From positions 992,001 to 1,056,000 of the forward strand of contig JASTWF010000093.1 of the NCBI GenBank assembly GCA_030390025.1: a DNA stretch of 64,000 nucleotides, read 5' to 3'. Origin of the DNA: Squalus acanthias. Lineage: Eukaryota. Made by a program: the position numbers and the translations under genes. The notes under the pieces are model-generated. The model worked only from the letters and a program-made list of their open reading frames with translations. It was not told the DNA's origin and did not search any database. This document shows, piece by piece, positions 1-64,000 of the stretch. Numbering within the stretch: position 1 is the first letter of the stretch; each line of letters opens with the position of its first letter.

Positions 1-1007
1 CCTACACCACCCTTTGTGTAAAGAAATTCCTCCTAAATTCTTTTTTTGATCAGTTAGTGGCTATCTTATATTGATATTCCATTGTTCTTGACTCACCCAC
101 AAGTGGAAGCAATTTTTCCACATCTACCCTATCATAGGAACAGGAGGAGGCCATTCAGCCCATCGAGCCTATTCCGCCATTCAATTCGATCTTGGCTGAT
201 CTGCACCTCAAATCCATTTGCTCCATAATCCTTTAGATGTTTACCGAATAAAAATCTATCAATTTCAGTGTTGAAAATTTCAGTTGACCCAGCATTCACA
301 GTCTTTTGGGAGAACAAGTTCCAGATCCACCACCCTTTGTGTGGAAAAAGTGCTTCCTGATTTCACTCCTAAATGGCCTGGCTCTAAATTTAAGATTGTG
401 CCTCTTGTTCTGGATTCCCCCATCCTCGTGAATCTTTTTTGGCACTTTCTTCAGTGCTTTTTGTAGTGTGGAGACCAGAACTGCACAGAATTCTCCAAGT
501 GTGGTCTAACCAAGGTTCTATCTACATTTAACATTACCCCCCGCCCCTTCTGTATTCTATTCCTCTAGTCCCAGTACTTTGTTCTCTTTATGGCCTCTCC
601 CTGAATTTCTGTCAATGTTGCTCTGCTCCTCTCTAATTCTCTCTGAATTTCTGTAATCCATTCTGCTCTGCTTCCACTGGCTAATTCTTTCTGTCTCTCT
701 CTGAATTTCTGTCTGCTTTTCTCTTTCTTCATGTGTAAGGCATGTACCCAGGAATTCAGGAAGATTTGTGCACAAAACTATTATCAGTTATACAAGAACA
801 AACAGCGGCTTTGTTTACTCTGTTGGAAAAGATGGGGCTGATAACACGATGGTGCGTCCTTCCTGGGAAAATGATGTGTGGCGCCTTCCAAATACCTGAG
901 GTGCTTGGCTTGTGTAAATAAGGTGGTGAGTCAGAGCGGGCTGGGCACCAATACACAAGTTGTGCCCGAGGCTCAATAGCCTCCTGATTTCTTTTTTTAA
1001 TTATAGT

Positions 1008-3314
1008 GGTCATGATGCGGAGATGCCGGTGTTGGACTGGGGTGGACAAAAATGAGAAGTCGCACAACACCAGGTTATAGTCCAACAGTTTTATTTGAAA
1101 CCACAAGCTTTCGGAGCTATCGATCGCCCCTTCCTCAGGTGAAGTAAAGAGATACAGAATCGCCAAAGCATATATAGATAGAGAACAATGCATGTGTTAC
1201 TTACAAAAGCAGACGACTACATTTAAATCACCCTGACTGTTTATCTGCCGAGGTGTGACAAAAGGCAATCAGGTCACATCAAAGACATAGCAAGATACAA
1301 CTGAGACAATGAGGTGGAGCCACAGGGGGTCCAATGTGTCAAAAGCCGCAGTATGGGAAACGATAAACTTTAAAATTTTTACTTTTTTACTGGGAATCAC
1401 ATCTGTTAACAAGCCAACGACGACTCGAGTCTGGATCACGTCATGTATCGTGACATAAACCCAAGATCCCGGTTGAGGCCGTCCTCATGAGTGCGGAACT
1501 TGGCTATCAGTTTCTGCTCGATGATTTTGCGTTGTCGTGTGTTTCTAAGTCCGCCTTGGAGAACGCTTACCCGCAGATCCGAGGCTGAATGTCCTTGACT
1601 GCTGAAGTGTTCCCCGACTGGGAGGGAACACTCCTGCCTGGTGATTGTTGCGCGGTGTCCGTTCATACGTTGTCTCTCAGTGTCTGCATGGTCTCGCCGA
1701 TGTACCATGCCGCGGTGCATTCTTTCCTGCAACATATGAGGTAGACAACGTTGGCCGAGTCACATGAGTATGTACCATGTACCTGGCGGGTAGTGTCCTC
1801 ACGTGTGATGATGGTATCTGTGTTGATGATCTGGCATGTCTTGCAGAGGTTGCCGTGGCAGGGTTGTGTGGTGTCGTGGTCGCTGTTATCCTGAAAGCTG
1901 GGTAATTTGCTGCGAACGATGGTACTTCTGAGGTTAGGCGGCTGTTTGAAGGCAAGTAGTGGAGGCGTGGGGATGGCCTTAGCAAGGTGTTCGTCGTCAT
2001 CGATGACATGTTGGAGGCTGCGAAGAACATGGCGTAGTTTCTCCGCTCCGGGGAAGTACTGGACGACGTAGGGTACCCTGTTGGTTGTGTCCCGTGTTTG
2101 CCTTCTGAGGAGGTCTATGCGATTTTTCGCTGTGGCCCGTCAGAACTGTCGATCGATGAGTCGAGCGTCATATCCCGTTCTTACGAGGGCGTTTTTCAGC
2201 GTCCGTAGGTGTCCATCGCGTTCCTCCTCGTCTGAGCAGATCCTGTGTATTCGCAGGGCTTGTCCATAGGGGATGGCTTTTTTAACGTGGTTAGGGTGGA
2301 AGCTGGAGAAGTGGAGCATCGTGAGGTTGTCCGTGGGCTTGCGGTAGAGTGAAGTGCTGAGGTGTCCGTCTTTGATGGAGATTCGTGTGTCCAGGAATGA
2401 AACCGATTCTGAGGAGTAGTCCATGGTGAGTTTGATGGTGGGATGGAACTTGTTTATGTTATCGTGTAGTCTTTTCAGTGATCCTTCACCATGGGTCCAA
2501 AGGAAGAAAATGTCGTCGATGTATCTGGTGTACAGCGTTGGTTGGAGGTCCTGTGCAGCGAAGAAGTCTTGCTCGAACTTGTGCTTGAAGATGTTGTCGT
2601 ATTGGGGTGCGAATTTGGTCCCCATGGCTGTTCCGTGTGTTTGGGTAAAAAAATGGTTGTCGAAGGTGAAGACATTGTGGTCAAGGATGAAGCGGATGAG
2701 TTGTAGGATGGCGTCTGGAGATTGGCTGTTGTTGGTGTTGAGTACTGAGGCTGTCGCAGCGATGCCGTCATCGTGGGGGATACTGGTGTAGAGTGCCGAT
2801 ACGTCCATCGTGGCGAGGAGTGTTCCTGGTTCAACTGGTCCGTGGGTGCTGAGTTTCTGTAAGAAGTCTGTGGTGTCACGGCAGAAGCTGGGGATTCCCT
2901 GTACGATGGGTTTCAGGATGCCCTCGACGTATCCAAAGAGGTTCTCACACAGGGTTCCGTATCAGGCTTTTGACACGTTAGACCCCCTGTGACTCCACCT
3001 CATTGTCTCAGTTGTATCTTGCTATGTCTTTGATGTGGTAAGTTCCTGGCTGACCTGATTGCCTTTTGTCACACCTCGGCAGATAAACAGTCAGGATGAT
3101 TAAATTTAGTTGTCTGCCATTGTAAGGTACACATGCATTGTTCTCTATCTATATATGCATTGGCGATTCTGTATCTCTTTACTTTACCCGACGAAGGAGC
3201 AGTAACTCCGAAAGCTTGTGATTTCAAATAAAACTGTTGGACTATAACCTGGTGTTGTGCGACTTCTCAATTTTGTCCACCCCAGTCCAACACCGGCATC
3301 TCCGCATCAGGACC
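1008..3314 (-). mobile_element. Penelope-like retroelement family 1, 5'-truncated, with inverted pseudo-LTRs (~1008-1345 and ~2966-3314)
   Basis: RT motifs DVSALYTSI, GTAMG, RYIDD, FLD, LYRKPTD; GIY-YIG endonuclease C-terminus (PVGEHF, EQKLI, GLNRD); terminal inverted repeats of ~340 bp. Confidence 0.9.
1101..1142 (-). ncRNA. Minimal hammerhead ribozyme motif in Penelope pLTR (duplicate at 48473-48514; core-mutated CCGACGA copies at 3184-3221 + and 50556-50593 +)
   Basis: tcac-CTGAGGA-a-ggggc[gatcgata]gctcc-GAAA-gc-TT-gtgg: stem I, core, stem II, GAAA, palindromic mini stem III, UH site. Confidence 0.65.
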
Positions 3315-3707
3315 TGTGAGCAGATTGCCTCTTTACTGTGTGGAACATAGGAACAGGAGGAGGCCATTCAGCCCCTCGAGCCTGTTCCGCCATTCAATGA
3401 GATCATGGCTGATCTGTGACTGAAAATGTTGGTAGTGAGGATCCCAGTGTTTTTCTTTTCCATGATTAGCTGCTGTGAGTTCTACACCATGTATTGTTAG
3501 AAATTGGGATTCATGGAGTTATATCGAGTCTACAGCACAGAAACAGGCCATTCGGCCCAACTGCTCTATGCCGGCTTTTATGCTCCATGCGAGACTCCTC
3601 CCAGCCAGAGGATTTGAAGAAATATATTCATCACTGCGTGAGCAAATGATTGTATGTTGGCCTCAGTCTGTGTTGCTTCAGGAGACAGATTTAACTGCAA
3701 AATGTAT

Positions 3708-6700
3708 TTGGGGTGGGCGCGGCTGCAGTTCCAAGAACAGAGGCTTGGGGGTGGGCGCGGCTGCGGTTCCACGAACCGGGGCTTGGGGGTGGGCGCGGCT
3801 GCAGTTCCACGAACCGGGGCTTGGGGGTGGGCGCGGCTGCAGTTCCACGAACCGGGGCTTGGGGGTGGGCGCGGCTGCAGTTCCACGAACCGGGGCTGGC
3901 GGTGGGTGCCGCTGCAGTTCCACGAACCGGGGCTTGGGGGTGGGCGCGGCTGCGGTTCCACGAACCGGGGCCTGGGGGTGGGTGCGGCTGCGGTTCCACG
4001 AACCGGGGCCTGGGGGGCGGGCGGGTCCGCGGTGCCACGCCGCTGGGCGCGGGGGCGGGCGGGTCCGCGGTGCTATGCCCCGGGGCTTGGGGGCGGGCGG
4101 GTCCGCGGTGCCATGCCACGGAGCGCGGGGGAGGGCGCGGCCGCCGTGCCATGCCCCGGGGTGCGGGAGCGGGCGCGTCCACGGTGCCATGCCCCGGGGG
4201 CGGGCGCGGCCGCAGTGCCATGCCGCGGGGCACGGGGACGGCATGGTGCCATGCCCCGGGGCGCGGGGTCGGGCGCGGCCACAGTGCCATGCCCCGGGGC
4301 GCGGGGGAGGCTGCTGTGCCATGCTCCGGGGCGCGGGAGCGGGCGTGGTGCCATGCCCCGGGGCGCGGGAGCGGGCGCGGCCGCGGTGCCATGCTGAGGG
4401 GGCGGGCGCGGCCGCAGTGCCATGCCGCGGGGCGCGGGGGCGGCCGCGGTGCCATGCCCCGGGGCGCGGGGGCAGGCGCGGCCACAGTGCCATGCCCCGG
4501 GGCGCGGGGGCGGGCGCGTCCGCGGTGCCATGCCCCGGGGCGTGGGGCGGGCGCGGTGCCATGCCCAGGGGCGCGCACGTCCGCGGTGCCATGCCCCGGG
4601 GCGCACGCGGTGCCATGCCCCGGGGCGCGGGGGCGGGCGGGTCCTCGGTGCCATGCCCTGGGGCGTGGGGGCGGGCGCGTCCGCGGTGCCATGCCCCGGG
4701 GCGCGGGGGCGGGCGCGGTGCCATGCCCCGGGGCACGGGGGCGGGTGCGTCCGCGGTGCCATGCCCCGGGGCGCGGGGGCGGCTGCTGTGCCATGCTCCG
4801 GGGCGCGGGAGCGGGCGTGGTGCCATGACCCGGGGCGCGGGAGCGGGCGCGGCCGCGGTGCAATGCCGAGGGGGCGGGCGCGGCCGCAGTGCCATGCCGC
4901 GGGGCGCGGGGGCGGCCGCGGTGCCATGCCCCGGAGCGCGGGGGCGGGCGCGGCCGCAGTGCCATGCCCCGGGGTGCGGGAGCGGGCGCGGCCGCGGTGC
5001 CATGCCCCGGGGGCGGGCGCGGCCGCAGTGCCATGCCGCGGGGCACGGGGACGGCATGGTGCTATGCCCCGGGGCGCGGGGTCGGGCGCGGCCACAGTGC
5101 CATGCCCCGGGGCGCGGGGGCGGGCGCGGCCGCAGTGCCATGCCCTGGGGCGCGGGGGCAGGTGCGGCCGCAGTGCCATGCCCCGTGGCGCGGGGGCGGT
5201 GCCATGCCCCGGGGGCGGGCGCGGCCGTAGTGCCATGCCCCGGGGCGGGCTCGGCCGCAGTGCCATGCCCAGGGGCGCGGGTGCGGTGCCATGCCCCGTG
5301 GCGGGCACGGCCGCAGTGCCATGCCCCGGGGCACGCGGGCGGGCGTGGCCACAGTGCCATGCCCCGGGGCGCGGGGGCTGTGCCATGCCCCGGGGCGCGG
5401 GAGCGGGCGCGGCCGCAGTGCCATGCCCCGGGTGCGCAAGTGCCATGCCGCGGGGGCGGGCGCGGCCGCAGTGCCATGCCCCGCGGGCGGGCGCGGCCGC
5501 AGTGCCATGCCCCGGGAGCGGGCGCAGCCGCAGTGCCATGCCCCGGGTGCGCAAGTGCCATGACCCGGGGGTGGGCGCGGCCGCAGTGCCATGCCCCGGG
5601 GGAGGGCGAGGCCGCAGTGCCATGCCCCGGGGACGGGCGCGGCCGCAGTGCCATGCCCCGGGGCGCGGGCGCGGGGGCGGGCGCGGTGCCATGCCCCGGG
5701 GCACGGGGGCGGGTGCGTCCGCGGTGCCATGCCCCGGGGCGCGGGGGCGGCTGCTGTGCCATGCTCCGGGGCGCGGGAGCGGGCGTGGTGCCATGACCCG
5801 GGGCGCGGGAGCGGGCGCGGCCGCGGTGCAATGCCGAGGGGGCGGGCGCAGCCGCAGTGCCATGCCGCGGGGCGCGGGGGCAGGTGCGGCCGCAGTGCCA
5901 TGCCCCGTGGCGCGGGGGCGGTGCCATGCCCCGGGGCGCGGGAGCGGGCGTGGTGCCATGACCCGGGGCGCGGGAGCGGGCGCGGCCGCGGTGCAATGCC
6001 GAGGGGGCAGGGCGCAGCCGCAGTGCCATGCCGCGGGGCGCGGGGGCAGGTGCGGCCGCAGTGCCATGCCCCGTGGCGCGGGGGCGGTGCCATGCCCCGG
6101 GGGCGGGCGCGGCCGTAGTGCCATGCCCCGGGGCGGGCTCGGCCGCAGTGCCATGCCCAGGGGCGCGGGTGCGGTGCCATGCCCCGTGGCGGGCACGGCC
6201 GCAGTGCCATGCCCCGGGGCACGCGGGCGGGCGTGGCCACAGTGCCATGCCCCGGGGCGCGGGGGCTGTGCCATGCCCCGGGGCGCGGGAGCGGGCGCGG
6301 CCGCAGTGCCATGCCCCGGGTGCGCAAGTGCCATGCCGCGGGGGCGGGCGCGGCCGCAGTGCCATGCCCCACGGGCGGGCGCGGCCGCAGTGCCATGCCC
6401 CGGGAGCGGGCGCAGCCGCAGTGCCATGCCCCGGGTGCGCAAGTGCCATGACCCGGGGGTGGGCGCGGCCGCAGTGCCATGCCCCGGGGGAGGGCGAGGC
6501 CGCAGTGCCATGCCCCGGGGACGGGCGCGGCCGCAGTGCCATGCCCCGGGGCGCGGGCGCGGGGGCGGGCGCGGTGCCATGCCCCGGGGCACGGGGCGGG
6601 TGCGTCCGCGGTGCCATGCCCCGGGGCGCGGGGGCGGCTGCTGTGCCATGCTCCGGGGCGCGGGAGCGGGCGTGGTGCCATGACCCGGGGCGCGGGAGCG

Positions 6701-7752
6701 GGCGCGGCCGCGGTGCAATGCCGAGGGGGCGGGCGCGGCCGCAGTGCCATGCCGCGGGGCGCGGGGGCGGCCGCGGTGCCATGCCCTGGAGTGCGGGGGC
6801 GGGCGCGGCCGCAGTGCCATGCCCCGGGGTGCGGGAGCGGGCGCGGCCGCGGTGCCATGCCCCGGGGGCGGGCGCGGCCGCAGTGCCATGCCGCGGGGCA
6901 CGGGGACGGCCATGGTGCCATGCCCCGGGGCGCGGGGTCGGGCGCGGCCACAGTGCCATGCCCCGGGGCGCGGGGGCGGGCGCGGCCGCAGTGCCATGCC
7001 CTGGGGCGCGGGGGCAGGTGTGGCCGCAGTGCCATGCCCCGTGGCGCGGGGGCGGTGCCATGCCCCGGGGCGCGGGTGCGGGCGCGGCCGTAGTGCCATG
7101 CCCCGGGGCGGGCTCGGCCGCAGTGCCATGCCCAGGGGCGCGGGTGCGGTGCCATGCCCCGTGGCGGGCGCGGCCGCAGTGCCATGCCCCTGGGCACGCG
7201 GGCGGGTGTGTTCACAGTGCCATGCCCCGGGGCACGGGGGCTGTGCCATGCCCCGGGGCGCGGGAGCGGGCGCGGCCGCAGTGCCATGCCCCGGGTGCGC
7301 AAGTGCCATGCCGCGGGGGCGGGCGCGGCCGCAGTGCCATGCCCCGGGAGCGGGCGCAGCCGCAGTGCCATGCCCCGGGTGCGCAAGTGCCATGCCCCGG
7401 GGGTGGGCGCGGCCGCAGTGCCATGCCCCGGGGGAGGGCGAGGCCGCAGTGCCATGCCCCGGGGACGGGCGCGGCCGCAGTGCCATGCCCCGGGGGCGGG
7501 AACGGCCGCAGTACCATGCGCCGGGACCGGGCGCGGCCGCAGTGCCATGCCCCGAGGCGCGGGGGCGAGCGCGGCCGCAGTGCCATGCCCCGGGGCGCGG
7601 GCGCGGCCGCAGTGTCATGCCATGGGGCGCGGGCGCGGGTGCGGCCGCAGTGCCATGCCCTGGGGCACGGTGGCGGCGGCCGCAGTGCCATGCCCCCGGG
7701 CGCGGCCACAGTGCCATGCCCCGGGGCTCGGCCGCAGTTCCATGAACCAGGG
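3708..7752. repeat. GC-rich minisatellite with 38-bp base unit (core GTGCCATGCCCCGGGGCGCGGGGGCGGGCGCGGCCGCA), deletion variants and an 888-bp higher-order duplication
   Basis: Direct reading; identical ORF pairs offset by 888 (5291/6179 and 5591/6479). Confidence 0.97.
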
Positions 7753-7904
7753 CACACGCACACACACCACCCCCCCCACCCCGGGAGAAGGCCCGAAGAC
7801 ATTCACAGTGCAAGTGTTAAACTGAAGGAGGACAGGGTGCTAAAATAACTCAACCAATTCTTGGAGACAATGACAAAAGAACAAAATGGCATTAAAAACA
7901 AAGC

Positions 7905-7910
7905 TTTATT
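7905..7910 (-). promoter_or_regulatory. Polyadenylation signal AATAAA of copy A (also 33498-33503 + for B; 53188-53193 - for C)
   Basis: AATAAA ~270-290 nt after the stop, followed by T-rich sequence, conserved in all three copies. Confidence 0.65.
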
Positions 7911-8178
7911 ACATTAACCTGTCCTGATCCAGCAGAAGATGGACAAAAAAAACACTATTGTATTAAATAAGAGTTTGGAAGTTACAAATGAGAAAAGGGA
8001 CCAATCAGATGGCACTTCTTATTCTGCGTCTTGATATTTAGTAGTGAGGGTTAAGGAGACATGTCCACATTTGCACAAGGCTGCGAATAGCAGAAACCCA
8101 CTATGTTGCGACTGTAAATATCGGTTTTCATGGCTGAAGGGGCAGCGTCCAATCACATGCATTTTCTTGAATGATCCA

Positions 8179-8336
8179 TCACGTAATGCCGTATTCATTT
8201 TGTTTCTCTCCATTTGCCAGTGAAACACGTTTCTTGCACACGGCTATGACTAGAATTACAATTATAAATTCAATAGCAAGGACAGTGACTGCAAGCATCC
8301 AGCGATTTCTTGTAAGAACGTGATCAGTTTTCATTT
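8179..8336 (-). CDS. B7-family/CD276-like gene copy A, exon 4 (TM + tail: EMKTDHVLTRNRWMLAVTVLAIEFIIVILVIAVCKKRVSLANGEKQNEYGIT*); spliced CDS 849 nt, 282 aa
   Basis: Acceptor TTTTTTTTCCCACAG|, phase 1; hydrophobic stretch followed by CKKR stop-transfer; TGA at 8181-8179. Not in the ORF track; translated by hand. Confidence 0.85.
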
Positions 8337-8659
8337 CTGTGGGAAAAAAAAGGAAGAAAACTATTGATCATTACGGCAGTGGTTTCAGTGCTGGTTTGGT
8401 CTTCTATGCTAAATCAGCTAAAAAAAGCCCACACATTTACACAGCGCCTTTCACAACCCCAAAGCGCTTTACAGCCAATGAAGTACTTCAAGTGGTCACT
8501 GTTGTAATGCAGGAAACGCAGCAGTCAATTTGCACACAGCAAGCTCCCACAAACAGTAATTAGATAATGACCAGATAATCTGTTTTTTAAAAGTGATGTT
8601 GGTTGAAGGATAATAATAGTCAGGACACCAGGGAGAACTCCCCTGCTCTTCATAATAGT

Positions 8660-9299
8660 CATGATGCGGAGATGCCGGTGTTGGACTGGGGTGGACAAAA
8701 TTGAGAGGTCGCACAACACCAGGTTATAGTCCAACAGTTTTATTTGAAATCACAAGCTTTCGGAACTATCGCTCCTTCCTCAGGTGAAGTAAATTGGATA
8801 CAGAATCGTCAGAGCATATATAGATGGAAAAAAAAGCATGTGTACTTTACAATTGCAGACCAATAAATTAAATCATCCTGACTATCTGCCGAGGTGTGAT
8901 AAAGTTAATTAAGTCAGCCAGGAAGGTACCACATCAAAAGACATAGCAAGATACAACTGAGACAATGAGGTGAAGTCGCAGGGGTTCTAACGTGTCAAAA
9001 GTTAGAACGTTAGAACCCCTGCGACTTCACCTCATTGTCTCAGTTGTATCTTGCTATGTCTTTTGATGTGGTACCTTCCTGGCTGACTTAATTAACTTTA
9101 TCACACCTCGGCAGATAGTCAGGATGCTTTAATTTATTGGTCTGCAATTGTAAAGTACACATGCTTTTTTTTCCATCTATATATGCTCTGACGATTCTGT
9201 ATCCAATTTACTTCACCTGAGGAAGGAGCGATAGTTCCGAAAGCTTGTGATTTCAAATAAAACTGTTGGACTATAACCTGGTGTTGTGCGACCTCTCAA
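8660..9299. mobile_element. Non-coding Penelope family 1 insertion made of two inverted pLTRs (hairpin), 12-bp TSD CTTCATAATAGT
   Basis: TSD at 8648-8659 and 9300-9311; arms 8701-8993 and 9007-9299; empty site in copy C near 53932-53943. Confidence 0.9.
9213..9250 (+). ncRNA. Minimal hammerhead ribozyme motif (mirror copy at 8750-8787, minus strand)
   Basis: tcac-CTGAGGA-a-ggagc[gata]gttcc-GAAA-gc-TT-gtga. Confidence 0.7.
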
Positions 9300-9575
9300 C
9301 TTCATAATAGTGCCATGGGATCTTTTACATCCACCTGAGAGCAGACAGGGCCTCTGTTTAACATCTCATCTGAAAGGCGGCACCTCCGACAGTGCAGCAC
9401 TCCCTCAGTATTGTGCTGGAGTGTCAGCCTAGATTTTTGTGCTCAAGTCTCTGGAGTTGGGCTTGAACCCACGACCTTCTACCACTGATGCATGGCTGAC
9501 ACCTAAAGAGAGATATTAGGCAGGGTGACTAAAAGCTTGGTCAAAGAGGTGGATTTTAAGGAAAGTTTTAAAAAG

Positions 9576-9613
<38 letters not shown>
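9576..9613. repeat. (AG)n microsatellite (also ~54208-54247; not expanded in the right arm near 32307)
   Basis: Direct reading. Confidence 0.9.
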
Positions 9614-10369
9614 GTTTAGGGAGGGAATTCTGGAGCGCAAGCTATAGATGGCTGCCAGTGGCAGTAGGGAATTCACAAGATGCCAGAGTTTGAACAATTC
9701 AGGGGTCTCAGAGGGTTGTAGGGCTAGAGAAGTGTACAGAGATAAGGAGGGATGAGGCCACAAAGGGACTTAACCACAAGGATAAGAATTTTTAATTTGA
9801 GGCGTTGGTAACCAGGTGCTAATGTAGGCCAGCGAGCACAGGGGGAGGGTTAGCAGATCGTAGTGCAGGATAGGAGAAGGGCAGCAGAGATTTGGATGAG
9901 CAGAAGTTTACATAGCGTGGAGGGTACAATACAGCATAGAGAGAACTTCTTATATCCTCTCCAAGGAGCGAAGGAGACATTAAGGAGAGTCTTCCCAAAT
10001 ATGGGAGCAGAATCCAAGTCACAAAAGGACTCGAGCTATAGAGAGTTAAAGGTATTTGGTAAGAAGTGTTTGGCACAAACGAGGAAACAGCTTTTGAGCA
10101 GCCGAGCAATGCAGCAGCTCCATTTGTGGTCTTGGGAGATAGTGAGGCCAAGAACATTGATAAGTCAAGAGAAGTGTAGGCCCATGAAAGTTAAAAAGGT
10201 GCAGCGGTTTATACTTGTGGAACCAGAAAGAAACTGGAACAGAAGTTTCTGAAGAACTGAAAGAAGATTTCCTATACTTCAAATGGCATGGAGATCAAGA
10301 TGTCGTGATTCAGCATTGTATCGCAAGACAACTGGAGGTTATGAGTACTGAGTGTAGGACACAACTTAC

Positions 10370-10654
10370 CTACAGAAAGACCAAATGTTCGAGAAACTGA
10401 TTGGTGTAGAACATCATTTCTTAATCTGAATGTGTAGTTAGAACTCCTATTGGTGTCATTGATTTGCAAAATACTCTGCAGGGAGTATAGACCATCTCCA
10501 CTTTGTTGGTACGAAGTCTCAGACAGTGAAGAAATATCCTCATTTTCTTCATTGTACCAGGAAACAGTAGCCTCAGGGTAACCTTGGGACTCGAATCTGA
10601 ACACTGTCCCGGATGGTGTTAACTGAATAAAAAAGTCAGGTTCCTTGTAGTATG
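10370..10654 (-). CDS. B7-family/CD276-like gene copy A, exon 3 (IgC-like domain, cysteine-free)
   Basis: Acceptor TTTTTAATCTACAG|, donor GTAG|GTAAGT, 285 nt. YYKEP, GYPEATVSW, GLYSLQSIL, RNDVLHQ parallel CD276 YSKP, GYPEAEVFW, GLFDVHSIL, RNPVLQQ. Confidence 0.9.
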
Positions 10655-11242
10655 CTGTAGATTAAAAAAAGGGTCATTAGAAACAAGAAATAAACGTGAT
10701 AAAAATAATGCCAACTAGGAATTTTGTTCCAGTTAATAACTAATTGAATAATGCAATAAAAGCTTTAAATGATCAAAAACAACAAATCCAAGTACAAACA
10801 GAATAGTAGATATTGCTGTTTGTGATCAATTTGGAGATATTCAAATCATTGTACCAAGTGATCAAATTGAAGGTGAAAATCCCACAATATCCTGCTGGCA
10901 GCTGTTCAGCCAAAATCATACGTAACCCTTGATGGTAAATATCAGTGGGCTTTTCACCTGCGAGGCCATCACAGTTCAGCCCGATCCTGGAGCCGTCCAC
11001 AGTCAGGGCTTGCTGAATAGCAAACGGGAGTGCCAACCCTAACCGAGGTGTGTCGATTGCACCAATAGCACTGTCCCAGCGGAGAGGAGCTAAACCAGCA
11101 CAATCTGGGTATCAAACCTGGTCTGTATGGCTCAGGCACTCAATGGTGAGACTCACTGAGCCATCAGGGGAGGCCAAGAAGCATGACTTTAATTATTCAG
11201 AACTGACTGAGAACAAAAATGAAAACTGAAAGAAGCATGTAC

Positions 11243-11593
11243 CTGCAAATATTAGAGACACAATGCCCTGGCCATTTCCTTTTCCATTCCTGACAAAGCA
11301 CACATACTGTCCAGCATCCTCTGGTCTCACTCTGTCCAGCTTCACTGAAACGTTCCCTTGTTTTATCTTCTCTGGGAATAAGCTTGCCCTCCCCGAATAC
11401 CGAGGGCTTTGGCGACTCAGTTGCTCTTTTCCAGAATAATAATAAACAACTTCCTCCGTCTCGACACGGTGCCAACTGATGAACAGCAGATCCAGTGACG
11501 ATTCACCCTGAGCTGTAAAGCTGCAACTCAGCACCGTGTACTGGCCGTAGATAGCAGTCACTGGTGCTTCTGGGGTGTGGACTTGAAACTGAG
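11243..11593 (-). CDS. B7-family/CD276-like gene copy A, exon 2 (IgV domain)
   Basis: Acceptor TTCACAG|, donor GCAG|GTACAT, 351 nt, phase 1-1. V-set motifs LSC, W, RASLF, GNVSVKL, EDAGQYVC resemble the CD276/butyrophilin IgV. Confidence 0.92.
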
Positions 11594-11884
11594 CTGTGAA
11601 TTCAAACAAATAGATTAGTAACAGCATTGTTCCAAGAGATTTAATCTTAACTCTTCAGAACATTTTATTTTAAATGGATGATTAATACGAGATTTAATCT
11701 TGAACACAGGAAAGCACTAAGAAGTAATTATCCCCACAGCTGTATTTTCTCTTCTCCAGAAGGGTTGATATTTCCTGGGTTGATATTTTCTGTGATCTAT
11801 TGAAATAGAAAAAGTTTTGTTCCCTCACCTCACAAAATGGACATCAAAAAAAGCAACTGCAGCAACATGATCAGTAAACATCAC

Positions 11885-13436
11885 AAAATAATGGGACTAA
11901 AAGACGACAGGTCCCCTGGACCAGATGGCCTGCATCCCAGGGTCTTAAAAGAAGTGGCTGCAGAGATAGTGGATACATTGGTTGTAATCTACCAAAATTC
12001 CCTGGACTCTGGAGAGGTCCCAGCGGATTGGAAAACCGCAAATGTAAAACCCCTATTCAAGAAAGGAGGGAGACAGAAAGCAGGAAACTATAGACCAGTT
12101 AGCCTAACATCTGTCGTTGGGAAAATGCTGGCGTCCTTCATTAAGGAAGCATTAGCAGGGCATTTGGAAAATCAATGCAGTCAAGCAGAGTCAGCATGGT
12201 TTTATGAAAGGGAAATCATTTTTAACAAATTTGCTGGAGTTCTTTGAGGATGTAACGAGCAGGGTGGATAAGGGTGAGCCAGTGGATGTGGTGTATTTGG
12301 ATTTCCAGAAGGCATTCAATAAGGTGCCACATAAAAGGTTACTGCATAAGATAAGAGCGCACAGAGTTGGGGGTAATATATTAGCATGGATAGAGAATTA
12401 GTTAACTAACAGAAAACAGAGAGTCGGGATAAATGGGTCATTTTCCGGTTGGCAAACGCTAACTAGTGGGGTGCCACAGGGATCGGTGCTGGGGCCTCAA
12501 CTATTTACAATCTACATTAATGACTTGGATGAAGGGACCGAGTGTACTGTAGCTAAGTTTGCAGAAGATACAAAGATGGGTGGGAAAGTAAGTTGTGCAA
12601 AGGGATATAGACAGGCTAAGTGAGTGGGCAAACATTTGGCAGATGGAGTATAATGTGGGAAAGTGCAAGGTTATCCACTTTGCCAGGAAAAATAAAAAAG
12701 CTAGTTATTTTTTTAAATGGAGATTACAAAATGCTTCAGTTTAGAGGGACCTGGGGGTCCTTGTGCATGAAACACAAAAAGTTAGCATGCAGGTGCAGCA
12801 AGTAATCAAAAAGGCAAATGGAATGTTGGCCTTTATTGCAAGGGGGTTGGAGTATAAAAGCAGAGAAGTCCTGCTACAACTGTACAGGGTATTGGTGAGA
12901 CCACACCTTGAGTACTGCATACAGTTTTGGTCTCCTTATTTAAGGAAGGCTATACTTGCATTGGAGGCAGTTCAGAGACGATTCACACAGTTGATTCCAG
13001 AGATGAGGGGATTGACTTATGAATAAAGGTTGAGCCTATACTCATTGGAATTTAGATGAATGAGAGGTGATCTTATTGAAACATACAAGATACTGAGGGG
13101 GCTCGACAAGGTAGATGCAGAGAGGATGTTTCCCCTCATGGGGAAATCTAGAACTCCGGGGCACAGTTTCAGAATAAAGGGTCGCCCTTTTAGAACCGAG
13201 ATGAGGAGGAATTTCTTCTCTGAGGGTCGTAAATCTGTGGAATTCTCTGCCCCAGAGAGCCTCGGAGGCTGGGTCATTAAACACATTTAAGGTGGAGATA
13301 GACAGATTTTTACAAGATAAGGGAGTGAAGGGTTATGGGGAGCGGGCGGGGAAGTGGCTTTGAGCCCAATATCAGCCATGATCTTATTGAATGGCAGAGC
13401 AGGCTCGAGGGGCCAAGTGACCTATTCCTGCTCCTA
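11885..13436 (+). mobile_element. CR1 LINE, 5'-truncated degenerate RT and 3' UTR (tail resumes at 15696-15712)
   Basis: SPGPDGLHPRVLKE, NYRPVSLTS, YLDFQKAF, RPHLEYC, RGDLIE; frameshifts and stops. Confidence 0.92.
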
Positions 13437-15680
13437 CAAAAAGAAAATACTGCAGATGCTGGAAATCTGAAATAAAAACAGAAAATGCTGGAGATACTCA
13501 GCAGGTCAGGCAGCATCTGTGAAGAGAGAAACAGAGTTAACGTTTCAGGTCGATGACCTTTCGTCAGAACTGGAAGAAAGCAGGAAATGGAACATATTTT
13601 TAAGCAAGTGTAGCAGCTGGGAAAGGGGGGAGGGGATGAAAGAACAAAAGGGAAGGTCTGTGATAGGATAGAAGGCAGGAGAGGTTAAGAGACATTAAGA
13701 GATATTCAAGGCAAAAGGAGATGGTAATGGGACAGGTTAAGAAACAAAGGATGGCTCTAGATGAAGTGTAAATTGCACTGGCAGAATGAAAGACAGCTGC
13801 CATGTGGGGGAGAAGAAAAGACACAAAGGTGTGGATAAAAAATATATATAGGATAGGGGCTGAGGTTATGATCTGAAATTGTTGAACTCTATGTTGAGTC
13901 CAGAAGGCTGTAAAGTGCCTAATCGAAAGATGAGGTGCTGTTCCTCGAGCTTACGCTGAGCTTCAGTGGAACAATGCAAGAGGCCGAGGACGGTGAGGTC
14001 TGAGTGGGAGTGGAGCGGAGAATTAAAGTGACAGGCGACCGGAAGCTCGGGGTCCCCCTTACGGACTGACCGGAGGTGTTCCGCAAAGCGGTCACCCAAT
14101 CTGCGTTTGGTCTCCCCAATGTAGAGGAGACCGCATCGTGAGCAGCAAATACAGTATACTAAATTGCAAGAAGTACAAGTAAATCGCTGTTTCACCTGGA
14201 AGGGGTGTTTCGGGCCCTGGACAGTGGGAAGGGGGGAGGTATAAGGGCATGTGTTGCATCTCCTGCGCGTGCACGGGAAGGTGCTGGGTGAAGGGGAAGG
14301 GGTGCTGGGGGTGATAGAGGAGTGGACTAGGGTGTCTCGGAGGGAGCGGTCCCTACGGAATGCTGAAAGGGGAGGTGAGGGGAAGATGCGTTTGGTGGTG
14401 GGATCACGCTGGAGGTGGCGGAAATGGCACAGGATGATCCGTTGAATGTGGAGGCTGGTGGGGTGAAAGGTGAGGACAAGGGGAACTCTATCGTGGTTCC
14501 GGGAGGGAGGGGCAGGGGTGAGGGCAAAAGTGCGGGAGATAGAACGGACACAGTCGAGGGCCGTGTCAACTACGGTAGAGGGGAATCCTCGGTTGAGGAA
14601 AAAGGAAGACATGTCGGAAGCACTGGTATGGAAGGTGGCATCGTCGGAGCAGATACGGCGGAGACGGAGAAACTGGGAGAATGGAAGAGAGTCCTTACAG
14701 GAGGCGGGGTGGGAGGAAGTATAGTCCAGGTAGCTGTGGGAGTCAGTGGGCTTTTAGTGAATGTTGGTCAATAACCTATCCCCAGAGATGGAGATGGAGA
14801 AGTCGAGGAAGGGAAGAGTCGGAGATGGACCATGTGAAGGTGAGGGAAGGGTGGAAATTGGAGGCAAAGTGAATGAAATTGTCTAGTTTAGGGCGAGAGC
14901 AGGAAACGGCACCGATACAGTCATCAATGTACCGGAAAAAGAGGTGAGGGAGGGGACCCGAGTAGGACTGGAACAAAGAGTGTTCCACATATCCCACGAA
15001 AAGGCAGGCATAGCTAGGAGCCATGTGGGTACCCATAGCAACACCTTTGATTTGGAGGAAATGAGTGGAGTCAAAGGAGAAGTTGTTCAATGTGAGAACA
15101 AGTTCAGCTAGGCGGAGGAGGGTGCTGGTGGATGGGGACTGGTTGGGCCTCTGTTCAAGGAAGAAGCGGAGCGCAGTCAAGCCATCCTGGTGGGGGATGT
15201 TACCTGGCCTGCTGAGTTTTTCCAGCACTTTCTGTTGTTATTTCAGTTTTCCAGCATCTGCAGTATTTTGCTATTGTATTAGAGGTGAGGGGAAGATCTG
15301 TTTGGTGGTGGGATCACACTGGAGGTGGCGGAAATGGTGGAGGATGATCCATTGAATGTGGAGGCTGGTGGGGTGAAAGGTGAGGACAAGGGGAACTCTA
15401 TCGTGGTTCTGGGAGGGAGGGGCAGGGGTGAGGGCAGAAGTGCGGGAGATAGAACGGACACGGTCAAGGGCCGTGTCAACCACAGTAGAGGGGAATCCTC
15501 GGTTGAGGAAAAAGGAAGACATGTCGGAAGCACTGGTATTCCCAACCCCTACACTTGCTTAAAAATCTGTTCCATTTCCTGCTTTTTTCCAGTTCTGACG
15601 AAAGGTCATCGACCTGATACGTTAACTCTGTTTCTCTCTTCACAGATGCTGCCTGACCTGCTGAGTATCTCCAGCATTTT
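13437..15680 (-). mobile_element. Penelope-like retroelement family 2, truncated and rearranged, 15-bp TSD CTATTCCTGCTCCTA, in intron 1 of copy A
   Basis: GVAMG, RYIDD, YKPTD, CxxC and YIGET...RFAEH (GIY-YIG); TSD at 13422-13436 and 15681-15695; empty site in copy B near 28015-28031. Confidence 0.92.
13535..13571 (-). ncRNA. Minimal hammerhead ribozyme motif of Penelope family 2 (duplicate at 58169-58205; GAAA->GATA mutant at 15591-15627 +)
   Basis: agtt-CTGACGA-a-aggtc[atc]gacct-GAAA-cg-TT-aact. Confidence 0.7.
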
Positions 15681-16067
15681 CTATTCCTGCTCCTATTTCT
15701 TATGTTCTTATGTAAATAGACAGGGGCTGTTTCTTTGAAATATTCTTTTCAGCTCCATGAACAATATTTACTTGGGAATTATCCACCTTGCCCATTAAAA
15801 TTACCCAACATCACAAGTGAAACCCTTCGGTCCCAGACCTGAAACGTTAACTCTGTTTCTCTCTCCACGGATGCTGCCTGACCTGCTGAGTATTTACAGC
15901 ATTTTCTGTTGTTATTTCAGATTTGCAGCATCTGCAGTATTTTGCTATTACAAGTGAAACTACTGTTATTGCTTTGGGCCATTGCTCAGTGGTGAAAAGA
16001 CCACCTGAAACTGTGTAGATCGTTCATTCAAATGTGTGCAAGGAAACAGTTACATTTAAAGACTTAC

Positions 16068-16122
16068 CTTGAGCCAAACCGAATTCAACAGCCACCAAAA
16101 CAGCGAGCAGACTTCTCACCAT
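16068..16122 (-). CDS. B7-family/CD276-like gene copy A, exon 1 (signal peptide MVRSLLAVLVAVEFGLAQ)
   Basis: ATG at 16122 in AGTATGG context; 18 mostly hydrophobic codons + 1 nt; donor CAAG|GTAAGT; phase 1 matches the IgV exon; homologous exon in copies B and C. Confidence 0.85.
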
Positions 16123-16491
16123 ACTTTGCTCTCCTCGACAGCTGTCAAAACAAGACAAGACGACCACCAGTGAAAATAATTTCTTTATCGGTTTCCACAG
16201 CTGCAAAAGACCCGCATCTTATGGAGGATTCCGCCGGCACTCGGGGCAGAGCTCGCTGACCGAAATCTAAACCCTCGGGGCTCCGCTCAAGTGGGCGTCG
16301 CCCGCAGCCCGCTCTCTTTCATAGTCCCTGCTGTTACATCATTTACGGATTAGACAGTAAGAAAGCCCCAGACACCGCCCCGCGAGCCAGCGAATCAGAG
16401 ACTGGTTAGAGCTTTTCCTCGGCAGTCCCGCCTCCCCAGGGCTGCCAGACCATGCCACAGACACCGCAGCAGCAGCAACAACCTAGTGGTT

Positions 16492-16701
16492 GCTGTTTTT
16501 AAGAGTTTATTTTTTACTGTGATGGAATGAGAAACAGCCTTACAGTAATTTGTTGATCTATTTGTAAAATGTTATTATTGCATTTATATTGTTAATTATA
16601 AGGCTTTATTGTTATTGTGATCAATGAATGTAATGGTTTATTATGTAATTGATGAGTTGTATAAGTACTATTCTTGAATAAAAAGATTAATAAGAAAAAA
16701 A
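16492..16701 (+). mobile_element. Short AT-rich poly(A)-tailed retro-insertion with 15-bp TSD AACAACCTAGTGGTT (duplicate at ~61126-61335)
   Basis: TSD at 16477-16491 and 16702-16716; AATAAA then an A-run. Confidence 0.75.
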
Positions 16702-17390
16702 AACAACCTAGTGGTTAAAAGAAAAAAAACCTTTTCTTTTGAGAATTTCCCTCATCTGGAAGTGGAAATATTTCATTTTAACACAGCACATTTAAGTTGC
16801 ACAACCCATAAAGACATTTGACTGTGCAACTAAAATCATGTAAATTATCTTGGCAATTGGCTGCACTGAAATCAGTCAGGCATTACTAGTTAGTGTACAG
16901 TTATTGAAGTGCCATTGACTAAAGGCAAACTAATTGAAGATTCTTTTGCTTGTGGTTAAAATGTCATAGTGTACTGATCCTGTCAGCAAAAGTAACTGGT
17001 GTTTTGCTGCAGTGTAACTTAAATAGCCATAAAAAGTGTCTTTATGGAGGATATTTGTGGGAAACTACAAGGATATGAAGATGTTTACAGCTTTTTGTAT
17101 TACCTGAAATAGTTATGGTTCCTCACTGCAACAGTTTGATAACCAGGATATATGTAATAAAATAACTGAATGCACATCCACAAGACTTGCACCAAAATGT
17201 CAGACTTTCTGTGAAAGTGCTCTTTATACAAAACATCAGCAGCAACAACTTGCATTTATACACCGCCTTAAATGTCGTAAAACGTCCCAAGGTGCTTCAC
17301 AGGAGCGTTATGAGACATAAAATTGACACCGAGCCACATGAGGAGAAATTAGGGCAGGTGACCAAAAGCTTGGTCAAAGAGGTAGGTTTT

Positions 17391-17870
17391 AAAGAAAGAA
17401 AAACTTGCATTTATATCGCACCTTTCACAACCACCAGACATCCCAAAGCGCTTTACAGCCAATGAAGTACTTTTTGAAGTGGAGTCACTGTGGCAATGTG
17501 GGAAAAACGGCAGCCAATTTGCGCACAGCAAGCTCCCACAAACAGCAATGCGAAAATGAACAGATAATCTGTTTTTTTTTAAAGTGATGCCGGTCGAGGG
17601 ATATATATTTGCCCAGGACACCAGGGAGAACTCCACAACCTTCTTCAAAATATTGCCATGGGATCTTTTACATCCACAGGAGAAAGCAGACGGGACCTCA
17701 GTTTAACGTCTCACGCAAAAGACAGCACCTCCAACAGTGCAGCACTCCCTCAGCACTGCACTGGAGCGTCAGCCTAGATTTATGTGCTCAAGTCCCTGGA
17801 ATGGGACTATGAACCCACAACCTTCTGACTCAGAGGTGAGTGTGCTGCCCACTGAGCCACAGCTGACACT
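17391..17870 (-). mobile_element. Full-length Deu-domain tRNA SINE (SacSINE1-like); paralogs at 25808-26282 (+) and 62025-62504 (-)
   Basis: tRNA-like head GGCTCAGTGG..., core GATGTAAAAGATCCCATGGC...GTTTGTGGGAGCTTGCTGTG, tail AAATGCAAGT-TTTC; family name is from memory of the consensus. Confidence 0.75.
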
Positions 17871-20749
17871 CTCTTTAACAAGTGTCTTAAAGGAGGAAAG
17901 AGAGGTGGAGAGGCAGGGAGGTTTTTGGGAGGGAATTCCAGAGCTTAGGACCTCGGGAACAGACGGCACAGCCACCAATGGTGGAGCGATTATAATCAGG
18001 GATGCTCAAGAGAGCAGAATTAGAAGAGCGCAGATATCTTGAGTGATTGTGGGGCTGAAGGAGATTACAGAGATAGGGAGGGGCGAAGCCATGGAGGAAT
18101 TTGAAAACAAGGATGAGAATTTTGAAATTGAAGCGTTGCTTAACCGGGAGCCAGTGTTGGTCAGCGATGTAGGAAGAGGGCGAAGAGGCAACACTTTGGG
18201 ATGGAGAAATGTGAAGGACGAAGCAATCAGGCGAGACGGCAGTTGGAGTCGGAGAGAGAGGGAGGAGTTGACGGTTAGTGTTGGGAGGAGGTGCCAGGAA
18301 GCAGCATTAGGGACCAGGTGGATTTTGGGGTTGGGGGAGAGGTGGTAGGAGGTGCCAGTCAGGCAGCAGAAAAACAATTTAAAAAATACAACTTCCTGGG
18401 AGGGAGAGAGCAACTTCCGAACGGACCTGAGTGACTCAGTTCAGAGGACGACTTTGGGAGTGAGACACATGGGAAGAATCAGCCAGCCTGTCGGCGGGAA
18501 AGAGAAAAATATGATTTTAAAAAAGCAAGTTTAACTGTGACAGAAAGTCATTACAGACAGGACAGAAATGGAAAAAATAGAAAAAGAAAGACTCGCATTT
18601 CTACAGCGCCATTCATGACCACCTAACGTCCCAAAGCACTTTACAGCCAATGAAGTACTTTTTGAAGTGTAGTCACTGTTGTAGTGTGGGAAACGCGGCA
18701 GCCAATTTGCACACAGCAAGCTCCCACAAACAGCAATGGGATAATGACAAGATAATCTGTTTTTTAGTGATGTTGATTGAGGGATAAACATTTGCCAAGA
18801 CACCGGGGATAACTCCCTTGCTCTTCTTCGAAATAGTGCCGTTGGATCTTTTACATCCACCTGAGAGAGCAGACGGGGTCTCGGTTTAACGTCTCATCCG
18901 AAAGTGACAGGAAAATGTCCTGCGAAGTCAATGTTACATTTACAAGAAACATGTCACATGACTTTTAGTATGCTCAGGATCAAAAAGAGTGAGACCACTT
19001 GTAAACCCAATTAAACTTGTGGGGCTGTCTCTATTCTTAAGAATGAGATGAAGTAGAGTCTGTATTTGAAAGCGGTGAAACATGAGACAGAAATGGAATG
19101 CATTCCAGGGAGCAGCAGATTGCACAACATAAGACATTTGTATCACGATCATCGTAAACCGTGCCTTTGGTGTTTGTTGGTTTTCTTTGATTTTGTATAA
19201 CCCACTGGCCTTTGAAATGTAATATAGACGCATACCGATTGTTGATTCTCATTCAGTACTTGCAGTGTTTAATCCTTCAGGGAAGAAACTCTCAGCAATG
19301 CAGCGTGGAGGGTACATCAGTGTTTTCATCTGTTGGCAAAGAAGTGGACGCTCAAAGAAATAAAAGCACCCCCTTGAAGTCTGCAGTTCAAATATCACAA
19401 AACATACTGGTACATAGGAACGATTTGAAGGCTGCAATGTCATCTCAGAGTTATACACCACTCAAGCTTCACTCTGGTAGTTTATGGCATCATCTGAACC
19501 CCTCTATGAGTTTACTGCCATGTAATTACTTCCAGCTCTCCACTACCTAACATGTGCTGGACACAGGACCTCCCCAGTGCCTCAGTCTCCAAGCACTTTT
19601 TGTAGCGCTGAGCTGTGCAAATTAAAGAAGCCCCCAGGGTTGATGGTTTTGAGGTTCTTGCTGAAACAATCAACAGGAATGGATGCAACTGACCTCAGCT
19701 TCCTGGGCAATCGGAGCAAAAGAGAAACATCCGAGATTCCCATTCCTGATCCCTCCTGCAGTGCGAGCAGATGCCCGATAAGGGTAGCGTTGGGCTTACC
19801 CCGCAGTCGAATAGTTTACCGGCAGTCGCTGCACAAAAAGAATAGGCACTTGGACAACAACAACCTGCATTTCTGTAGTGCCCCTCACATACAGGGTCGG
19901 CCGTGGCTCAGTGGGTAGCACTCTTGTGTCTGGGTCAGAAGGTTGTGGGTTCCAAGTCCCTCTCCAGAGACTTGAGCACAAAAACTTAGGCTGATGCTTT
20001 GGTGCTGCACTGACACTGCCTTCATTTGGAAACCTTTTTAGCTGATTGCTTGTACGCGCTCCCTCCCTCTTTCCCTCTCGCTCTCTCACGCGCTCGCTCT
20101 CTTTCCTCGGCTCATTTCCTTGTAGCACGTTCTGCTGCTGGGTCGGCCTGCTGGCCAAATTGGGGCCACGCGGGCGGCTTTTATCAATGTGCAGAAAGGC
20201 CCACATCTTGTTCTGGCCTGAATTGGGCAAAGGCGTCTTGAATTGGGTTGTGGGCTTGAGCCTGTTTTAAGCAGCCGGGCCTGGGAGAGGAGAAAAAGCT
20301 GCTCCCTAATTGTGTGTATTTTGAGGCAGGAAGGAGCAGCGTTTTTACAGCAGTGAGTGAGTGGGTGAGCGAGGTAAGGAAGGGTGGAGCTAATGGAGTT
20401 TTGAAGGTTGAGGCAAGGGGAAGGCAATGAAGGGTAGGGCTTGTAGTTTGTGTGTGTGGGGAAGCCTGAGGATCAAGAGAGCAAGGTGGGGAAGGTGGGA
20501 AAGAAATATAAAAGGAAACACAAGCTAGACAACAGGACTGCAAGCCTTTCGGTAAAGGGAAAGCCAATCAGCAGATGCCTACCCTACTACTCTGAAAACG
20601 CCCGATCGTGTCATGAAGGAATGCTCTGTTTTATAAGGGTAGAAGAATAAATCTGAAAGAGTATTTTAAATATAGACTAAAAGAGCATTATGAGGCTTTG
20701 TGGGTCCATTATTCTGAAAGGAATTTAAGGATGGTATTTCTTAATCAGT

Positions 20750-21380
20750 ATTTGCAGTGCATCTTGTAGATGGTACACACTGCAGCCATGGTACGCCGGT
20801 GGTGGAGGGAGTGAATGTTTAAGGTGGGAGATGAGGTGCCAATCAAGCGGGCTGCTTTGTCTTGGATGGTGTCGAGCTTCTTGAGTGTTGTTGGAGCTGC
20901 ACTCATCCAGGCAAGTGGAGAGTATTCCATCACACTCCTTACTTGTGCCTTGTAGATGGTAGAAAGGCTTTGGGGAGTCAGGAGGTGAGACACTCGCTGC
21001 AGAATACCTAGCCTCTGACCTGCTCTTGTTGCCACAGTATTTATGTGGCTGGACCAGTTATGTTTCTGGTCAATGGTGACCCCCAGGTTGTTGATGGTGG
21101 GGGATTTGGCGATGGTAATGCCATTGAATGTCAAGGGGCGGTGGTTAGACTCTCGCTTCTTGGAGATAGTCATTGCCTGGCACTTCCGTGGCGCGAATGT
21201 TACCTGCCACTTATCAGCCCAAGCCTCAACGTCGTCTAGGTCATGTTGCATGCAGGCATGGATTGCTTCATTATCTGAGGAGTTGTGAATGGCACTGAAC
21301 ACTGTGCAGTCATCAGCGAACATCCCCACTTCTGACCTTATGTTGGAGGGAAGGTCATTGATGAAGCAGCTGAAGATGGC
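20750..21380 (-). mobile_element. CR1/L2-group LINE RT C-terminal fragment
   Basis: FINDLP, MFADD, LGVTID, IYKAQVRSVMEY. Confidence 0.8.
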
Positions 21381-21419
21381 AGTTAGGGACGGGCAATAAA
21401 TGCTGTCCTTGCCAGACTG

Positions 21420-23241
21420 AGTAAAAGAGCTAGGAAGGTAGTGCAGGAGTCCCCTGGCTCCATCTCCCTCTCCAACAGATTTTCCGTTTTGGATACTGCT
21501 GGGGGACATGGTTTCTCAGGGGAATGCAGAAGAGCCAAGTCCGTGGCACTACGAGTGGCTCAACTGCACAGGAGGGGAGGAAAAGAGTGGGAGGGCAATA
21601 GTGATAGGGGATTCTATCGTAAGGGGAACAGATAGACGTTTCTGTGGCCGCAGATGTGACTCCAGGATGGTATGTTGTCTCCCTGGTGCCAGGGTGAAGG
21701 ATGTCACTGAGCGGCTGCAGGACATTCTGAAGGGGGATGGTGAACAGACAGAGGTCGTGGTCCATATCGGTACCAACGACATAGGTAGAAACAGGGACGA
21801 GGTCCTGCAAGCAGAATATAGGGAGCTAGGAAATAAATTAAAAAGCAGGACCTGAAAGGTAGTAATCTCAGGATTACTCCCAGGGCCACGTGCTAGCGAG
21901 AGCAGAAATAGGAGAATAGACCAGATGAATGCATGGCTGGAGAGATAGTGTGGGAAGGAGTGATTTAAATTCCTGAGGCATTGGGACCGATTCTGGGGAA
22001 GGCGGGACCTGTACAAGCTGGACGAATTACACCTCGGCAGAACCGGGACCAATATCCTCGCAGGGGGGTTTGCTAGAGCTGTTGGGAATGATTTAAACTA
22101 GTTTGTCAGGGGGCTGGGAACCTAAGTGTGGGCCCAGAATGGAGAGAAACAAAGCTGGAAGTGCAAGTTAGAAAAGTAGTCAGCAAAACTAGTAGGGAGC
22201 AGAAACAAAGGCCAATAGTAAAGAGGGTCAAAGTGCAGAAAAATATTAAACAGGCAAAGTTGAAGGCACTTTATCTAAATGCACGTAGCATTCGCAACAA
22301 GGTGGATGAAATTAATGACACTAATAGAAGTAAATGGATATGATGTCATTGCCATTACAGAGACATGGCTGCAGGGTAACCAAAGCTGGGAACTGAATGT
22401 TCCAGGGTGCTCAACATTTAGGAAGGACAGACAAAAAGGAAAAGGAGGTGGCGTAGCGCTGTTAATAAGGGATGAGATCGGTACGGTAGAGATAAAAGAT
22501 CTTGGCTTGGCAGATCGTGATGTAGAACTGGATTCAGTTTGGGTGGAGCTAAGAAACAGCAAAGGGCGGAAAACTTTAATCTACATATGGACTGGGCAAA
22601 TCAAATTACCACTAATGGTGTGGGGGGACGAATTCTTGGAATGCATGCGAGATGGTTTCCTGGATCAGTATGTAGAGGAACCAACCAGGGAACAGGCTAT
22701 TCTGGATCTGGTACTGTGTAATGAGAAAGGGCTAATCAATAATCTTGTGGTAAAGGGGCCTTTAGGGACAAGTGACCATAATATGATTGAATTTTACATT
22801 AATTTTGAGAGTGATGTAGTCCAATCTGAAACTAAGGGCGTCAATCTAAACAGAGGAAACTACAAGGGTATGAGGGACAAGTTGGCCATGGTAGATTGGG
22901 AGACTACACTAAAAGGTATGAAGGTGGACATACAATGGCTAACATTCAAGGAAATAATGCATAATTTGCAAAAAACATATATTCCTCTCAGGCATAAAAA
23001 CCCAAAAGGAAAAGTGATCCAACCATGGCTAACTAAAGAAATTAAAGCTAGTATTAAGTCAAAGGAGGAAGCTTATAAAGTTGCCAGAAAAAGCAGTCAG
23101 TCTGAGGATTGGGATCTTTTTAGAAATCAGCAAAGGGGGACCAAGAAATTGATAAAGAAAGGGAAAATGGATTATGAGCACAAACTAGCGAAAAAACAGG
23201 TTGTGAAAGCTTCTATAGGTATGTGAAAAGGAAAAGACTGG
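21420..23241 (+). mobile_element. CR1 LINE 5' part: ORF1 SGNH esterase and ORF2 AP-endonuclease, cut at the start of the right inverted arm
   Basis: VIGDSIVRG, CLPGARVKD, HIGTND; ITETWL, GGGVAL, LDLVL, SDH. Confidence 0.88.
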
Positions 23242-26200
23242 CAGAATAATGGAACCACAAAGCCTCATAATGCTCTTTTAGTCTATATTTAAAATACTCT
23301 TTCAGATTTATTCTTCTACCCTTATAAAACAGAGCATTCCTTCATGGCACGATCGGGTGTTTTCAGAGTAGTAGGGTAGGCATCTGCTGATTGGCTTTCC
23401 CTTTACCCAAAGGCTTGCAGTCCTGTTGTCTAGTTTATGTTTCCTTTTATATTTCTTTCCCCCCTTCCCCACCTTGCTCTCTTGATCCTCAGGCTTCCCC
23501 ACACACACAAACTACAAGCCCTACCCTTCATTGCCTTCCCCTTGCCTCAACCTTCAAAACTCCATTAGCTCCACCCTTCCTTACCTCGCTCACCCACTCA
23601 CTCACTGCTGTAAAAACGCTGCTCCTTCCTGCCTCAAAATACACACAATTAGGGAGCAGCTTTTTCTCCTCTCCCAGGCCCGGCTGCTTAAAACAGGCTC
23701 AAGCCCACAACCCAATTCAAGCCGCCTTTGCCCAATTCAGACCAGAACAAGATGTGGGCCTTTCTGCACATTGATAAAAGCCGCCCGCGTGGCCCCAATT
23801 TGGCCAGCAGGCCGACCCAGCAGCAGAACGTGCTACAAGGAAATGAGCCGAGGAAAGAGAGCGAGCGCGTGAGAGAGCGAGGGAAAGAGGGAGGGAGCGC
23901 GCACAAGCAATCAGCTAAAAAGGTTTCCAAATGAAGGCAGTGTCAGTGCAGCATCAAAGCATCAGCCTAAGTTTTTGTGCTCAAGTCTCGAGAGGGACTT
24001 GGAACCCACAACCTTCTGACCCAGACACAAGAGTGCTACCCACTGAGCCACGGCCGACCCTGTATGTGAGGGGCACTACAGAAATGCAGGTTGTTGTTGT
24101 CCAAGTGCCTATTCTTTTTGTGCAGCGACTGCCGGTAAACTATTCGACTGTGGGGTAAGCCCAACGCTACCCTTATCGGGCATCTGCACTGCAGGAGGGA
24201 TCAGGAATGGGAATCTCGGATGTTTCTCTTTTGCTCCGATTGCCCAGGAAGCTGAGGTCAGTTGCATCCATTCCTGTTGATTGTTTCAGCAAGAACCTCA
24301 AAACCATCAACCTTGGGGGCTTCTTTAATTTGCACAGCTCAGCGCTACAAAAAGTGCTTGGAGACTGAGGCACTGGGGAGGTCCTGTGTCCAGCACATGT
24401 TAGGTAGTGGAGAGCTGGAAGTGGTTACATGGCAGTAAACTCATAGAGGGGTTCAGATGATGCCATAAACTCCCAGAGTGAAGCTTGAGTGGTGTATAAC
24501 TCTGAGATGACATTGCAGCCTTCAAATCGTTCCTATGTACCAGTATGTTTTGTGATATTCGAACTGCAGACTTCAAGGGGGTGCTTTTATTTCTGTGAGC
24601 ATCCACTTCTTTGCCAACAGATGAAAACACTGATGTACCCTCCACACTGCATTGCTGAGAGTTTCTTCCCTGAAGGATTAACCACTGCAAGTACTGAATG
24701 AGAATCAACAATCGGTATACGTCTATATTACATTTCAAAGGCCAGTGGGTTATACAAAATCAAAGAAAACCAACAAACACCAAAGGCGGGGTTTACGATG
24801 ATCGTGATACAAATGTCTTGTGTTGTGCAATCTGCTGCTCCCTGGAATGCATTCCATTTCTATCTCATGTTTCACCCCTTTCAAATAATTTTGCTTAGTT
24901 TTTTTTGCGATTCTCATACAGACTCTACTTCATCTCATTCTTAAGAATAAAGACAGCCTCACAAGTTTAATTGGGTTTACAAGTGGTCTCACTCTTTTTG
25001 TTCCTGAGCTTACTAAAAGTCATGTGACATGTTTCTTGTAAATGTAACATTGACTTCTCAGGACATTTTCCTGTCACTTTCGGATGAGACATTAAACTGA
25101 GGCCCCGTCTGCTCTCTCAGGTGGATGTAAAAGATCCCACGGCACTATTTCGAAGAAGAGCAGGGGAGTTATCCCCGTTGTCCTGGCCAATGTTTATCCC
25201 TCAACCAACATCACGAAAACAGATTATCTGGTCATTATCACATTGCTGTTTGTGGGAGCTTGCTGTGCACCAATTGGCTGCTGTGTTTCCTACATTACAA
25301 CAGTGACTACACTCCAAAAAGTACTTCATTGGCTGTAAAGTGCTTTGGGACGTCCGGTGGTCATGAATGGCGCTGTAGAAATGCGAGTCTTTCTTTTTCT
25401 ATCTTTTCCATTTCTGTCCTGTCTGTAATGATTTTCTGTCACAGTTAAACTTGCTTTTTTAAAATCATATTTTTCTCTTTCCCGCCGACAGGCTGGCTGA
25501 TTCTTGCCATGTGTCTCACTCCCAAAGTCGTCCTCTGAACTGAGTCACTCAGGTCCGTTCGGAAGTTGCTCTCTCCCTCCCAGGAAGTTGTATTTTTTTA
25601 ATTGTTTTTCTGCTGCCTGACTGGCACCTCCTACCACCTCTCCCCCAACCCCAAAATCCACCTGGTCCCTGATGCTGCTTCCTGGCGCCATTGGTCAATC
25701 ATAGGTGGCCGTGCCTTCTGTTGCCTAGGTCCTAAGCTCTGGAATTCCCTCCCGAAACCTCCCTGCCCCTCTACCTCTCTTTCCTCCTTTAAGACGCTTC
25801 TTAAAGAGAGTGTCAGCTGTGGCTCAGTTGGCAGCACACTTGCCTTTGAATCAGAAGGTTGTGGGTTTAATTCCCACTCCAGGGACTTGAGCACATAAAT
25901 CTAGGCTGACGTTCCAGTGCAGTGCTGAGGGAGTGCTGCACTGTTGGAGGTGCTGTCTTTTGCGTGAGACGTTAAACTGAGGTCCCGTCTGCTTTCTCCT
26001 GTGGATGTAAAAGATCCCATGGCACTATTTTGAAGAAGGTTGCGGAGTTCTCCCTGATGTCCTGGGCAAATATCTATCGCTCGACCAGCATCCCTTAAAA
26101 AAACCCAGATTATCTGGTCATTTTCACATTCCTGTTTGTGGGAGCTTGCTGTGCGCAAACTGGCGACCGTTTTCCCCACATTGCCACAGTGACTCCACTT

Positions 26201-26443
26201 CAAAAAGTACTTCATTGGCTGTAACGTGCTTTGGGACGTCTGGTGGTTGTGAAAGGCGCTGTAGAAATGCAAGTCTTTCTTTAAAACCTACCTCTTTGAT
26301 CAAGCTTTTGGTCACCTGCCCTAATTTCTCCTCATGAAGCTCCGTGTCAAATTTTTTGACTCATAACGCTCCTGTGAATCGCCTTAGGACGTTTTACGAC
26401 GTTTAAGGCGGTGTATAAATGCAAGTTGGGAGCGTCCCAGCGT

Positions 26444-27312
26444 CATCCCGACACCGATTGGGGTGAATCTTTTATTCAAACCAATAATACCAATTACATA
26501 GTAAAACCATTACATTCATCCATCACAGTAAATACAGTACAAATACCCCCAAACAATACCACACAATATTTTTTTTTTTTTTAAGATTTAAAATAATACA
26601 TCTCACTTAACTCCACATAAAACAACCCATTTCAACACCACAGTGTACAAACACATAGCACCATCACAATCCAACTAAATGCCACAGATAACATCCACTC
26701 CAATAACCCAAGAAACCTGTTCCACGCCAGTCCCACTGGCACCGCCCACCCGACCATCCACTCAAATTGTTCGTCCGATCATTCAAGCGTTCGTTCGTTC
26801 ACACCTCTGCCGACCAGCCGCCCCGCCCTGGGCCCCCCGCCTGGGGTTCTCCGTGCTGGGCCTCTCGCCCAGGCCACTCTCCTCCGGGTCTTCCACCTTG
26901 GGCCTTCTGCACCGGACCCTCCGCACCGGCATTCCCCGCGTGCAGCCGGGGTGAATCAAACGCATCTCCTGACTCCACCTCTGCCGACCAGCCGCCCCGC
27001 CCTGGGCCCCCCGCCTGGGGTTCTCCGTGCTGGGCCTCCCGCCCAGGCCACTCCGATTGGGGTGAATCTTTTATTCAAACCAATAATACCAATTACATAG
27101 TAAAACCATTACATTCATCCATCACAGTAAATACAGTACAAATACCCCCAAACAATATCACACAATTTTTTTTTTTTTTTTTTTTAAGATTTAAAATAAT
27201 ACATCTCACTTAACTCCACATAAAACAACCCATTTCAACACCACAGTGTACAAACACATAGCACCATCCGATTGGGGTGAGTGTAGCCCTTAAAGACCCA
27301 TCCCGACACCGA
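26444..27312 (-). repeat. Patchwork insertion upstream of gene B, with ~212-bp and ~78-bp internal direct repeats flanked by 14-bp CATCCCGACACCGA
   Basis: 26454-26665 matches 27053-27268; 26801-26879 matches 26975-27052; flanks at 26444-26457 and 27299-27312. Confidence 0.75.
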
Positions 27313-27359
27313 CTGGAGTTGCAAATTGTCCGGGGCGTTCCCAGCGGTCAGCCTAATGA

Positions 27360-27390
27360 TAATGACGTAGCAGGCAGGGACTATAAAAGA
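27360..27390 (+). promoter_or_regulatory. Putative core promoter of copy B: TATAAAA (27382-27388) with upstream TGACGTA CRE-like site
   Basis: TATA ~205 nt upstream of the ATG in a CpG-rich patch; the paralogous site in A reads TATGAAA (16323-16317). Confidence 0.45.
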
Positions 27391-27591
27391 GTGCGGGCTG
27401 CGTGCGCCGTCCCACAGAGAGAGCGGAGCCCCGAGGGTTCAGGTATCGGTCGTCGAGCTCTGTCCCGGGTGCCGCCGGAACCCTCCATAAGATGCGGGTC
27501 TTTAGCAGCTGTGGAAACCGATAAAGAAACGATTTTCACTGATCGTCGTCTTGTCTTGTCTTGTTTTGACAGCTGTCGAGGAGAGCAAAGT

Positions 27592-27646
27592 ATGGTGAGA
27601 AGTCTGCTCGCTGTTTTGGTGGCTGTTCAATTCAGTTTGGCTCGAG
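27592..27646 (+). CDS. B7-family/CD276-like gene copy B, exon 1 (signal peptide MVRSLLAVLVAVQFSLAR)
   Basis: ATG at 27592; donor CGAG|GTAAGT; paralog of copy A exon 1. Confidence 0.82.
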
Positions 27647-27997
27647 GTAAGTCTTTAAATGTAACTGTTTCCTTGCACACATTAGAATGAACGATCCACA
27701 CAGTTTGAGGTGGTCTTTTCACCACTGAGCAATGGCCCAAAGCAATAACAGTACTTTCACTTGTAATAGCAAAATACTGCGGATGCTGCAAATCTGAAAT
27801 AACAGAAAATGCTGGAAATACTCAGCAAGTCAGGCAGCATCTGTGGAGAGAAAAACAAGAGTTAACGTTTCAGGTCTGGGACCGAAGGGTTTCACTTGTA
27901 ATGTTGGGTCAGTTTAATGGGCAAGATGGATAATTCCCAAGTAAACATTGTTCATGGAGCTGAAAATAATATTTCAAAGAAATAGCCCCTGTCTATT

Positions 27998-29584
27998 TAC
28001 ATAAGAACAGAAGAAATGGGAGCAGGAATAGGCCACTTGGCCCCTCGAGCCTGCTCCGCCATTCAATAAGATCATGGCTGATCTTGGGCTCAAAGCCACT
28101 TCCCTGCCCGCTCCCCATATCCCTTCACTCCCTTATCTTGTAAAAATCTGTATCTCCACCTTAAATGTATTTAATGACCCAGCCTCCACGGCTCTCTGGG
28201 GCAGAGAATTCCACAGATTTACGACCCTCTGAGAAGAAATTCCTCCTCATCTCACTTCTAAAATGGCGACCATTTATTCTGAAACTATGCCCCTGAGTTC
28301 TAGATTTCCCCACGAGGGGAAACATCCTCTCTGCATCTACCCTGTCGAGCCCACTCAGTATCTTGTATGTTTCAATAAGATCACCTCTCATTCATCTAAA
28401 TTCCAATGAGTATAGGCCCAACCTGCTCAACCTTTCTTCATAAGTCAACCCCCTCATCTCTGGAATCAACTGTGTGAATCGTCTCTGAACTGCCTCCAAT
28501 GCAAGTATATCCTTCCTTAAATAAGGAGACCAAAACTGTATGCAGTACTCAAGGTGTGGTCTCACCAATACCCTGTACAGTTGTAGCAGGACTTCTCTGC
28601 TTTTATACTCCAACCCCCTTGCAATAAAGGCCAACATTCCATTTGCCTTTTTGATTACTTGCTGCACCTGCATGCTAACTTTTTGTGTTTCATGCACAAG
28701 GACACCCAGGTCCCTCTGAACTGTAGCATTTTGTAATCTGTCTCCATTTAAAAAATAATTTGCTTTTTTATTTTTCCTGGCAAAGTGGATAACCTTGCAC
28801 TTTCCCACATTATACTCCATCTGCCAAATGTTTGCCCACTCATTTAGCCTGTCTATATCCCTTTGCAGATTCTTTGAGTCCTCTGTACAACTTGCTTTCC
28901 CACCCATCTTTGTATCATCCGCAAACTTAGCTACAGTACACTCGGTCCCTTCATCCAAGTCATTAATGTAGATTGTAAATAGTTGATTCCTGTGGCACCC
29001 CACTAGTTACCGTTTGCCAACCGGAAAATGACCCATTTATCCCGACTCTCTGTTTTCTGTTAATTAACCAATTCTCTATCCATGCTAATATATTACCCCC
29101 AGCTCCGTGAGCTCTTACCTTATGCAGTAACCTTTTACGTGGCACCTTATCGAATGCCTTCAGGAAATCCAAATACACCACATCCACTGGCTCGCCCTTA
29201 ACCACCCTGCTCGTTACATCCTCAAAGAACTCCAGCAAATTTGTTAAACATGATTTCCCTTTCATAAAACCATGCTGACTCTGCTTGACTGCATTGATTT
29301 TCCAAATGCCCTGCTAATGCTTCCTTCATGAAGGACTCCAGCATTTTCCCAACGACAGATGTTAGGCTAACTGGTCTATAGTTTCCTGCTTTCTTTCTCC
29401 CTCCTTTCTTGAATAGGGGTTTTACATTTGCGGTTTTCCAATCCGCTGGGACCTCTCCAGAGTCCAGGGAATTTTGGTAGATTACAACCAATGCATCCAC
29501 TATCTCTGCAGCCACTTCTTTTAAGACCCTGGGATGTAGGCCATCTGGTCCAGGGGACCTGTTGTCTTTTAGTCCCATTATTTT
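27998..29584 (-). mobile_element. CR1 LINE, paralogous copy in intron 1 of gene B
   Basis: Same motifs including FADD; uninterrupted tail. Confidence 0.92.
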
Positions 29585-29875
29585 GTGGTGTTTACTGATC
29601 ATGTTGCTGCAGTTACTTTTTTTGATGTCCATTTTGTGAGGTGAGGGAACAAAACTTTTTCTATTTCAATAGATCACAGAAAATATCAACCCAGGAAATA
29701 TCAACCCTTCTGGAGAAGAGAAAATACAGCTGTGGGGATAATTACTACTTAGTGCTTTCCTGTGTTCAAGATTAAATCTCGTATTAATCATCCTTTTAAA
29801 GTAAAATATTCTGAAGAGTCAAGATTAAATCTCTTGGAACAATGCTGTTACTAATCTATTTGTTTGAATTCACAG

Positions 29876-30226
29876 CTCAGTTTCAAGTCCACACCCCTGA
29901 AGCACCAGTGACTGCTGTCTACGGCCAGTACACGGTGCTGAGTTGCAGCTTTACAGCTCGGGGTGAATCGTCACTGTATCTGCTGTTCATCAGTTGGCAC
30001 CGTGTCGAGACAGAGGAAGTTGTTTATTATTATTCTGGAAAAGAGCAACTGAGTCGCCAAAGCCCTCGGTATTCGGGGAGGGCAAGCTTATTCCCAGAGG
30101 AGTTAAAACAAGGGAACGTTTCAGTGAAGCTGGACAGAGTGAGACCAGAGGATGCTGGACAGTACCTGTGCTTAGTCAGGAACACAAAAGGAAATGGCCA
30201 GGGCATTGTGTCTCTAATATTTGCAG
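29876..30226 (+). CDS. B7-family/CD276-like gene copy B, exon 2 (IgV)
   Basis: TTCACAG| acceptor, |GTACAT donor, 351 nt open, both Ig cysteines intact. Confidence 0.88.
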
Positions 30227-30811
30227 GTACATGCTTCTTTCAGTTTTCATTTTTGTTCTGTCAGTGCTGCAAATTAAAGTCATGCTTCTTGGCCTCCCCT
30301 GATGGCTCAGTGAGTCTCGCCATTGAGTGCCTGAGCCGTACAGACCAGGTTTGATGCCCAGACTCTGCTGGTTTAACTCCTCTCCGCTGGAGCAGTGCTA
30401 TTGGTGCAATCGACACACCTCGGTTAGGGTTGGCACTCCCATTTGCTATTCAGCAAGTCCTGCCTGTGGACGGCTCCAGGATCGGGCTGAACTGTGATGG
30501 CCTCGCAGGTGAAAAGCCCACTGATATTTACCATCAAGGGTTACGTATGATTTTGGCTGAACAGCTGCCAGCAGGATATTGTGGGATTTTCACCTTCAAC
30601 TTGATCACTTGGTACAATGATTTGAATATCTCCAAATTGATCACAAACAGCAATATCTACTATTCTGTTTGTACTTGGATTTGTTGTTCTTGAGCATTTA
30701 AAGCTTTTATTGCATTATTCAATTAGTTATTAACTGGAACAAGATTCCTAGTTGGCATTATTTTTATCAAGTTTATTTCTTGTTTCTAATGACCCTTTTT
30801 TTAATCTACAG

Positions 30812-31538
30812 CATACATGGTGGCATAGTGGTTAGCACTGGTGCCTCACAGCGCCAGGGACCCGGGTTCGAATCTGGCCTCGGGTGACTGTCTGTGTGGA
30901 GTTTGCACATTCTCCCCGTGTCTGCGTGGGTTTCCTCCGGGTGCTCCGGTTTCCTCCCACAGTCCAAAAATGTGTGGGTTAGGTTGATTTGGCTATGATA
31001 AATTGACCCTTAGTGTTAGGGGGGGATTAAATATGTGGGGTTATGGGGATAGGATGGGATATGTTAGGGGGAATTAAATACGTGGGGTTATGGGGATAGG
31101 GTGGGATATGTGTCGGTGCAGGCTCAATGGGGATTCTGTGTGAGAAAGCAGGGACAGGGTACTGGATTTGGATGATCAGCCATGATCGTATTGAATGGTG
31201 GAGCAGGCTCGACGGGCCGAATGGCCTACTTCTGCTCCTAGTTTCTATGTTTCTTTCCTACAAGGAACCTGACTTTTTTATCCAATTAACACCATCCGGG
31301 ACAGTGTTCAGATTCGAGTCCCAAGGTTACCCTGAGGCTACTGTTTCCTGGTACAATGAAGAAAATGAAGATATTTCCACACTGTCTGAGACTTCGTACC
31401 AACAAAGTGGAGATGGTCTATACTCCCTGCAGAGTATTCTGCAAATCAATGACACCAATAGGAGTTCTAGCTACACATTCAGATTAAGAAATGATGTTCT
31501 ACACCAATCAGTTTCTCGAACATTTGGTCTTTCTGTAG
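30812..31538 (+). pseudogene. Copy B exon 3 (IgC-like), interrupted after its 5th nt by a 442-bp SINE; coding parts 30812-30816 and 31259-31538
   Basis: The CATAC|TACAAGGAACCT of copy A is split by the insert; the original acceptor reads A-Y-M-V-A-TAG (30826-30828); donor is GTAAAT versus GTAAGT in A/C. May be rescued by alternative splicing (see findings). Confidence 0.75.
30817..31258 (+). mobile_element. tRNA-derived V-SINE (HE1-like) with CR1-type tail, inserted in exon 3 of gene B
   Basis: A box TGGCATAGTGG, B box GGTTCGAATC, V-core GTGGAGTTTGCACATTCTCCCCGTGTCTGCGTGGGTTTCCTCCGGGTGCTCCGGTTTCCTCCCA; absent in copies A and C. Confidence 0.88.
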
Positions 31539-33068
31539 GTAAATTGTGTCCAACACTCAGTACTCATAACCTCCAGTTGTCTTCCGATACAATTCTGAAT
31601 CACGACATCTTGATCTCCATGCCATTTGAAGTAAAGGAAATCTTCTTTCAGTTCTTCAGAAACTTCTGTTCCAGTTTCTTTCTGGTTCCACAAGTATAAA
31701 CCGCTGCACCTTTTTAACTTTCATGGCCCTACACTTCTTGACTTATCAATGTTCTTGGCCTCACTATCTCCCAAGACCACAAATGGAGCTGCTGCATTGC
31801 GCGGCTGCTCTCAAAAGCTGTTTCCTCGTTTGTGCCAAACACTTCTTACCAAATACCTTTAACTCTCTATAGCTCGAGTCCTTTTGTGACTTGGATTCTG
31901 CTCCCATATTTGGGAAGACTCTCCTTAATGTCTCCCTCGCTCCTTGGAGAGGATATAAGAAGTTCTCTCTATGCTGTATTGTACCCTCCACGCTATGTAA
32001 ACTTCTGCTCATCCAAAACACTGCTGCCCTTCTCCTATCCTGCACTACGATCTGCTAACCCTCTCCCTGTGCTCGCTGGCCTACATTAGCTCCTGGTTAC
32101 CAACGCCTCAAATTAAAAATTCTTATCCTTGTGGTTAAAACCCTTCATGGCCTCGTCCCTCCTAATCTCTCTGTACCCTTCTCTAGCCCTACAACCCTCT
32201 GAGACCTCTGCATTGCTCCAACTCTGGCATCTTGTGAATTCCCTACTGCCATCGCCCTGCCACTGGCAGCCATCTATAGCTTGCGCTCCAGAATTCCCTC
32301 CCTAAACCTCTCTCTTTTCTCCTCCCTTTTTTAAAACTTTCCTTAAAATCCACCTCTTTGACCAAGCTTTTAGTCACCCCTTCTAATATCTCTCTTTTTA
32401 GGTGTCAGCCTTGCATCAGGTAGGAGAATGTTGTGGGTTCAAGCCCAACTCCAGAGACTTGAGCACAAAAATCTAGGCTGACACTCCAGCACTGTGCTGA
32501 GGGAGTGCTGCACTGTCGGGGGTGCCGCCTTTCAGATGAGACGTTAAACCGAGGCACCGTCTGCTCTCTCAGGTGGACGTAAAAGATCCCATGGCACTAT
32601 TGCGAAGAGCAGGGGAATTCTCCCCAGTGTCCTGATCATTATTATCCTTCAACCAACATCACTTTTAAAAAAAAAACACCAGATTATCTGGTCATTATCT
32701 AATTACTGTTTGTGGGAGCTTGCTGTTCACAAATTGACTGCCACGTTTCCTGCATTACAACAGTGTAGTACCTCATTGGCTGTAAAGCGCTTTGGGGTTG
32801 TGAAAGGTGCTGTATAAATACGTGTTTTTTTTGGCTGATTACGCTACTGTGAAGCACCTTGGGATGTTTTTCTACATTAAAGGCGCTATATCAATGCACT
32901 TTGTTTCTGGTTTAGGCTACTACTGTGTTATCCAACGTTTAAAAATACTTTCACCATACAATTACATTGTTAAATGTGGTTGTATTTTAAACTGTATTAG
33001 CATAGAAGACCAAACCAGCACTGAAACCACTGCCGTAATGATCAATAGTTTTCTTCCTTTCTTCACAG

Positions 33069-33208
33069 AAATGAAAACTGATCACGTTCTTACAAGAAAT
33101 CGCTGGATGCTTGCAGTCAATGTCCTTGCTATTGCATTTATAATTGTAATTCTAGTCATAGCCGTGTGCAAGAAACGTGTTTCACTGGCAAATGGAGAAA
33201 CAAAATGA
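33069..33208 (+). CDS. B7-family/CD276-like gene copy B, exon 4 (TM + short tail ...AVNVLAIAFIIVILVIAVCKKRVSLANGETK*)
   Basis: Acceptor CTTTCTTCACAG|; C-terminal part of track ORF 32807..33208. Confidence 0.8.
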
Positions 33209-36200
33209 ACACGGCATTTCGTGATGGATCTTTCAAGAAAATACATGTGATTGGACGCTGCCCCTTCAGCCATGAAAACCGATATTTACTGTCGCAACCC
33301 ACTTTTTACTAATGTGGACATTTCCTCTTAACCCTCACTACTAAATTTCAACATGCAGAATAACAAGTGCCATCTGATTGATCCCTTTTCTAATTTGTAA
33401 CTTCCAAACTCTATTTATATAATACAATCGTGTTTTTTGTCCATCTTCTGCTGGACCAGGAGTGGTCATCTTCTGCTGGACCAGGACAGCTTAATGCAAT
33501 AAAGCTTTGTATTTAATTCTATTTTCTTCTTTTGTCATTGTCTCCGAAAATTGCTTTAGTTATTTTAGCACCCTGTCCTCCTTTAGTTTAACACTTGCGC
33601 TGTGAATTTCTTCAGGCCTTCTCCCGCTCCCCCGTCATCACTTTGGAAACCCTGTTTTCCTACGTAAACTGACTGCTGCTGAAGTTAAGGCGGCACTGTG
33701 TGTGGGGGGGTGAAAAACCCCAAAGAATTTCCTGGCAATTGTCTGTGAGCTGAGACACTGACTGAGGGTATTTTGAGGATCAGTGTTCCACACACAGTAA
33801 ACACTGGGAGCCAGAAACCACATCCGAGTCTGATTCTTCCCCGTCAGTCTGGGGCACTAAGGGAATTGTAGCACGTTACTCCAATTAGGAATTGAACCTG
33901 GGGCCTTCTTATGTATGGCTGTTATATACTGGCTATGTCAGCTGTACCATCAGATGACCTCAAAGAACCATGCTCGAACCCATTGCTACTCCCAGATCCT
34001 ATTTTTGGGTAAAAGTGGGTGGGCTAGGAATGGCATTAGTGCAGAGTACTATTTTAAAAAGATTGCATTGTAACACTACACAGAACTGACTTTAAATTAA
34101 GAACCTTATAAGTTTAAGGGTGAAATGGCACTCTGATGCACCTATAAGATGCAAACCCCACAGCACTACTAACCCTACCCAGACTAAAGTGGTTACTCCA
34201 TACCGGTTCCCCAGAACCACTACTGGAACCAGCAAAAAGTTCAACTTAAAGTCAAGCTTGTCTCGTCCTCTTCGATACAAGCCACACAAAGGGTGCACTT
34301 ATTTGGAAATTTGTGAATCTTTGGAATTCTCTACCCCAGAGGGCTGTGGATGCTCAGTCGTTGAGTATAGATTTCTGGACACTAAAGGAACCAAGGGATA
34401 TGGGGATCGGGTGGGAATGTGGAGTTGATGTAGAAGATCGGCCGTGATAGTGAATGGCTCGAAGGGCCATGTGGCCGACTCCTGCTCCTATTTCTTATGT
34501 TCTTAAGCTGACAACTTGGGAGGAGACACGAGAACAACGTGGCTCAAAATAAATCACGAGACGAGCGCCTATTCTCACAAAAAGGATCCTAAGCAATTGA
34601 AGTTACAAACCAGGGAGAGCCGATGGGAGAAGTTTATGAAAGAACAGAAGGAGAGAAAAAACCATGTGATGGGAGCAAGGGGGGGACTGGTCATGGCGTG
34701 AAAGAAACCAATGCCCTGCACTGCCCACTCTACTACTTTCCTGTCATGGTTCCACTTTCTTGTGTGTTGTGGTTGAATATTCCCATTTTTTTTAAACTCT
34801 AGCTTTTCCCTCTGTTTTTGGCACTGTCCACTCCAAGCTTTGGTTCATGGAATTTCAACCTTGAAACTGAATACATTTTGCAGTTAAATCTGTCTCCTGA
34901 AGCAGCACAGACTGAGGCCAACATACAATCATATCCTCACGCAGCGATGAATATAATTCTTCAAATCCTCTGGGTGGGAGGAGTCTCGCATGGAGCATAA
35001 AAGCCGGCATAGAGCAGTTGGGCCGAATGGCCTGTTTCTGTGCTGTAGACTCGATGTAACTCGATGAATCCCAATTTCTAACAATACATGGTGTAGAACT
35101 CACAGCAGCTAATCATGGAAAAGAAAAACACTGGGATCCCCACTGCCAACATTTTCAGTCACAGATCAGCCATGATCTCATTGAATGGCGGAACAGGCTC
35201 GAGGGGCTGAATGGCCTCCTCCTGTTCCTGTGTTCCAGACAGTAAAGAGGCAATCTGCTCACACTTCCTGTCCGTGCTGTTTTGTAAATGACCAGCAGGT
35301 GGCGGTTGAGACCAGTCCAGGGTGACTTGCCCTCTTGCTTTCCATCTGTGCCTGGGGAGCTGTTAAGTGTTCGTTCATGGCTTAAAAATTCGTCATGAAA
35401 GAAAAGCAGGACTTACTCAGCAGGTCAGGCAACATCTGTGGAGAAACAGAAGTCAGTCAGTCGCAAATTTAAGGTTGACAGCAGGTTATACCTATCAGGA
35501 AAGGATGAACAGGCTGGGTCTCTTTTCTCTTGAAAAGAGAAGGCTGAGGGGTGACCTAATAGAGGTCTTTAAAATTATGAAAGATTTTGATAGAGTAGAC
35601 ACACAAAGAGTGTTTCCACTTGTGGGGAAGAGTAAAAAGAGAAAGAGCTGCAAATGCTGGAAATCTGAAACAAATTCAGAAAAACACATGGCAGGTCCAT
35701 CAACATCTGTAAAGGGTTTACACTCTGCCTCAGAACTGAAGATTGGACTCTGAGTGATGAACTAGACAGCTGTTGGCACCTGTGCACCACACAACACTTG
35801 AGTTACAAACTTCAGGAGAGGAGAAAATTGGAGGTAAAATACCAATAAAAGTGTCCCTTTTAGATTGTGGGCAGAAGAGAAGGCTGAAGTGCGTGAGGAG
35901 TTCGACAGGTTTGAGGCCTGGGGAAAGAATTAGTGTCGGAAAACAGTGAAACCAATCTTGATTTCAACACAATGGAGGTGCCGGGAGGAGTAGGAGTTTG
36001 CACGACAGTGAATTTGCAGTTAATAAGGAACAAGAGAGGTAAATTCGGGGAAGCACTGACCATAGCAGTATTGATAAAATAGAAGCAAGAAAGACTGCAG
36101 TAGAAAGAGAGGTTGGACACTATAGGTGAGGGGGATTTTTTTTTAATTCATTCACAGGATGTGGGCATCACCTGCAAGGCCAGCATTTATTGCCCATCTC

Positions 36201-36720
36201 TAACTGCCCTAGAGAAGTTGGTGGGCCATCATTTCAGAGGGCAGTTAAGAGTCAATGACAGTGCTGTGGGTCACATTATCGGCCAAACCAGCAGATTTCC
36301 TTCCCTAAAGGACATTAGTGAGCCAGATGGGTTTTTATGACAATCTAGTAGTTTCACAGTCACCATTACTGACACTAGCTTTTTATTCCAGATTTGTTTT
36401 ATTAACTGAATTTAAATTCCGCAGCTGCCATGGTGGGATTTGAATATAGTTTGACGCTGAATCATTAGTCCAAGCCTACTGGATTACTAGTCCAGTAACA
36501 TAACCACTATGCCACGATACCCTATTAGACAACAAGCTTTTAGCTTTTTCCTGTCTGGAACGTGAGGAGGGTGTCGGAAGGGAATGCGATTACAATTTTC
36601 TTGCATGCAGCACACCAAGGAATCCTTCCCCTATATTGCTTATCACATGATGATTATGAATGAGGAAGGCCAATCAGCCCATCTTAATTCACCCATTCAG
36701 AGAGATCCTAATGTCTTCCC

Positions 36721-37242
36721 TGTTATGAGGTGTGCATAGGAAATGGCTAAGTTAGGATACCTCGACCTGAGGAGAAAGCATTGAGTGAATGCCTTGAGAA
36801 TTGCTCGGGTTACTGTGGGTCAACCTAGTTTAGGGATAATGGAAAAGTACAACAATGAGCTCATGACGGCCATGTAAGAAAACAAGCAAAAGACGCCTCG
36901 GAAACAGTGAACTGGGACCGTCTGCTACAGATAAGGTTAGAACAAGGGAGGAAAAGACTGCAGTTGAAAGGGAAATACAAAGATGGAACTAACAGAACTC
37001 AGTTCAGCTATCCTTGTTTGCTAATCTGTATAGATGTGTGATTTGTAACACAAGTTGAGTCACAGCGCTGCAAACGACATGAGGGGTATTGTTTATATGT
37101 CCTCAATGGGCCTCCTACTTGTGAGCATATAGATATATATCACTTACTTGTAGTCTCAGTGCCCGGCAAATGTCAATAAACATCTGTCATTGTGTCACTG
37201 ACTCATGGGTCCTTGAATCTGTTAAATACGGTTCATACAACA
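36721..37242 (+). mobile_element. Probable solo LTR (~520 bp)
   Basis: TGTT...AACA termini, flanks TTCCC/CTCCC (imperfect 5-bp TSD), internal TATA-like run and AATAAA near 37176; interrupts a CR1-like 3' end. Confidence 0.6.
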
Positions 37243-37772
37243 CTCCCATTGTAACATCCAATTGTTTAGTGATTCTAGGTTTTTTGCCTCCACTTTCTCT
37301 GGAAGTTTATTCCACATGTTGATCACTGTGTGAAGATGAATTTCCTGATACCTGTCCTAAAACTACCTTTTACTAGCCTGAACCTGTGTCCTCTAGATCT
37401 ACTTCGGCAACTTAATTTAAAGTCACATTCTGGGTTAACTTTTTCTATACCTGTAGCAATCTATATGCCTCTATAAGATCATCTTTCAGCTGCCTCTTTC
37501 TCGGTGGGGAAAAAACCCAGTCTTTCCCCTCAGTTCAGAGCCCTGACACCTGAGAATCAGTCTTGTGGCTCTTCTCTGCACCACCTTCAGCATTTGGCTG
37601 TCTCTTGCTTCTGGGTGACCAGAATGGGATGCAGTATTCAAGGTTTGGGTGAACAAAGGCACTATAAATTTTTATTATATTCTACCATTTTTGGGCTGTA
37701 TAATTCAACATTGTGTCGGCTTTGCTGCTAACCGCTCTGCCTTGGTTGGCCATACTTATCGTAGAGTCTAGC

Positions 37773-39470
37773 CACCACGGGATACACTCACTGGAAGGAG
37801 ACACCGCGGGACACTCTCACTGGGAGGAGACACCGCGGGACACATTCACTGGGAGGAGACACCGCGGGACACACTCACTTGAAGGAGACACCGCGGGACA
37901 CACTCACTGGAAGGAAACACCGCGGGACACACTCACTGGAAGGAGACACCGCAGGACACACTCACTAGAGGGAGACACCGCGGGACACACTCACTGGAAG
38001 GAGACACCGCGGGACACACTCACTGGAAGGAGACACCGCGGGACACACTCACTGGAAGGAGACACCGCGGGACACACTCACTGGAAGGAACCACCACGGG
38101 ACACACTCACTGGAAGGAGACACCGCGGGACACACTCACTGGAAGGAGACACAGCGGGACACACTCACTGGAAGGAGACACCGCGGGACACACTCACTGG
38201 AAGGAGACACCGCGGGACACACTCACTGGAAGGAGACACCGCGGGACACACTCACTGGAAGGAGACACCGCGGGACACACTCACTGGAAGGAGACACACC
38301 GCGGGACACACTCACTGGAAGGAGACACCGCGGGACACACTCACTGGAAGGAGACACCGCGGAACACACTCACTGGAAGGAGACACCGCGGGACACAGTC
38401 ACCGGAAGGAAACACCGCGGGACACACTCACTGGAAGGAGACACCGCGGGACACACTCACTGGAAGGAGACACCGCAGGACACACTCACTGGAAGGAGAC
38501 ACCGCGGGACACACTCACTGGAAGGAAACACCGCGGGACACACTCACTGGAAGGAGACACCGAGGGACACACACACTGGAAGGAAACACCGCGGGACACA
38601 CTCACTGGAGACACCGCGGGACACACTCACTGGAAGGAGACACCGCGGGACACACTCACTGGAAGGAGACACCGCGGGACACACTCACTGGAAGGAGACA
38701 CCGCGGGACACACTCACTGGAAGGAGACACCGCGGGACACACTCACTGGAAGGAGACACCGCGGGACACACTCACTGGAAGGAAACACCGCGGGACACAC
38801 TCACTGGAGACACCACGGGACACACTCACTGGAAGGAGACACCGCGGGACACACTCACTGGAAGGAGACACCGCGGGACACACTCACTGGAAGGAGACAC
38901 CGCGGGACACACTCACTGGAGACACCGCGGGACACACTCACTGGAAGGAGACACCGCGGGACACAGTCACTGGAAGGAGACACCGCGGGACACAGTCACT
39001 GGAAGGAGACACCGCGGGACACACTCACTGGAAGGAGACACCGCGGGACACAGTCACTGGAAGGAGACACCGCGGGACACACTCACTGGAAGGAACCACC
39101 ACGGGACACACTCACTGGAAGGAGACACCGCGGGACACACTCACTGGAAGGAGACACCGCGGGACACACTCACTGGAAGGAGACACCGCGGGACACACTC
39201 ACTGGAAGGAGACACCGCGGGACACACTCACTGGAGACACCGCGGGACACACTCACTGGAAGGAGACACCGCGGGACACACTCACTGGAAGGAGACACCG
39301 CGGGACACACTCACTGGAGACACCGCGGGACCCACTCACTGGAAGGAGACACCGCGGGACACACTCACCGGAAGGAGACACCGCGGGACACACTCACTGG
39401 AAGGAGACACTCCGCGGGACACACTCACTGGAAGGAGACACTCCGCGGGACACACTCACTGGAAGGAGAC
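37773..39470. repeat. 29-bp minisatellite GGGACACACTCACTGGAAGGAGACACCGC, ~58 units, with some 24-bp deletion variants
   Basis: Direct reading; 29-aa periodicity of the spurious ORF equals 3 units. Confidence 0.97.
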
Positions 39471-39479
39471 ATGCTATAA

Positions 39480-39960
39480 TGAGGTCGGGACCCAAGAGCG
39501 AGGTCGAGGCCCAGGTGTGAGGACGGGGCCCAGGAGCGAGGACAAGGCCCAGAGGCGAGGTCGAGGCCCAGGAGTGGTGCAGCGTGGACCAGAAGCGGGG
39601 TCGGGAGAACCACACTGCAGCCTATGAAACCCAGGCAGGGAGGACCTGTGGGAAGGAGGGAGGTGGACAGTAGGAGTATGTTTGTGTGTGTGCTAGGCCG
39701 ATGTAGCAGAGCCTGGTCTCCAATCGTCTTGGATCCCCTTGCCATTGGACCAAGACCTTGCTCTGTCAAGCCCGTGTGTTGGTGGTGTGCAATGACCACC
39801 CCACGTTAAAACAATTCATGCACAGGCATCTTCCACCCTTTAAAATGAAGTTCGGGACCTGGAACGTCAGGACCCTCGTGGACAACCCCAACAGCGACAG
39901 ACCAGAACGCCGTACTGCTATCGTTATCTGGGAGCTCAGATGTTTCGACATAGACATCAC
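39480..39960 (+). mobile_element. 5'-only fragment of the same RTE family (5' UTR + endonuclease N-terminus)
   Basis: Aligns with ~41970-42385; MKFGTWNVRTL...RRTAIV. Confidence 0.85.
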
Positions 39961-41664
39961 AACCTGCTGTCAATCATTTCGATTTTGACAGCGGACCCGC
40001 CTCCGAACCTGCACTCTGAGTGCCGGCAAAATCGCGGCCATTAATTCAGTTCCAACTTAGTTACTATAAATCACCCAATAGTGAAGCCCCATAATATTAC
40101 AGAAGGGTGTGGCTTGTGCAATTCTCAAACTTTAAAAATGCTTTTTGTAAACATTAATTTGATCAGATAGCCTCTATTTATGAGTTTCCTTTTAAAGGAA
40201 GGGATATTTTCCAATATTCTGGGAAGAAAAATATTCTTCTAAGTGACACTGATGGCGCTGGGTACAAGTGTGTATATCGAGCTGAATCATTAAACCAGTA
40301 CTGAAACAATGTGATCCTTCCCAGCCTCAACTTTAACTTCTAATTTATTACCAGCTTATTCAAGGTCACTTTTTTTAAAGTCAAATTGTTAATTTAAAAT
40401 GTGTTGGCAAAGAAACTCAAACTAGCACTGAAAGCATTGCCATAACTAATTTTCATTTTTTTTAACAGGAATTGAAACTGACTTTACAAAAAACCAACGG
40501 ATGCTTAGAATTTTTCTTCCGATATCTGAATTTATAATCATATTAATTCTAGCTGTAGCAATGTACAAGGAACAGTTCTTACCATATATTTCAATGCAAT
40601 TTACGTCATAGCATTGTGCAATCACCTATAATCTCTTCTCCTCAGGGCAACTGCCTATTTATGTCCTGCACACGCCCATCTGTCCCTTTCTACGGATGGA
40701 GCGTTCTCAAGACAAGACACATCCCACTGGGCTTTGGCATTGGGAGAGTTTATCATCACTCCAGAGGCCATACATAATTGAAAGAAGAAAGAAAGAAAGA
40801 CTTGCATTTCTATGGCGCCTTTCACGACCACCGGACGTCTCAAAGCACTTTACAGCCAATGCAGTACTTTTTGAAGTGGAGTCACTGTTGTAATGTGAGA
40901 AAATGCGGCAGCCATTTTGCGCACAGCAAGCTCCCACGAAGAGCAATGTGATTATGACCAGATAATCTGTTTTTGTTATGTGGCTTGAGGGATAAATATT
41001 GGCCTGGACACCGGGGAGATCAATGTTCACTCTAAGTTGCGCGGCTGTGCAGCGCTTCAGGGGTGAGCCGGCTTTTTAATTGAAAGAAAATGCGCATGCG
41101 CAGACTTTTGAATGGGCCGCGTGGCCCATACCTTGTAAACGTTGCGATTCCATGTAGCCAACAGCTGGTGTGCGAGAAGTTCCAGGAGGCCACCTCAAGC
41201 AGGAAGAGATAAAACCTAGGGCGGGCAAGAGCGGAAATAGTAACTCACTGAAATTGTAGTTAATTCCACAACAACTTCCATTTTTGTAGCACCTGCCTAA
41301 TTTTCTGTGTCCTCCCTCCCAAGTACTGCTGCAAAAACAGCGAAGGAACTCCTGTGCGTGGTGTTCTGCGCTCTTTGCTGGATCATTCACTCTGCTGGCT
41401 AAATGTGAAATCCTGGGAACAGACTGACTCGTCTTTCTGTAGTGGGGGTGGGGGAGTTCCTGCATATCCTTAAAATGTAAAAATGAAACAGTCGCTGAGT
41501 AAAACTTTAAAAGATGGAAATGGGTAATTTGAGGGAAATTCACTGAAAACACTCCATGAGCAGCTGGACTTCAAGTTAACACAGTGATTAAAAGAAAAGT
41601 AACTGTACCTTTTGTGCAAGTGTATTTGTTTTTCCATTTTAACATGCTTACATAAACAACAACT

Positions 41665-41965
41665 TATTATACAGCGCCTTTAACATAGTAAAACGTCAAA
41701 AGGCGCTTCGGAGGAGCATTAGCAAAGTAAATTTGACACCGAGCCACATGAGATATTACGACAGGAGCTTGGTCACAGAGGTAGGTTTTAAGGAGCATCC
41801 TCAAGGAGGAAAGAGTGGTAGAGAGGTGGAGGGGTTTAGGGAGGGAATTCCAGAGCTTAGGTCCTTGGCAGCTGAAGGCACGGCCGCCAATGGTGGAGCG
41901 ATTAAAATCAGGGATGCGCAGGAGGCCAGACTTGGAGGAGCGCAGAGATCTCGCGGGTGGTTGTA
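41665..41965 (-). mobile_element. L2-type LINE 3' end (related fragments at ~9505-9840, 17875-18150, 32030-32385)
   Basis: RSLRSS...GGRAFS..GPKLWNSLP...LKTYL C-terminal signature. Confidence 0.7.
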
Positions 41966-44900
41966 GGGCGAGGACGAGGCCCAGGGCGAGGTCGAGGCCC
42001 AGGAGTGGCACAGCATGGACCAGCAGCGGGGTCAGGAGGACCACACTGCAGCCTATGAAACACAGGCAGAGAGGACCTGAGGGAGGAGGACAGTAGGAGT
42101 ATGTTTGTGTCTGTGTGCTAGGCCGATGTAGCAGAGCCTGGTCTCCAGTCGTCTTGGATCCCCTTGCCATTGGACCAAGACCTTGCTCTGTCAAGCCCGT
42201 GTGGTAGCTGGTGTGCAACAGCCACCCCATGTTAAAAGAATTCACACACAGGCATCTTCCACCCTTTAAAATGAAGTTCGGGACCTGGAACGTCAGGACC
42301 CTCATGGACAACCGCAAAAGCGACAGACCGGAACGCCGTACTGCTATCGTTGCCCGGGAGCTCAGACGTTTCGACATTGACATCGCTGCCCTGAGCGAGA
42401 CCTGGTGAGCAGGGGAAGGCCAGCTCAAGGAGCAAGGCGGTGGTTACACCTTCTTCTGGAAAGGCAAACCTGAAGAAGAACACTGCCTCCATGGGGTAGG
42501 CTTTGCTATAAAAAATGAGCTAGTTGAACGTCTCAGAGACTCCCCTTGTGGAATAAACGAACGCCTCATGACTCTACGGCTCACCATAGCTCAGAACCAG
42601 TGCGCTACGGTCATCAGTGCGTATGCCCCAATGCTGGAAGCCACAGACGAGACCAAAGAGGAATTCTACTCCAGCCTCGAACAATCCCTGTCCCAAGTCC
42701 GAATGGGCGACAAGCTGATCCTCCTTGGCGACTTCAACGCCAGAGTTGGAAAGGACACAGACCTCTGGGGAGGTGTGATCGGCAGAGAGGGGGTAGGGAA
42801 AGCCAACTCCAATGGTACCCTCCTGTCGAAATGCTTAGAATATGGCCTTGTCATAACCAACACCTTATTCCGTCAGAGAGACAGGTACAAGGCTTCATGG
42901 CAACACCCTCGCTCCAAGCACTGGCATCTGCTGGACTACGTCATCGTCCGAGCGAGGGACCGCAAGGACGTCCGCATCACCCGCGCCATGACAGGAGCTG
43001 ACGACTGCTGGACAGACCACCGCCTAATCCACTCTGTCATCTCCATCAACGTAGCCCCAAAACAGCGGCGGCAACAGAAGCAATGCCGCAGGAAATTCAA
43101 CGCTGGAGCACTCAAAGACCCCGATAAGAAAGTCCTATTCAGCCTGCGCCTCACAACCAACCTGACGACTCCCAGTGATTCAGAGACACAGAGTGTCCAC
43201 AGCACCTGGTCTGCACTCAAGGCCTCCATAATCAGCACCTGTGAAGAGACGCTCGGTCACTCGACCAGGAAACACCAAGACTGGTTCGACGAGAACAACC
43301 AGGAGCTAAAAAGTCGCAAGCGCAAGGCATTCCTGATCTGGAAACAGCAACAGAACTCGAGAGAAAGAAAGCAGCTCTACAGACGCATGAAGGCTGAGGT
43401 CCAACAAAAAACTCGCGACCTAAAGAACAGATGGTGGGTGGAGAAAGCGCAGGAGAACCAGCAGCTAGCTGACAACCACGACATGCGTGGATTCTTTAGC
43501 GCAGTCAAGACCACCTATGGCCCAAGCACCCAAGGTCCTACCCCACTCCGGGCAAAGAACGGAGAGGAACTCATCAAGGACAGAGAGCCAGTCAGTGCCC
43601 GCTGGAAGGAGCACTTCGAAGATCTCCTTAACCAAGACTCTGTCTTCGACGTGAGTGTCCTCAACTCCATCCCGCAGCATGCTACCCGCCACCATCTCAG
43701 CACAACCCCAGCCCGGCATGAGGTTGAAAAGGCCATCCGACAACTGAAGAACAACAAGGCCTCAGGAGCAGATGGAATCCCCGCCGAGGCGCTAAAACAT
43801 GGCGGAGAAGCACTATTGGTGTGAATACATGAACTCATTTCTCTTATTTGGAAGGAGGAGAGCATGCCAGGGGATCTCAGAGATGCCGTAATCGTGACCA
43901 TCTTCAAGAAAGGTGACAAGTCCGATTGCGGTAATTACAGAGGCGTCTCCCTGCTGTCTGCCACAGGGAAAGTTATCGCAAGAATCCTCCTGAATCGCCT
44001 TCTCCCAGTAGCTTAAGAGCTCCTGCCAGAGTCGCAATGCGGATTCCGCCCACTTAGGGGCACAATGGACATGATTGTCACCGCGCGTCAACTGCAAGAG
44101 AAATGCAGGGAACAGCACCAACCGCTGTACATGGCCTTCTTTGACCTCACAAAGGCCTTCGACACCGTCAACCGTGAGGGATTATGGAGTGTCCTCCTCA
44201 AATTCGGCTGCCCTCAAAAGTTTGTTACCATCCTCCGCCTGCTTCACGGCGACATGCAAGTCGTGATCCTGACCAACGGATCCACCACAGACCCAATTCA
44301 TGTACGGACCGGGGTCAAGCAAGGCTGTGTCATCGCACCAACGCTCTTCTCGATCTTCCTGGCTGCAATGCTCCATCTCACCCTCAGTAAGCACCCCGCT
44401 GGAGTGGAGCTAATCAACAGAACAAACGGGAAACTGTTCAACCTCCGTCGCCTCCAGTCCAGATCCAAGGTCGTCCCATCCTCTGTCATCGAATTACAGT
44501 ATGCAGACGACACCTGCGTCTGCGCACACTCTCAGGCCAAACTCCAATCCATCGGCAACACCTTCACCAAAGCATACGACAGCATGGGCCTTACACTAAA
44601 CATCCGTAAGGCAAAGGTCCTCTACCAACCTGCCCCCGCCACACAGTACTGCTCCCCGATTATCAAAATCCATGATGAGGCCTTGGACAAGGTGGACCAC
44701 TTTCCATACCTCGGGAGCCTACTATCAACAAGGGCAGACGTCGACGACGAAGTCCAACACTGCCTTCAGTGTGCCAGTGCAGCCTTCGGTCGCCTGAGGA
44801 AGAGAGTGTTTGAAGACCAGGACCTCAAACCCAGCACCAAGCTCATGGTGTACAGAGCAGTAGTGATACCCGCCCTCCTGTATGTTTCAGAGACATGGAC

Positions 44901-45482
44901 TATGTACAGCAGGCACCTCAAAGCATTGGAGAGGTACCACCAACGATGCCTCCGCAAGATCCTGCAAATCCATTGGCAGGATAGGCGCAACAACGTCAGT
45001 GTTCTCGCTCAGGCCAACATCCCCAGCATCGAAGCTTTGACCACGCTCGATCAGCTCCGATGGACGGGCCACATCGTCTGCATGCCCGATACGAGACTCC
45101 CAAAACAAGCGCTCTACTCGGAGCTCCGACACGGCAAGAGAGCCCCAGGTGGGCAGAGGAAACGCTTCAAGGACACCCTCAAAGCCTCCTTGAAAAAGTA
45201 CAACATCCCCACCGACACCTGGGAATCCCTGGCCCAAGACCGCACAAAGTGGAGGAGAAGCATCCGGGAAGGCGCCGAACACCTTGAGTCTCTTCGCCGG
45301 GAGCAAGCGGAAGCCAAGCGCAAACAGCGGAAGGAGCGAACCTCAACCCAAGCACCCCACCCACCCGCCCCTTCAACCACCGTCTGCCCCACCTGTGGCA
45401 GAGACTGTAGGTCCCGCATTGAACTCATTTTTAGTGTGGAAGCAAGTCATCCTCGGTTCCGAGGGACTGCCTAAGAAGAAGA
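41966..45482 (+). mobile_element. Near full-length RTE-clade LINE (APE + RT), single frame 42211-45474 with three in-frame stops
   Basis: GTWNVRTL, AALSET, LGDFNARVG, TDH, DLTKAFD, GVKQGC, QYADD, YLGS, CPTC; stops at 42406, 43822 and 44014. Confidence 0.92.
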
Positions 45483-48379
45483 CTTCTCTTTTCTAGAGAA
45501 AAGATATCCAGCCTGGTCAATCATTCCTGATAGATATAACCTTTCCGTTCTTATATCTATGGGAAGTTTTGATAGAGTAGACACACAGAGAGAGTGTATC
45601 CACTTGTGGGGATGAGTAAAACTAGAGAGCATCCATATAAGATACCTTTACCGGTGTCCTGGCCAATATTTATCCCTCAATCAACATCACTAATACAGAT
45701 GATCTGGTCATTATCACATTGCTGTTTGTGGGAGCTTGCTGTGCACAAGTTGGCTGCCACGTTTCCTACATTCCAACAGTGACTCCACTTCAAAAAGTGC
45801 TTCATTGGCTGTAAAGCGCTTCAGGACGACCGGTGGTCGTGAAAGGTGCTATAGAAATTCCAAATTCTTTCTTTTTCTTTTAAGATAGTCACCAAGAAAT
45901 CAAATCGGGAATTCAGAGGAAACCTCTTTACCCAGAGAGTGGTGAGAATGTGGCGCTCGCTACCACAGGGAGTGGTCATAGAATCATAGAAATTTATGAC
46001 ACAAAAGGAAGCCATTCGGCCCATCGTGTCTGTGCCGGCTGAAAAAGAGCTATCCAGCCTCTGGGTGAAAAAAGTTCTCCCTCATTCCCCTCTAATCCTT
46101 CTCCAATTACGTTAAATCTATGCCCCCTGGTTATTGACCTCTCTGCTAAGGGAAATAGGTTCTGCCTATCCAGTCTATCTAGGCCCCTCATAATTTTATA
46201 CACCTCAATCAAGTCTCCCATCAGCCTCCTCTGTTCCAAAGGTTGAGGCGAATAGTATAGATGCATTTAAGGGGAAGCTAGATAAGCATTTGAGGGAGAA
46301 GGGAGTAGAGGAAATGCTGATAGAGTTAGATGATAGTTAGGTCAGGGAGGACTAGTGGTCACAAATTGAAGTTGTATAAGGCCAGATCAAGGTTAGATAC
46401 CAGGAGATGGTTCTTTTCCCAGAGAGTAGTGGACCTCTGGAACAGGCTGTCGTCTCGTGCGGTGGACTCTGATTCGCTGAATTCCTTCAAGTGAGAGCTG
46501 GACCTGTTTCTGGCTGGGGCGGAGATCACCTCTTACAGAAGGTAGGCACTGCAGGGAATTCAGGGCCAGAGTGATCTCCTGGACTAGTTTCCATCACCTA
46601 GACGGGTAATCGTGGAGAGGAATTTCCCAGATTTTTTTCCCAAATTGGCCTGGGTTTTTATGTTATTTTGCCTCTCCCAGGAGATCACATGGTTTCGGGT
46701 GGGGTGGAGGGTGTATATATCGTGATACACAAGATATCGCAATTGTGTGAGACAGGCTGGATGGACCTGAGGGTCTTTACCTGTCCGTCATTGTACGTAT
46801 GTCGTATGTTTGTATGCGGAAGGATGGAGAAGAGTCGAGTGGAACATGAACCCCAGCATGGACTGGTTGGGTCAAATGGCCTGCTTCCGTGCTGTATATT
46901 CTATTTAATGGTTGTTTCTCGGACTGGAGGGAGGTGTACAGTGGAGTTCCCCCGGGTTCAGTACTAGGACCACTGCTGTTTTTCATAGACATTAATGACT
47001 TGGACTTGAGGGTATAGGGCACAATTTCGAAATTTACAGACGATACAAAACTTGGAAGTGTAGTAAACAATCAGGAGGATAGTAATAGACTTAAAAAGGA
47101 CACAGACAGGCTGGTGGAATGGGTGGACTCACGGCAGATGAAATTCAACACATAACAGATACATTTTGGTAGGAAGAATGAGGAGAGACAATAGCTGGGG
47201 GACCAGCAAGGCCCAGACAATGCGAATTGGCTGCAAGCCACGACAGCCAGGATACTGCGGGTGCGCGAACCGCGCATACACGGACCCTTTCTCCCGAGTC
47301 GCCAGCAGCAACGTTTCAGAGACCAATCGCCCATTCCGATAGATAGCGGGAGGGCTGGGAACCCTACACCACCCTTTGTGTAAAGAAATTCCTCCTAAAT
47401 TCTTTTTTTGATCAGTTAGTGGCTATCTTATATTGATATCCCATTGTTCTTGACTCACCCACAAGTGGAAGCAATATTTCCACATCTACCCTATCATAGG
47501 AACAGGAGGAGGCCATTCAGCCCATCGAGCCTATTCCGCCATTCAATTCGATCTTGGCTGATCTGCACCTCAAATCCATTTGCTCCATAATCCTTTAGAT
47601 GTTTACCGAATAAAAATCTATCAATTTCAGTGTTGAAAATTTCAGTTGACCCAGCATTCACAGTCTTTTGGGAGAACAAGTTCCAGATCCACCACCCTTT
47701 GTGTGGAAAAAGTGCTTCCTGATTTCACTCCTAAATGGCCTGGCTCTAAATTTAAGATTGTGCCTCTTGTTCTGGATTCCCCCATCCTCGTGAATCTTTT
47801 TTGGCACTTTCTTCAGTGCTTTTTGTAGTATGGAGACCAGAACTGCACAGAATTCTCCAAGTGTGGTCTAACCAAGGTTCTATCTACATTTAACATTACC
47901 CCCCGCCCGCCCCCGCCCCTTCTGTATTCTATTCCTCTAGTCCCAGTACTTTGTTCTCTTTATGGCCTCTCCCTGAATTTCTGTCAATGTTGCTCTGCTC
48001 CTCTCTAATTCTCTCTGAATTTCTGTAATCCATTCTGCTCTGCTTCCACTGGCTAATTCTTTCTGTCTCTCTCTGAATTTCTGTCTGCTTTTCTCTTTCT
48101 TCATGTGTAAGGCATGTACCCAGGAATTTAGGAAGATTTGTGCACGAAACTATTATCAGTTATACAAGAACAAACAGCGGCTTTGTTTACTCTGTTGGAA
48201 AAGATGGGGCTGATAACACGATGGTGCGTCCTTCCTGGGAAAATGATGTGTGGCGCCTTCCAAATACCTGAGGTGCTTGGCTTGTGTAAATAAGGTGGTG
48301 AGTCAGAGCGGGCTGGGCACCAATACACAATTTGTGCCCGAGGCTCAATAGCCTCCTGATTTCTTTTTTTAATTATAGT

Positions 48380-50686
48380 GGTCATGATGCGGAGATGCCG
48401 GTGTTGGACTGGGGTGGACAAAAATGAGAAGTCGCACAACACCAGGTTATAGTCCAACAGTTTTATTTGAAATCACAAGCTTTCGGAGCTATCGATCGCC
48501 CCTTCCTCAGGTGAAGTAAAGAGATACAGAATCGCCAAAGCATATATAGATAGAGAACAATGCATGTGTTACTTACAAAAGCAGACGACTACATTTAAAT
48601 CACCCTGACTGTTTATCTGCTGAGGTGTGACAAAAGGCAATCAGGTCACATCAAAGACATAGCAAGATACAACTGAGACAATGAGGTGGAGCCACAGGGG
48701 GTCCAATGTGTCAAAAGCCGCAGTATGGGAAACGATAAACTTTAAAATTTTTACTTTTTTACTGGGAATCACATCTGTTAACAAGCCAACGACGACTCGA
48801 GTCTGGATCACGTCATGTATCGTGACATAAACCCAAGATCCCGGTTGAGGCCGTCCTCATGAGTGCGGAACTTGGCTATCAGTTTCTGCTCGATGATTTT
48901 GCGTTGTCGTGTGTTTCTAAGTCCGCCTTGGAGAACGCTTACCCGCAGATCCGAGGCTGAATGTCCTTGACTGCTGAAGTGTTCCCCGACTGGGAGGGAA
49001 CACTCCTGCCTGGTGATTGTTGCGCGGTGTCCGTTCATACGTTGTCTCTCAGTGTCTGCATGGTCTCGCCGATGTACCATGCCGCGGTGCATTCTTTCCT
49101 GCAACGTATGAGGTAGACAACGTTGGCCGAGTCACATGAGTATGTACCATGTACCTGGTGGGTAGTGTCCTCACGTGTGATGATGGTATCTGTGTTGATG
49201 ATCTGGCATGTCTTGCAGAGGTTGCCGTGGCAGGGTTGTGTGGTGTCGTGGTCGCTGTTATCCTGAAAGCTGGGTAATTTGCTGCGAACGATGGTACTTC
49301 TGAGGTTAGGCGGCTGTTTGAAGGCAAGTAGTGGAGGCGTGGGGATGGCCTTAGCGAGGTGTTCGTCGTCATCGATGACATGTTGGAGGCTGCGAAGAAC
49401 ATGGCGTAGTTTCTCCGCTCCGGGGAAGTACTGGACGACGTAGGGTACCCTGTTGGTTGTGTCCCGTGTTTGCCTTCTGAGGAGGTCTATGCGATTTTTC
49501 GCTGTGGCCCGTCAGAACTGTCGATCGATGAGTCGAGCGTCATATCCCGTTCTTACGAGGGCGTTTTTCAGCGTCCGTAGGTGTCCATCGCGTTCCTCCT
49601 CGTCTGAGCAGATCCTGTGTATTCGCAGGGCTTGTCCATAGGGGATGGCTTTTTTAACGTGGTTAGGGTGGAAGCTGGAGAAGTGGAGCATCGTGAGGTT
49701 GTCCGTGGGCTTGCGGTAGAGTGAAGTGCTGAGGTGTCCGTCTTTGATGGAGATTCGTGTGTCCAGGAATGAAACCGATTCTGAGGAGTAGTCCATGGTG
49801 AGTTTGATGGTGGGATGGAACTTGTTTATGTTATCGTGTAGTCTTTTCAGTGATCCTTCACCATGGGTCCAAAGGAAGAAAATGTCGTCGATGTATCTGG
49901 TGTACAGCGTTGGTTGGAGGTCCTGTGCAGCGAAGAAGTCTTGCTCGAACTTGTGCTTGAAGATGTTGGCGTATTGGGGTGCGAATTTGGTCCCCATGGC
50001 TGTTCCGTGTGTTTGGGTAAAAAAATGGTTGTCGAAGGTGAAGACATTGTGGTCAAGGATGAAGCGGATGAGTTGTAGGATGGCGTCTGGAGATTGGCTG
50101 TTGTTGGTGTTGAGTACTGAGGCTGTCGCAGCGATGCCGTCATCGTGGGGGATACTGGTGTAGAGTGCCGATACGTCCATCGTGGCGAGGAGTGTTCCTG
50201 GTTCAACTGGTCCGTGGGTGCTGAGTTTCTGTAAGAAGTCTGTGGTGTCACGGCAGAAGCTGGGGGTTCCCTGTACGATGGGTTTCAGGATGCCCTCGAC
50301 GTATCCAAAGAGGTTCTCACACAGGGTTCCGTATCAGGCTTTTGACACGTTAGACCCCCTGTGACTCCACCTCATTGTCTCAGTTGTATCTTGCTATGTC
50401 TTTGATGTGGTAAGTTCCTGGCTGACCTGATTGCCTTTTCTCACACCTCGGCAGATAAACAGTCAGGATGATTAAATTTAGTTGTCTGCCATTGTAAGGT
50501 ACACATGCATTGTTCTCTATCTATATATGCATTGGCGATTCTGTATCTCTTTACTTTACCCGACGAAGGAGCAGTAACTCCGAAAGCTTGTGATTTCAAA
50601 TAAAACTGTTGGACTATAACCTGGTGTTGTGCGACTTCTCAATTTTGTCCACCCCAGTCCAACACCGGCATCTCCGCATCAGGACC
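48380..50686 (-). mobile_element. Penelope-like retroelement family 1 (duplicate of 1008-3314)
   Basis: Same ORFs at offset 47372. Confidence 0.9.
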
Positions 50687-51079
50687 TGTGAGCAGATTGC
50701 CTCTTTACTGTGTGGAACATAGGAACAGGAGGAGGCCATTCAGCCCCTCGAGCCTGTTCCGCCATTCAATGAGATCATGGCTGATCTGTGACTGAAAATG
50801 TTGGTAGTGAGGATCCCAGTGTTTTTCTTTTCCATGATTAGCTGCTGTGAGTTCTACACCATGTATTGTTAGAAATTGGGATTCATGGAGTTATATCGAG
50901 TCTACAGCACAGAAACAGGCCATTCGGCCCAACTGCTCTATGCCGGCTTTTATGCTCCATGCGAGACTCCTCCCACCCAGAGGATTTGAAGAATTATATT
51001 CATCACTGCGTGAGGAAATGATTGTATGTTGGCCTCAGTCTGTGCTGCTTCAGGAGACAGATTTAACTGCAAAATGTAT

Positions 51080-53032
51080 TTGGGGTGGGCGCGGCTGCAG
51101 TTCCAAGAACCGAGGCTTGGGGGTGGGCGCGGCTGCAGTTCCACGAACCGGGGCTTGGGGGTGGGCGCGGCTGCAGTTCCACGAACCGGGGCTTGGGGGT
51201 GGGCGCGGCTGCAGTTCCACGAACCGGGGCTTGGGGGTGGGCGCGGCTGCAGTTCCACGAACCGGGGCTTGGGGGTGGGCGCGGCTGCGGTTCCACGAAC
51301 CGGGGCCTGGGGGGCGGGCGGGTCCGCGGTGCCACGCCCCTGGGCGCGGGGGCGGGCGGGTCCGCGGTGCTATGCCCCGGGGCTTGGGGGCGGGCGGGTC
51401 CGCGGTGCCATGCCACGGGGCGCGGGCGCAGCTGCGGTACCATGCCACGGGGCGCGGGCGCGTCCGCGGTGCCATGCCCCGGGGCGCGGGGCGGACGCGG
51501 TGCCATGCCCCGGGGCGCGCACGTCCGCGGTGCCATGCCCCGGGGCGCGGGGGCGGGCGCGTCTGCGGTGCCATGCCCCGGGGCGCGGGGGCGGGCGCGG
51601 TGCCATGCCCCGGGGCACGGGGCGGGTGCGTCCGTGGTGCCATGCCCCGGGGCGCGGGGGCGGCTGCTGTGCCATGCTCCGGGGCGCGGGAGCGGGCGTT
51701 GTGCCATGCCCCGGGGCGCGGGAGCGGGCGCGGCCGCGGTGCCATGCCGAGGGGGCGGGCGCGGCCGCAGTGCCATGCCGCGGGGCGCGGGGGCGGCCGC
51801 GGTGCCATGCCCCGGGGCGTGGGGGCGGGCGCGGCCACAGTGCCATGCCCCGGGGCGCGGGGGCGGGCGCGGCCGCAGTGCCATGCCCCAGGGCGCGGTG
51901 GCAGGCGCGGCCGCAGTGCCATGCCCCGTGGCGCGGGGGCGGTGCCATGCCCCGGGGCGCGGGGGCGGGCGCGTCTGCGGTGCAATGCCCCGGGGCGCGG
52001 GGGCGGGCGCGGTGCCATGCCCCGGGGCACGGGGCGGGTGCGTCCGCGGTGCCATGCCCCGGGGCGCGGGGGCGGCTGCTGTGCCATGCTCCGGGGCGCG
52101 GGAGCGGGCATGGTGCCATGCCCTGGGCGCGGGAGCGGGCGCGGCCGCGGTGCCATGCCGAGGGGGGCGGGCGCGGTGCCATGCCCCGGGGCGCGGGGGC
52201 GGGCGCGGCCACAGTGCCATGCCCCGGGGCGTGGGGGCGGGTGCGGCCGCAGTGCCATGCCCCGGGGCGCGGTGGCAGGCGCGGCCGCAGTGCCATGCCC
52301 CGTGGCGCGGGGGCGGTGCCATGCCCCGGGGCACGGGGGCGGGCGCGGCCGTAGTGCCATGCCCCGGGGCGGGCTCGGCCGCAGTGCCATGCCCCGGGGC
52401 GCGGGTGCGGTTCCATGCCCCGTGGCGGGCGCGGCCGCAGTGCCATGCCCCGGGGCGCGGGGGCTGTGCCATGCCCCGGGGCGCGGGAGTGGGCGCGGCC
52501 GCAGTGCCATGCCCCGGGTGCGCAAGTGCCATGCCGCGGGGGCGGGCGCGGCCGCAGTGCCATGCCCCGCGGGCGGGCGCGGCCGCTGTGCCATGTCCCG
52601 GGAGCGGGCGCAGCCGCAGTGCCATGCCCCGGGTGCGCAAGTGCCATGCCCCGGGGGTGGGCGCGGCCGCAGTGCCATGCCCCGGGGGAGGGCGAGGCCG
52701 CAGTGCCATGCCCCGGGGGCGGGCGCGGCCGCAGTGCCATGCCCTGGGGGCGGGAACGGCCGCAGTACCATGCGCCGGGGCCGGGCGCGGCCGCAGTGCC
52801 ATGCCCCGAGGCGGGGGGGCGAGCGCGGCCGCAGTGCCATGCCCCGGGGCGCGGCCGCAGTGCCATGCCATGGGGCGCGGGCGCGGGCGCGGCCGCAGTG
52901 CCATGCCCTGGGGCGCGGTGGCGGCGGCCGCAGTGCCATGCCCCCGGGCGCGGCCACAGTGCCATGCCCCCGGGCGCGGGGGCGGCCGCAGTGCCATGCC
53001 CCGGGGCTCGGCCGCAGTTCCATGAACCAGGG
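51080..53032. repeat. Same GC-rich minisatellite, shorter array (~1.95 kb)
   Basis: Same units and flanks as 3708-7752. Confidence 0.97.
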
Positions 53033-53462
53033 CACACGCACACACACCACCCCCCCACCCCCCCCGGGAGAAGGCCCGAAGACATTCACAGTGCAAGTGT
53101 TAAACTGAAGGAGGACAGGGTGCTAAAATAACTCAACCAATTCTTGGAGACAATGACAAAAGAACAAAATGGCATTAAAAACAAAGCTTTATTACATTAA
53201 CCTGTCCTGATCCAGCAGAAGATGGACAAAAAAAACACTATTGTATTAAATAAAGAGTTTGGAAGTTACAAATGAGAAAAGGGACCAATCAGATGGCACT
53301 TCTTATTCTGCGTCTTGATATTTAGTAGTGAGGGTTAAGGAGACATGTCCACATTTGCACAAGGCTGCGAATAGCAGAAACCCACTATGTTGCGACTGTA
53401 AATATCGGTTTTCATGGCTGAAGGGGCAGCGTCCAATCACATGCATTTTCTTGAATGATCCA

Positions 53463-53620
53463 TCACGTAATGCCGTATTCATTTTGTTTCTCTCCATTTG
53501 CCAGTGAAACACGTTTCTTGCACACGGCTATGACTAGAATTACAATTATAAATTCAATAGCAAGGACAGTGACTGCAAGCATCCAGCGATTTCTTGTAAG
53601 AACGTGATCAGTTTTCATTT
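53463..53620 (-). CDS. B7-family/CD276-like gene copy C, exon 4 (TM + tail ...NEYGIT*)
   Basis: Matches copy A exon 4; acceptor at 53622-53621, stop at 53465-53463. Confidence 0.85.
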
Positions 53621-54207
53621 CTGTGGGAAAAAAAAGGAAGAAAACTATTGATCATTACGGCAGTGGTTTCAGTGCTGGTTTGGTCTTCTATGCTAAATCA
53701 GCTAAAAAAAGCCCACACATTTACACAGCGCCTTTCACAACCCCAAAGCGCTTTACAGCCAATGAAGTACTTCAAGTGGTCACTGTTGTAATGCAGGAAA
53801 CGCAGCAGTCAATTTGCACACAGCAAGCTCCCACAAACAGTAATTAGATAATGACCAGATAATCTGTTTTTTAAAAGTGATGTTGGTTGAAGGATAATAA
53901 TAGTCAGGACACCAGGGAGAACTCCCCTGCTCTTCATAATAGTGCCATGGGATCTTTTACATCCACCTGAGAGCAGACAGGGCCTCTGTTTAACATCTCA
54001 TCTGAAAGGCGGCACCTCCGACAGTGCAGCACTCCCTCAGTATTGTGCTGGAGTGTCAGCCTAGATTTTTGTGCTCAAGTCTCTGGAGTTGGGCTTGAAC
54101 CCACGACCTTCTACCACTGATGCATGGCTGACACCTAAAGAGAGATATTAGGCAGGGTGACTAAAAGCTTGGTCAAAGAGGTGGATTTTAAGGAAAGTTT
54201 TAAAAAG

Positions 54208-54247
<40 letters not shown>

Positions 54248-55003
54248 GTTTAGGGAGGGAATTCTGGAGCGCAAGCTATAGATGGCTGCCAGTGGCAGTA
54301 GGGAATTCACAAGATGCCAGAGTTTGAACAATTCAGGGGTCTCAGAGGGTTGTAGGGCTAGAGAAGTGTACAGAGATAAGGAGGGACGAGGCCACAAAGG
54401 GACTTAACCACAAGGATAAGAATTTTTAATTTGAGGCGTTGGTAACCAGGTGCTAATGTAGGCCAGCGAGCACAGGGGGAGGGTTAGCAGATCGTAGTGC
54501 AGGATAGGAGAAGGGCAGCAGAGATTTGGATGAGCAGAAGTTTACATAGCGTGGAGGGTACAATACAGCATAGAGAGAACTTCTTATATCCTCTCCAAGG
54601 AGCGAAGGAGACATTAAGGAGAGTCTTCCCAAATATGGGAGCAGAATCCAAGTCACAAAAGGACTCGAGCTATAGAGAGTTAAAGGTATTTGGTAAGAAG
54701 TGTTTGGCACAAACGAGGAAACAGCTTTTGAGCAGCCGAGCAATGCAGCAGCTCCATTTGTGGTCTTGGGAGATAGTGAGGCCAAGAACATTGATAAGTC
54801 AAGAGAAGTGTAGGCCCATGAAAGTTAAAAAGGTGCAGCGGTTTATACTTGTGGAACCAGAAAGAAACTGGAACAGAAGTTTCTGAAGAACTGAAAGAAG
54901 ATTTCCTTTACTTCAAATGGCATGGAGATCAAGATGTCGTGATTCAGCATTGTATCGCAAGACAACTGGAGGTTATGAGTACTGAGTGTAGGACACAACT
55001 TAC

Positions 55004-55288
55004 CTACAGAAAGACCAAATGTTCGAGAAACTGATTGGTGTAGAACATCATTTCTTAATCTGAATGTGTAGTTAGAACTCCTATTGGTGTCATTGATTTG
55101 CAGAATACTCTGCAGGGAGTATAGACCATCTCCACTTTGTTGGTACGAAGTCTCAGACAGTGAAGAAATATCCTCATTTTCTTCATTGTACCAGGAAACA
55201 GTAGCCTCAGGGTAACCTTGGGACTCGAATCTGAACACTGTCCCGGATGGTGTTAACTGAATAAAAAAGTCAGGTTCCTTGTAGTATG
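55004..55288 (-). CDS. B7-family/CD276-like gene copy C, exon 3 (IgC-like, cysteine-free)
   Basis: Intact 285-nt exon; protein identical to copy A as far as I can read. Confidence 0.9.
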
Positions 55289-55876
55289 CTGTAGATTAAA
55301 AAAAGGATCATTAGAAACAAGAAATAAACTTGATAAAAATAATGCCAACTAGGAATTTTGTTCCAGTTAATAACTAATTGAAAATTGCAATAAAAGCTTT
55401 AAATGATCAAAAACAACAAATCCAAGTACAAACAGAATAGTAGATATTGCTGTTTGTGATCAATTTGGAGATATTCAAATCATTGTACCAAGTGATCAAA
55501 TTGAAGGTGAAAATCCCACAATATCCTGCTGGCAGCTGTTCAGCCAAAATCATACATAACCCTTGATGGTAAATATCAGTGGGCTTTTCACCTGCGAGGC
55601 CATCACAGTTCAGCCCGATCCTGGAGCCGTCCACAGGCAGGGCTTGCTGAATAGCAAACGGGAGTGCCAACCCTAACCGAGGTGTGTCGATTGCACCAAT
55701 AGCACTGCTCCAGCGGAGAGGAGCTAAACCAGCACAATCTGGGTATCAAACCTGGTCTGTATGGCTCAGGCACTCAATGGTGAGACTCACTGAGCCATCA
55801 GGGGAGGCCAAGAAGCATGACTTTAATTTTTCAGAACTGACTGAGAACAAAAATGAAAACTGAAAGAAGCATGTAC

Positions 55877-56227
55877 CTGCAAATATTAGAGACACAATGC
55901 CCTGGCCATTTCCTTTTCCGTTCCTGACAAAGCACACATACTGTCCAGCATCCTCTGGTCTCACTCTGTCCAGCTTCACTGAAACGTTCCCTTGTTTTAA
56001 CTCCTCTGGGAATAAGCTTGTCCTCCCCGAATACCGAGGGCTTTGGCGACTCAGTTGCTCTTTTCCAGAATAATAATAAACAACTTCCTCCGTCTCGACA
56101 CGGTGCCAACTGATGAACAGCAGATCCAGTGACGATTCACCCTGAGCTGTAAAGCTGCAACTCAGCACCGTGTACTGGCCGTAGACAGCAGTCACTGGTG
56201 CTTCTGGGGTGTGAACTTGAAACTGAG
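55877..56227 (-). CDS. B7-family/CD276-like gene copy C, exon 2 (IgV)
   Basis: Same splice sites as copy A; 4 amino-acid differences from A. Confidence 0.92.
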
Positions 56228-56518
56228 CTGTGAATTCAAACAAATAGATTAGTAACAGCATTGTTCCAAGAGATTTAATCTTAACTCTTCAGAATATTTT
56301 ATTTTAAATGGATGATTAATACGAGATTTAATCTTGAACACAGGAAAGCACTAAGAAGTAATTATCCCCACAGCTGTATTTTCTCTTCTCCAGAAGGGTT
56401 GATATTTCCTGGGTTGATATTTTCTGTGATCTATTGAAATAGAAAAAGTTTTGTTCCCTCACCTCACAAAATGGACATCAAAAAAAGCAACTGCAGCAAC
56501 ATGATCAGTAAACACCAC

Positions 56519-58070
56519 AAAATAATGGGACTAAAAGACGACAGGTCCCCTGGACCAGATGGCCTGCATCCCAGGGTCTTAAAAGAAGTGGCTGCAGAGA
56601 TAGTGGATGCATTGGTTGCAATCTACCAAAATTCCCTGGACTCTGGAGAGGTCCCAGCGGATTGGAAAACCACAAATGTAACACCCCTATTTAAGAAAGG
56701 AGGGAGACAGAAAGCAGGAAACTATAGACCAGTTAGCCTAACATCTGTCGTTGGGAAAATGCTGGCGTCCTTCATTAAGGAAGCATTAGCAGGGCATTTG
56801 GAAAATCAATGCAGTCAAGCAGAGTCAGCATGGTTTTATGAAAGGGAAATCATTTTTAACAAATTTGCTGGAGTTTATTGAGGATGTAACGAGCAGGGTG
56901 GATAAGGGTGAGCCAGTGGATGTGGTGTATTTGGATTTCCAGAAGGCATTCAATAAGGTGCCACATAAAAGGTTACTGCATAAGATAAGAGCGCACAGAG
57001 TTGGGGGTAATATATTAGCATGGATAGAGAATTAGTTAACTAACAGAAAACAGAGAGTCGGGATAAATGGGTCATTTTCCAGTTGGCAAACGCTAACTAG
57101 TGGGGTGCCACAGGGATCGGTGCTGGGGCCTCAACTATTTACAATCTACATTAATGACTTGGATGAAGGGACCGAGTGTACTGTAGCTAAGTTTGCAGAA
57201 GATACAAAGATGGGTGGGAAAGTAAGTTGTGCAAAGGGATATAGACAGGCTAAGTGAGTGGGCAAACATTTGGCAGATGGAGTATAATGTGGGAAAGTGC
57301 AAGGTTATCCACTTTGGCAGGAAAAATAAAAAAGCTAGTTATTTTTTTAAATGGAGATTACAAAATGCTTCAGTTTAGAGGGACCTGGGGGTCCTTGTGC
57401 ATGAAACACAAAAAGTTAGCATGCAGGTGCAGCAAGTAATCAAAAAGGCAAATGGAATGTTGGCCTTTATTACAAGGGGGTTGGAGTATAAAAGCAGAGA
57501 AGTCCTGCTACAACTGTACAGGGTATTGGTGAGACCACACCTTGAGTACTGCATACAGTTTTGGTCTCCTTATTTAAGGAAGGCTATACTTGCATTGGAG
57601 GCAGTTCAGAGACGATTCACACAGTTGATTCCAGAGATGAGGGGATTGACTTATGAATAAAGGTTGAGCCTATACTCATTGGAATTTAGATGAATGAGAG
57701 GTGATCTTATTGAAACATACAAGATACTGAGGGGGCTCGACAAGGTAGATGCAGAGAGGATGTTTCCCCTCGTGGGGAAATCTAGAACTCAGGGGCACAG
57801 TTTCAGAATAAAGGGTCGCCCTTTTAGAACCGAGATGAGGAGGAATTTCTTCTCTGAGGGTCGTAAATCTGTGGAATTCTCTGCCCCAGAGAGCCTCGGA
57901 GGCTGGGTCATTAAACACATTTAAGGTGGAGATAGACAGATTTTTACAAGATAAGGGAGTGAAGGGTTATGGGGAGCGGGCGGGGAAGTGGCTTTGAGCC
58001 CAATATCAGCCATGATCTTATTGAATGGCAGAGCAGGCTCGAATGGCCAAGTGGCCTATTCCTGCTCCTA
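56519..58070 (+). mobile_element. CR1 LINE, duplicate in intron 1 of gene C
   Basis: Offset 44634 from 11885-13436. Confidence 0.92.
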
Positions 58071-60314
58071 CAAAAAGAAAATACTGCAGATGCTGGAAAT
58101 CTGAAATAAAAACAGAAAATGCTGGAGATACTCAGCAGGTCAGGCAGCATCTGTGAAGAGAGAAACAGAGTTAACGTTTCAGGTCGATGACCTTTCGTCA
58201 GAACTGGAAAAAAGCAGGAAATGGAACATATTTTTAAGCAAGTGTAGCAGCTGGGAAAGGGGGGAGGGGATGAAAGAACAAAAGGGAAGGTCTGTGATAG
58301 GATAGAAGGCAGGAGAGGTTAAGAGACATTAAGAGATATTCAAGGCAAAAGGAGATGGTAATGGGACAGGTTAAGAAACAAAGGATGGCTCTAGATGAAG
58401 TGTAAATTGCACTGGCAGAATGAAAGACAGCTGCCATGTGGGGGAGAAGAAAAGACAAAAAGGTGTGGATAAAAAATATATATAGGATAGGGGCTGAGGT
58501 TATGATCTGAAATTGTTGAACTCTACGTTGAGTCCAGAAGGCTGTAAAGTGCCTAATCGAAAGATGAGGTGCTGTTCCTCGAGCTTACGCTGAGCTTCAG
58601 TGGAACAATGCAAGAGGCCGAGGACGGTGAGGTCTGAGTGGGAGTGGAGCAGAGAATTAAAGTGACAGGCGACCAGTAGCTCAGGGTCCCCCTTACGGAC
58701 TGACCGGAGGTGTTCCGCAAAGCGGTCACCCAATCTGCGTTTGGTCTCCCCAATGTAGAGGAGACCGCATCGTGAGCAGCAAATACAGTATACTAAATTG
58801 CAAGAAGTACAAGTAAATCGCTGTTTCACCTGGAAGGGGTGTTTCGGGCCCTGGACAGTGGGAAGGGGGGAGGTATAAGGGCATGTGTTGCATCTCCTGC
58901 GCGTGCACGGGAAGGTGCTGGGTGAAGGGGAAGGGGTGCTGGGGGTGATAGAGGAGTGGACTAGGGTGTCTCGGAGGGAGCGGTCCCTACGGAATGCTGA
59001 AAGGGGAGGTGAGGGGAAGATGCGTTTGGTGGTGGGATCACGCTGGAGGTGGCGGAAATGGCACAGGATGATCCGTTGAATGTGGAGGCTGGTGGGGTGA
59101 AAGGTGAGGACAAGGGGAACTCTATCGTGGTTCCGGGAGGGAGGGGCAGGGGTGAGGGCAAAAGTGCGGGAGATAGAACGGACACAGTCGAGGGCCGTGT
59201 CAACTACGGTAGAGGGGAATCCTCGGTTGAGGAAAAAGGAAGACATGTCGGAAGCACTGGTATGGAAGGTGGCATCGTCGGAGCAGATACGGCGGAGACG
59301 GAGAAACTGGGAGAATGGAAGAGAGTCCTTACAGGAGGCGGGGTGGGAGGAAGTATAGTCCAGGTAGCTGTGGGAGTCAGTGGGCTTGTAGTGAATGTTG
59401 GTCAATAACCTATCCCCAGAGATGGAGATGGAGAAGTCGAGGAAGGGAAGAGTCGGAGATGGACCATGTGAAGGTGAGGGAAGGGTGGAAATTGGAGGCA
59501 AAGTGAATGAAATTGTCTAGTTTAGGGCGAGAGCAGGAAACGGCACCGATACAGTCATCAATGTACCGGAAAAAGAGGTGAGGGAGGGGACCCGAGTAGG
59601 ACTGGAACAAAGAGTGTTCCACATATCCCACGAAAAGGCAGGCATAGCTAGGAGCCATGTGGGTACCCATAGCAACACCTTTGATTTGGAGGAAATGAGT
59701 GGAGTCAAAGGAGAAGTTGTTCAATGTGAGAACAAGTTCAGCTAGGCGGAGGAGGGTGCTGGTGGATGGGGACTGGTTGGGCCTCTGTTCAAGGAAGAAG
59801 CGGAGCGCAGTCAAGCCATCCTGGTGGGGGATGTTACCTGGCCTGCTGAGTTTTTCCAGCACTTTCTGTTGTTATTTCAGTTTTCCAGCATCTGCAGTAT
59901 TTTGCTATTGTATTAGAGGTGAGGGGAAGATCTGTTTGGTGGTGGGATCACACTGGAGGTGGCGGAAATGGTGGAGGATGATCCATTGAATGTGGAGGCT
60001 GGTGGGGTGAAAGGTGAGGACAAGGGGAACTCTATCGTGGTTCTGGGAGGGAGGGGCAGGGGTGAGGGCAGAAGTGCGGGAGATAGAACGGACACGGTCA
60101 AGGGCCGTGTCAACCACAGTAGAGGGGAATCCTCGGTTGAGGAAAAAGGAAGACATGTCGGAAGCACTGGTATTCCCAACCCCTACACTTGCTTAAAAAT
60201 CTGTTCCATTTCCTGCTTTTTTCCAGTTCTGACGAAAGGTCATCGACCTGATACGTTAACTCTGTTTCTCTCTTCACAGATGCTGCCTGACCTGCTGAGT
60301 ATCTCCAGCATTTT
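58071..60314 (-). mobile_element. Penelope-like family 2 (duplicate, intron 1 of copy C)
   Basis: 333-aa ORF 58500..59501 with RT thumb and GIY-YIG; offset 44634. Confidence 0.92.
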
Positions 60315-60701
60315 CTATTCCTGCTCCTATTTCTTATGTTCTTATGTAAATAGACAGGGGCTGTTTCTTTGAAATATTCTTTTCAGCTCCATGAACAATA
60401 TTTACTTGGGAATTATCCACCTTGCCCATTAAAATTACCCAACATCACAAGTGAAACCCTTCGGTCCCAGACCTGAAACGTTAACTCTGTTTCTCTCTCC
60501 ACGGATGCTGCCTGACCTGCTGAGTATTTCCAGCATTTTCTGTTGTTATTTCAGATTTGCAGCATCTGCAGTATTTTGCTATTACAAGTGAAACTACTGT
60601 TATTGCTTTGGGCCATTGCTCAGTGGTGAAAAGACCACCTGAAACTGTGTAGATCGTTCATTCAAATGTGTGCAAGGAAACAGTTACATTTAAAGACTTA
60701 C

Positions 60702-60756
60702 CTTGAGCCAAACCGAATTCAACAGCCACCAAAACAGCGAGCAGACTTCTCACCAT
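60702..60756 (-). CDS. B7-family/CD276-like gene copy C, exon 1 (signal peptide)
   Basis: Matches copy A exon 1 at offset +44634. Confidence 0.85.
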
Positions 60757-63074
60757 ACTTTGCTCTCCTCGACAGCTGTCAAAACAAGACAAGACGACCA
60801 CCAGTGAAAATAATTTCTTTATCGGTTTCCACAGCTGCAAAAGACCCGCATCTTATGGAGGATTCCGCCGGCACTCGGGGCAGAGCTCGCTGACCGAAAT
60901 CTAAACCCTCGGGGCTCCGCTCAAGTGGGCGTCGCCCGCAGCCCGCTCTCTTTCATAGTCCCTGCTGTTACATCATTTACGGATTAGACAGTAAGAAAGC
61001 CCCAGACACCGCCCCGCGAGCCAGCGAATCAGAGACTGGTTAGAGCTTTTCCTCGGCAGTCCCGCCTCCCCAGGGCTGCCAGACCATGCCACAGACACCG
61101 CAGCAGCAGCAACAACCTAGTGGTTGCTGTTTTTAAGAGTTTATTTTTTACTGTGATGGAATGAGAAACAGCCTTACAGTAATTTGTTGATCTATTTGTA
61201 AAATGTTATTATTGCATTTATATTGTTAATTATAAGGCTTTATTGTTATTGTGATCAATGAATGTAATGGTTTATTATGTAATTGATGAGTTGTATAAGT
61301 ACTATTCTTGAATAAAAAGATTAATAAGAAAAAAAAACAACCTAGTGGTTAAAAGAAAAAAAACCTTTTCTTTTGAGAATTTCCCTCATCTGGAAGTGGA
61401 AATATTTCATTTTAACACAGCACATTTAAGTTGCACAACCCATAAAGACATTTGACTGTGCAACTAAAATCATGTAAATTATCTTGGCAATTGGCTGCAC
61501 TGAAATCAGTCAGGCATTACTAGTTAGTGTACAGTTATTGAAGTGCCATTGACTAAAGGCAAACTAATTGAAGATTCTTTTGCTTGTGGTTAAAATGTCA
61601 TAGTGTACTGATCCTGTCAGCAAAAGTAACTGGTGTTTTGCTGCAGTGTAACTTAAATAGCCATAAAAAGTGTCTTTATGGAGGATATTTGTGGGAAACT
61701 ACAAGGATATGAAGATGTTTACAGCTTTTTGTATTACCTGAAATAGTTATGGTTCCTCACTGCAACAGTTTGATAACCAGGATATATGTAATAAAATAAC
61801 TGAATGCACATCCACAAGACTTGCACCAAAATGTCAGACTTTCTGTGAAAGTGCTCTTTATACAAAACATCAGCAGCAACAACTTGCATTTATACACCGC
61901 CTTAAATGTCGTAAAACGTCCCAAGGTGCTTCACAGGAGCGTTATGAGACAAAAAATTGACACCGAGCCACATGAGGAGAAATTAGGGCAGGTGACCAAA
62001 AGCTTGGTCAAAGAGGTAGGTTTTAAAGAAAGAAAAACTTGCATTTATATCGCACCTTTCACAACCACCAGACATCCCAAAGCGCTTTACAGCCAATGAA
62101 GTACTTTTTGAAGTGGAGTCACTGTGGCAATGTGGGAAAAACGGCAGCCAATTTGCGCACAGCAAGCTCCCACAAACAGCAATGTGAAAATGAACAGATA
62201 ATCTGTTTTTTTTTAAAGTGATGCCGGTCGAGGGATATATATTTGCCCAGGACACCAGGGAGAACTCCACAACCTTCTTCGAAATATTGCCATGGGATCT
62301 TTTACATCCACAGGAGAAAGCAGACGGGACCTCAGTTTAACGTCTCACGCAAAAGACAGCACCTCCAACAGTGCAGCACTCCCTCAGCACTGCACTGGAG
62401 CGTCAGCCTAGATTTATGTGCTCAAGTCCCTGGAATGGGACTATGAACCCACAACCTTCTGACTCAGAGGTGAGTGTGCTGCCCACTGAGCCACAGCTGA
62501 CACTCTCTTTAAGAAGTGTCTTAAAGGAGGAAAGAGAGGTGGAGAGGCAGGGAGGTTTTTGGGAGGGAATTCCAGAGCTTAGGACCTCGGGAACAGAAGG
62601 CACGGCCACCAATGGTGGAGCGATTATAATCAGGGATGCTCAAGAGAGCAGAATTAGAAGAGCGCAGATATCTTGAGTGATTGTGGGGCTGAAGGAGATT
62701 ACAGAGATAGGGAGGGGCGAAGCCATGGAGGAATTTGAAAACAAGGATGAGAATTTTGAAATTGAAGCGTTGCTTAACCGGGAGCCAGTGTTGGTCAGCG
62801 ATGTAGGAAGAGGGCGAAGAGGCAACACTTTGGGATGGAGAAATGTGAAGGACGAAGCAATCAGGCGAGACGGCAGTTGGAGTCGGAGAGAGAGGGAGGA
62901 GTTGACGGTTAGTGTTGGGAGGAGGTGCCAGGAAGCAGCATCAGGGACCAGGTGGATTTTGGGGTTGGGGGAGAGGTGGTAGGAGGTGCCAGTCAGGCAG
63001 CAGAAAAACAATTTAAAAAATACAACTTCCTGGGAGGGAGAGAGCAACTTCCGAACGGACCTGAGTGACTCAGT

Positions 63075-64000
63075 TGTAAGGGTTTGCGAGCGTGTCTCTC
63101 CGCCTGTGAGATTCGCGTGGCTCTGTGCAGCCTGTATGTCAGTGCGGGTTTAGGCCTTGTTGCCTGTTCTGGTCTCCAGCCAGTCTGGGAACACTAGACA
63201 CACCTGTGAGTGGCTCGAACCACTCGCCCTTACGGTTCTAGACACTGGACTTAGATGCGAGAGCAGTAATGGAGATGAAACTCATGTAGACTCGTTTGAA
63301 TGGTACGAAATGGAAAATCTTTATTGCATGATATTTAAGATTACGAAATACATGTCATAAGCACAGATTAATGACAGTACAATCTTACACGCCGTTATGT
63401 AACTAATTCTAGGGAAACGAGGAACGAACGACACACCGTAAATGGGGGCACACATTACAATTATCCTTAGTACTTAAACCCTCCCCTATCAATATCTGTC
63501 CTAGCTAGATTCGTAGGATTCGAGACTCATGCTCACCACTCGTGATAACTCGGAGAAATTCCGAATAGCTGATCGGATGTTTTCACCGCAGCACCCACGT
63601 GTCGATCAGGGGGTCTCCTGGCCCCACTTGTTTACTTGCTTCTGCTCCGGCTAGCAGGCTGGAACGTCTGTTGTTATGAAGATCTGTGTTTGTGGGTTTC
63701 ACGTACCAGTCAACACTTAAGAGAATAATCTCTCGGTGTCCGTCATGAGGATCTGCCCTGATGGGTTTCACAGACCAGTCAATACCTCAAAGAAGAATCT
63801 TCCGGGGTCCGTTCTTTAAAGTTCAAAGAAGTCTTCCTGGCAAGGAAAAATGTCTATTCGACCTACAGGCGCGGTCGGGGCTTACTGACCGTGGCGATAA
63901 GTATGGTCTTCGTCTCTTCTCATCTCATCTCATCTCTTCTCGGGCCTTTGGTTCCGATGCCGGTTACCAACACAGGTCTTCGTGACACGACACGAGGTAG
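63075..64000 (-). mobile_element. Probable LTR-element end that interrupts the direct duplicate and runs off the window
   Basis: Homology to 18441 stops abruptly at TGTAAG; minus-strand AATAAA near 63320; CpG-retaining non-coding sequence; other end not visible. Confidence 0.5.

Follow-up and report, generated by a model that had tools for sequence, protein, structure and literature searches.

The 64-kb window (the whole 64,000-nucleotide stretch of Squalus acanthias DNA analysed here) contains a minisatellite whose 38-bp unit is homologous to a 37-bp single-copy stretch, hereafter the seed, retained at the corresponding position in an inverted paralogous arm. All differences between seed and core unit run from A/T to G/C, seed alleles are ordered along the array with the most at its ends, and recent changes within the array run toward A/T. 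We consider it fairly probable that the array arose in place as a minisatellite, that its interior was once reshaped by GC-biased conversion among the units, and that this interior is now in decay.

Layout and gene setting of the array

As judged from protein similarity, the array adjoins the 3′ end of a predicted elasmobranch CD276-like gene, the closest protein match coming from Heptranchias perlo. The array, its flanks and the related copies are as follows.

3308..3708, plus strand: left flank, with homologs at 35270-34870 (3-4% different) and 50680-51080
3709..7753, plus strand: minisatellite array A1, 123 units and a left partial unit, G-rich on the plus strand
3709..3992, plus strand: left partial unit, unit 1 and edge units 2-7, with 6-8 seed (A/T) alleles per unit among the 16-17 diagnostic sites covered
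3993..4107, plus strand: transitional units 8-10, edge/core mosaics with seed alleles at 4/17, 0/17 and 2/17 sites
4108..7736, plus strand: core zone, heterogeneous, 0-2 seed alleles per unit
7737..7753, plus strand: last partial unit, seed alleles at 4/7 diagnostic sites
7754..7781, plus strand: junction filler, AC/C-rich, sitting where 1.24 kb is missing
7782..8439, plus strand: right flank, homologous to 33626-32971 and comprising the last exon and 3′ UTR of the minus-strand CD276-like gene
8182..16137, minus strand: putative CD276-like gene copy L1 (B7-family IgV-IgC-TM), with exons for TM (8182-8337), C (about 10360-10658) and V (11241-11597)
16072-16137, minus strand: probable leader of L1 (weak match, E=0.054)
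27574..33208, plus strand: putative CD276-like gene copy R, located together with the seed in the inverted arm
33627..34869, minus strand: 1.24 kb specific to the right arm, with 45.5% GC
34826..34862, minus strand: revised seed, 37 bp, single copy, 16 GC (43%), colinear with unit 1
34808..34852, minus strand: seed of the earlier note with an imperfect direct repeat lying 29 bp downstream, an alternative 29-bp register
47363..63075, plus strand: direct duplicate L2 of 1-18441, 0.51% different
51081..53033, plus strand: second array copy A2, carried by L2, 59 units in the same order of partial, edge, transitional, core and last units
53466-60771, minus strand: third putative CD276-like copy, within L2

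The basic period of A1 is 38 bp, with deletion variants of 22-35 bp (unit lengths 22-39 bp), and Tandem Repeats Finder (TRF) called the array at 3710-7753. Minisatellites generally have units of about 10-100 bp and a total length of 0.5 to several kb, and the window holds two such loci, A1 (4.0 kb) and A2 (2.0 kb), both composed of head-to-tail units. Both ends of A1 are partial units, of which the right one may alternatively have originated in the 1.24-kb deletion. The core zone contains multi-unit internal duplications, including units 41-58 recopied as 69-86 (551 bp, 3 differences). Long stop-free frames over the array were taken as a by-product of its 83% GC; Rfam gave no match and ARAGORN no gene, and thus no RNA gene emerged.

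Homology between the arms ends at 3708/34870 and resumes at 7782/33626. An AATAAA motif lies at 7910, the array being about 155 bp beyond this poly(A) signal and hence outside introns. The inverted arms differ by 4.0% overall, but patchily (about 1.4-9.4% by segment, the 3′ UTR part of the right flank being at 9.4%), and because of this patchiness conversion between the arms is likely. Their differences show no GC-ward bias, with A/T-to-G/C changes at 123/4828 sites versus G/C-to-A/T changes at 153/3924. The 400 bp to the right of the array lean toward G/C in the array arm (16:7 versus 107:146 elsewhere, p=0.015, a post hoc comparison), and the left flank leans the opposite way (1:6, p=0.14). 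The right-arm DNA facing the array, described earlier as about 1.25 kb of unique sequence, is not wholly so, since it includes a decayed repeat fragment at 34313-34505 that is 65-69% like other copies within the window. When a source of the junction filler was sought in the paralogous 1.27 kb, no significant match emerged (best score 19; 132/1000 shuffles reached at least 20).

The single-copy seed and the direction of change

The earlier note contrasted the array with a single-copy seed in the paralogous arm, and this contrast is confirmed. The seed that it quoted (34819-34852, minus strand, 17/34 GC) is present as given; a better one was found at 34862-34826 on the same strand, beginning 7 bp from the end of the flank homology. 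The 37-bp register, initially chosen by eye and later confirmed by exhaustive search, covers all 38 bp of the unit at the cost of a single 1-bp gap; the 34-bp and 29-bp registers, which need an 8-9-bp insertion, were set aside. Autocorrelation has a peak at 29 bp (z=2.7, first 250 bp), and the 29-bp repeat is a possible source of alleles in unit 1, where sites differing from its 5′ copy agree with the 3′ copy (3/3 in A2 and 4/4 in A1, a weak comparison made by eye). The right-arm 1.24 kb contains no 37/38-bp periodicity, no array relic and no second unit, the best match beyond the seed being 20/37.

The seed is identical to the edge unit at 26/37 positions, and all 11 mismatches are from A/T to G/C; it is identical to the core at 20/37, and all 17 mismatches are again of this kind, with none from G/C to A/T, none between G and C and none between A and T. 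Thus 17 of the 21 A/T sites of the seed (81%) are G/C in the core and none of its 16 G/C sites has changed (Fisher p=6e-7), a fraction about 32 times the arm-wide A/T-to-G/C fraction and 12 times that of the 3′ UTR. The 17 changes comprise, by eye, 7 A>G, 4 A>C, 4 T>C and 2 T>G; the presence of all four types fits a bias in fixation and not the signature of one enzyme. This profile, with A/T-to-G/C changes in excess, the reverse suppressed and the GC-neutral classes not raised, is that expected of a GC-biased-conversion tract.

Among 115,320 positions outside the arrays in the window, the seed is the best match to the unit (next best elsewhere, 24/37). As the earlier note had proposed, the similarity was compared with shuffled sequence: in the full-unit register, for edge and core alike, 0/1000 shuffles reached the observed identity and 0/1000 had A/T-to-G/C mismatches only. 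By local alignment, the edge unit is significant against the 80 bp at the breakpoint (0/5000 dinucleotide shuffles) and against the whole 1243 bp (1/1000), and the core alone is not (74/5000 and 400/1000, respectively). Part of the one-way appearance comes from the composition of the unit itself, because in chance alignments to so GC-rich a unit the share of mismatches running from A/T to G/C is as high as 70% for the edge and 83% for the core.

The GC contents given earlier for the edge (28/38) and core (34/38) units are correct, and seven of the eight differences between them are from A/T to G/C; the one G/C-to-A/T change also exists, but it is no reversal, the core retaining the T of the seed at that site. 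The proposed GC gradient of 50/74/89% from seed through edge to core holds in direction, although 89% describes the consensus unit, the array average being 82.6%, and the revised seed has 43%. Likewise, the stated return of the last unit to the seed applies to 12 bp, identical to the seed, of a unit that is only partial.

Counted from the left in both A1 and A2, seed alleles per unit number 8, 7, 7, 7 ... 4, 0 and 2 of 17, then 0-2 throughout the core, and 4/7 at the far end. A unit-by-unit comparison and a tree rooted on the seed, both suggested in the earlier note, agree with this order: in the tree (45 sequences, units other than 38 bp being excluded save the last partial one), the core and units 9-10 form one clade on a long branch (ultrafast bootstrap 99), and the edge units and the last unit lie nearer the root. 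The edge-to-core step can be polarised without the seed by taking as old the A/T alleles common to both ends (7/11 versus 0/27, p=3e-5). Because both array ends retain seed alleles, the direction from seed through edge to core is likely; parsimony and the end units together make the seed-to-edge step likely as well, and the seed is probably the ancestral form. The earlier proposal of local birth from a paralogous seed with a one-way gain of GC is supported by the 17/21 versus 0/16 asymmetry and by the seed alleles kept at the ends.

Recent changes in the two array copies

The second array copy, A2, does not appear in the earlier note. A1 and A2 differ in unit number (123 versus 59) at a flank divergence of 0.51%, and the pair may be paralogs or alleles. 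Among 44 unit pairs compared between them, 25 differences were found, which after hand-polarisation comprise 22 from G/C to A/T, 1 from A/T to G/C and 2 between G and C; the resulting array rate is an underestimate, because 11 of the 55 aligned pairs were dropped (indel or more than 2 differences), and one pair was re-matched by hand. The core 38-mers lie 6.4% from their consensus, with 103 changes from G/C to A/T versus 19 in the other direction, and only one A/T-to-G/C site segregates among them (position 38, in 18/49 units; 1 of the 50 core 38-mers, with more than 6 mismatches, was left out of this count and kept in the consensus-distance analysis). There is thus no ongoing gain of GC in the array, and the GC-biased mutation offered earlier as one cause of the gradient is not supported by its recent changes, which go mostly from G/C to A/T.

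CpG islands are commonly defined by a length >500 bp, GC >55% and CpG o/e >0.65, and by composition the array (4043 bp, GC 0.826, CpG o/e 0.90) is one, as the earlier note stated in describing a multi-kb CpG island formed de novo. A working island, unmethylated in the germline, is not indicated by the CpG transitions between A1 and A2, which affect 10/425 sites (0.024) in the array versus 18/700 (0.026) in the flanks. The CpG/non-CpG ratio is likewise 3.4-4.4 in the array versus 3.3-5.7 in the flanks, so that the array rate looks like that expected from ordinary germline methylation.

Origin of the array and comparison with known systems

In the predicted course of events, a CD276-like gene segment would have been duplicated in inverted orientation, and an AT-rich stretch of 37 bp beyond the poly(A) site would then have been tandemly duplicated in one arm, where the adjoining 1.24 kb was lost, the other arm retaining the single copy. 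The units would have recombined out of register, with A/T versus G/C mismatches in the heteroduplex repaired toward G/C, so that G/C variants swept the array, giving first the 74% GC edge unit and later, in the interior, the 89% GC core unit. It is assumed that the terminal units, having homology on one side only, underwent less turnover and kept older alleles. After the biased phase lapsed, the core would have gained deletions and mostly G/C-to-A/T changes, and it would have been recopied in the recent duplication. Conversion bias is the best mechanism that we can infer for the gain of GC, and it seems to have been a past episode. GC-biased conversion between paralogs has been proposed for human segmental duplications in passages of 10.1101/2022.07.06.498021; counting against it, the part of 10.1101/2025.06.02.657473 on Arabidopsis centromere arrays describes between-unit conversion that needs no GC bias. 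Since PRDM9 in cartilaginous fish is partial or uncertain according to passages of PMC5519329, a PRDM9-driven hotspot is not invoked. The timing is tight, for the 6.4% distance of core 38-mers from their consensus equals or exceeds the divergence of the arms (4.0%; 3′ UTR 9.4%), which implies a very fast sweep, an array mutating faster than its flanks, or flanks homogenised later.

The extreme GC content of many vertebrate minisatellites is usually ascribed to genomic location. At the present locus, the precursor, the intermediates in their order and two later copies can be read from a single genome, and they suggest a repeat that gained its high GC content after its formation, in DNA of about 45% GC. 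We tentatively speculate that the very act of tandem duplication sets a GC ratchet in motion, with out-of-register recombination multiplying GC-biased conversion until about 80% of A/T sites have become G/C, as compared with a few per cent in the flanks; the CpG-rich product may then attract breaks, behaving like a promoter-type hotspot, until methylation puts an end to this. If so, GC-rich minisatellites would be made GC-rich after birth and not born in GC-rich DNA, which would bear, as far as a single locus goes, on how CpG-dense DNA arises from nothing.

Among other explanations, the same local birth could have been followed by a rise in GC through biased amplification, in which variants forming hairpins or G-quadruplexes (G4) stall replication and are duplicated more often, or through palindrome-templated repair. 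This is unlikely, although several features agree with it: folding energy per base falls from -0.13 in the 29-bp seed register to -0.19 in the edge and -0.42 kcal/mol in the core, perfect 10-bp and 8-bp palindromes are gained in the core, G-runs of at least 3 rise from 0 in the 29-bp seed register to 3 in the edge, with the G4 score going from 0.07 to 1.03, and PMC3486850 and PMC12954441 report G4-dependent CEB1 instability in yeast and suggest a G4 role in avian sequence stuttering, respectively. However, among the 128 G/C outcomes at the seven edge-to-core sites, the core is not extreme (folding 17/128, palindrome sum 16/128, internal repeats 102/128), and a palindrome- or direct-repeat-templated origin of these changes is accordingly not significant. 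A G4 drive for this step was rejected, since the G4 score falls from 1.03 to 0.66 and 119/128 outcomes score at least as high as the core; strict G4 motifs number only 6 in the 123 units of A1 and 3 in the 59 of A2.

A reverse direction is improbable. On that view the ancestor would be the array, or else an edge-type unit rich in GC; the right arm would have shrunk to a single unit, which then underwent decay toward A/T, and conversion would later have homogenised the flanks. Decay of this kind is the normal direction and is seen in the array now, the patchy divergence makes inter-arm conversion likely, and a contraction relic would likewise resemble the end units. Nevertheless, it requires that 11 of 27 G/C sites in single-copy DNA turned to A/T, versus 153/3924 in the arms, only 3 of the 11 being CpG transitions (by eye); no periodicity or second unit marks a former array in the 1.24 kb, and the edge-to-core step, its A/T alleles being common to both ends, is left unexplained.

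A past burst of GC-biased mutation, through error-prone repair synthesis during expansion and not through biased fixation, is still less probable. It would remove the timing problem, and A1 and A2 differ by transversions about 4 times as often as the flanks do (11/1428 versus 27/13727). A neutral chain reached 17/17 in 0/20000 runs with the array's own rates, in 98/20000 with a 3:1 GC-biased mutation and in 4280/20000 with a 10:1 bias, but the recent spectrum is AT-ward, and we know of no polymerase or editing signature with a bias of about 10:1 over four A/T-to-G/C types on both strands, which counts against such a burst. An RNA-editing or deaminase signature was rejected, as the changes include A>C and T>G, on both strands.

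Insertion of a dispersed satellite through a short chance match, with a coincidental seed, would accord with the lack of significance of the core alone in local alignment, the lost 1.24 kb and the unmatched filler at the right junction, but is very improbable given a full-unit match that is the best in the window and 7 bp from the syntenic breakpoint, array ends both graded toward the seed, no visible target-site duplication, and no unit at unrelated loci within the window, where the one further copy belongs to a segmental duplicate that shares its flanks. When other GC-rich stretches of the window were considered as donors (26761-27060, 47841-47960, 41841-41920 and 49041-49120), they gave low-complexity or gappy matches only. 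The array matched no plasmid record, a result that has no bearing on dispersal in the shark genome.

Returning to local birth with GC-biased conversion, the locus is worth comparing with known systems. In passages of PMC12452837, the human CACNA1C 30-mer VNTR has a precursor in chimpanzee and gorilla differing at 3/30 sites; both cases set a multi-kb array against one copy, keep some precursor alleles and contain internal multi-unit duplications, whereas the shark precursor is a paralog in the same genome, with 17/37 differences, all from A/T to G/C, and ordered intermediates along the array. Sequence stuttering on the dot chromosomes of birds, as treated in portions of PMC12954441 (which also mention gerbils), is likewise a local expansion of once-unique DNA into imperfect repeats of tens of bases, tied to GC-rich regions, with conversion and G4 mechanisms proposed. 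It is chromosome-wide and mostly intronic, and those portions report no one-way GC change from source to copies, whereas the shark array, with that change, occupies one intergenic site 3′ of a gene, in surroundings of about 45% GC, and the two minisatellite loci in 64 kb do not amount to a region-wide trait. A seed-to-core series of A/T-to-G/C changes only was found in no minisatellite report among the open-licence papers searched, older subscription papers lying outside this scope. The raised A/T-to-G/C and suppressed G/C-to-A/T changes resemble GC-biased gene conversion at hotspots or between paralogs (passages of PMC11161765 and 10.1101/2022.07.06.498021), but the effect described in human duplications amounts to a few per cent, compared with 81% of A/T sites in the shark unit, where it is confined to the repeat and has seemingly stopped. 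With CEB1, CEB25 and HRAS1 (PMC3486850), the array shares GC-rich tandem units and G-runs on one strand, but most shark units, unlike the CEB1 type, have no canonical G4 motif. Finally, the birth models of Taylor and Breden 2000 and of Haber and Louis 1998, in which 5-10-bp direct repeats bound the unit, are, as described in part of PMC3389668, silent on GC gain; the incomplete terminal unit and the short imperfect repeats around the seed are in agreement with them, whereas the 37-bp register has about 2 bp of boundary microhomology (by eye) instead of such a repeat. The imperfect direct repeats around the seed are spaced at 29 bp, unlike the 37/38-bp period, and the repeat search returned one family, 103 bp apart.

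Duplicated CD276-like genes around the arrays

The window DNA is elasmobranch; the IgV exon at 29839-30234 matches CD276 antigen-like proteins of sharks and rays, the best among 6 matches from 171 candidates being that of Heptranchias perlo (78%). Pfam and tblastn mapping place three copies of this IgV-IgC-TM gene in the window, and RNA genes searched for there were not found.

CD276-like genes in the window (Pfam, tblastn)
8182-16137, minus strand: copy L1
27574-33208, plus strand: copy R
53466-60771, minus strand: copy L2

L1 and R belong to the left and right arms of an inverted duplication, which diverge by 4.04% over 8752 aligned sites, unevenly between segments (9.4% in the 3' UTR). The L2 segment, 47363-63075, repeats 1-18441 in direct orientation (0.51% divergence over 13727 sites) and passes at 63075 into sequence without a match elsewhere in the window. 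Two haplotypes assembled in tandem would also fit, because of this low divergence, an insertion confined to L1 and the unequal lengths of the arrays.

Several features of the segments were observed besides. A near-perfect 600-bp palindrome at 8652-9302, an insertion private to L1 and missing from L2 and R, is built from a pair of terminal repeats belonging to the RT/GIY-YIG-type element at 1008-3314, which we take to be Penelope-like. In L2, a C/G-rich run has a nascent duplication of 10 bp (47895-47920) that is missing from L1 (535-545). In copy R, the TM exon (33068-33208, plus strand) has lost 2 bp close to its end, which leaves a shorter cytoplasmic tail than in L1 (8182-8337, minus strand), L2 and the Heptranchias protein. 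A solitary, more distant CD276-like TM/cytoplasmic exon lies at 40453-40610 (plus strand; ~45% against the query proteins, with E=6e-5 at best), and neither a V nor a C exon belonging to it is close by. It could serve copy R as an alternative last exon or be left over from an older paralog.

A probable single-copy precursor of the minisatellite

The main array, A1 (3709-7753; 123 units, GC 82.6%, CpG o/e 0.90), lies ~430 bp beyond the stop codon and ~155 bp beyond the AATAAA at 7910. The second, A2 (51081-53033; 59 units), is organised alike and matches A1 in unit order at both ends; since it sits within L2, it is a duplicate or allele of A1 and not a dispersed copy. The earlier note had proposed a GC gradient from a single-copy right-arm "seed" through edge units at the start of the array (28/38 GC) to interior core units (34/38 GC); its three strings and GC counts are all correct, and 7 of the 8 edge-core differences indeed run from A/T to G/C. 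As for the similarity of the seed beyond chance, local alignment of the edge unit with the 80 bp beside the right-arm breakpoint beats 5000/5000 shuffles and scores highest among 2764 windows, whereas the core unit alone does not bear the claim out, its score being reached by 74/5000 shuffles.

The edge alignment continued upstream of the seed first named, giving a revised seed at 34862-34826 on the minus strand (37 bp, 16 GC, 43%) that covers the whole unit with one 1-bp gap. It is identical to the first A2 unit at 27/37 positions, to the edge unit at 26/37 and to the core at 20/37, and every mismatch, 11/11 with the edge and 17/17 with the core, pairs a seed A/T with an array G/C, and the 16 G/C sites of the seed are all preserved (Fisher p=6e-4 and 6e-7, respectively). 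When all registers were tried exhaustively, the observed identities (edge 26, core 21) exceeded the null maxima (23 and 20) and were reached by 0/1000 shuffles; likewise, 0/1000 shuffles had mismatches of this A/T-to-G/C (W-to-S) kind alone, chance alignments having 70-83% of them through composition alone. Among 115,320 positions outside the arrays the seed ranks first, the next best elsewhere scoring 24. Flank homology stops 7 bp before the seed begins, and the left arm carries a 10-bp unit tail in that place. Minisatellite birth models are described as expecting the end unit to be incomplete or repeats of 5-10 bp to lie at the flanks (PMC3389668). In the 1.24 kb of right arm beyond the seed, neither 37/38-bp periodicity nor a second unit was found and a decayed repeat fragment is present, so this stretch fits old single-copy DNA lost from the left arm.

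Successive A1 units carry 8, 7, 7, 7, 6 (of 16), 7, 6, 4, 0, 2 and 1 seed alleles at the 17 diagnostic sites, the core 0-2 per unit throughout and the last partial unit again 4/7, with a similar profile in A2. From edge to core, 7/11 A/T sites changed versus 0/27 G/C sites (p=3e-5), a step polarised even without the seed because the A/T alleles absent from the interior are common to both ends. The unit tree rooted on the seed agrees with the proposed order, although its 43 distinct 38-mers, last unit and seed, with only 38 columns and recombining units, make it a weak tool: the core and units 9-10 form one clade (bootstrap 99, branch 0.21), and the edge units (76) and last unit sit closer to the root. 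The reverse course, in which a GC-rich unit was ancestral and the right-arm copy decayed toward A/T, would require that single-copy DNA lost G/C 11 times within 37 bp, just 3 of these losses, judged by eye, being CpG transitions. On these comparisons the seed probably represents the ancestral state.

A1 is a real minisatellite that was probably born in place, and the GC gain that followed stands out as clean and extreme. A single-copy precursor is also reported for the CACNA1C array, with 3/30 differences (PMC12452837), and avian sequence stuttering is presented as local expansion of unique DNA (PMC12954441). No earlier report of a seed-to-core series of W-to-S changes alone was found in the open-licence literature, which the search covered.

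Source of the GC gain

The arms themselves show no GC bias in their substitutions, 123/4828 right-arm A/T sites being G/C in the left arm and 153/3924 G/C sites A/T; the unit's 17/21 is 32x this arm-wide A/T-to-G/C fraction and 12x that of the 3' UTR (16/229). Under neutral turnover, the consensus moves at the rate and in the direction of mutation. A chain model with the array's own rates gave 17/17 in 0/20000 runs, and with GC-biased mutation in 98/20000 (3:1) or 4280/20000 (10:1). The AT-ward recent spectrum within the arrays speaks against GC-biased mutation, which the earlier note had offered beside conversion. A spanning tree of 95 distinct core units (of 162) has 81 S-to-W, 10 W-to-S, 14 S-to-S and 1 W-to-W changes; 50 core 38-mers differ from their consensus by 103 S-to-W, 19 W-to-S (nearly all from one site) and 15 S-to-S changes; and the 25 differences in 1428 bp (1.75%) between aligned A1 and A2 units (44 of 55 pairs used) comprise 22 S-to-W, 1 W-to-S and 2 S-to-S, by hand polarisation, a procedure that on a GC-rich consensus itself favors S-to-W calls; S sites also make up 83% of the sequence. 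The GC gain is not ongoing.

A bias that spans all four W-to-S types, without S-to-S or W-to-W changes and against an AT-ward supply of new variants, is what characterises biased fixation, and we moderately favor biased conversion inside the array. In a tandem array, such a bias would naturally stem from the repair of mismatches in heteroduplex formed by units that pair out of register. Published proposals place GC-biased conversion between paralogs in human (10.1101/2022.07.06.498021) and in hypomethylated hotspots independent of PRDM9 (PMC11161765). PRDM9 of cartilaginous fish is described as apparently partial or uncertain (PMC5519329); for Arabidopsis centromeres, conversion is described as not needing GC bias (10.1101/2025.06.02.657473). 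The rival in which unit structure drove the GC rise gains no support from the 7 edge-core sites, where among the 128 combinations the actual core ranks 17 for folding energy, 16 for palindromes, 102 for internal repeats and 119 for G4 score, even though G-runs emerge at the seed-to-edge step and instability of CEB1 is reported as G4-dependent (PMC3486850).

In the 400 bp beyond the right end of the array, W-to-S:S-to-W changes number 16:7, versus 107:146 elsewhere (p=0.015, post hoc), a weak halo in favor of recombination, but the left flank leans the other way (1:6). As a separate observation, the 120 bp preceding A1 (3590-3708) hold a cluster of four L1-private substitutions without GC bias, at sites where L2 and R agree (p=0.003 at 0.5% background). 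Candidate causes are mutagenesis linked to the array, conversion from a paralog outside the view of this comparison, and sequence error.

Core units lie 6.4% from their own consensus, a depth no shallower than the arm divergence, so that little time is left for 17 fixations, unless array mutation was faster, a burst-like sweep occurred or the flanks were homogenised later. The CpG island that the earlier note saw arising de novo holds by composition only: CpG transitions run at similar rates between the array copies (10/425 sites) and in the L1/L2 flanks (18/700), as do non-CpG transitions (4/755 and 25/5572), so that array CpGs appear to mutate like the bulk DNA, which is presumably methylated.

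Other repeats and GC-rich segments

Shark genomes are described as having higher GC on short chromosomes and chromosome ends, the short ones being richer in tandem repeats (PMC10620051). Upstream of the copy R leader exon, nested direct duplications (26451-27268; 219 bp, 97%; 78 bp, 99%) surround a GC-rich segment. An unrelated second minisatellite occupies 37773-39471 (59 units of 29 bp, 93% matches), and at two sites its first unit carries A/T instead of the consensus G/C; this is a weak, faint echo of the main finding, because one of these variants is a CpG transition that also turns up further inside the array. The LINE at 41968-45474, with frames for endonuclease and RT (42409-45474), carries short GC-rich tandem units at its 5' end, and a truncated 5' copy of it (39481-39958) starts directly after the 29-bp array.

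What the first reader, a model, noticed from the sequence alone, without database searches (positions are those of the whole stretch)
8179..60756. Expanding cluster of diversified B7/CD276-like genes: three paralogs in 64 kb with different predicted outputs
Seen: three copies of a SP-IgV-IgC-TM gene with canonical phase-1 introns. A and C are intact (282 aa); B is altered in exon 3, TM and tail. Established: this exon layout and the motifs are those of B7-family/butyrophilin-like immune ligands, and CD276 is single-copy in mammals. Inference: a young, lineage-specific, probably copy-number-variable B7-like immune family in a cartilaginous fish, rather than the true CD276 ortholog.
Basis: partly seen in the sequence, partly recalled or inferred. 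Interest (0 to 1): 0.78.

Follow-up and report, generated by a model that had tools for sequence, protein, structure and literature searches.

The report
Duplicated shark B7 gene lacking disulfide
This is a recently triplicated copy of an old fish immune-surface gene of the B7 type: it is not the true CD276, its second antibody-like domain has lost the usual disulfide bond, and one of the three copies is damaged by an inserted mobile element.

Summary
The three SP-IgV-IgC-TM copies are real. A and C encode 282 aa. B has a 442-bp SINE-like insert in exon 3, lacks a transmembrane Glu and has a shorter tail. The copies are young (A-C 0.5%, A-B 3-13%) and group together in the tree. The gene itself is old: orthologs annotated 'CD276 antigen-like' occur across sharks, rays and chimaera (IgC 81-88% identical in sharks). 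It belongs to a clade that also reaches lungfish, sturgeon, bichir, bowfin and teleosts and is separate from true CD276 (AU p=7e-6).

- The IgC lacks both canonical cysteines (Phe instead) yet models as a B7 IgC; none of 84 clade rows keeps the pair.
- The TM Glu is kept in 17 of 17 orthologs.
- B can still splice in frame, by skipping exon 3 (a form annotated in two orthologs) or through a cryptic acceptor.
- A fourth, orphan TM exon lies at 40469-40611.
- The Ig core is more alike between copies than the flanks, suggesting gene conversion.

Expression, copy number and ligand are untested. A and C could be haplotype duplicates (about 20-25%).

The parts
16068..16122 (-). Copy A exon 1, signal peptide
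11243..11593 (-). Copy A exon 2, IgV with canonical Cys-Trp-Cys; one-residue deletion in the family's conserved C' motif, shared by A, B and C
10370..10654 (-). Copy A exon 3, IgC with no cysteine (Phe at both canonical positions)
8179..8336 (-). Copy A exon 4, TM with Glu253 and 18-residue tail, stop; AATAAA at about 7905-7910
8660..9311 (.). Insertion private to A in intron 3: about 640-bp near-perfect palindrome made from the terminal repeat of the element at 1008-3314, with a 12-bp target-site duplication
13437..15695 (.). 2259-bp insertion in intron 1 shared by A and C (58071-60329) and absent from B; the C copy has a weak GIY-YIG hit (Penelope-like; label recalled)
27592..27646 (+). Copy B exon 1; TATAAAA-type motif 213 nt upstream (A and C have TATGAAA)
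29876..30226 (+). Copy B exon 2, intact IgV (8 nonsynonymous, 4 synonymous changes versus A)
30812..31538 (+). Copy B exon 3, interrupted after 5 nt by a 442-bp SINE-like insert (about 30817-31258; V-SINE/HE1 label recalled); in-frame cryptic acceptor at 31242, out-of-frame one at 31265
33069..33208 (+). Copy B exon 4, TM without Glu (E253A, T248N), tail shortened by a 2-bp deletion
40469..40611 (+). Orphan fourth TM/tail exon of the family: phase-1 acceptor, open 46-aa frame, TM Glu kept, conserved Trp changed to Arg; 66-67% DNA identity to exon 4; no matching V or C exon found in 33640-47362
60702..60756 (-). Copy C exon 1
55877..56227 (-). Copy C exon 2, IgV
55004..55288 (-). Copy C exon 3, cysteine-free IgC; model pLDDT 93.7, best fold matches BTN1A1, B7-H3 and ICOSL IgC
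53463..53620 (-). Copy C exon 4, TM with Glu and tail
1..20716 (.). Duplicated block A (runs off the window start)
23242..35270 (.). Duplicated block B, inverted and head-to-head with A across a 2.5-kb LINE-derived spacer
47363..63075 (.). Duplicated block C, direct copy of A (0.49-0.53% substitutions); ends where a TG-starting, LTR-like insertion begins at 63076

Best explanation
What it is: recent segmental duplicates of one member ('alpha') of an old fish B7 subfamily that databases label 'CD276 antigen-like'. The subfamily is separate from CD276 and its IgC lacks the disulfide (shown by tree and alignment).

How A and C most likely work: as type I surface ligands. The IgV engages a lymphocyte IgSF receptor, probably of the CD28/PD-1 type (inferred from family membership). 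The IgC is a stalk with Phe-Phe where the disulfide would be (fold predicted; the packing is inferred). The invariant TM Glu, with a short non-conserved tail, binds an intramembrane partner, most plausibly an ITAM adaptor as in CD300C, giving back-signalling or controlled surface assembly (inferred).

History: an inverted duplication made B. A direct duplication of a unit of at least 45 kb later made A and C. Sequence exchange has kept the IgV/IgC core alike while the promoter and TM/3' end diverged (pattern shown, conversion inferred).

B is a degrading copy: it cannot make the normal protein by normal splicing and has lost the Glu. If transcribed, it most likely yields the in-frame IgV-TM form (181 aa) or a cryptic-acceptor form (280 aa), both unable to use the Glu.
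For: Gene models.

Orthologs: 13 hits, all elasmobranch, the best nine 81-88% identical in IgC; chimaera ortholog P0036.

Tree: true CD276 (8 rows, sturgeon to mammals) is one clade at 100/99 without the window proteins. Forcing them together is rejected, p-AU 7.3e-6. Acipenser has both kinds.

Cysteines: 0 of 84 clade rows have the IgC pair, 77 of 84 have no Cys in either segment, and 10 of 10 CD276, BTN and turtle rows have both. IgC model pLDDT 93.7 with seven strands; Z 13.9, 13.6 and 13.4 to BTN1A1, B7-H3 and ICOSL, rmsd 1.7-2.1 over 88-93 residues.

TM Glu: in 17 of 17 alpha orthologs; an acidic TM residue in 1 of 29 other family members. Precedent: CD300C E191 is needed for FcR-gamma signalling (PMC12447643, passages).

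IgC-skipped isoforms are annotated in Pristiophorus (P0056, 187 aa) and Mobula (P0061, 181 aa).

A-B divergence is 101/3048 in the core versus 97/1056 in the 3' end plus promoter, p=7e-13. Catshark duplicates show the same split.
Against: No expression, splice-junction or read-depth evidence was obtained. No receptor or adaptor binding was tested, and an acidic TM residue can serve other ends such as homo-oligomerisation or ER quality control.

The tree lacked VTCN1, HHLA2, PD-L1, ICOSL and any shark CD276 (none among the 120 of 422 hits listed), so the subfamily's true sister is unresolved. Four turtle-type rows keep both cysteines and sit at an unresolved position near Cys-free shark rows, so a single loss is not proven.

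No A-B conversion tract free of B-private sites was seen, and the runs test on informative sites was not significant after collapsing neighbours (p=0.13; longest run p=0.004).

B's IgC still shows low pN/pS (0.11; 2N/5S) and B has a good TATA motif and poly(A) signal, which argues against long decay. The V versus C contrast in N/S is not significant (p=0.32).

A-C divergence of 0.5% is compatible with two alleles.
Confidence: 0.62

Rival explanations
1. Paired-molecule system: B is a maintained, functional decoy. Conversion keeps its IgV matched to A and C, while loss of the TM Glu and forced exon-3 skipping give a short IgV-TM molecule that binds the same receptor without adaptor coupling. 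B may also splice to the orphan Glu-bearing TM exon as an alternative last exon.
For: The core is 3.3% diverged against 8-13% at the ends. Catshark a/b duplicates have near-identical IgV within species (0/99 and 3/99) while their TM exons group across species (3-5/36 versus 11-12/36). The skip form is in frame and annotated in two orthologs. B exons 1-2 join the orphan exon in frame, 182 aa. CD300A/C is a precedent (PMC12447643 passages).
Against: B has no inhibitory motif. Both catshark duplicates keep the Glu. Three lesions in one copy are what relaxed selection gives. The orphan exon has lost a Trp kept in 18 of 19 relatives and lies about 7 kb beyond B's own poly(A) signal. No transcript evidence.
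Confidence: 0.2
2. A and C are the two haplotypes of one locus written in tandem by the assembler, so the species has only one intact gene plus B.
For: A-C substitutions are 53/10020 in the gene block and 18/3709 in the flank. There are long identical tracts (0/870 at the 3' end) and uneven spread (chi2 p=0.001). The other differences are two presence/absence insertions and a VNTR length change, which are typical of alleles.
Against: The window has no N, so there is no scaffold gap between the blocks. The longest repeats in the spacer (1.7-kb VNTR, about 3.5-kb LINE) are short enough for long reads to span (inference). B shows the locus really duplicates, and catsharks carry a real tandem pair.
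Confidence: 0.22
3. The genes are fast-evolving shark co-orthologs of CD276 (or of another named B7 member such as the teleost 'B7H5') that lost the IgC disulfide.
For: CD276 is the best solved-structure match by sequence for both domains and for the family profile (178 bits versus 149 for PD-L1, 114 for BTN1A1, 106 for ICOSL). One chimaera member is named 'CD276 antigen'. A teleost 'B7H5' is mentioned in PMC11599192 (passage); I could not compare it.
Against: AU test rejects grouping with CD276. Sturgeons and teleosts have both a true CD276 and Cys-free members. Identity to CD276 is only 35-40% in IgV and 20-24% in IgC. CD276's TM motif was found in 4 of the first 236 stored proteins, all CD276-type.
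Confidence: 0.12

Closest known systems
RefSeq 'CD276 antigen-like' proteins of sharks, rays and chimaera (e.g. XP_067862765 Heptranchias, XP_067867851 Heterodontus, UPI00398F6CCB Pristiophorus)
   Same: Orthologs: IgV 66-79% and IgC 72-86% identical in elasmobranchs, same Cys-free IgC, same TM Glu.
   Different: Mostly one alpha gene per species in my hits (two in catsharks) against three here. The window copies share a one-residue deletion and Tyr-to-Ser change in the C' motif. The names are automatic; I found no functional study.
CD276 / B7-H3
   Same: SP-IgV-IgC-TM layout; best match among solved structures by sequence; IgC fold Z 13.6.
   Different: Separate clade; keeps the IgC disulfide; different conserved TM; the window IgC has a shorter A-B turn.
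Butyrophilins (BTN1A1, BTN2A1, BTN3A)
   Same: V-C ectodomain fold; Pfam C2-set_3; clustered paralogs.
   Different: No B30.2 domain (the stop is in the TM exon); lower sequence scores; separate in trees; BTNs keep the IgC disulfide.
CD300C / CD300A paired receptors (working analogy only; PMC12447643, passages read)
   Same: TM Glu with a short tail; ectodomain homogenised by conversion while signalling ends diverge; frequent decay of one copy.
   Different: Different IgSF family with a single IgV; no ITIM-bearing partner here; adaptor binding not shown.

Membership tests
Extended B7/butyrophilin family | Signal peptide, IgV, IgC and TM on separate exons with phase-1 introns | tested here: met
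Extended B7/butyrophilin family | IgV with canonical Cys-Trp-Cys and B7-type sequence | tested here: met
Extended B7/butyrophilin family | Membrane-proximal domain with B7-type IgC fold | tested here: met
   model pLDDT 93.7; best Z 13.9 BTN1A1, 13.6 B7-H3, 13.4 ICOSL
Extended B7/butyrophilin family | B-F strand disulfide in the IgC | tested here: not met
   Phe at both positions; 0 of 84 clade rows have the pair. Hence filed as a variant.
Extended B7/butyrophilin family | Binds a CD28-family or other lymphocyte receptor and modulates activation | not testable with these tools
   no ligand data
CD276 ortholog | Groups with vertebrate CD276 | tested here: not met
   (p-AU 7.3e-6); no shark CD276 row was available
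CD276 ortholog | Conserved CD276 TM motif and IgC cysteines | tested here: not met
CD276 ortholog | Conserved synteny | not testable with these tools
   no genome held; no flanking host gene seen in the window
Butyrophilin (strict) | Cytoplasmic B30.2 domain | tested here: not met
   stop inside the TM exon, AATAAA 269-288 nt later; no Pfam hit on exon 4
Teleost 'B7H5' (Hansen et al. 2009) | Orthology to the published sequences | not testable with these tools
   seen only as a passage and reference in PMC11599192
Adaptor-coupled receptor of CD300C type | Conserved acidic TM residue and short tail without a conserved motif | tested here: met
   17 of 17 orthologs; tails not conserved
Adaptor-coupled receptor of CD300C type | Association with an ITAM adaptor | not testable with these tools
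   needs co-immunoprecipitation
Paired receptors | Ectodomains homogenised while signalling ends diverge | tested here: inconclusive
   pattern present; no clean conversion tract
Paired receptors | Inhibitory partner with ITIM | tested here: not met
   B's tail has no tyrosine
   100/98
   no read-depth data obtained

The most novel reading that the evidence does not exclude
Jawed fishes have an uncharacterised B7 subfamily, with no mammal among my hits, marked by a disulfide-free IgC. One branch has kept a TM glutamate from chimaeras to sharks and rays and signals back through an ITAM adaptor. In this shark it is turning into a paired system: gene conversion keeps the ligand-binding IgV matched, A and C signal, and SINE-forced exon skipping plus Glu loss turn B into a short decoy that may switch to an alternative Glu-bearing last exon. 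These could be ligands for the orphan fish CD28-family receptors.
Probability: 0.15. Interest if true: 0.8.

Novelty: new variant of a known kind. Interest (0 to 1): 0.5.

Why it matters
The triplication alone is ordinary birth-and-death of immune genes. The useful result is that many fish 'CD276 antigen-like' annotations are not CD276 but a separate, old B7 clade with two testable features: an IgC without a disulfide and, in the window's branch, an invariant TM Glu. Fish have extra CD28-family receptors (CD28HL1/2, CD28X; PMC11599192, passages), and this clade is a candidate ligand set (inference). The A/C versus B contrast offers a natural mutant for testing the Glu and the IgC-skipped isoform.

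Tried and rejected
- Whole-genome search: no genome is held, so synteny, further copies and the unit boundaries could not be seen.
- Sequencing runs: no RNA holder listed (21 runs listed, 20 hold part of the stretch, 7 hold half of its words or more). No reads were laid, so expression, splice form and depth remain open, and these shares are not used as evidence.
- Shark CD276: not among the 120 of 422 hits listed.
- Rfam at gathering threshold: 0 hits in the window.
- V or C exons for the orphan TM exon: none by tblastn with 83 family proteins, blastn or nhmmer in 33640-47362.
- Positive selection on IgV: pN/pS 0.60, not above 1, counts tiny; rejected as unsupported.
- Recent whole-tract conversion from B into A or C: not seen.
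- Tail tyrosine of A/C as a motif: not conserved in orthologs.
- Literature: none of the searches listed a paper describing this clade or its Cys-free IgC (listings only; top 20-30 shown where more matched). Flajnik 2012 is not held and Hansen 2009 was seen only as a reference, so prior description is not excluded.
- Earlier scan notes: nothing by sequence, words or nearby place; the genome-wide list (8 of 88 shown) was about other loci.
- No complex prediction was run.
- Scripts crashed at their last step; that step was completed.
Full report
Verdict. The window holds three young copies of a B7-type gene that is not CD276. The gene is not a young lineage-specific invention: it is the local copy of a conserved chondrichthyan gene in an old fish B7 clade whose IgC has no disulfide. 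Expression, copy number and ligand were not tested.

Observation. Self-comparison shows three blocks: A (1-20716), B (23242-35270, inverted, head-to-head with A) and C (47363-63075, direct copy of A); the window has no N. Each holds four coding exons with GT-AG, phase-1 introns. A and C encode 282 aa and differ at I33V, A88T, K94E and I95L, all in the IgV, plus three synonymous sites. B has a 442-bp insertion five bases into exon 3, T248N and E253A in the TM, and a 2-bp deletion that ends the tail seven residues early. I read the insert as a shark V-SINE/HE1-type element; that label is recalled, and one search gave only listings on the class. Exon 2 matches V-set (E 2e-13) and exon 3 the BTN-like C2-set_3 (E 5e-8). 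All copies have AATAAA 269-288 nt after the stop.

Relatives. The IgC exon found 13 proteins among 76 candidates, all from sharks and rays; 12 are named 'CD276 antigen-like' and one is a hypothetical protein, and the best nine are 81-88% identical. A profile search added chimaera, lungfish, sturgeon, paddlefish, eel and catfish proteins (70 hits); cluster look-ups added bowfin and bichir. The chondrichthyan proteins fall into four groups, alpha (the window's), alpha', beta and gamma. Equal contig lengths imply that they share one chromosome per species, for example three in Heptranchias and four in Mustelus; adjacency was not seen. Alpha includes a chimaera protein (98/97).

Not CD276. In a 43-row IQ-TREE tree, eight CD276 rows from sturgeon, teleosts, a bird and mammals form a clade (100/99) without the window proteins, and A, B and C form their own clade (100/98) inside the shark alpha group. 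Forcing alpha with CD276 costs 50.7 log units, p-AU 7.3e-6; I ran this test after seeing the trees. Limits: no shark CD276 was among the 120 of 422 hits listed, and VTCN1, HHLA2, PD-L1 and ICOSL were not in the tree. Among solved structures CD276 is still the nearest by sequence (178 bits against 149 for PD-L1, 114 for BTN1A1 and 106 for ICOSL), which explains the database names.

Cysteine-free IgC. Aligned with human CD276, both canonical IgC cysteines are Phe. I selected 100 proteins, dropped 4 for short matches and 2 for truncated IgC. Of the 94 left, 84 (including the three window models) lack the pair: 77 have no Cys in either segment and 7 have one. The other 10 (3 CD276, 3 BTN-type, 4 turtle-type) have both. 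I drew that group of 10 after seeing the alignment. The turtle-type rows sit at an unresolved place near two Cys-free shark rows, so a single loss is likely but not proven. The window's IgC models with pLDDT 93.7 and seven strands. Its best matches among 48,161 chains are BTN1A1 (Z 13.9, rmsd 1.8, 92 aligned), B7-H3 (13.6, 2.1, 93) and ICOSL (13.4, 1.7, 88), which are tied. The full-length Pristiophorus ortholog models at pLDDT 92.7 and matches BTN, B7-H3 and PD-L1 ectodomains.

TM glutamate. A and C carry Glu253 mid-helix. All 17 alpha orthologs with a TM have it, chimaera included (P0008 lacks a TM exon and was left out); 1 of 29 other family members has an acidic TM residue. Tails are not conserved. 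Human CD300C is the precedent: short tail, TM Glu191, needed for signalling through FcR-gamma (PMC12447643, passages). Adaptor coupling here is inference.

Copy B. Normal splicing reads into the insert and stops at 140 aa. Of seven AG sites tested in the insert's 3' part and the start of the exon body, three are in frame. The one at 31242 has a pyrimidine tract like the native acceptor's (12/16 against 13/16) and gives 280 aa; the one at 31265 (13/16) is out of frame. Skipping exon 3 gives an in-frame 181-aa IgV-TM protein, the form annotated as isoform X2 in Pristiophorus (P0056) and Mobula (P0061); I did not see the RNA support for those models. Signs of decay: three lesions, including the Glu kept in all 17 orthologs. 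Signs against long decay: IgC pN/pS 0.11 (2N/5S), an intact IgV, a TATAAAA motif and a poly(A) signal. The N/S contrast between V and C is not significant (p=0.32).

Duplication history. A-C substitutions are 53/10020 in the gene block and 18/3709 in the flank. A has a private 640-bp palindrome with a 12-bp target-site duplication; C has a private LTR-like insertion from 63076. A and C share a 2259-bp intron-1 insertion that B lacks, so B split first. A-B divergence is 3.3% across the V/C core and its introns (101/3048) but 8.1% at the 3' end and 13% in the promoter (together 97/1056; p=7e-13). A-C differences show the opposite pattern (33/3067 against 0/1146; p=4e-5). In two catshark species the duplicate pair has nearly identical IgV within species (0/99 and 3/99; 2-3/99 between species) while TM exons group by paralog (3-5/36 against 11-12/36). 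This fits conversion of the ectodomain, as reported for CD300A/C (PMC12447643, passages). Against it, no tract free of B-private sites was found and the collapsed runs test gave p=0.13 (longest run p=0.004). A and C may be haplotypes: 0.5% with indel differences fits alleles, while the absence of a gap and the short spacer repeats argue for a real tandem. I put false duplication at about 0.22.

Orphan exon. A fourth TM/tail exon lies at 40469-40611 on B's strand. It has a strong phase-1 acceptor, an open 46-aa frame and the TM Glu, and is 66-67% identical to exon 4 in DNA; it was first found by the alpha' paralog P0025. A Trp kept in 18 of 19 relatives is Arg here, and no V or C exon for it was found in 33640-47362. 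It is most simply the relic of an older paralog; B exons 1-2 could join it in frame (182 aa).

Mechanism. Shown: structure, orthology, Cys loss, Glu conservation, lesions in B and the divergence pattern. From family knowledge: the IgV binds a lymphocyte receptor and the IgC is a stalk. Inferred: the Glu recruits an intramembrane partner, B is decaying but may give a non-coupling IgV-TM form, and conversion homogenises the core. Confidence 0.62; functional decoy pair 0.2; A/C haplotypes 0.22 (partly compatible with the first); named-B7 ortholog 0.12.

Literature. Eight searches (listings) showed no description of this clade or its IgC. Read as passages: PMC3964593, PMC11599192, PMC12151841, 10.1101/2021.06.11.448072, PMC4810170, PMC12447643, PMC12841164, PMC6795676; PMC13262535 as passages plus section 10, which says CD276 is present in all gnathostomes and that B7 paralogs are expanded in turtles and Cladistia. 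No supplements were read; those of PMC11599192 and PMC13262535 may list these genes. Flajnik 2012 and Hansen 2009 could not be read, and the teleost 'B7H5' may be this clade.

Score. The triplication is ordinary. The disulfide-free, Glu-bearing B7 subfamily is a new variant of a known kind, present in databases under a misleading name. Interest 0.5.

Noticed in passing
window 40469-40611 (+): Orphan TM/tail exon of the same family. Its tail contains Y-I-S-M, a YxxM (PI3K-binding type; motif recalled) not present in the nearest relative's tail, so possibly chance.
   Followed up: partly
window 8660-9311: Near-perfect 606-bp palindrome (98%) built from the terminal repeat of the RT element at 1008-3314, inserted in a SINE with a 12-bp target-site duplication; absent from B and C.
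   Followed up: partly
window 1008-3314 and 48380-50686: RT-encoding element (weak RVT_1) bounded by about 340-bp inverted repeats; Penelope-like by recall.
   Followed up: partly
window 3710-7753 and 51082-53035: Very GC- and CpG-rich minisatellite (31-38-bp units, up to 84% GC) about 430 bp after the stop of A and C; 4.0 kb versus 1.95 kb; absent behind B.
   Followed up: no
window 63076-64000: Insertion starting with TG, private to block C; probably the LTR of a retroelement. Only its edge is in the window.
   Followed up: no
window 37773-39471: 29-bp tandem repeat, 59 copies, 93% matches.
   Followed up: no
window 42409-45471 (+): Nearly intact LINE in two ORF pieces (471 and 485 aa; RVT_1 E=2e-27), RTE-like by recall, with a short related copy at 39536-39958.
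   Followed up: partly
window 26428-27360 versus 16344-17245: B's upstream region, from about 230 bp before the ATG, is non-homologous to that of A and C, so regulation may differ.
   Followed up: partly
exon 2 of A, B and C: All three copies share a one-residue deletion plus Tyr-to-Ser in the C' strand motif, removing a Ser that is invariant in the 67-sequence family alignment; it may alter the receptor-binding face.
   Followed up: partly
P0003, P0020, P0014, P0021 (catsharks): An independent duplicate pair of the same gene, with IgV nearly identical within species and TM exons grouping across species.
   Followed up: yes
P0182, P0216 (sharks, other chromosomes); P0071-P0075 (turtles): A further Cys-free shark paralog elsewhere in the genome, and a turtle group that keeps both IgC cysteines; their places in the tree are unresolved.
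   Followed up: partly
10.1101/2021.06.11.448072 (passage): A bowfin CD276-like gene is reported among NITR genes near runx1 and DONSON; a synteny lead if it belongs to this clade (not checked).
   Followed up: no

What the first reader, a model, noticed from the sequence alone, without database searches (positions are those of the whole stretch)
10370..10654. Second Ig domain has no cysteine: both canonical disulfide positions are Phe
Seen: the 95-codon exon encodes no Cys in any copy. Against CD276 as I recall it, TITCSSYQGYP corresponds to VFRFESQ-GYP and TYSCLVRNPVL to NYTFRLRNDVL, while the C-strand Trp and the Tyr corner are kept. Established: the B-F strand disulfide is nearly invariant in B7 IgC domains. 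Inference: a paired Cys->Phe replacement forming an aromatic core suggests a stable, selected variant fold rather than decay, and could be a diagnostic for an undescribed B7 subfamily.
Basis: partly seen in the sequence, partly recalled or inferred. Interest (0 to 1): 0.72.

Follow-up and report, generated by a model that had tools for sequence, protein, structure and literature searches.

The report
Ancient disulfide-free B7 immune ligand family
This spliced shark gene encodes a B7-type cell-surface immune protein whose second antibody-like domain has phenylalanines where the usual disulfide bond sits, a loss shared with relatives from chimaeras to turtles, so it marks an old, likely unnamed branch of the B7 family that databases label as CD276-like.

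Summary
Observation confirmed. The 285-nt exon (10654-10370, minus strand) has no Cys. Phe20 and Phe75 fall in the columns where 12 of 12 other B7/butyrophilin genes of this genome have Cys. It is the IgC exon of a four-exon, 282-aa signal-IgV-IgC-TM gene, spliced exactly so in contigs from two studies. It is under purifying selection (dN/dS about 0.2 between subfamilies) and is predicted to keep the B7 IgC fold (pLDDT 95). Not decay.

The mark is loss of both cysteines; Phe/Phe occurs in only 54 of 167 relatives (B strand F/Y/L/V/A, F strand mostly F). The lineage is not CD276, which is a separate gene here, and it is not shark-specific: chimaera, gar, sturgeon, bichir, teleosts, lungfish, coelacanth and turtles have it. 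No mammal, bird or amphibian member appeared.

Two extras: one shark/ray subfamily carries its own new Cys pair (13 of 13), and a turtle paralogue nested in the lineage has both canonical Cys, possibly regained. Disulfide-free Ig domains are known elsewhere. Whether this branch already has a name could not be checked, because the key papers are not held.

The parts
16068..16122 (-). Copy 1, coding part of the signal-peptide exon (ATG at 16122)
   Evidence: joined to the IgV exon in contig X5 record 16
11243..11593 (-). Copy 1, IgV exon, both canonical Cys kept
   Evidence: Pfam V-set E 3.4e-13
10370..10654 (-). Copy 1, IgC exon with no cysteine (the finding); three N-glycosylation sequons
   Evidence: Pfam C2-set_3 33.3 bits, over its cut-off of 27; exact boundaries in spliced contigs
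10593..10595 (-). Phe20 codon TTC at the B-strand Cys position
10557..10559 (-). Trp32 codon, C-strand core Trp
   Evidence: Trp in 166 of 167 Cys-less domains
10428..10430 (-). Phe75 codon TTC at the F-strand Cys position
8179..8336 (-). Copy 1, transmembrane and short-tail exon to the stop; Glu inside the membrane helix (codon 8271-8269)
   Evidence: joined to the IgC exon in contigs X1 record 1 and X2 record 8
27592..33206 (+). Copy 2 (inverted): signal exon from 27592, IgV about 29876-30226, IgC 30812-31538 interrupted, TM exon from about 33067
30817..31257 (+). About 440-nt insertion 5 nt inside the IgC exon of copy 2; SINE-like by inspection (inferred)
   Evidence: no Rfam match of note
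53463..60756 (-). Copy 3: signal 60756-60702, IgV 56227-55877, IgC 55288-55004, TM 53620-53463; within a 9.1-kb block 99.4% identical to copy 1

Best explanation
The exon encodes the membrane-proximal IgC domain of a spliced B7-family surface protein, and both canonical cysteines are replaced by Phe; the domain is predicted to keep the normal B7 IgC sandwich, likely with Phe20, Phe75 and Trp32 filling the core where the disulfide would be. The loss is old: it is shared by a lineage present in chimaera, sharks, rays, ray-finned fish, lungfish, coelacanth and turtles, so it predates the split of cartilaginous and bony fish (inferred from the trees). The protein most likely works as other B7 proteins do. 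The disulfide-bonded IgV would be the receptor-binding end and the IgC a glycosylated stalk, with a tail of about 18 residues (inferred by homology). The receptor is most likely of the CD28 family, with the CD28H-like receptors that humans lack as candidates (hypothesis, untested). In this shark the gene has been multiplied in tandem and many copies are decaying (birth and death).
For: Shown. (1) Gene anatomy and splice signals. (2) Contigs of runs X1, X2, X5 and X6, from two studies, join signal|IgV|IgC|TM at the predicted bases, with 1-6 differences across the IgC exon (table 8). (3) 12 of 12 other V+C genes recovered from this genome have Cys/Cys at the same columns, including a CD276 orthologue (L042) and a PD-L1 orthologue (L041). 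(4) Among 167 Cys-less domains the B position is F65 Y50 L24 V18 A6 M2 I2 and the F position F137 V21 L8 I1, all hydrophobic. (5) dN/dS of the IgC exon is 0.19-0.20 (window subfamily vs B), 0.22 (vs C) and 0.34 (vs D); pN/pS is 0.33 among 13 recent copies against 0.66 for their IgV. (6) The window's own branch (sharks, chimaera, lungfish, gar, sturgeon, teleosts) is supported 100/99 and 100/98 on V+C, 99/98 on V alone and 93/95 on C alone, with the two Cys columns removed. Predicted: seven-strand fold, pLDDT 95.4, pTM 0.85, same strands from the single sequence (83.3); best structural matches are B7-H3 (Foldseek E 1.2e-6), BTN1A1 (Z 14.0, rmsd 1.8 over 92) and PD-L1 (Z 13.6).
Against: No coordinates were available, so Phe-Trp packing is inferred from strand register only. 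AlphaFold confidence does not measure stability. A single origin for all Cys-less members is only moderately supported: 95/97 under LG+G4, 89/89 under the mixture model, unresolved on V alone or C alone. The runs are guessed to be RNA and come from relatives, so expression of this particular copy is not shown. dS between subfamilies is 0.85-1.9, near saturation; one pair gives 0.61 (C vs D) and the two B copies give 0.94 on 4 differences. No evidence on the receptor was obtained.
Confidence: 0.8

Rival explanations
1. Two or more independent losses: the window's branch and a second branch (shark L040 type, coelacanth, bowfin, eel, turtles) lost the disulfide separately, and the turtle paralogue with both Cys simply retained the ancestral bond.
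For: The two branches differ by one residue before GYP. V-only and C-only trees do not unite them. The C-only AU test does not reject holding the Cys-bearing turtle gene outside the Cys-less set (p 0.148).
Against: V+C trees unite the branches (95/97, 89/89) and nest the turtle gene among Cys-less turtle genes (100/99, 100/100). Retention would need about five separate double losses, most ending in Phe at the F strand. AU on V+C rejects excluding the turtle gene (p 1.2e-4 and 2e-5).
Confidence: 0.3
2. The lineage is an already named non-mammalian B7 member (for example the fish 'B7H5' of earlier surveys), and its missing disulfide may be in print.
For: PMC11599192 (passages) says teleost surveys found B7H1/B7DC, B7H3, B7H4, B7H5 and B7H7. 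The lineage is widespread in carps, catfish and salmonids, where such surveys looked.
Against: Database names are generic: mostly 'CD276 antigen-like', some VTCN1-like, butyrophilin-like or PD-L1-like. Ten full-text searches listed no paper describing it, but the library lacks the relevant papers.
Confidence: 0.4
3. Pseudogene decay or relaxed constraint in a duplicated CD276 copy.
For: 13 of 31 close copies have a stop, frameshift or lost acceptor in this exon. Both Phe codons (TTC) are one base from TGC.
Against: The same state is found in other sharks, rays and a chimaera; dN/dS is about 0.2; spliced contigs exist; true CD276 is a separate gene on another contig (L042).
Confidence: 0.02

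Closest known systems
CD276 / B7-H3
   Same: Best sequence and Foldseek match; signal-IgV-IgC-TM layout; GYP, C-strand Trp and F-strand Asn motifs.
   Different: CD276 keeps the IgC disulfide and has its own orthologue in this genome (L042, groups with mammalian-type CD276 100/99). The IgC exon is 26-28% identical to L042.
PD-L1 / PD-L2 and butyrophilin IgC domains
   Same: Fold matches at Z 13-14; PD-L1 has the same spacing between the B-strand position and GYP; Pfam C2-set_3 over cut-off.
   Different: All keep Cys/Cys; separate clades, with own-genome representatives L041 and L050-L060.
HHLA2 / B7-H7
   Same: The named B7 proteins at the tail of the profile search; fell inside the group on a quick V-only tree.
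   Different: Keeps its IgC Cys; the careful V-only tree does not support the link; V+C trees place it elsewhere.
Naturally disulfide-free Ig domains (CD2 and CD58 domain 1, CD4 domain 3, CEACAM N domains, PDGFR-family domain 4, many titin domains) - recalled, not from a call
   Same: B/F cysteines replaced by hydrophobic residues with the fold retained.
   Different: Those are V- or I-type domains in other families. I recall no B7 IgC example, and none of the canonical B7/butyrophilin paralogues recovered here lacks the pair.

Membership tests
B7 family | Type I membrane protein, signal-IgV-IgC-TM-short tail, one exon per domain | tested here: met
B7 family | IgC of B7/butyrophilin type by sequence and fold | tested here: met
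   Pfam C2-set_3 and C2-set_2 over cut-off; predicted model matches B7-H3, BTN and PD-L1
B7 family | B-F disulfide in IgV | tested here: met
   Cys 42 and 117 of the 282-aa product; invariant in 46 of 46 aligned IgV domains
B7 family | B-F disulfide in IgC (four conserved cysteines) | tested here: not met
   Phe/Phe. This is the variant feature; it is usual in B7 proteins, but descent rests on the other rows.
B7 family | Binds a CD28-family receptor and modulates lymphocytes | not testable with these tools
   needs binding assays; the complex predictor was not available
CD276 / B7-H3 orthologue | Groups with CD276 in a tree | tested here: not met
   L042 is the orthologue (100/99; 99/98); the window gene lies in another clade
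CD276 / B7-H3 orthologue | Conserved synteny with CD276 | not tested
   only contigs known: CD276-like gene on C19; this family on C3806, C16, C4 and others
Fish 'B7H5' or Xenopus 'B7HXen' of earlier surveys (B7HXen name recalled) | Sequence identity with the published members | not testable with these tools
   papers not held; 'B7HXen' has 0 full-text hits

The most novel reading that the evidence does not exclude
An unnamed B7 subfamily as old as jawed vertebrates lost the IgC disulfide once, persisted from chimaeras to turtles and vanished from mammals. It supplies ligands for the CD28H-like receptors that humans also lack. It has twice re-invented a disulfide: a new Cys pair in one shark/ray subfamily, and the canonical B-F bond itself in a turtle paralogue, a reversal of an Ig hallmark after some 200 million years or more.
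Probability: 0.3. Interest if true: 0.75.

Novelty: new variant of a known kind. Interest (0 to 1): 0.52.

Why it matters
B7 proteins set the second signal for T cells. Four CD28-family receptors found in fish and some tetrapods but not in humans were described in 2024, with ligands left to further work (PMC11599192, Discussion read). A sequence-diagnosable B7 lineage with a similar range gives concrete candidates, and corrects many database entries named CD276-like that are not CD276. Structurally it is a natural series on one scaffold: disulfide present, replaced by aromatic or aliphatic pairs, replaced by a new Cys pair, and possibly regained. That makes the question of what the Ig disulfide is for directly testable. 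The local finding alone (an Ig domain without its disulfide) has many precedents.

Tried and rejected
Pseudogene decay and mis-alignment: rejected (see rivals). FxFxSxGYP...YTFxLxN as the diagnostic: rejected, it fits only part of the lineage. HHLA2 as sister group: seen on a FastTree V tree, not upheld by IQ-TREE. Linkage to the MHC: a search of the genome with the MHC class II beta family found nothing and its control rang nowhere, so it is uninformative; no synteny was obtained. AU tests of the window's branch with PD-L1 or CD276: not run, the script machine was lost. The run search listed no holder on record as RNA; only the exon-exon joins in contigs are used. Rfam: one chance-level hit on the copy-2 insertion. 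Earlier-findings look-ups by sequence, words and near place were empty. Literature: ten searches, none listing a description of the lineage; the last was swamped by fisheries papers and carries no weight. The one supplement searched (PMC3964593) had none of the B7 terms. Supplements of PMC11599192 and PMC12151841 were not opened and may list such sequences. Absence from mammals, birds, squamates and amphibians rests on ranked, word-seeded or truncated hit lists with names checked for 30 of the 150 representatives; it is not proven.

Full report
Observation. The stretch 10370-10654 is an exon on the minus strand: AG, 285 nt, GT, phase 1 at both ends, 94 full codons without a stop or a Cys. The window holds three copies. 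Copy 3 is 99.6% identical. Copy 2 is inverted and has an insertion of about 440 nt five bases into the exon. A genome search gave 51 matches among 103 candidates. Of 31 close copies checked, all have Phe codons at both positions and 18 are intact with no Cys; 13 have a stop, frameshift or lost acceptor. Some copies on different contigs share the same lesion, so haplotigs may inflate the count.

Register. Phe75 aligns with the F-strand Cys of CD276 directly. For the B strand, ungapped alignment to CD276 is off by one and puts Cys against Arg19, because CD276 has an extra residue before GYP. PD-L1 puts its Cys on Phe20 without a gap. In a MAFFT alignment of 245 V-linked IgC domains, Phe20 and Phe75 sit in the columns where 12 of 12 other B7/butyrophilin genes of this genome have Cys (12 of 19 fetched stretches yielded a C exon).

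The gene. Signal exon (ATG 16122 to 16068), IgV 11593-11243, IgC 10654-10370 and TM exon 8336-8179 give a 282-aa type I membrane protein with Cys only at 42, 117 and 264 and three sequons in the IgC. Contigs from four runs of two studies carry the exons joined at exactly these bases: X5 record 16 signal|V|C, X2 record 8 V|C|TM, X1 record 1 C|TM, X6 record 21 V|C. The runs are only guessed to be RNA and differ by 1-6 bases in the exon, so they show that the gene family is spliced with this exon, not that this copy is expressed.

Relatives. The exon finds 13 shark and ray proteins at 41-88% identity, almost all named CD276 antigen-like. Profiles extend this to Callorhinchus and gar, and the full-library search gave 290 proteins at E <= 0.001. 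Named members come from sturgeon, bichir, bowfin, eels, tarpon, arapaima, herring relatives, carps, catfish, characins, salmonids, lungfish, coelacanth and many turtles. After dropping six poorly aligned rows and four truncated ones, 167 of 245 domains lack both Cys: B position F65 Y50 L24 V18 A6 M2 I2, F position F137 V21 L8 I1, Phe/Phe 54 (isoforms and near-duplicates included). The cysteines are lost together and always replaced by hydrophobic residues. No mammal, bird, squamate or amphibian member was seen, but these lists cannot prove absence.

Trees, with the two Cys columns removed. The window's branch (four shark subfamilies, chimaera, lungfish, gar, sturgeon, teleosts) is firm: 100/99 and 100/98 on V+C, 99/98 on V, 93/95 on C. 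Because it holds both cartilaginous and bony fish, the loss predates their split. A second Cys-less branch (shark L040, coelacanth, lungfish, bowfin, sturgeon, eel, turtles) joins it at 95/97 under LG+G4 and 89/89 under the mixture model, but is unresolved on single domains. CD276 (L042) and PD-L1 (L041) have their own orthologues in this genome, so the gene is neither.

Selection and fold. dN/dS of the IgC exon is 0.19-0.34 between the window's subfamily and three others, with dS 0.85-1.4; other pairs range up to 0.61. Among 13 recent copies pN/pS is 0.33 for IgC and 0.66 for IgV. AlphaFold2 gives a seven-strand sandwich, pLDDT 95.4 with 108 sequences and 83.3 alone, with Phe20 in strand 15-24, Trp32 in 29-33 and Phe75 in 71-79. 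Best matches are B7-H3, ICOS-L, butyrophilins and PD-L1 (Z 13-14, rmsd about 1.8-2.1). Packing of the Phe pair on the Trp is inferred from register; no coordinates were returned. The Cys-Cys-Trp triad as the Ig norm is stated in PMC11926128 (passages).

Two departures inside the lineage. First, all 13 members of subfamily D (Leu/Val at B/F) have Cys at positions 34 and 71, and none of the other 154 has either. These lie at the neighbouring ends of strands C and F, so a substitute disulfide is likely (inferred). Second, turtles have a paralogue with both canonical Cys (8 of 9 rows; one model is aberrant). It nests among Cys-less turtle genes at 100/99 and 100/100, and AU tests reject excluding it (p 1.2e-4, 2e-5). 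Its IgC is 37-44% identical to its closest Cys-less relatives (turtle, coelacanth) and at most 33% to canonical B7 domains, and one tortoise has both kinds on contigs of the same length (P0226, P0245). One loss plus one regain is the shortest history. Against it: the C-only AU test is not significant (p 0.148), and the careful V-only tree breaks up the turtle group.

Mechanism. Shown: a spliced, conserved V-C-TM B7 protein without the IgC disulfide. Inferred: bulky hydrophobic side chains fill the core; the IgC is a glycosylated stalk; the IgV, which keeps its disulfide and varies more among copies, binds the receptor. Hypothesis: the receptor is one of the CD28-family members absent in humans (CD28HL1-3, CD28X; PMC11599192, passages and Discussion read). 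Their ranges overlap but do not match exactly (CD28HL1 also occurs in frogs and birds). No binding evidence was obtained. The window's subfamily also has a Glu in the membrane helix, kept from chimaera to rays, which suggests pairing within the membrane (untested).

Novelty. Disulfide-free Ig domains are known in other families (recalled). Ten full-text searches listed no description of this B7 lineage. I saw passages only of PMC12151841, PMC10751288, PMC12227049, PMC3172298 and PMC9127221, none mentioning it. The three most relevant B7-evolution papers are not held, and a fish 'B7H5' is named in PMC11599192, so a prior name is quite possible. An earlier report of this scan on another piece of the genome reached the same reading (e1-9825737); it is not independent evidence.

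Verdict. New variant of a known kind, interest 0.52.

Noticed in passing
P0229, P0239, P0245, P0246, P0267, P0272, P0273, P0278 (turtles): A turtle paralogue nested among Cys-less genes has both canonical IgC cysteines, plus a third Cys on strand E: possible regain of the disulfide.
   Followed up: partly
L039:3158-3433 (G000 C2339) and 12 shark/ray proteins such as P0013: Subfamily D has Leu/Val at the B/F positions and a private Cys pair at positions 34 and 71 (13 of 13, 0 of 154 others): likely substitute disulfide.
   Followed up: partly
window 8271-8269 and 53555-53553: Glu in the middle of the transmembrane helix, present in 12 shark, ray and chimaera proteins and in none of the bony-vertebrate rows among 129 listed; copy 2 has Ala there.
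   Followed up: partly
window 30817-31257: SINE-like insertion 5 nt into the IgC exon of copy 2; an AG near its 3' end could act as an in-frame acceptor adding four residues (untested).
   Followed up: partly
window 40469-40600 (+): A second, diverged TM exon with the same membrane Glu and a good acceptor, 7 kb downstream of copy 2's TM exon; an alternative or orphan exon.
   Followed up: no
L064/L069 and L070 (G000 C5:145.19 and 145.38 Mb); L049 (C5:145.14 Mb): Two CD28H-like V exons lie 43 kb and 231 kb from an HHLA2-like gene: possible linkage of receptor and ligand genes.
   Followed up: partly
L065-L067 (G000 C3:111.88-112.15 Mb): Three ICOS-V-set matches in a row, two with PPPY loops: likely the CD28/CTLA4/ICOS-type cassette.
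   Followed up: no
G000 C26:0.02-7.6 Mb: Large cluster of butyrophilin-like V exons (dozens of matches); the five with a C exon recovered from C26 have canonical Cys.
   Followed up: partly
window 3707-7750, 51079-53035 and 37770-39471: GC-rich satellite arrays next to the gene copies, producing long spurious ORFs; LINE-type reverse-transcriptase fragments fill the introns and spacers.
   Followed up: no
L008:278-322: One genomic copy has a 15-codon piece of the IgC exon fused to the GC-rich satellite 1.2 kb before the intact exon, a trace of local rearrangement.
   Followed up: no

Follow-up and report, generated by a model that had tools for sequence, protein, structure and literature searches.

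The window, by which we mean the whole stretch of 64,000 nt that was analysed, consists of repeat-rich vertebrate DNA in which one gene is present as three copies, A, B and C. Copy B lies on the plus strand, and copies A and C lie on the minus strand. The products of A and C are intact proteins of 282 aa each, composed of a leader, an IgV domain, an IgC domain and a transmembrane (TM) segment. Flanking host genes were not recognised within the 64,000-nt window. The features of the three copies are as follows:

8182..16122, minus strand: paralog A, an intact 282-aa frame, exon 3 without the insertion
27381..27591, plus strand: predicted core promoter and 5' UTR of B, with a TATA-like motif at 27381-89, a possible 5' UTR donor at 27443 and an acceptor AG ending at 27572
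27592..27646, plus strand: exon 1 of B, signal peptide with a phase-1 donor, aligning with ortholog leaders
29876..30226, plus strand: exon 2 of B, IgV domain (Pfam V-set, E 2.7e-13; shark and ray identity 62-78%)
31258..31538, plus strand: remainder of exon 3 of B, IgC domain without the canonical cysteine pair (Pfam C2-set_3, E 3.9e-7; two replacement and four silent changes against C)
33069..33208, plus strand: coding part of exon 4 of B, with stalk, TM helix carrying T248N and E253A, and short tail (2-nt deletion; TGA at 33206-08)
33498..33503, plus strand: AATAAA in the last exon of B, common to A and C
53466..60756, minus strand: paralog C, an intact 282-aa frame, exon 3 without the insertion

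On the strength of their sequences, A, B and C are best described as chondrichthyan CD276 (B7-H3)-like genes, and their orthology to CD276 is to be read as similarity only. The IgV exon shares 62-78% identity with 10 proteins from nine shark and ray species, nine of these proteins being named CD276 antigen-like; the host is accordingly a shark or one of its relatives. A profile of the family compared with the PDB matches CD276 best over IgV and IgC (single-unit E 1e-33 to 1e-32), with PD-L1 (3e-26) and the butyrophilins behind it. The family shows the B7 layout of signal peptide, IgV, IgC and TM segment in phase-1 exons, and the canonical Cys-Trp-Cys core of the IgV domain is present. For an AlphaFold model of the Heptranchias ortholog, the best Foldseek matches are PD-L1, B7-H3 and ICOS-L, which is a hint only at a pLDDT of 57 (below 50 at the linker). 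The canonical disulfide pair of the IgC domain is absent: both cysteines are missing in A, B, C and 10/10 orthologs, Phe sits at or beside both canonical places in the shark and ray family, and one ortholog has a single IgC Cys elsewhere in the domain. The cysteine-less domain still scores as a B7-type C2 set. The exon that encodes it is also the exon that is skipped in some isoforms (see below). Furthermore, a Glu lies in the middle of the membrane helix in 9/9 orthologs with a TM exon and also in A and C, and its conservation suggests assembly with a partner chain. A search of the largely open-access literature, including passages of PMC12151841 and PMC3172298, found nothing on the shark CD276-like family or the insertion in B.

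A and B form an inverted duplication (3700-20716 against 23242-35270) around a 2.5-kb LINE-like spacer (20717-23241), and C (47363-63075) repeats the A block in direct orientation. Over 9144 nt, A and C share 99.4% identity, yet they differ at four IgV residues (11243-11593, 55877-56227). Their differences are concentrated at about 10200-13500, a pattern suggestive of patchy gene conversion or of IgV domains that diversify. B diverges from C by 8-17% at the promoter and the 3' end (27361-27570, 33285-33640) and by 1-8% per 100 nt inside the gene; judged from these values, the duplication may predate what the gene-body divergence implies. The upstream region of B (26430-27360) contains internal duplications and is unrelated to the upstream regions of A and C except for one 41-nt match.

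Several further elements lie in and around the copies. At about 29675-29772, all three copies have a stretch resembling a decayed leader, with a hydrophobic run and an in-frame stop after an acceptor-like site, and with neither ATG nor GT. A dead signal-peptide exon at about 29725-29772 was considered as a lesion specific to B and rejected because the stretch is identical in A, B and C and the true leader starts at 27592. GC-rich minisatellites lie just beyond the 3' ends of A and C and are absent at B, and a 29-nt repeat is present in 59 copies; these tandem repeats occupy 3710-7753, 51082-53035 and 37773-39471. Intron 3 of A alone contains an insert of ~640 nt (8660-9299) that reads in the alignment as two inverted halves. 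At 42409-45471 there are two long open frames whose motifs resemble those of endonucleases and reverse transcriptases; classed by eye, they are probably a fairly intact LINE.

Aligned with A and C, B carries an insertion of 442 nt whose limits are 30816-31257 or, as one C is ambiguous, 30817-31258. It lies 4-5 nt after the native acceptor AG (30810-11), inside the IgC exon, as the initial annotation had it in placing a SINE about 5 nt into exon 3 of B; A and C are without it. The insert has clean ends and is composed of retroposon parts, and no target-site duplication was found flanking it in the alignment with A and C. With the insert, exon 3 measures 727 nt, which is long for an internal vertebrate exon. 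The features in and around the insertion are:

30810..30815, plus strand: native exon 3 acceptor and first 4 nt of exon 3, identical to A, with a CTAAT branch motif at -23
30816..31131, plus strand: sense tRNA-head SINE, presumably HE1/V-SINE-like, with 61 related translated copies
30826..30828, plus strand: first in-frame stop, TAG, where 32/38 aligned related copies have Gln
30884..30988, plus strand: SINE-internal donor candidates at 30884, 30978 and 30983 and a closed-frame acceptor ending at 30962; P0054 and P0064 exit the SINE nearby
31026..31078, plus strand: two ATTAAA hexamers (31026, 31073), then G/T-rich sequence, possible weak poly(A) signals
31132..31257, plus strand: CR1-type LINE 3' end with tail hairpin and short tandem tail, aligning with four CR1-type ends elsewhere in the window
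31240..31241, plus strand: AG proposed as in-frame 'rescue' acceptor, with an open frame, weak by heuristic and without yTnAy
31539..31544, plus strand: exon 3 donor, GTAAAT in B only against GTAAGT in A and C (alignment)

The name HE1/V-SINE-like is a presumption based on the descriptions in PMC3747384, PMC4824008 and PMC2911107. Motifs resembling the Pol III A and B boxes were found by eye at 30821-31 and 30865-74, and ARAGORN and Rfam returned no meaningful tRNA or Rfam match for the SINE head. V-SINEs have a conserved central V domain of about 80 bp; the central part of the SINE in B recurs in translated repeats of named proteins from shark, bichir and opah, which fits the V-SINE range. 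Among the 61 relatives, which were found via one translated frame, the far-reaching ones continue into their own short tail; the B copy breaks off at ~31131, lacks its own last ~25 nt and contains an internal 47-nt duplication (31014-31108). V-SINEs have a single LINE-shared 3' tail, and in B the tail-start motif occurs twice. The tail hairpin in the CR1-type end has a z of -2.1. Taken together, the insert in B reads as a SINE/CR1 chimera or a tail-swapped subfamily, for which template switching, two insertions or a tail-swapped subfamily are the possible origins; template switching is a described route to such chimeras (PMC5729268). Two rough clocks, the nearest related copies and the 47-nt duplication, give the insert a divergence of 3-4%, both being crude, since the copies compared belong to other species and the duplication could be older than the insertion. 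This divergence is comparable to or above the length of the B branch and hence the insertion is not brand new.

The near identity of A and C is such as two haplotypes could show, and a missing target-site duplication would also fit an assembly or haplotype artefact in the copy number or the insertion. We consider such an artefact very improbable: most intron stretches of B stand 3-4.5% apart from those of A and C, and its 3' UTR about 12%, the clean ends and retroposon parts of the insert speak against it, and an artefact concerning A and C would leave B unaffected.

The insertion leaves three ways of treating exon 3. Splicing to the native acceptor would give IgV-A-Y-M-V-A-stop, a protein of 140 aa that ends at the TAG at 30826-30828, and our translation reproduces what had been claimed for this route. 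Of the 61 SINE matches, 38 align at the stop and 32 of these have Gln there, where open-frame matches cannot show stops; the TAG is probably private to the copy in B. From the native acceptor, the donor candidates at 30884, 30978 and 30983 would define exons of 72, 166 and 171 nt, all containing the TAG, and would make the first part of exon 3 a poison exon. The named shark isoforms P0054 and P0064 exonise a related SINE and exit it at about the same place. The exon lengths given by donors 30884 and 30983 (72 and 171 nt) are divisible by three, and with the family Gln instead of the private stop these two exons would have been open. The stop lies 55-154 nt before the junction for the 72-171-nt exons, and 55-710 nt before it over all exons that start at the native acceptor. 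Nonsense-mediated decay (NMD) follows a 50-55-nt rule. Hence, NMD is predicted for the exons that start at the native acceptor.

Decay would be avoided if the transcript ended within the insert. B would then produce a secreted single IgV by way of the native acceptor, the SINE stop and cleavage after an ATTAAA, which yields an NMD-free last exon as L2 does in soluble PD-L1. Two ATTAAA hexamers lie 200-250 nt past the stop and are followed by G/T-rich sequence, the downstream donor is weakened, exon 4 looks relaxed, and the Heterodontus paralog P0090 is annotated as IgV-only. CD274-L2A provides a precedent within the B7 family (PMC6877088). However, a lone hexamer rarely makes a 3' end, as described in PMC13709765, and SINE-internal donors are located upstream of the hexamers. 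Moreover, exons 1-2 of B show no sign of constraint (4-6 replacements against 5.4 under neutrality), and the product ends in 12 hydrophobic residues (mean Kyte-Doolittle 2.4), which may hinder secretion. A secreted IgV is thus, in our estimation, quite improbable.

The second way leads through the AG at 31240-31241, which the initial annotation had proposed as an in-frame rescue acceptor supplied by the tail of the SINE. Its coordinates and its frame are borne out: joined to phase-1 exon 2, it gives V-S-M-F-L-S-Y-K-E-P and an open product of 280 aa, in which A-Y in the inter-domain linker is replaced by V-S-M-F-L-S at the cost of 4 nt of exon, and the Y-x-x-P matching human CD276 is retained. 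This linker swap is probably tolerable. The AG is, however, not part of the SINE; it belongs to the CR1-type 3' end fused behind it. Splice-site scoring disfavours a role as rescue acceptor, as our own uncalibrated pyrimidine-tract heuristic, applied to 12 sites, assigns 7.5 to the tail AG, 10.5 to the native exon 3 acceptor and 8.5 each to the AGs at 30962 and 31264. The four native acceptors score 8.5-14.5, and the exon 4 acceptor, at 14.5, is the best of the 12 sites. A further AG at 31263-31264 is indeed out of frame when joined directly to exon 2. An 8-nt microexon (30812-30819) with a weak GT (30820), followed by the AG at 31263-64, restores the frame with one residue fewer, a route via 31265 that exists on paper and is unlikely.

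An in-frame AG is in itself unremarkable. The 8-nt tail unit is stop-free in all frames, and thus a tail AG would be in frame about one time in three; among the AGs inside the insert, 5/21 are in frame and open. As for its origin, 9/14 related tails have, in the same frame, Val where B has Val, a residue that fixes only the G of the AG and leaves the preceding A to be deduced. The AG occurs in 0/11 other tail-like matches within the window. On these sequences, it probably came with the element and was not gained later. A gain after insertion is unsupported given the Val in 9/14 tails, and the 0/11 in-window tails point the other way. The hydrophobic linker created by this splice was also considered as a possible membrane anchor and rejected (best 19-residue Kyte-Doolittle mean 1.18, against 3.2 for the true TM segment).

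If the tail AG were a working acceptor, B would make a near-full-length IgV-IgC-TM protein with V-S-M-F-L-S in place of A-Y. The open frame, the loss of only 4 nt of exon and the kept Y-x-x-P are in line with this, and the low-confidence model places the change after the final strand of the IgV and ahead of the first strand of the IgC. The site has an AG-free zone of 33 nt and, among 8291 AGs, ranks in the top 5.8%; the AG is missing from all 11 other tail-like matches in the window; and the remainder of exon 3 carries two replacements although the insert, at 3-4% divergence, is not brand new. By analogy, such an acceptor can dominate, as in dog RAB3GAP1 (PMC4751546). On the other hand, the score of the site is lower than those of all four native acceptors and of the AGs at 30962 and 31264. 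A yTnAy branch motif is missing (as is a strict match at the native exon 4 acceptor), and the site has 6 T where native sites have 10-11. Its tract is paired in the tail hairpin (unpaired probability 0.25), which is a weak point since the native exon 1 acceptor is equally paired (0.27-0.29). The 9/14 related tails with Val fit an AG that arrived with the element, and splicing would have to bypass an intact, stronger acceptor and use a weakened donor. A database protein with the rescue junction was searched for and none was found, the best match being 78% identical, so that proteins of the host itself were evidently not among the matches. We regard the acceptor at 31240-41 as improbable as the main route.

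The third way is to skip exon 3. As initially noted, joining exon 2 to exon 4 keeps the frame in B, and the product is an IgV-TM protein of 181 aa. Searching for short relatives gave three matches, two of which are IgC-skipped isoforms X2, from Pristiophorus japonicus (P0089) and Mobula hypostoma (P0091); in both, exactly the IgC exon is missing and the junction equals that of the skip in B. These isoforms are database annotations and hold at annotation level only. In these two species, full-length and IgC-skipped forms are both annotated, as expected of an ancestral gene that made both, and the agreement of the two lineages, shark and ray, suggests that the cassette exon is old. The third match is P0090, a second CD276-like paralog of Heterodontus francisci annotated as IgV-only; IgC loss in duplicates of this gene may have occurred in more than one lineage. 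Skipping is the only one of the three routes supported from outside the window, and it uses only strong native sites. Furthermore, the exon 3 donor in B is weakened to GTAAAT, as the initial annotation had recognised; the change is confined to B (A and C have GTAAGT), and the weaker donor would favour skipping.

The CpG observed/expected ratio of the core promoter is 1.04 in B and 0.98 in C, compared to 0.62 for the whole window, and the perfect TATA and the GT at 27443 occur in B only, being missing in A and C. B has an intact start codon, intact IgV cysteines and a full set of GT-AG sites, which would be so anyway with P 0.59-0.77. From these features B looks transcribable. Among the changes found in B only, a 2-nt deletion in the GA repeat of exon 4 (about 33195-33198) leads to the TGA at 33206-08 and a tail shorter by six residues. 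The earlier claim that the remaining exons of B contain no stops thus holds in the main but had missed this frameshift. E253A removes the membrane Glu and T248N introduces a new polar Asn five residues earlier, and at the position of F118L 9/9 aligned orthologs have F or Y. In exon 2, the variants private to B lie at codons 47, 53, 116, 118 and 122.

B and C differ by 14 replacement and 8 silent changes (pN/pS 0.53). Parsimony assigns 6-10 replacements to the B branch against 10.9 expected under neutrality (P 0.08-0.47), which is compatible with neutrality and, at the low end, with constraint. The chance under neutrality of no nonsense change is 0.19-0.49, and that of at most one indel is 0.41. 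The frames of B are therefore open no more than neutral drift allows, and open frames are no proof of life. By exon, pN/pS is underpowered, the counts being too small to separate neutral from constrained evolution. Exons 1-2, with the counts given above, show no visible constraint, and exon 4 has two replacements and no silent change in addition to the frameshift. Between B and C, conservation is highest in exon 3 (pN 0.009, pS 0.062; two replacements, four silent changes), both replacements of this exon lead to residues seen in orthologs, and 0-2 changes are seen where 3.9 are expected under neutrality, in a weak test (P 0.02-0.26). This conservation supports the use of the tail acceptor a little. 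The 460 nt of intron after exon 3 are only 1.5% diverged, as a conversion tract would be.

These data bear on the possibility that B is a young pseudogene, transcribed or not, which the insertion killed or which was already dispensable when the insertion came, its in-frame products being unselected leftovers. The changes confined to B (insertion, weaker donor, E253A, T248N, tail frameshift, F118L), a pN/pS of 0.53 with neutrality not rejected, an unsurprising lack of nonsense changes and two intact adjoining paralogs all fit this view, as does a precedent in human, where non-coding copies of a triplicated gene are transcribed and Alu is exonised (PMC2231382). Yet the CpG-rich promoter is kept with a better TATA match than in A and C, the start codon, IgV cysteines and GT-AG sites are intact (if expectedly so, at P 0.59-0.77), and the in-frame route annotated in other species is still open. 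In addition, A and C themselves differ at four IgV residues, so replacements in the IgV need not signal decay. We take a pseudogene to be unlikely, though it has to be reckoned with seriously. The suggestion in the initial annotation that B is a live gene keeps its footing in the promoter, start codon and splice dinucleotides, and loses ground through E253A, the tail frameshift and open frames at the neutral level. A benign-looking insertion removes a proof of death and is not by itself proof of life.

The explanation that we favour, at roughly even chances, is that the retroposon pushed B onto the old IgV-TM splice form, with the tail AG as at most a minor leak. B would have been a redundant copy of a chondrichthyan CD276-like gene, and its IgC exon a cassette that could be skipped even before the insertion. 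Into this exon, 4-5 nt from its start, landed the sense SINE/CR1 chimera that is observed there. The native acceptor would now lead into the SINE, where all exons starting at it carry the stop at codon 5, and the resulting transcripts would be NMD targets; the stop is observed and the decay is predicted from it. What would be left as an in-frame route on strong native sites is the skip from exon 2 to exon 4, yielding the single-Ig IgV-TM protein of 181 aa. The match of this junction to the annotated isoforms is observed, and B presumably uses it. Some findings speak against the switch to the IgV-TM form. Skipping needs exon 4, the exon hit by the frameshift and two replacements, among them the Glu loss. 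Exon 3, which would be dead, shows the highest conservation of all exons in the comparison with C. Finally, in the analogous dog RAB3GAP1 the internal SINE acceptor won and skipping was faint. It is rather doubtful that B went further and became a live, selected single-Ig B7-H3-like member, locked on the IgC-skipped form, in which IgV residues 116, 118 and 122 (second IgV cysteine/FG loop) were then altered and the membrane Glu gave way to an Asn located five residues before it; the result would be a shortened ligand whose partner or rule of assembly differs.

Provided that it is transcribed, B offers a natural test of how a duplicate immune gene survives a retroposon hit. If its IgV-TM form is selected, a retroposon would have fixed one ancestral splice form in a paralog of a checkpoint-ligand family, in the oldest lineage with adaptive immunity; if it is not, B is an ordinary decaying duplicate. 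The disulfide-less IgC, the conserved membrane Glu and the skippable IgC exon may interest comparative immunologists more than the insertion does.

As a gene, B resembles CD276/B7-H3 in its leader-IgV-IgC-TM layout and in its best PDB matches, and differs from it in belonging to a shark and ray family without both canonical IgC cysteines and with a Glu in the membrane helix. Within the B7 family, CD274-L2A is also a case in which a retroelement ends the protein before the membrane anchor, as could happen in B; the element in CD274-L2A is intronic, both Ig domains are retained and the product is proven, whereas that of B would be a putative IgV only (PMC6877088). The partitioning of splice forms between duplicates is a described process, in which one duplicate becomes fixed on one isoform of an alternatively spliced ancestor (PMC4417111), as proposed here. 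B would differ in having a retroposon as the would-be trigger, and A and C probably keep both forms. Relaxed exonisation in duplicates is likewise known (PMC2231382).

A close counterpart of the insertion is exon 7 of dog RAB3GAP1 (PMC4751546). There, a SINE within the exon combines stops with an internal acceptor that preserves the frame, transcripts without the exon occur as well, and the internal SINE acceptor prevailed over faint skipping; PTPLA is cited in the same paper as a similar case. B shares with RAB3GAP1 the exonic insertion with stops, the in-frame internal AG and the in-frame skip. RAB3GAP1, however, is a single-copy gene with a disease allele proven by RT-PCR, a 14-nt duplication and a poly(A) tract (PMC4751546), whereas B is a duplicate gene whose SINE/CR1 chimera has no target-site duplication and would cost 4 nt of exon, with an acceptor that is a candidate. 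The SINE in dog merle PMEL likewise lies at an intron-exon boundary and supplies a cryptic acceptor, but it is antisense and its poly(T) serves as pyrimidine tract (PMC7349775), while the insert in B is in sense orientation with a short LINE tail and leaves the native acceptor untouched. In zebrafish, sense HE1-type elements are exonised via splice sites in their 5' conserved region; these elements are intronic and create new cassettes (PMC2911107), in contrast to B, where a coding exon houses the element and the host acceptor is available to it. An exonic SINE with an in-frame internal acceptor is thus a known pattern, of which B is a new instance at this locus.
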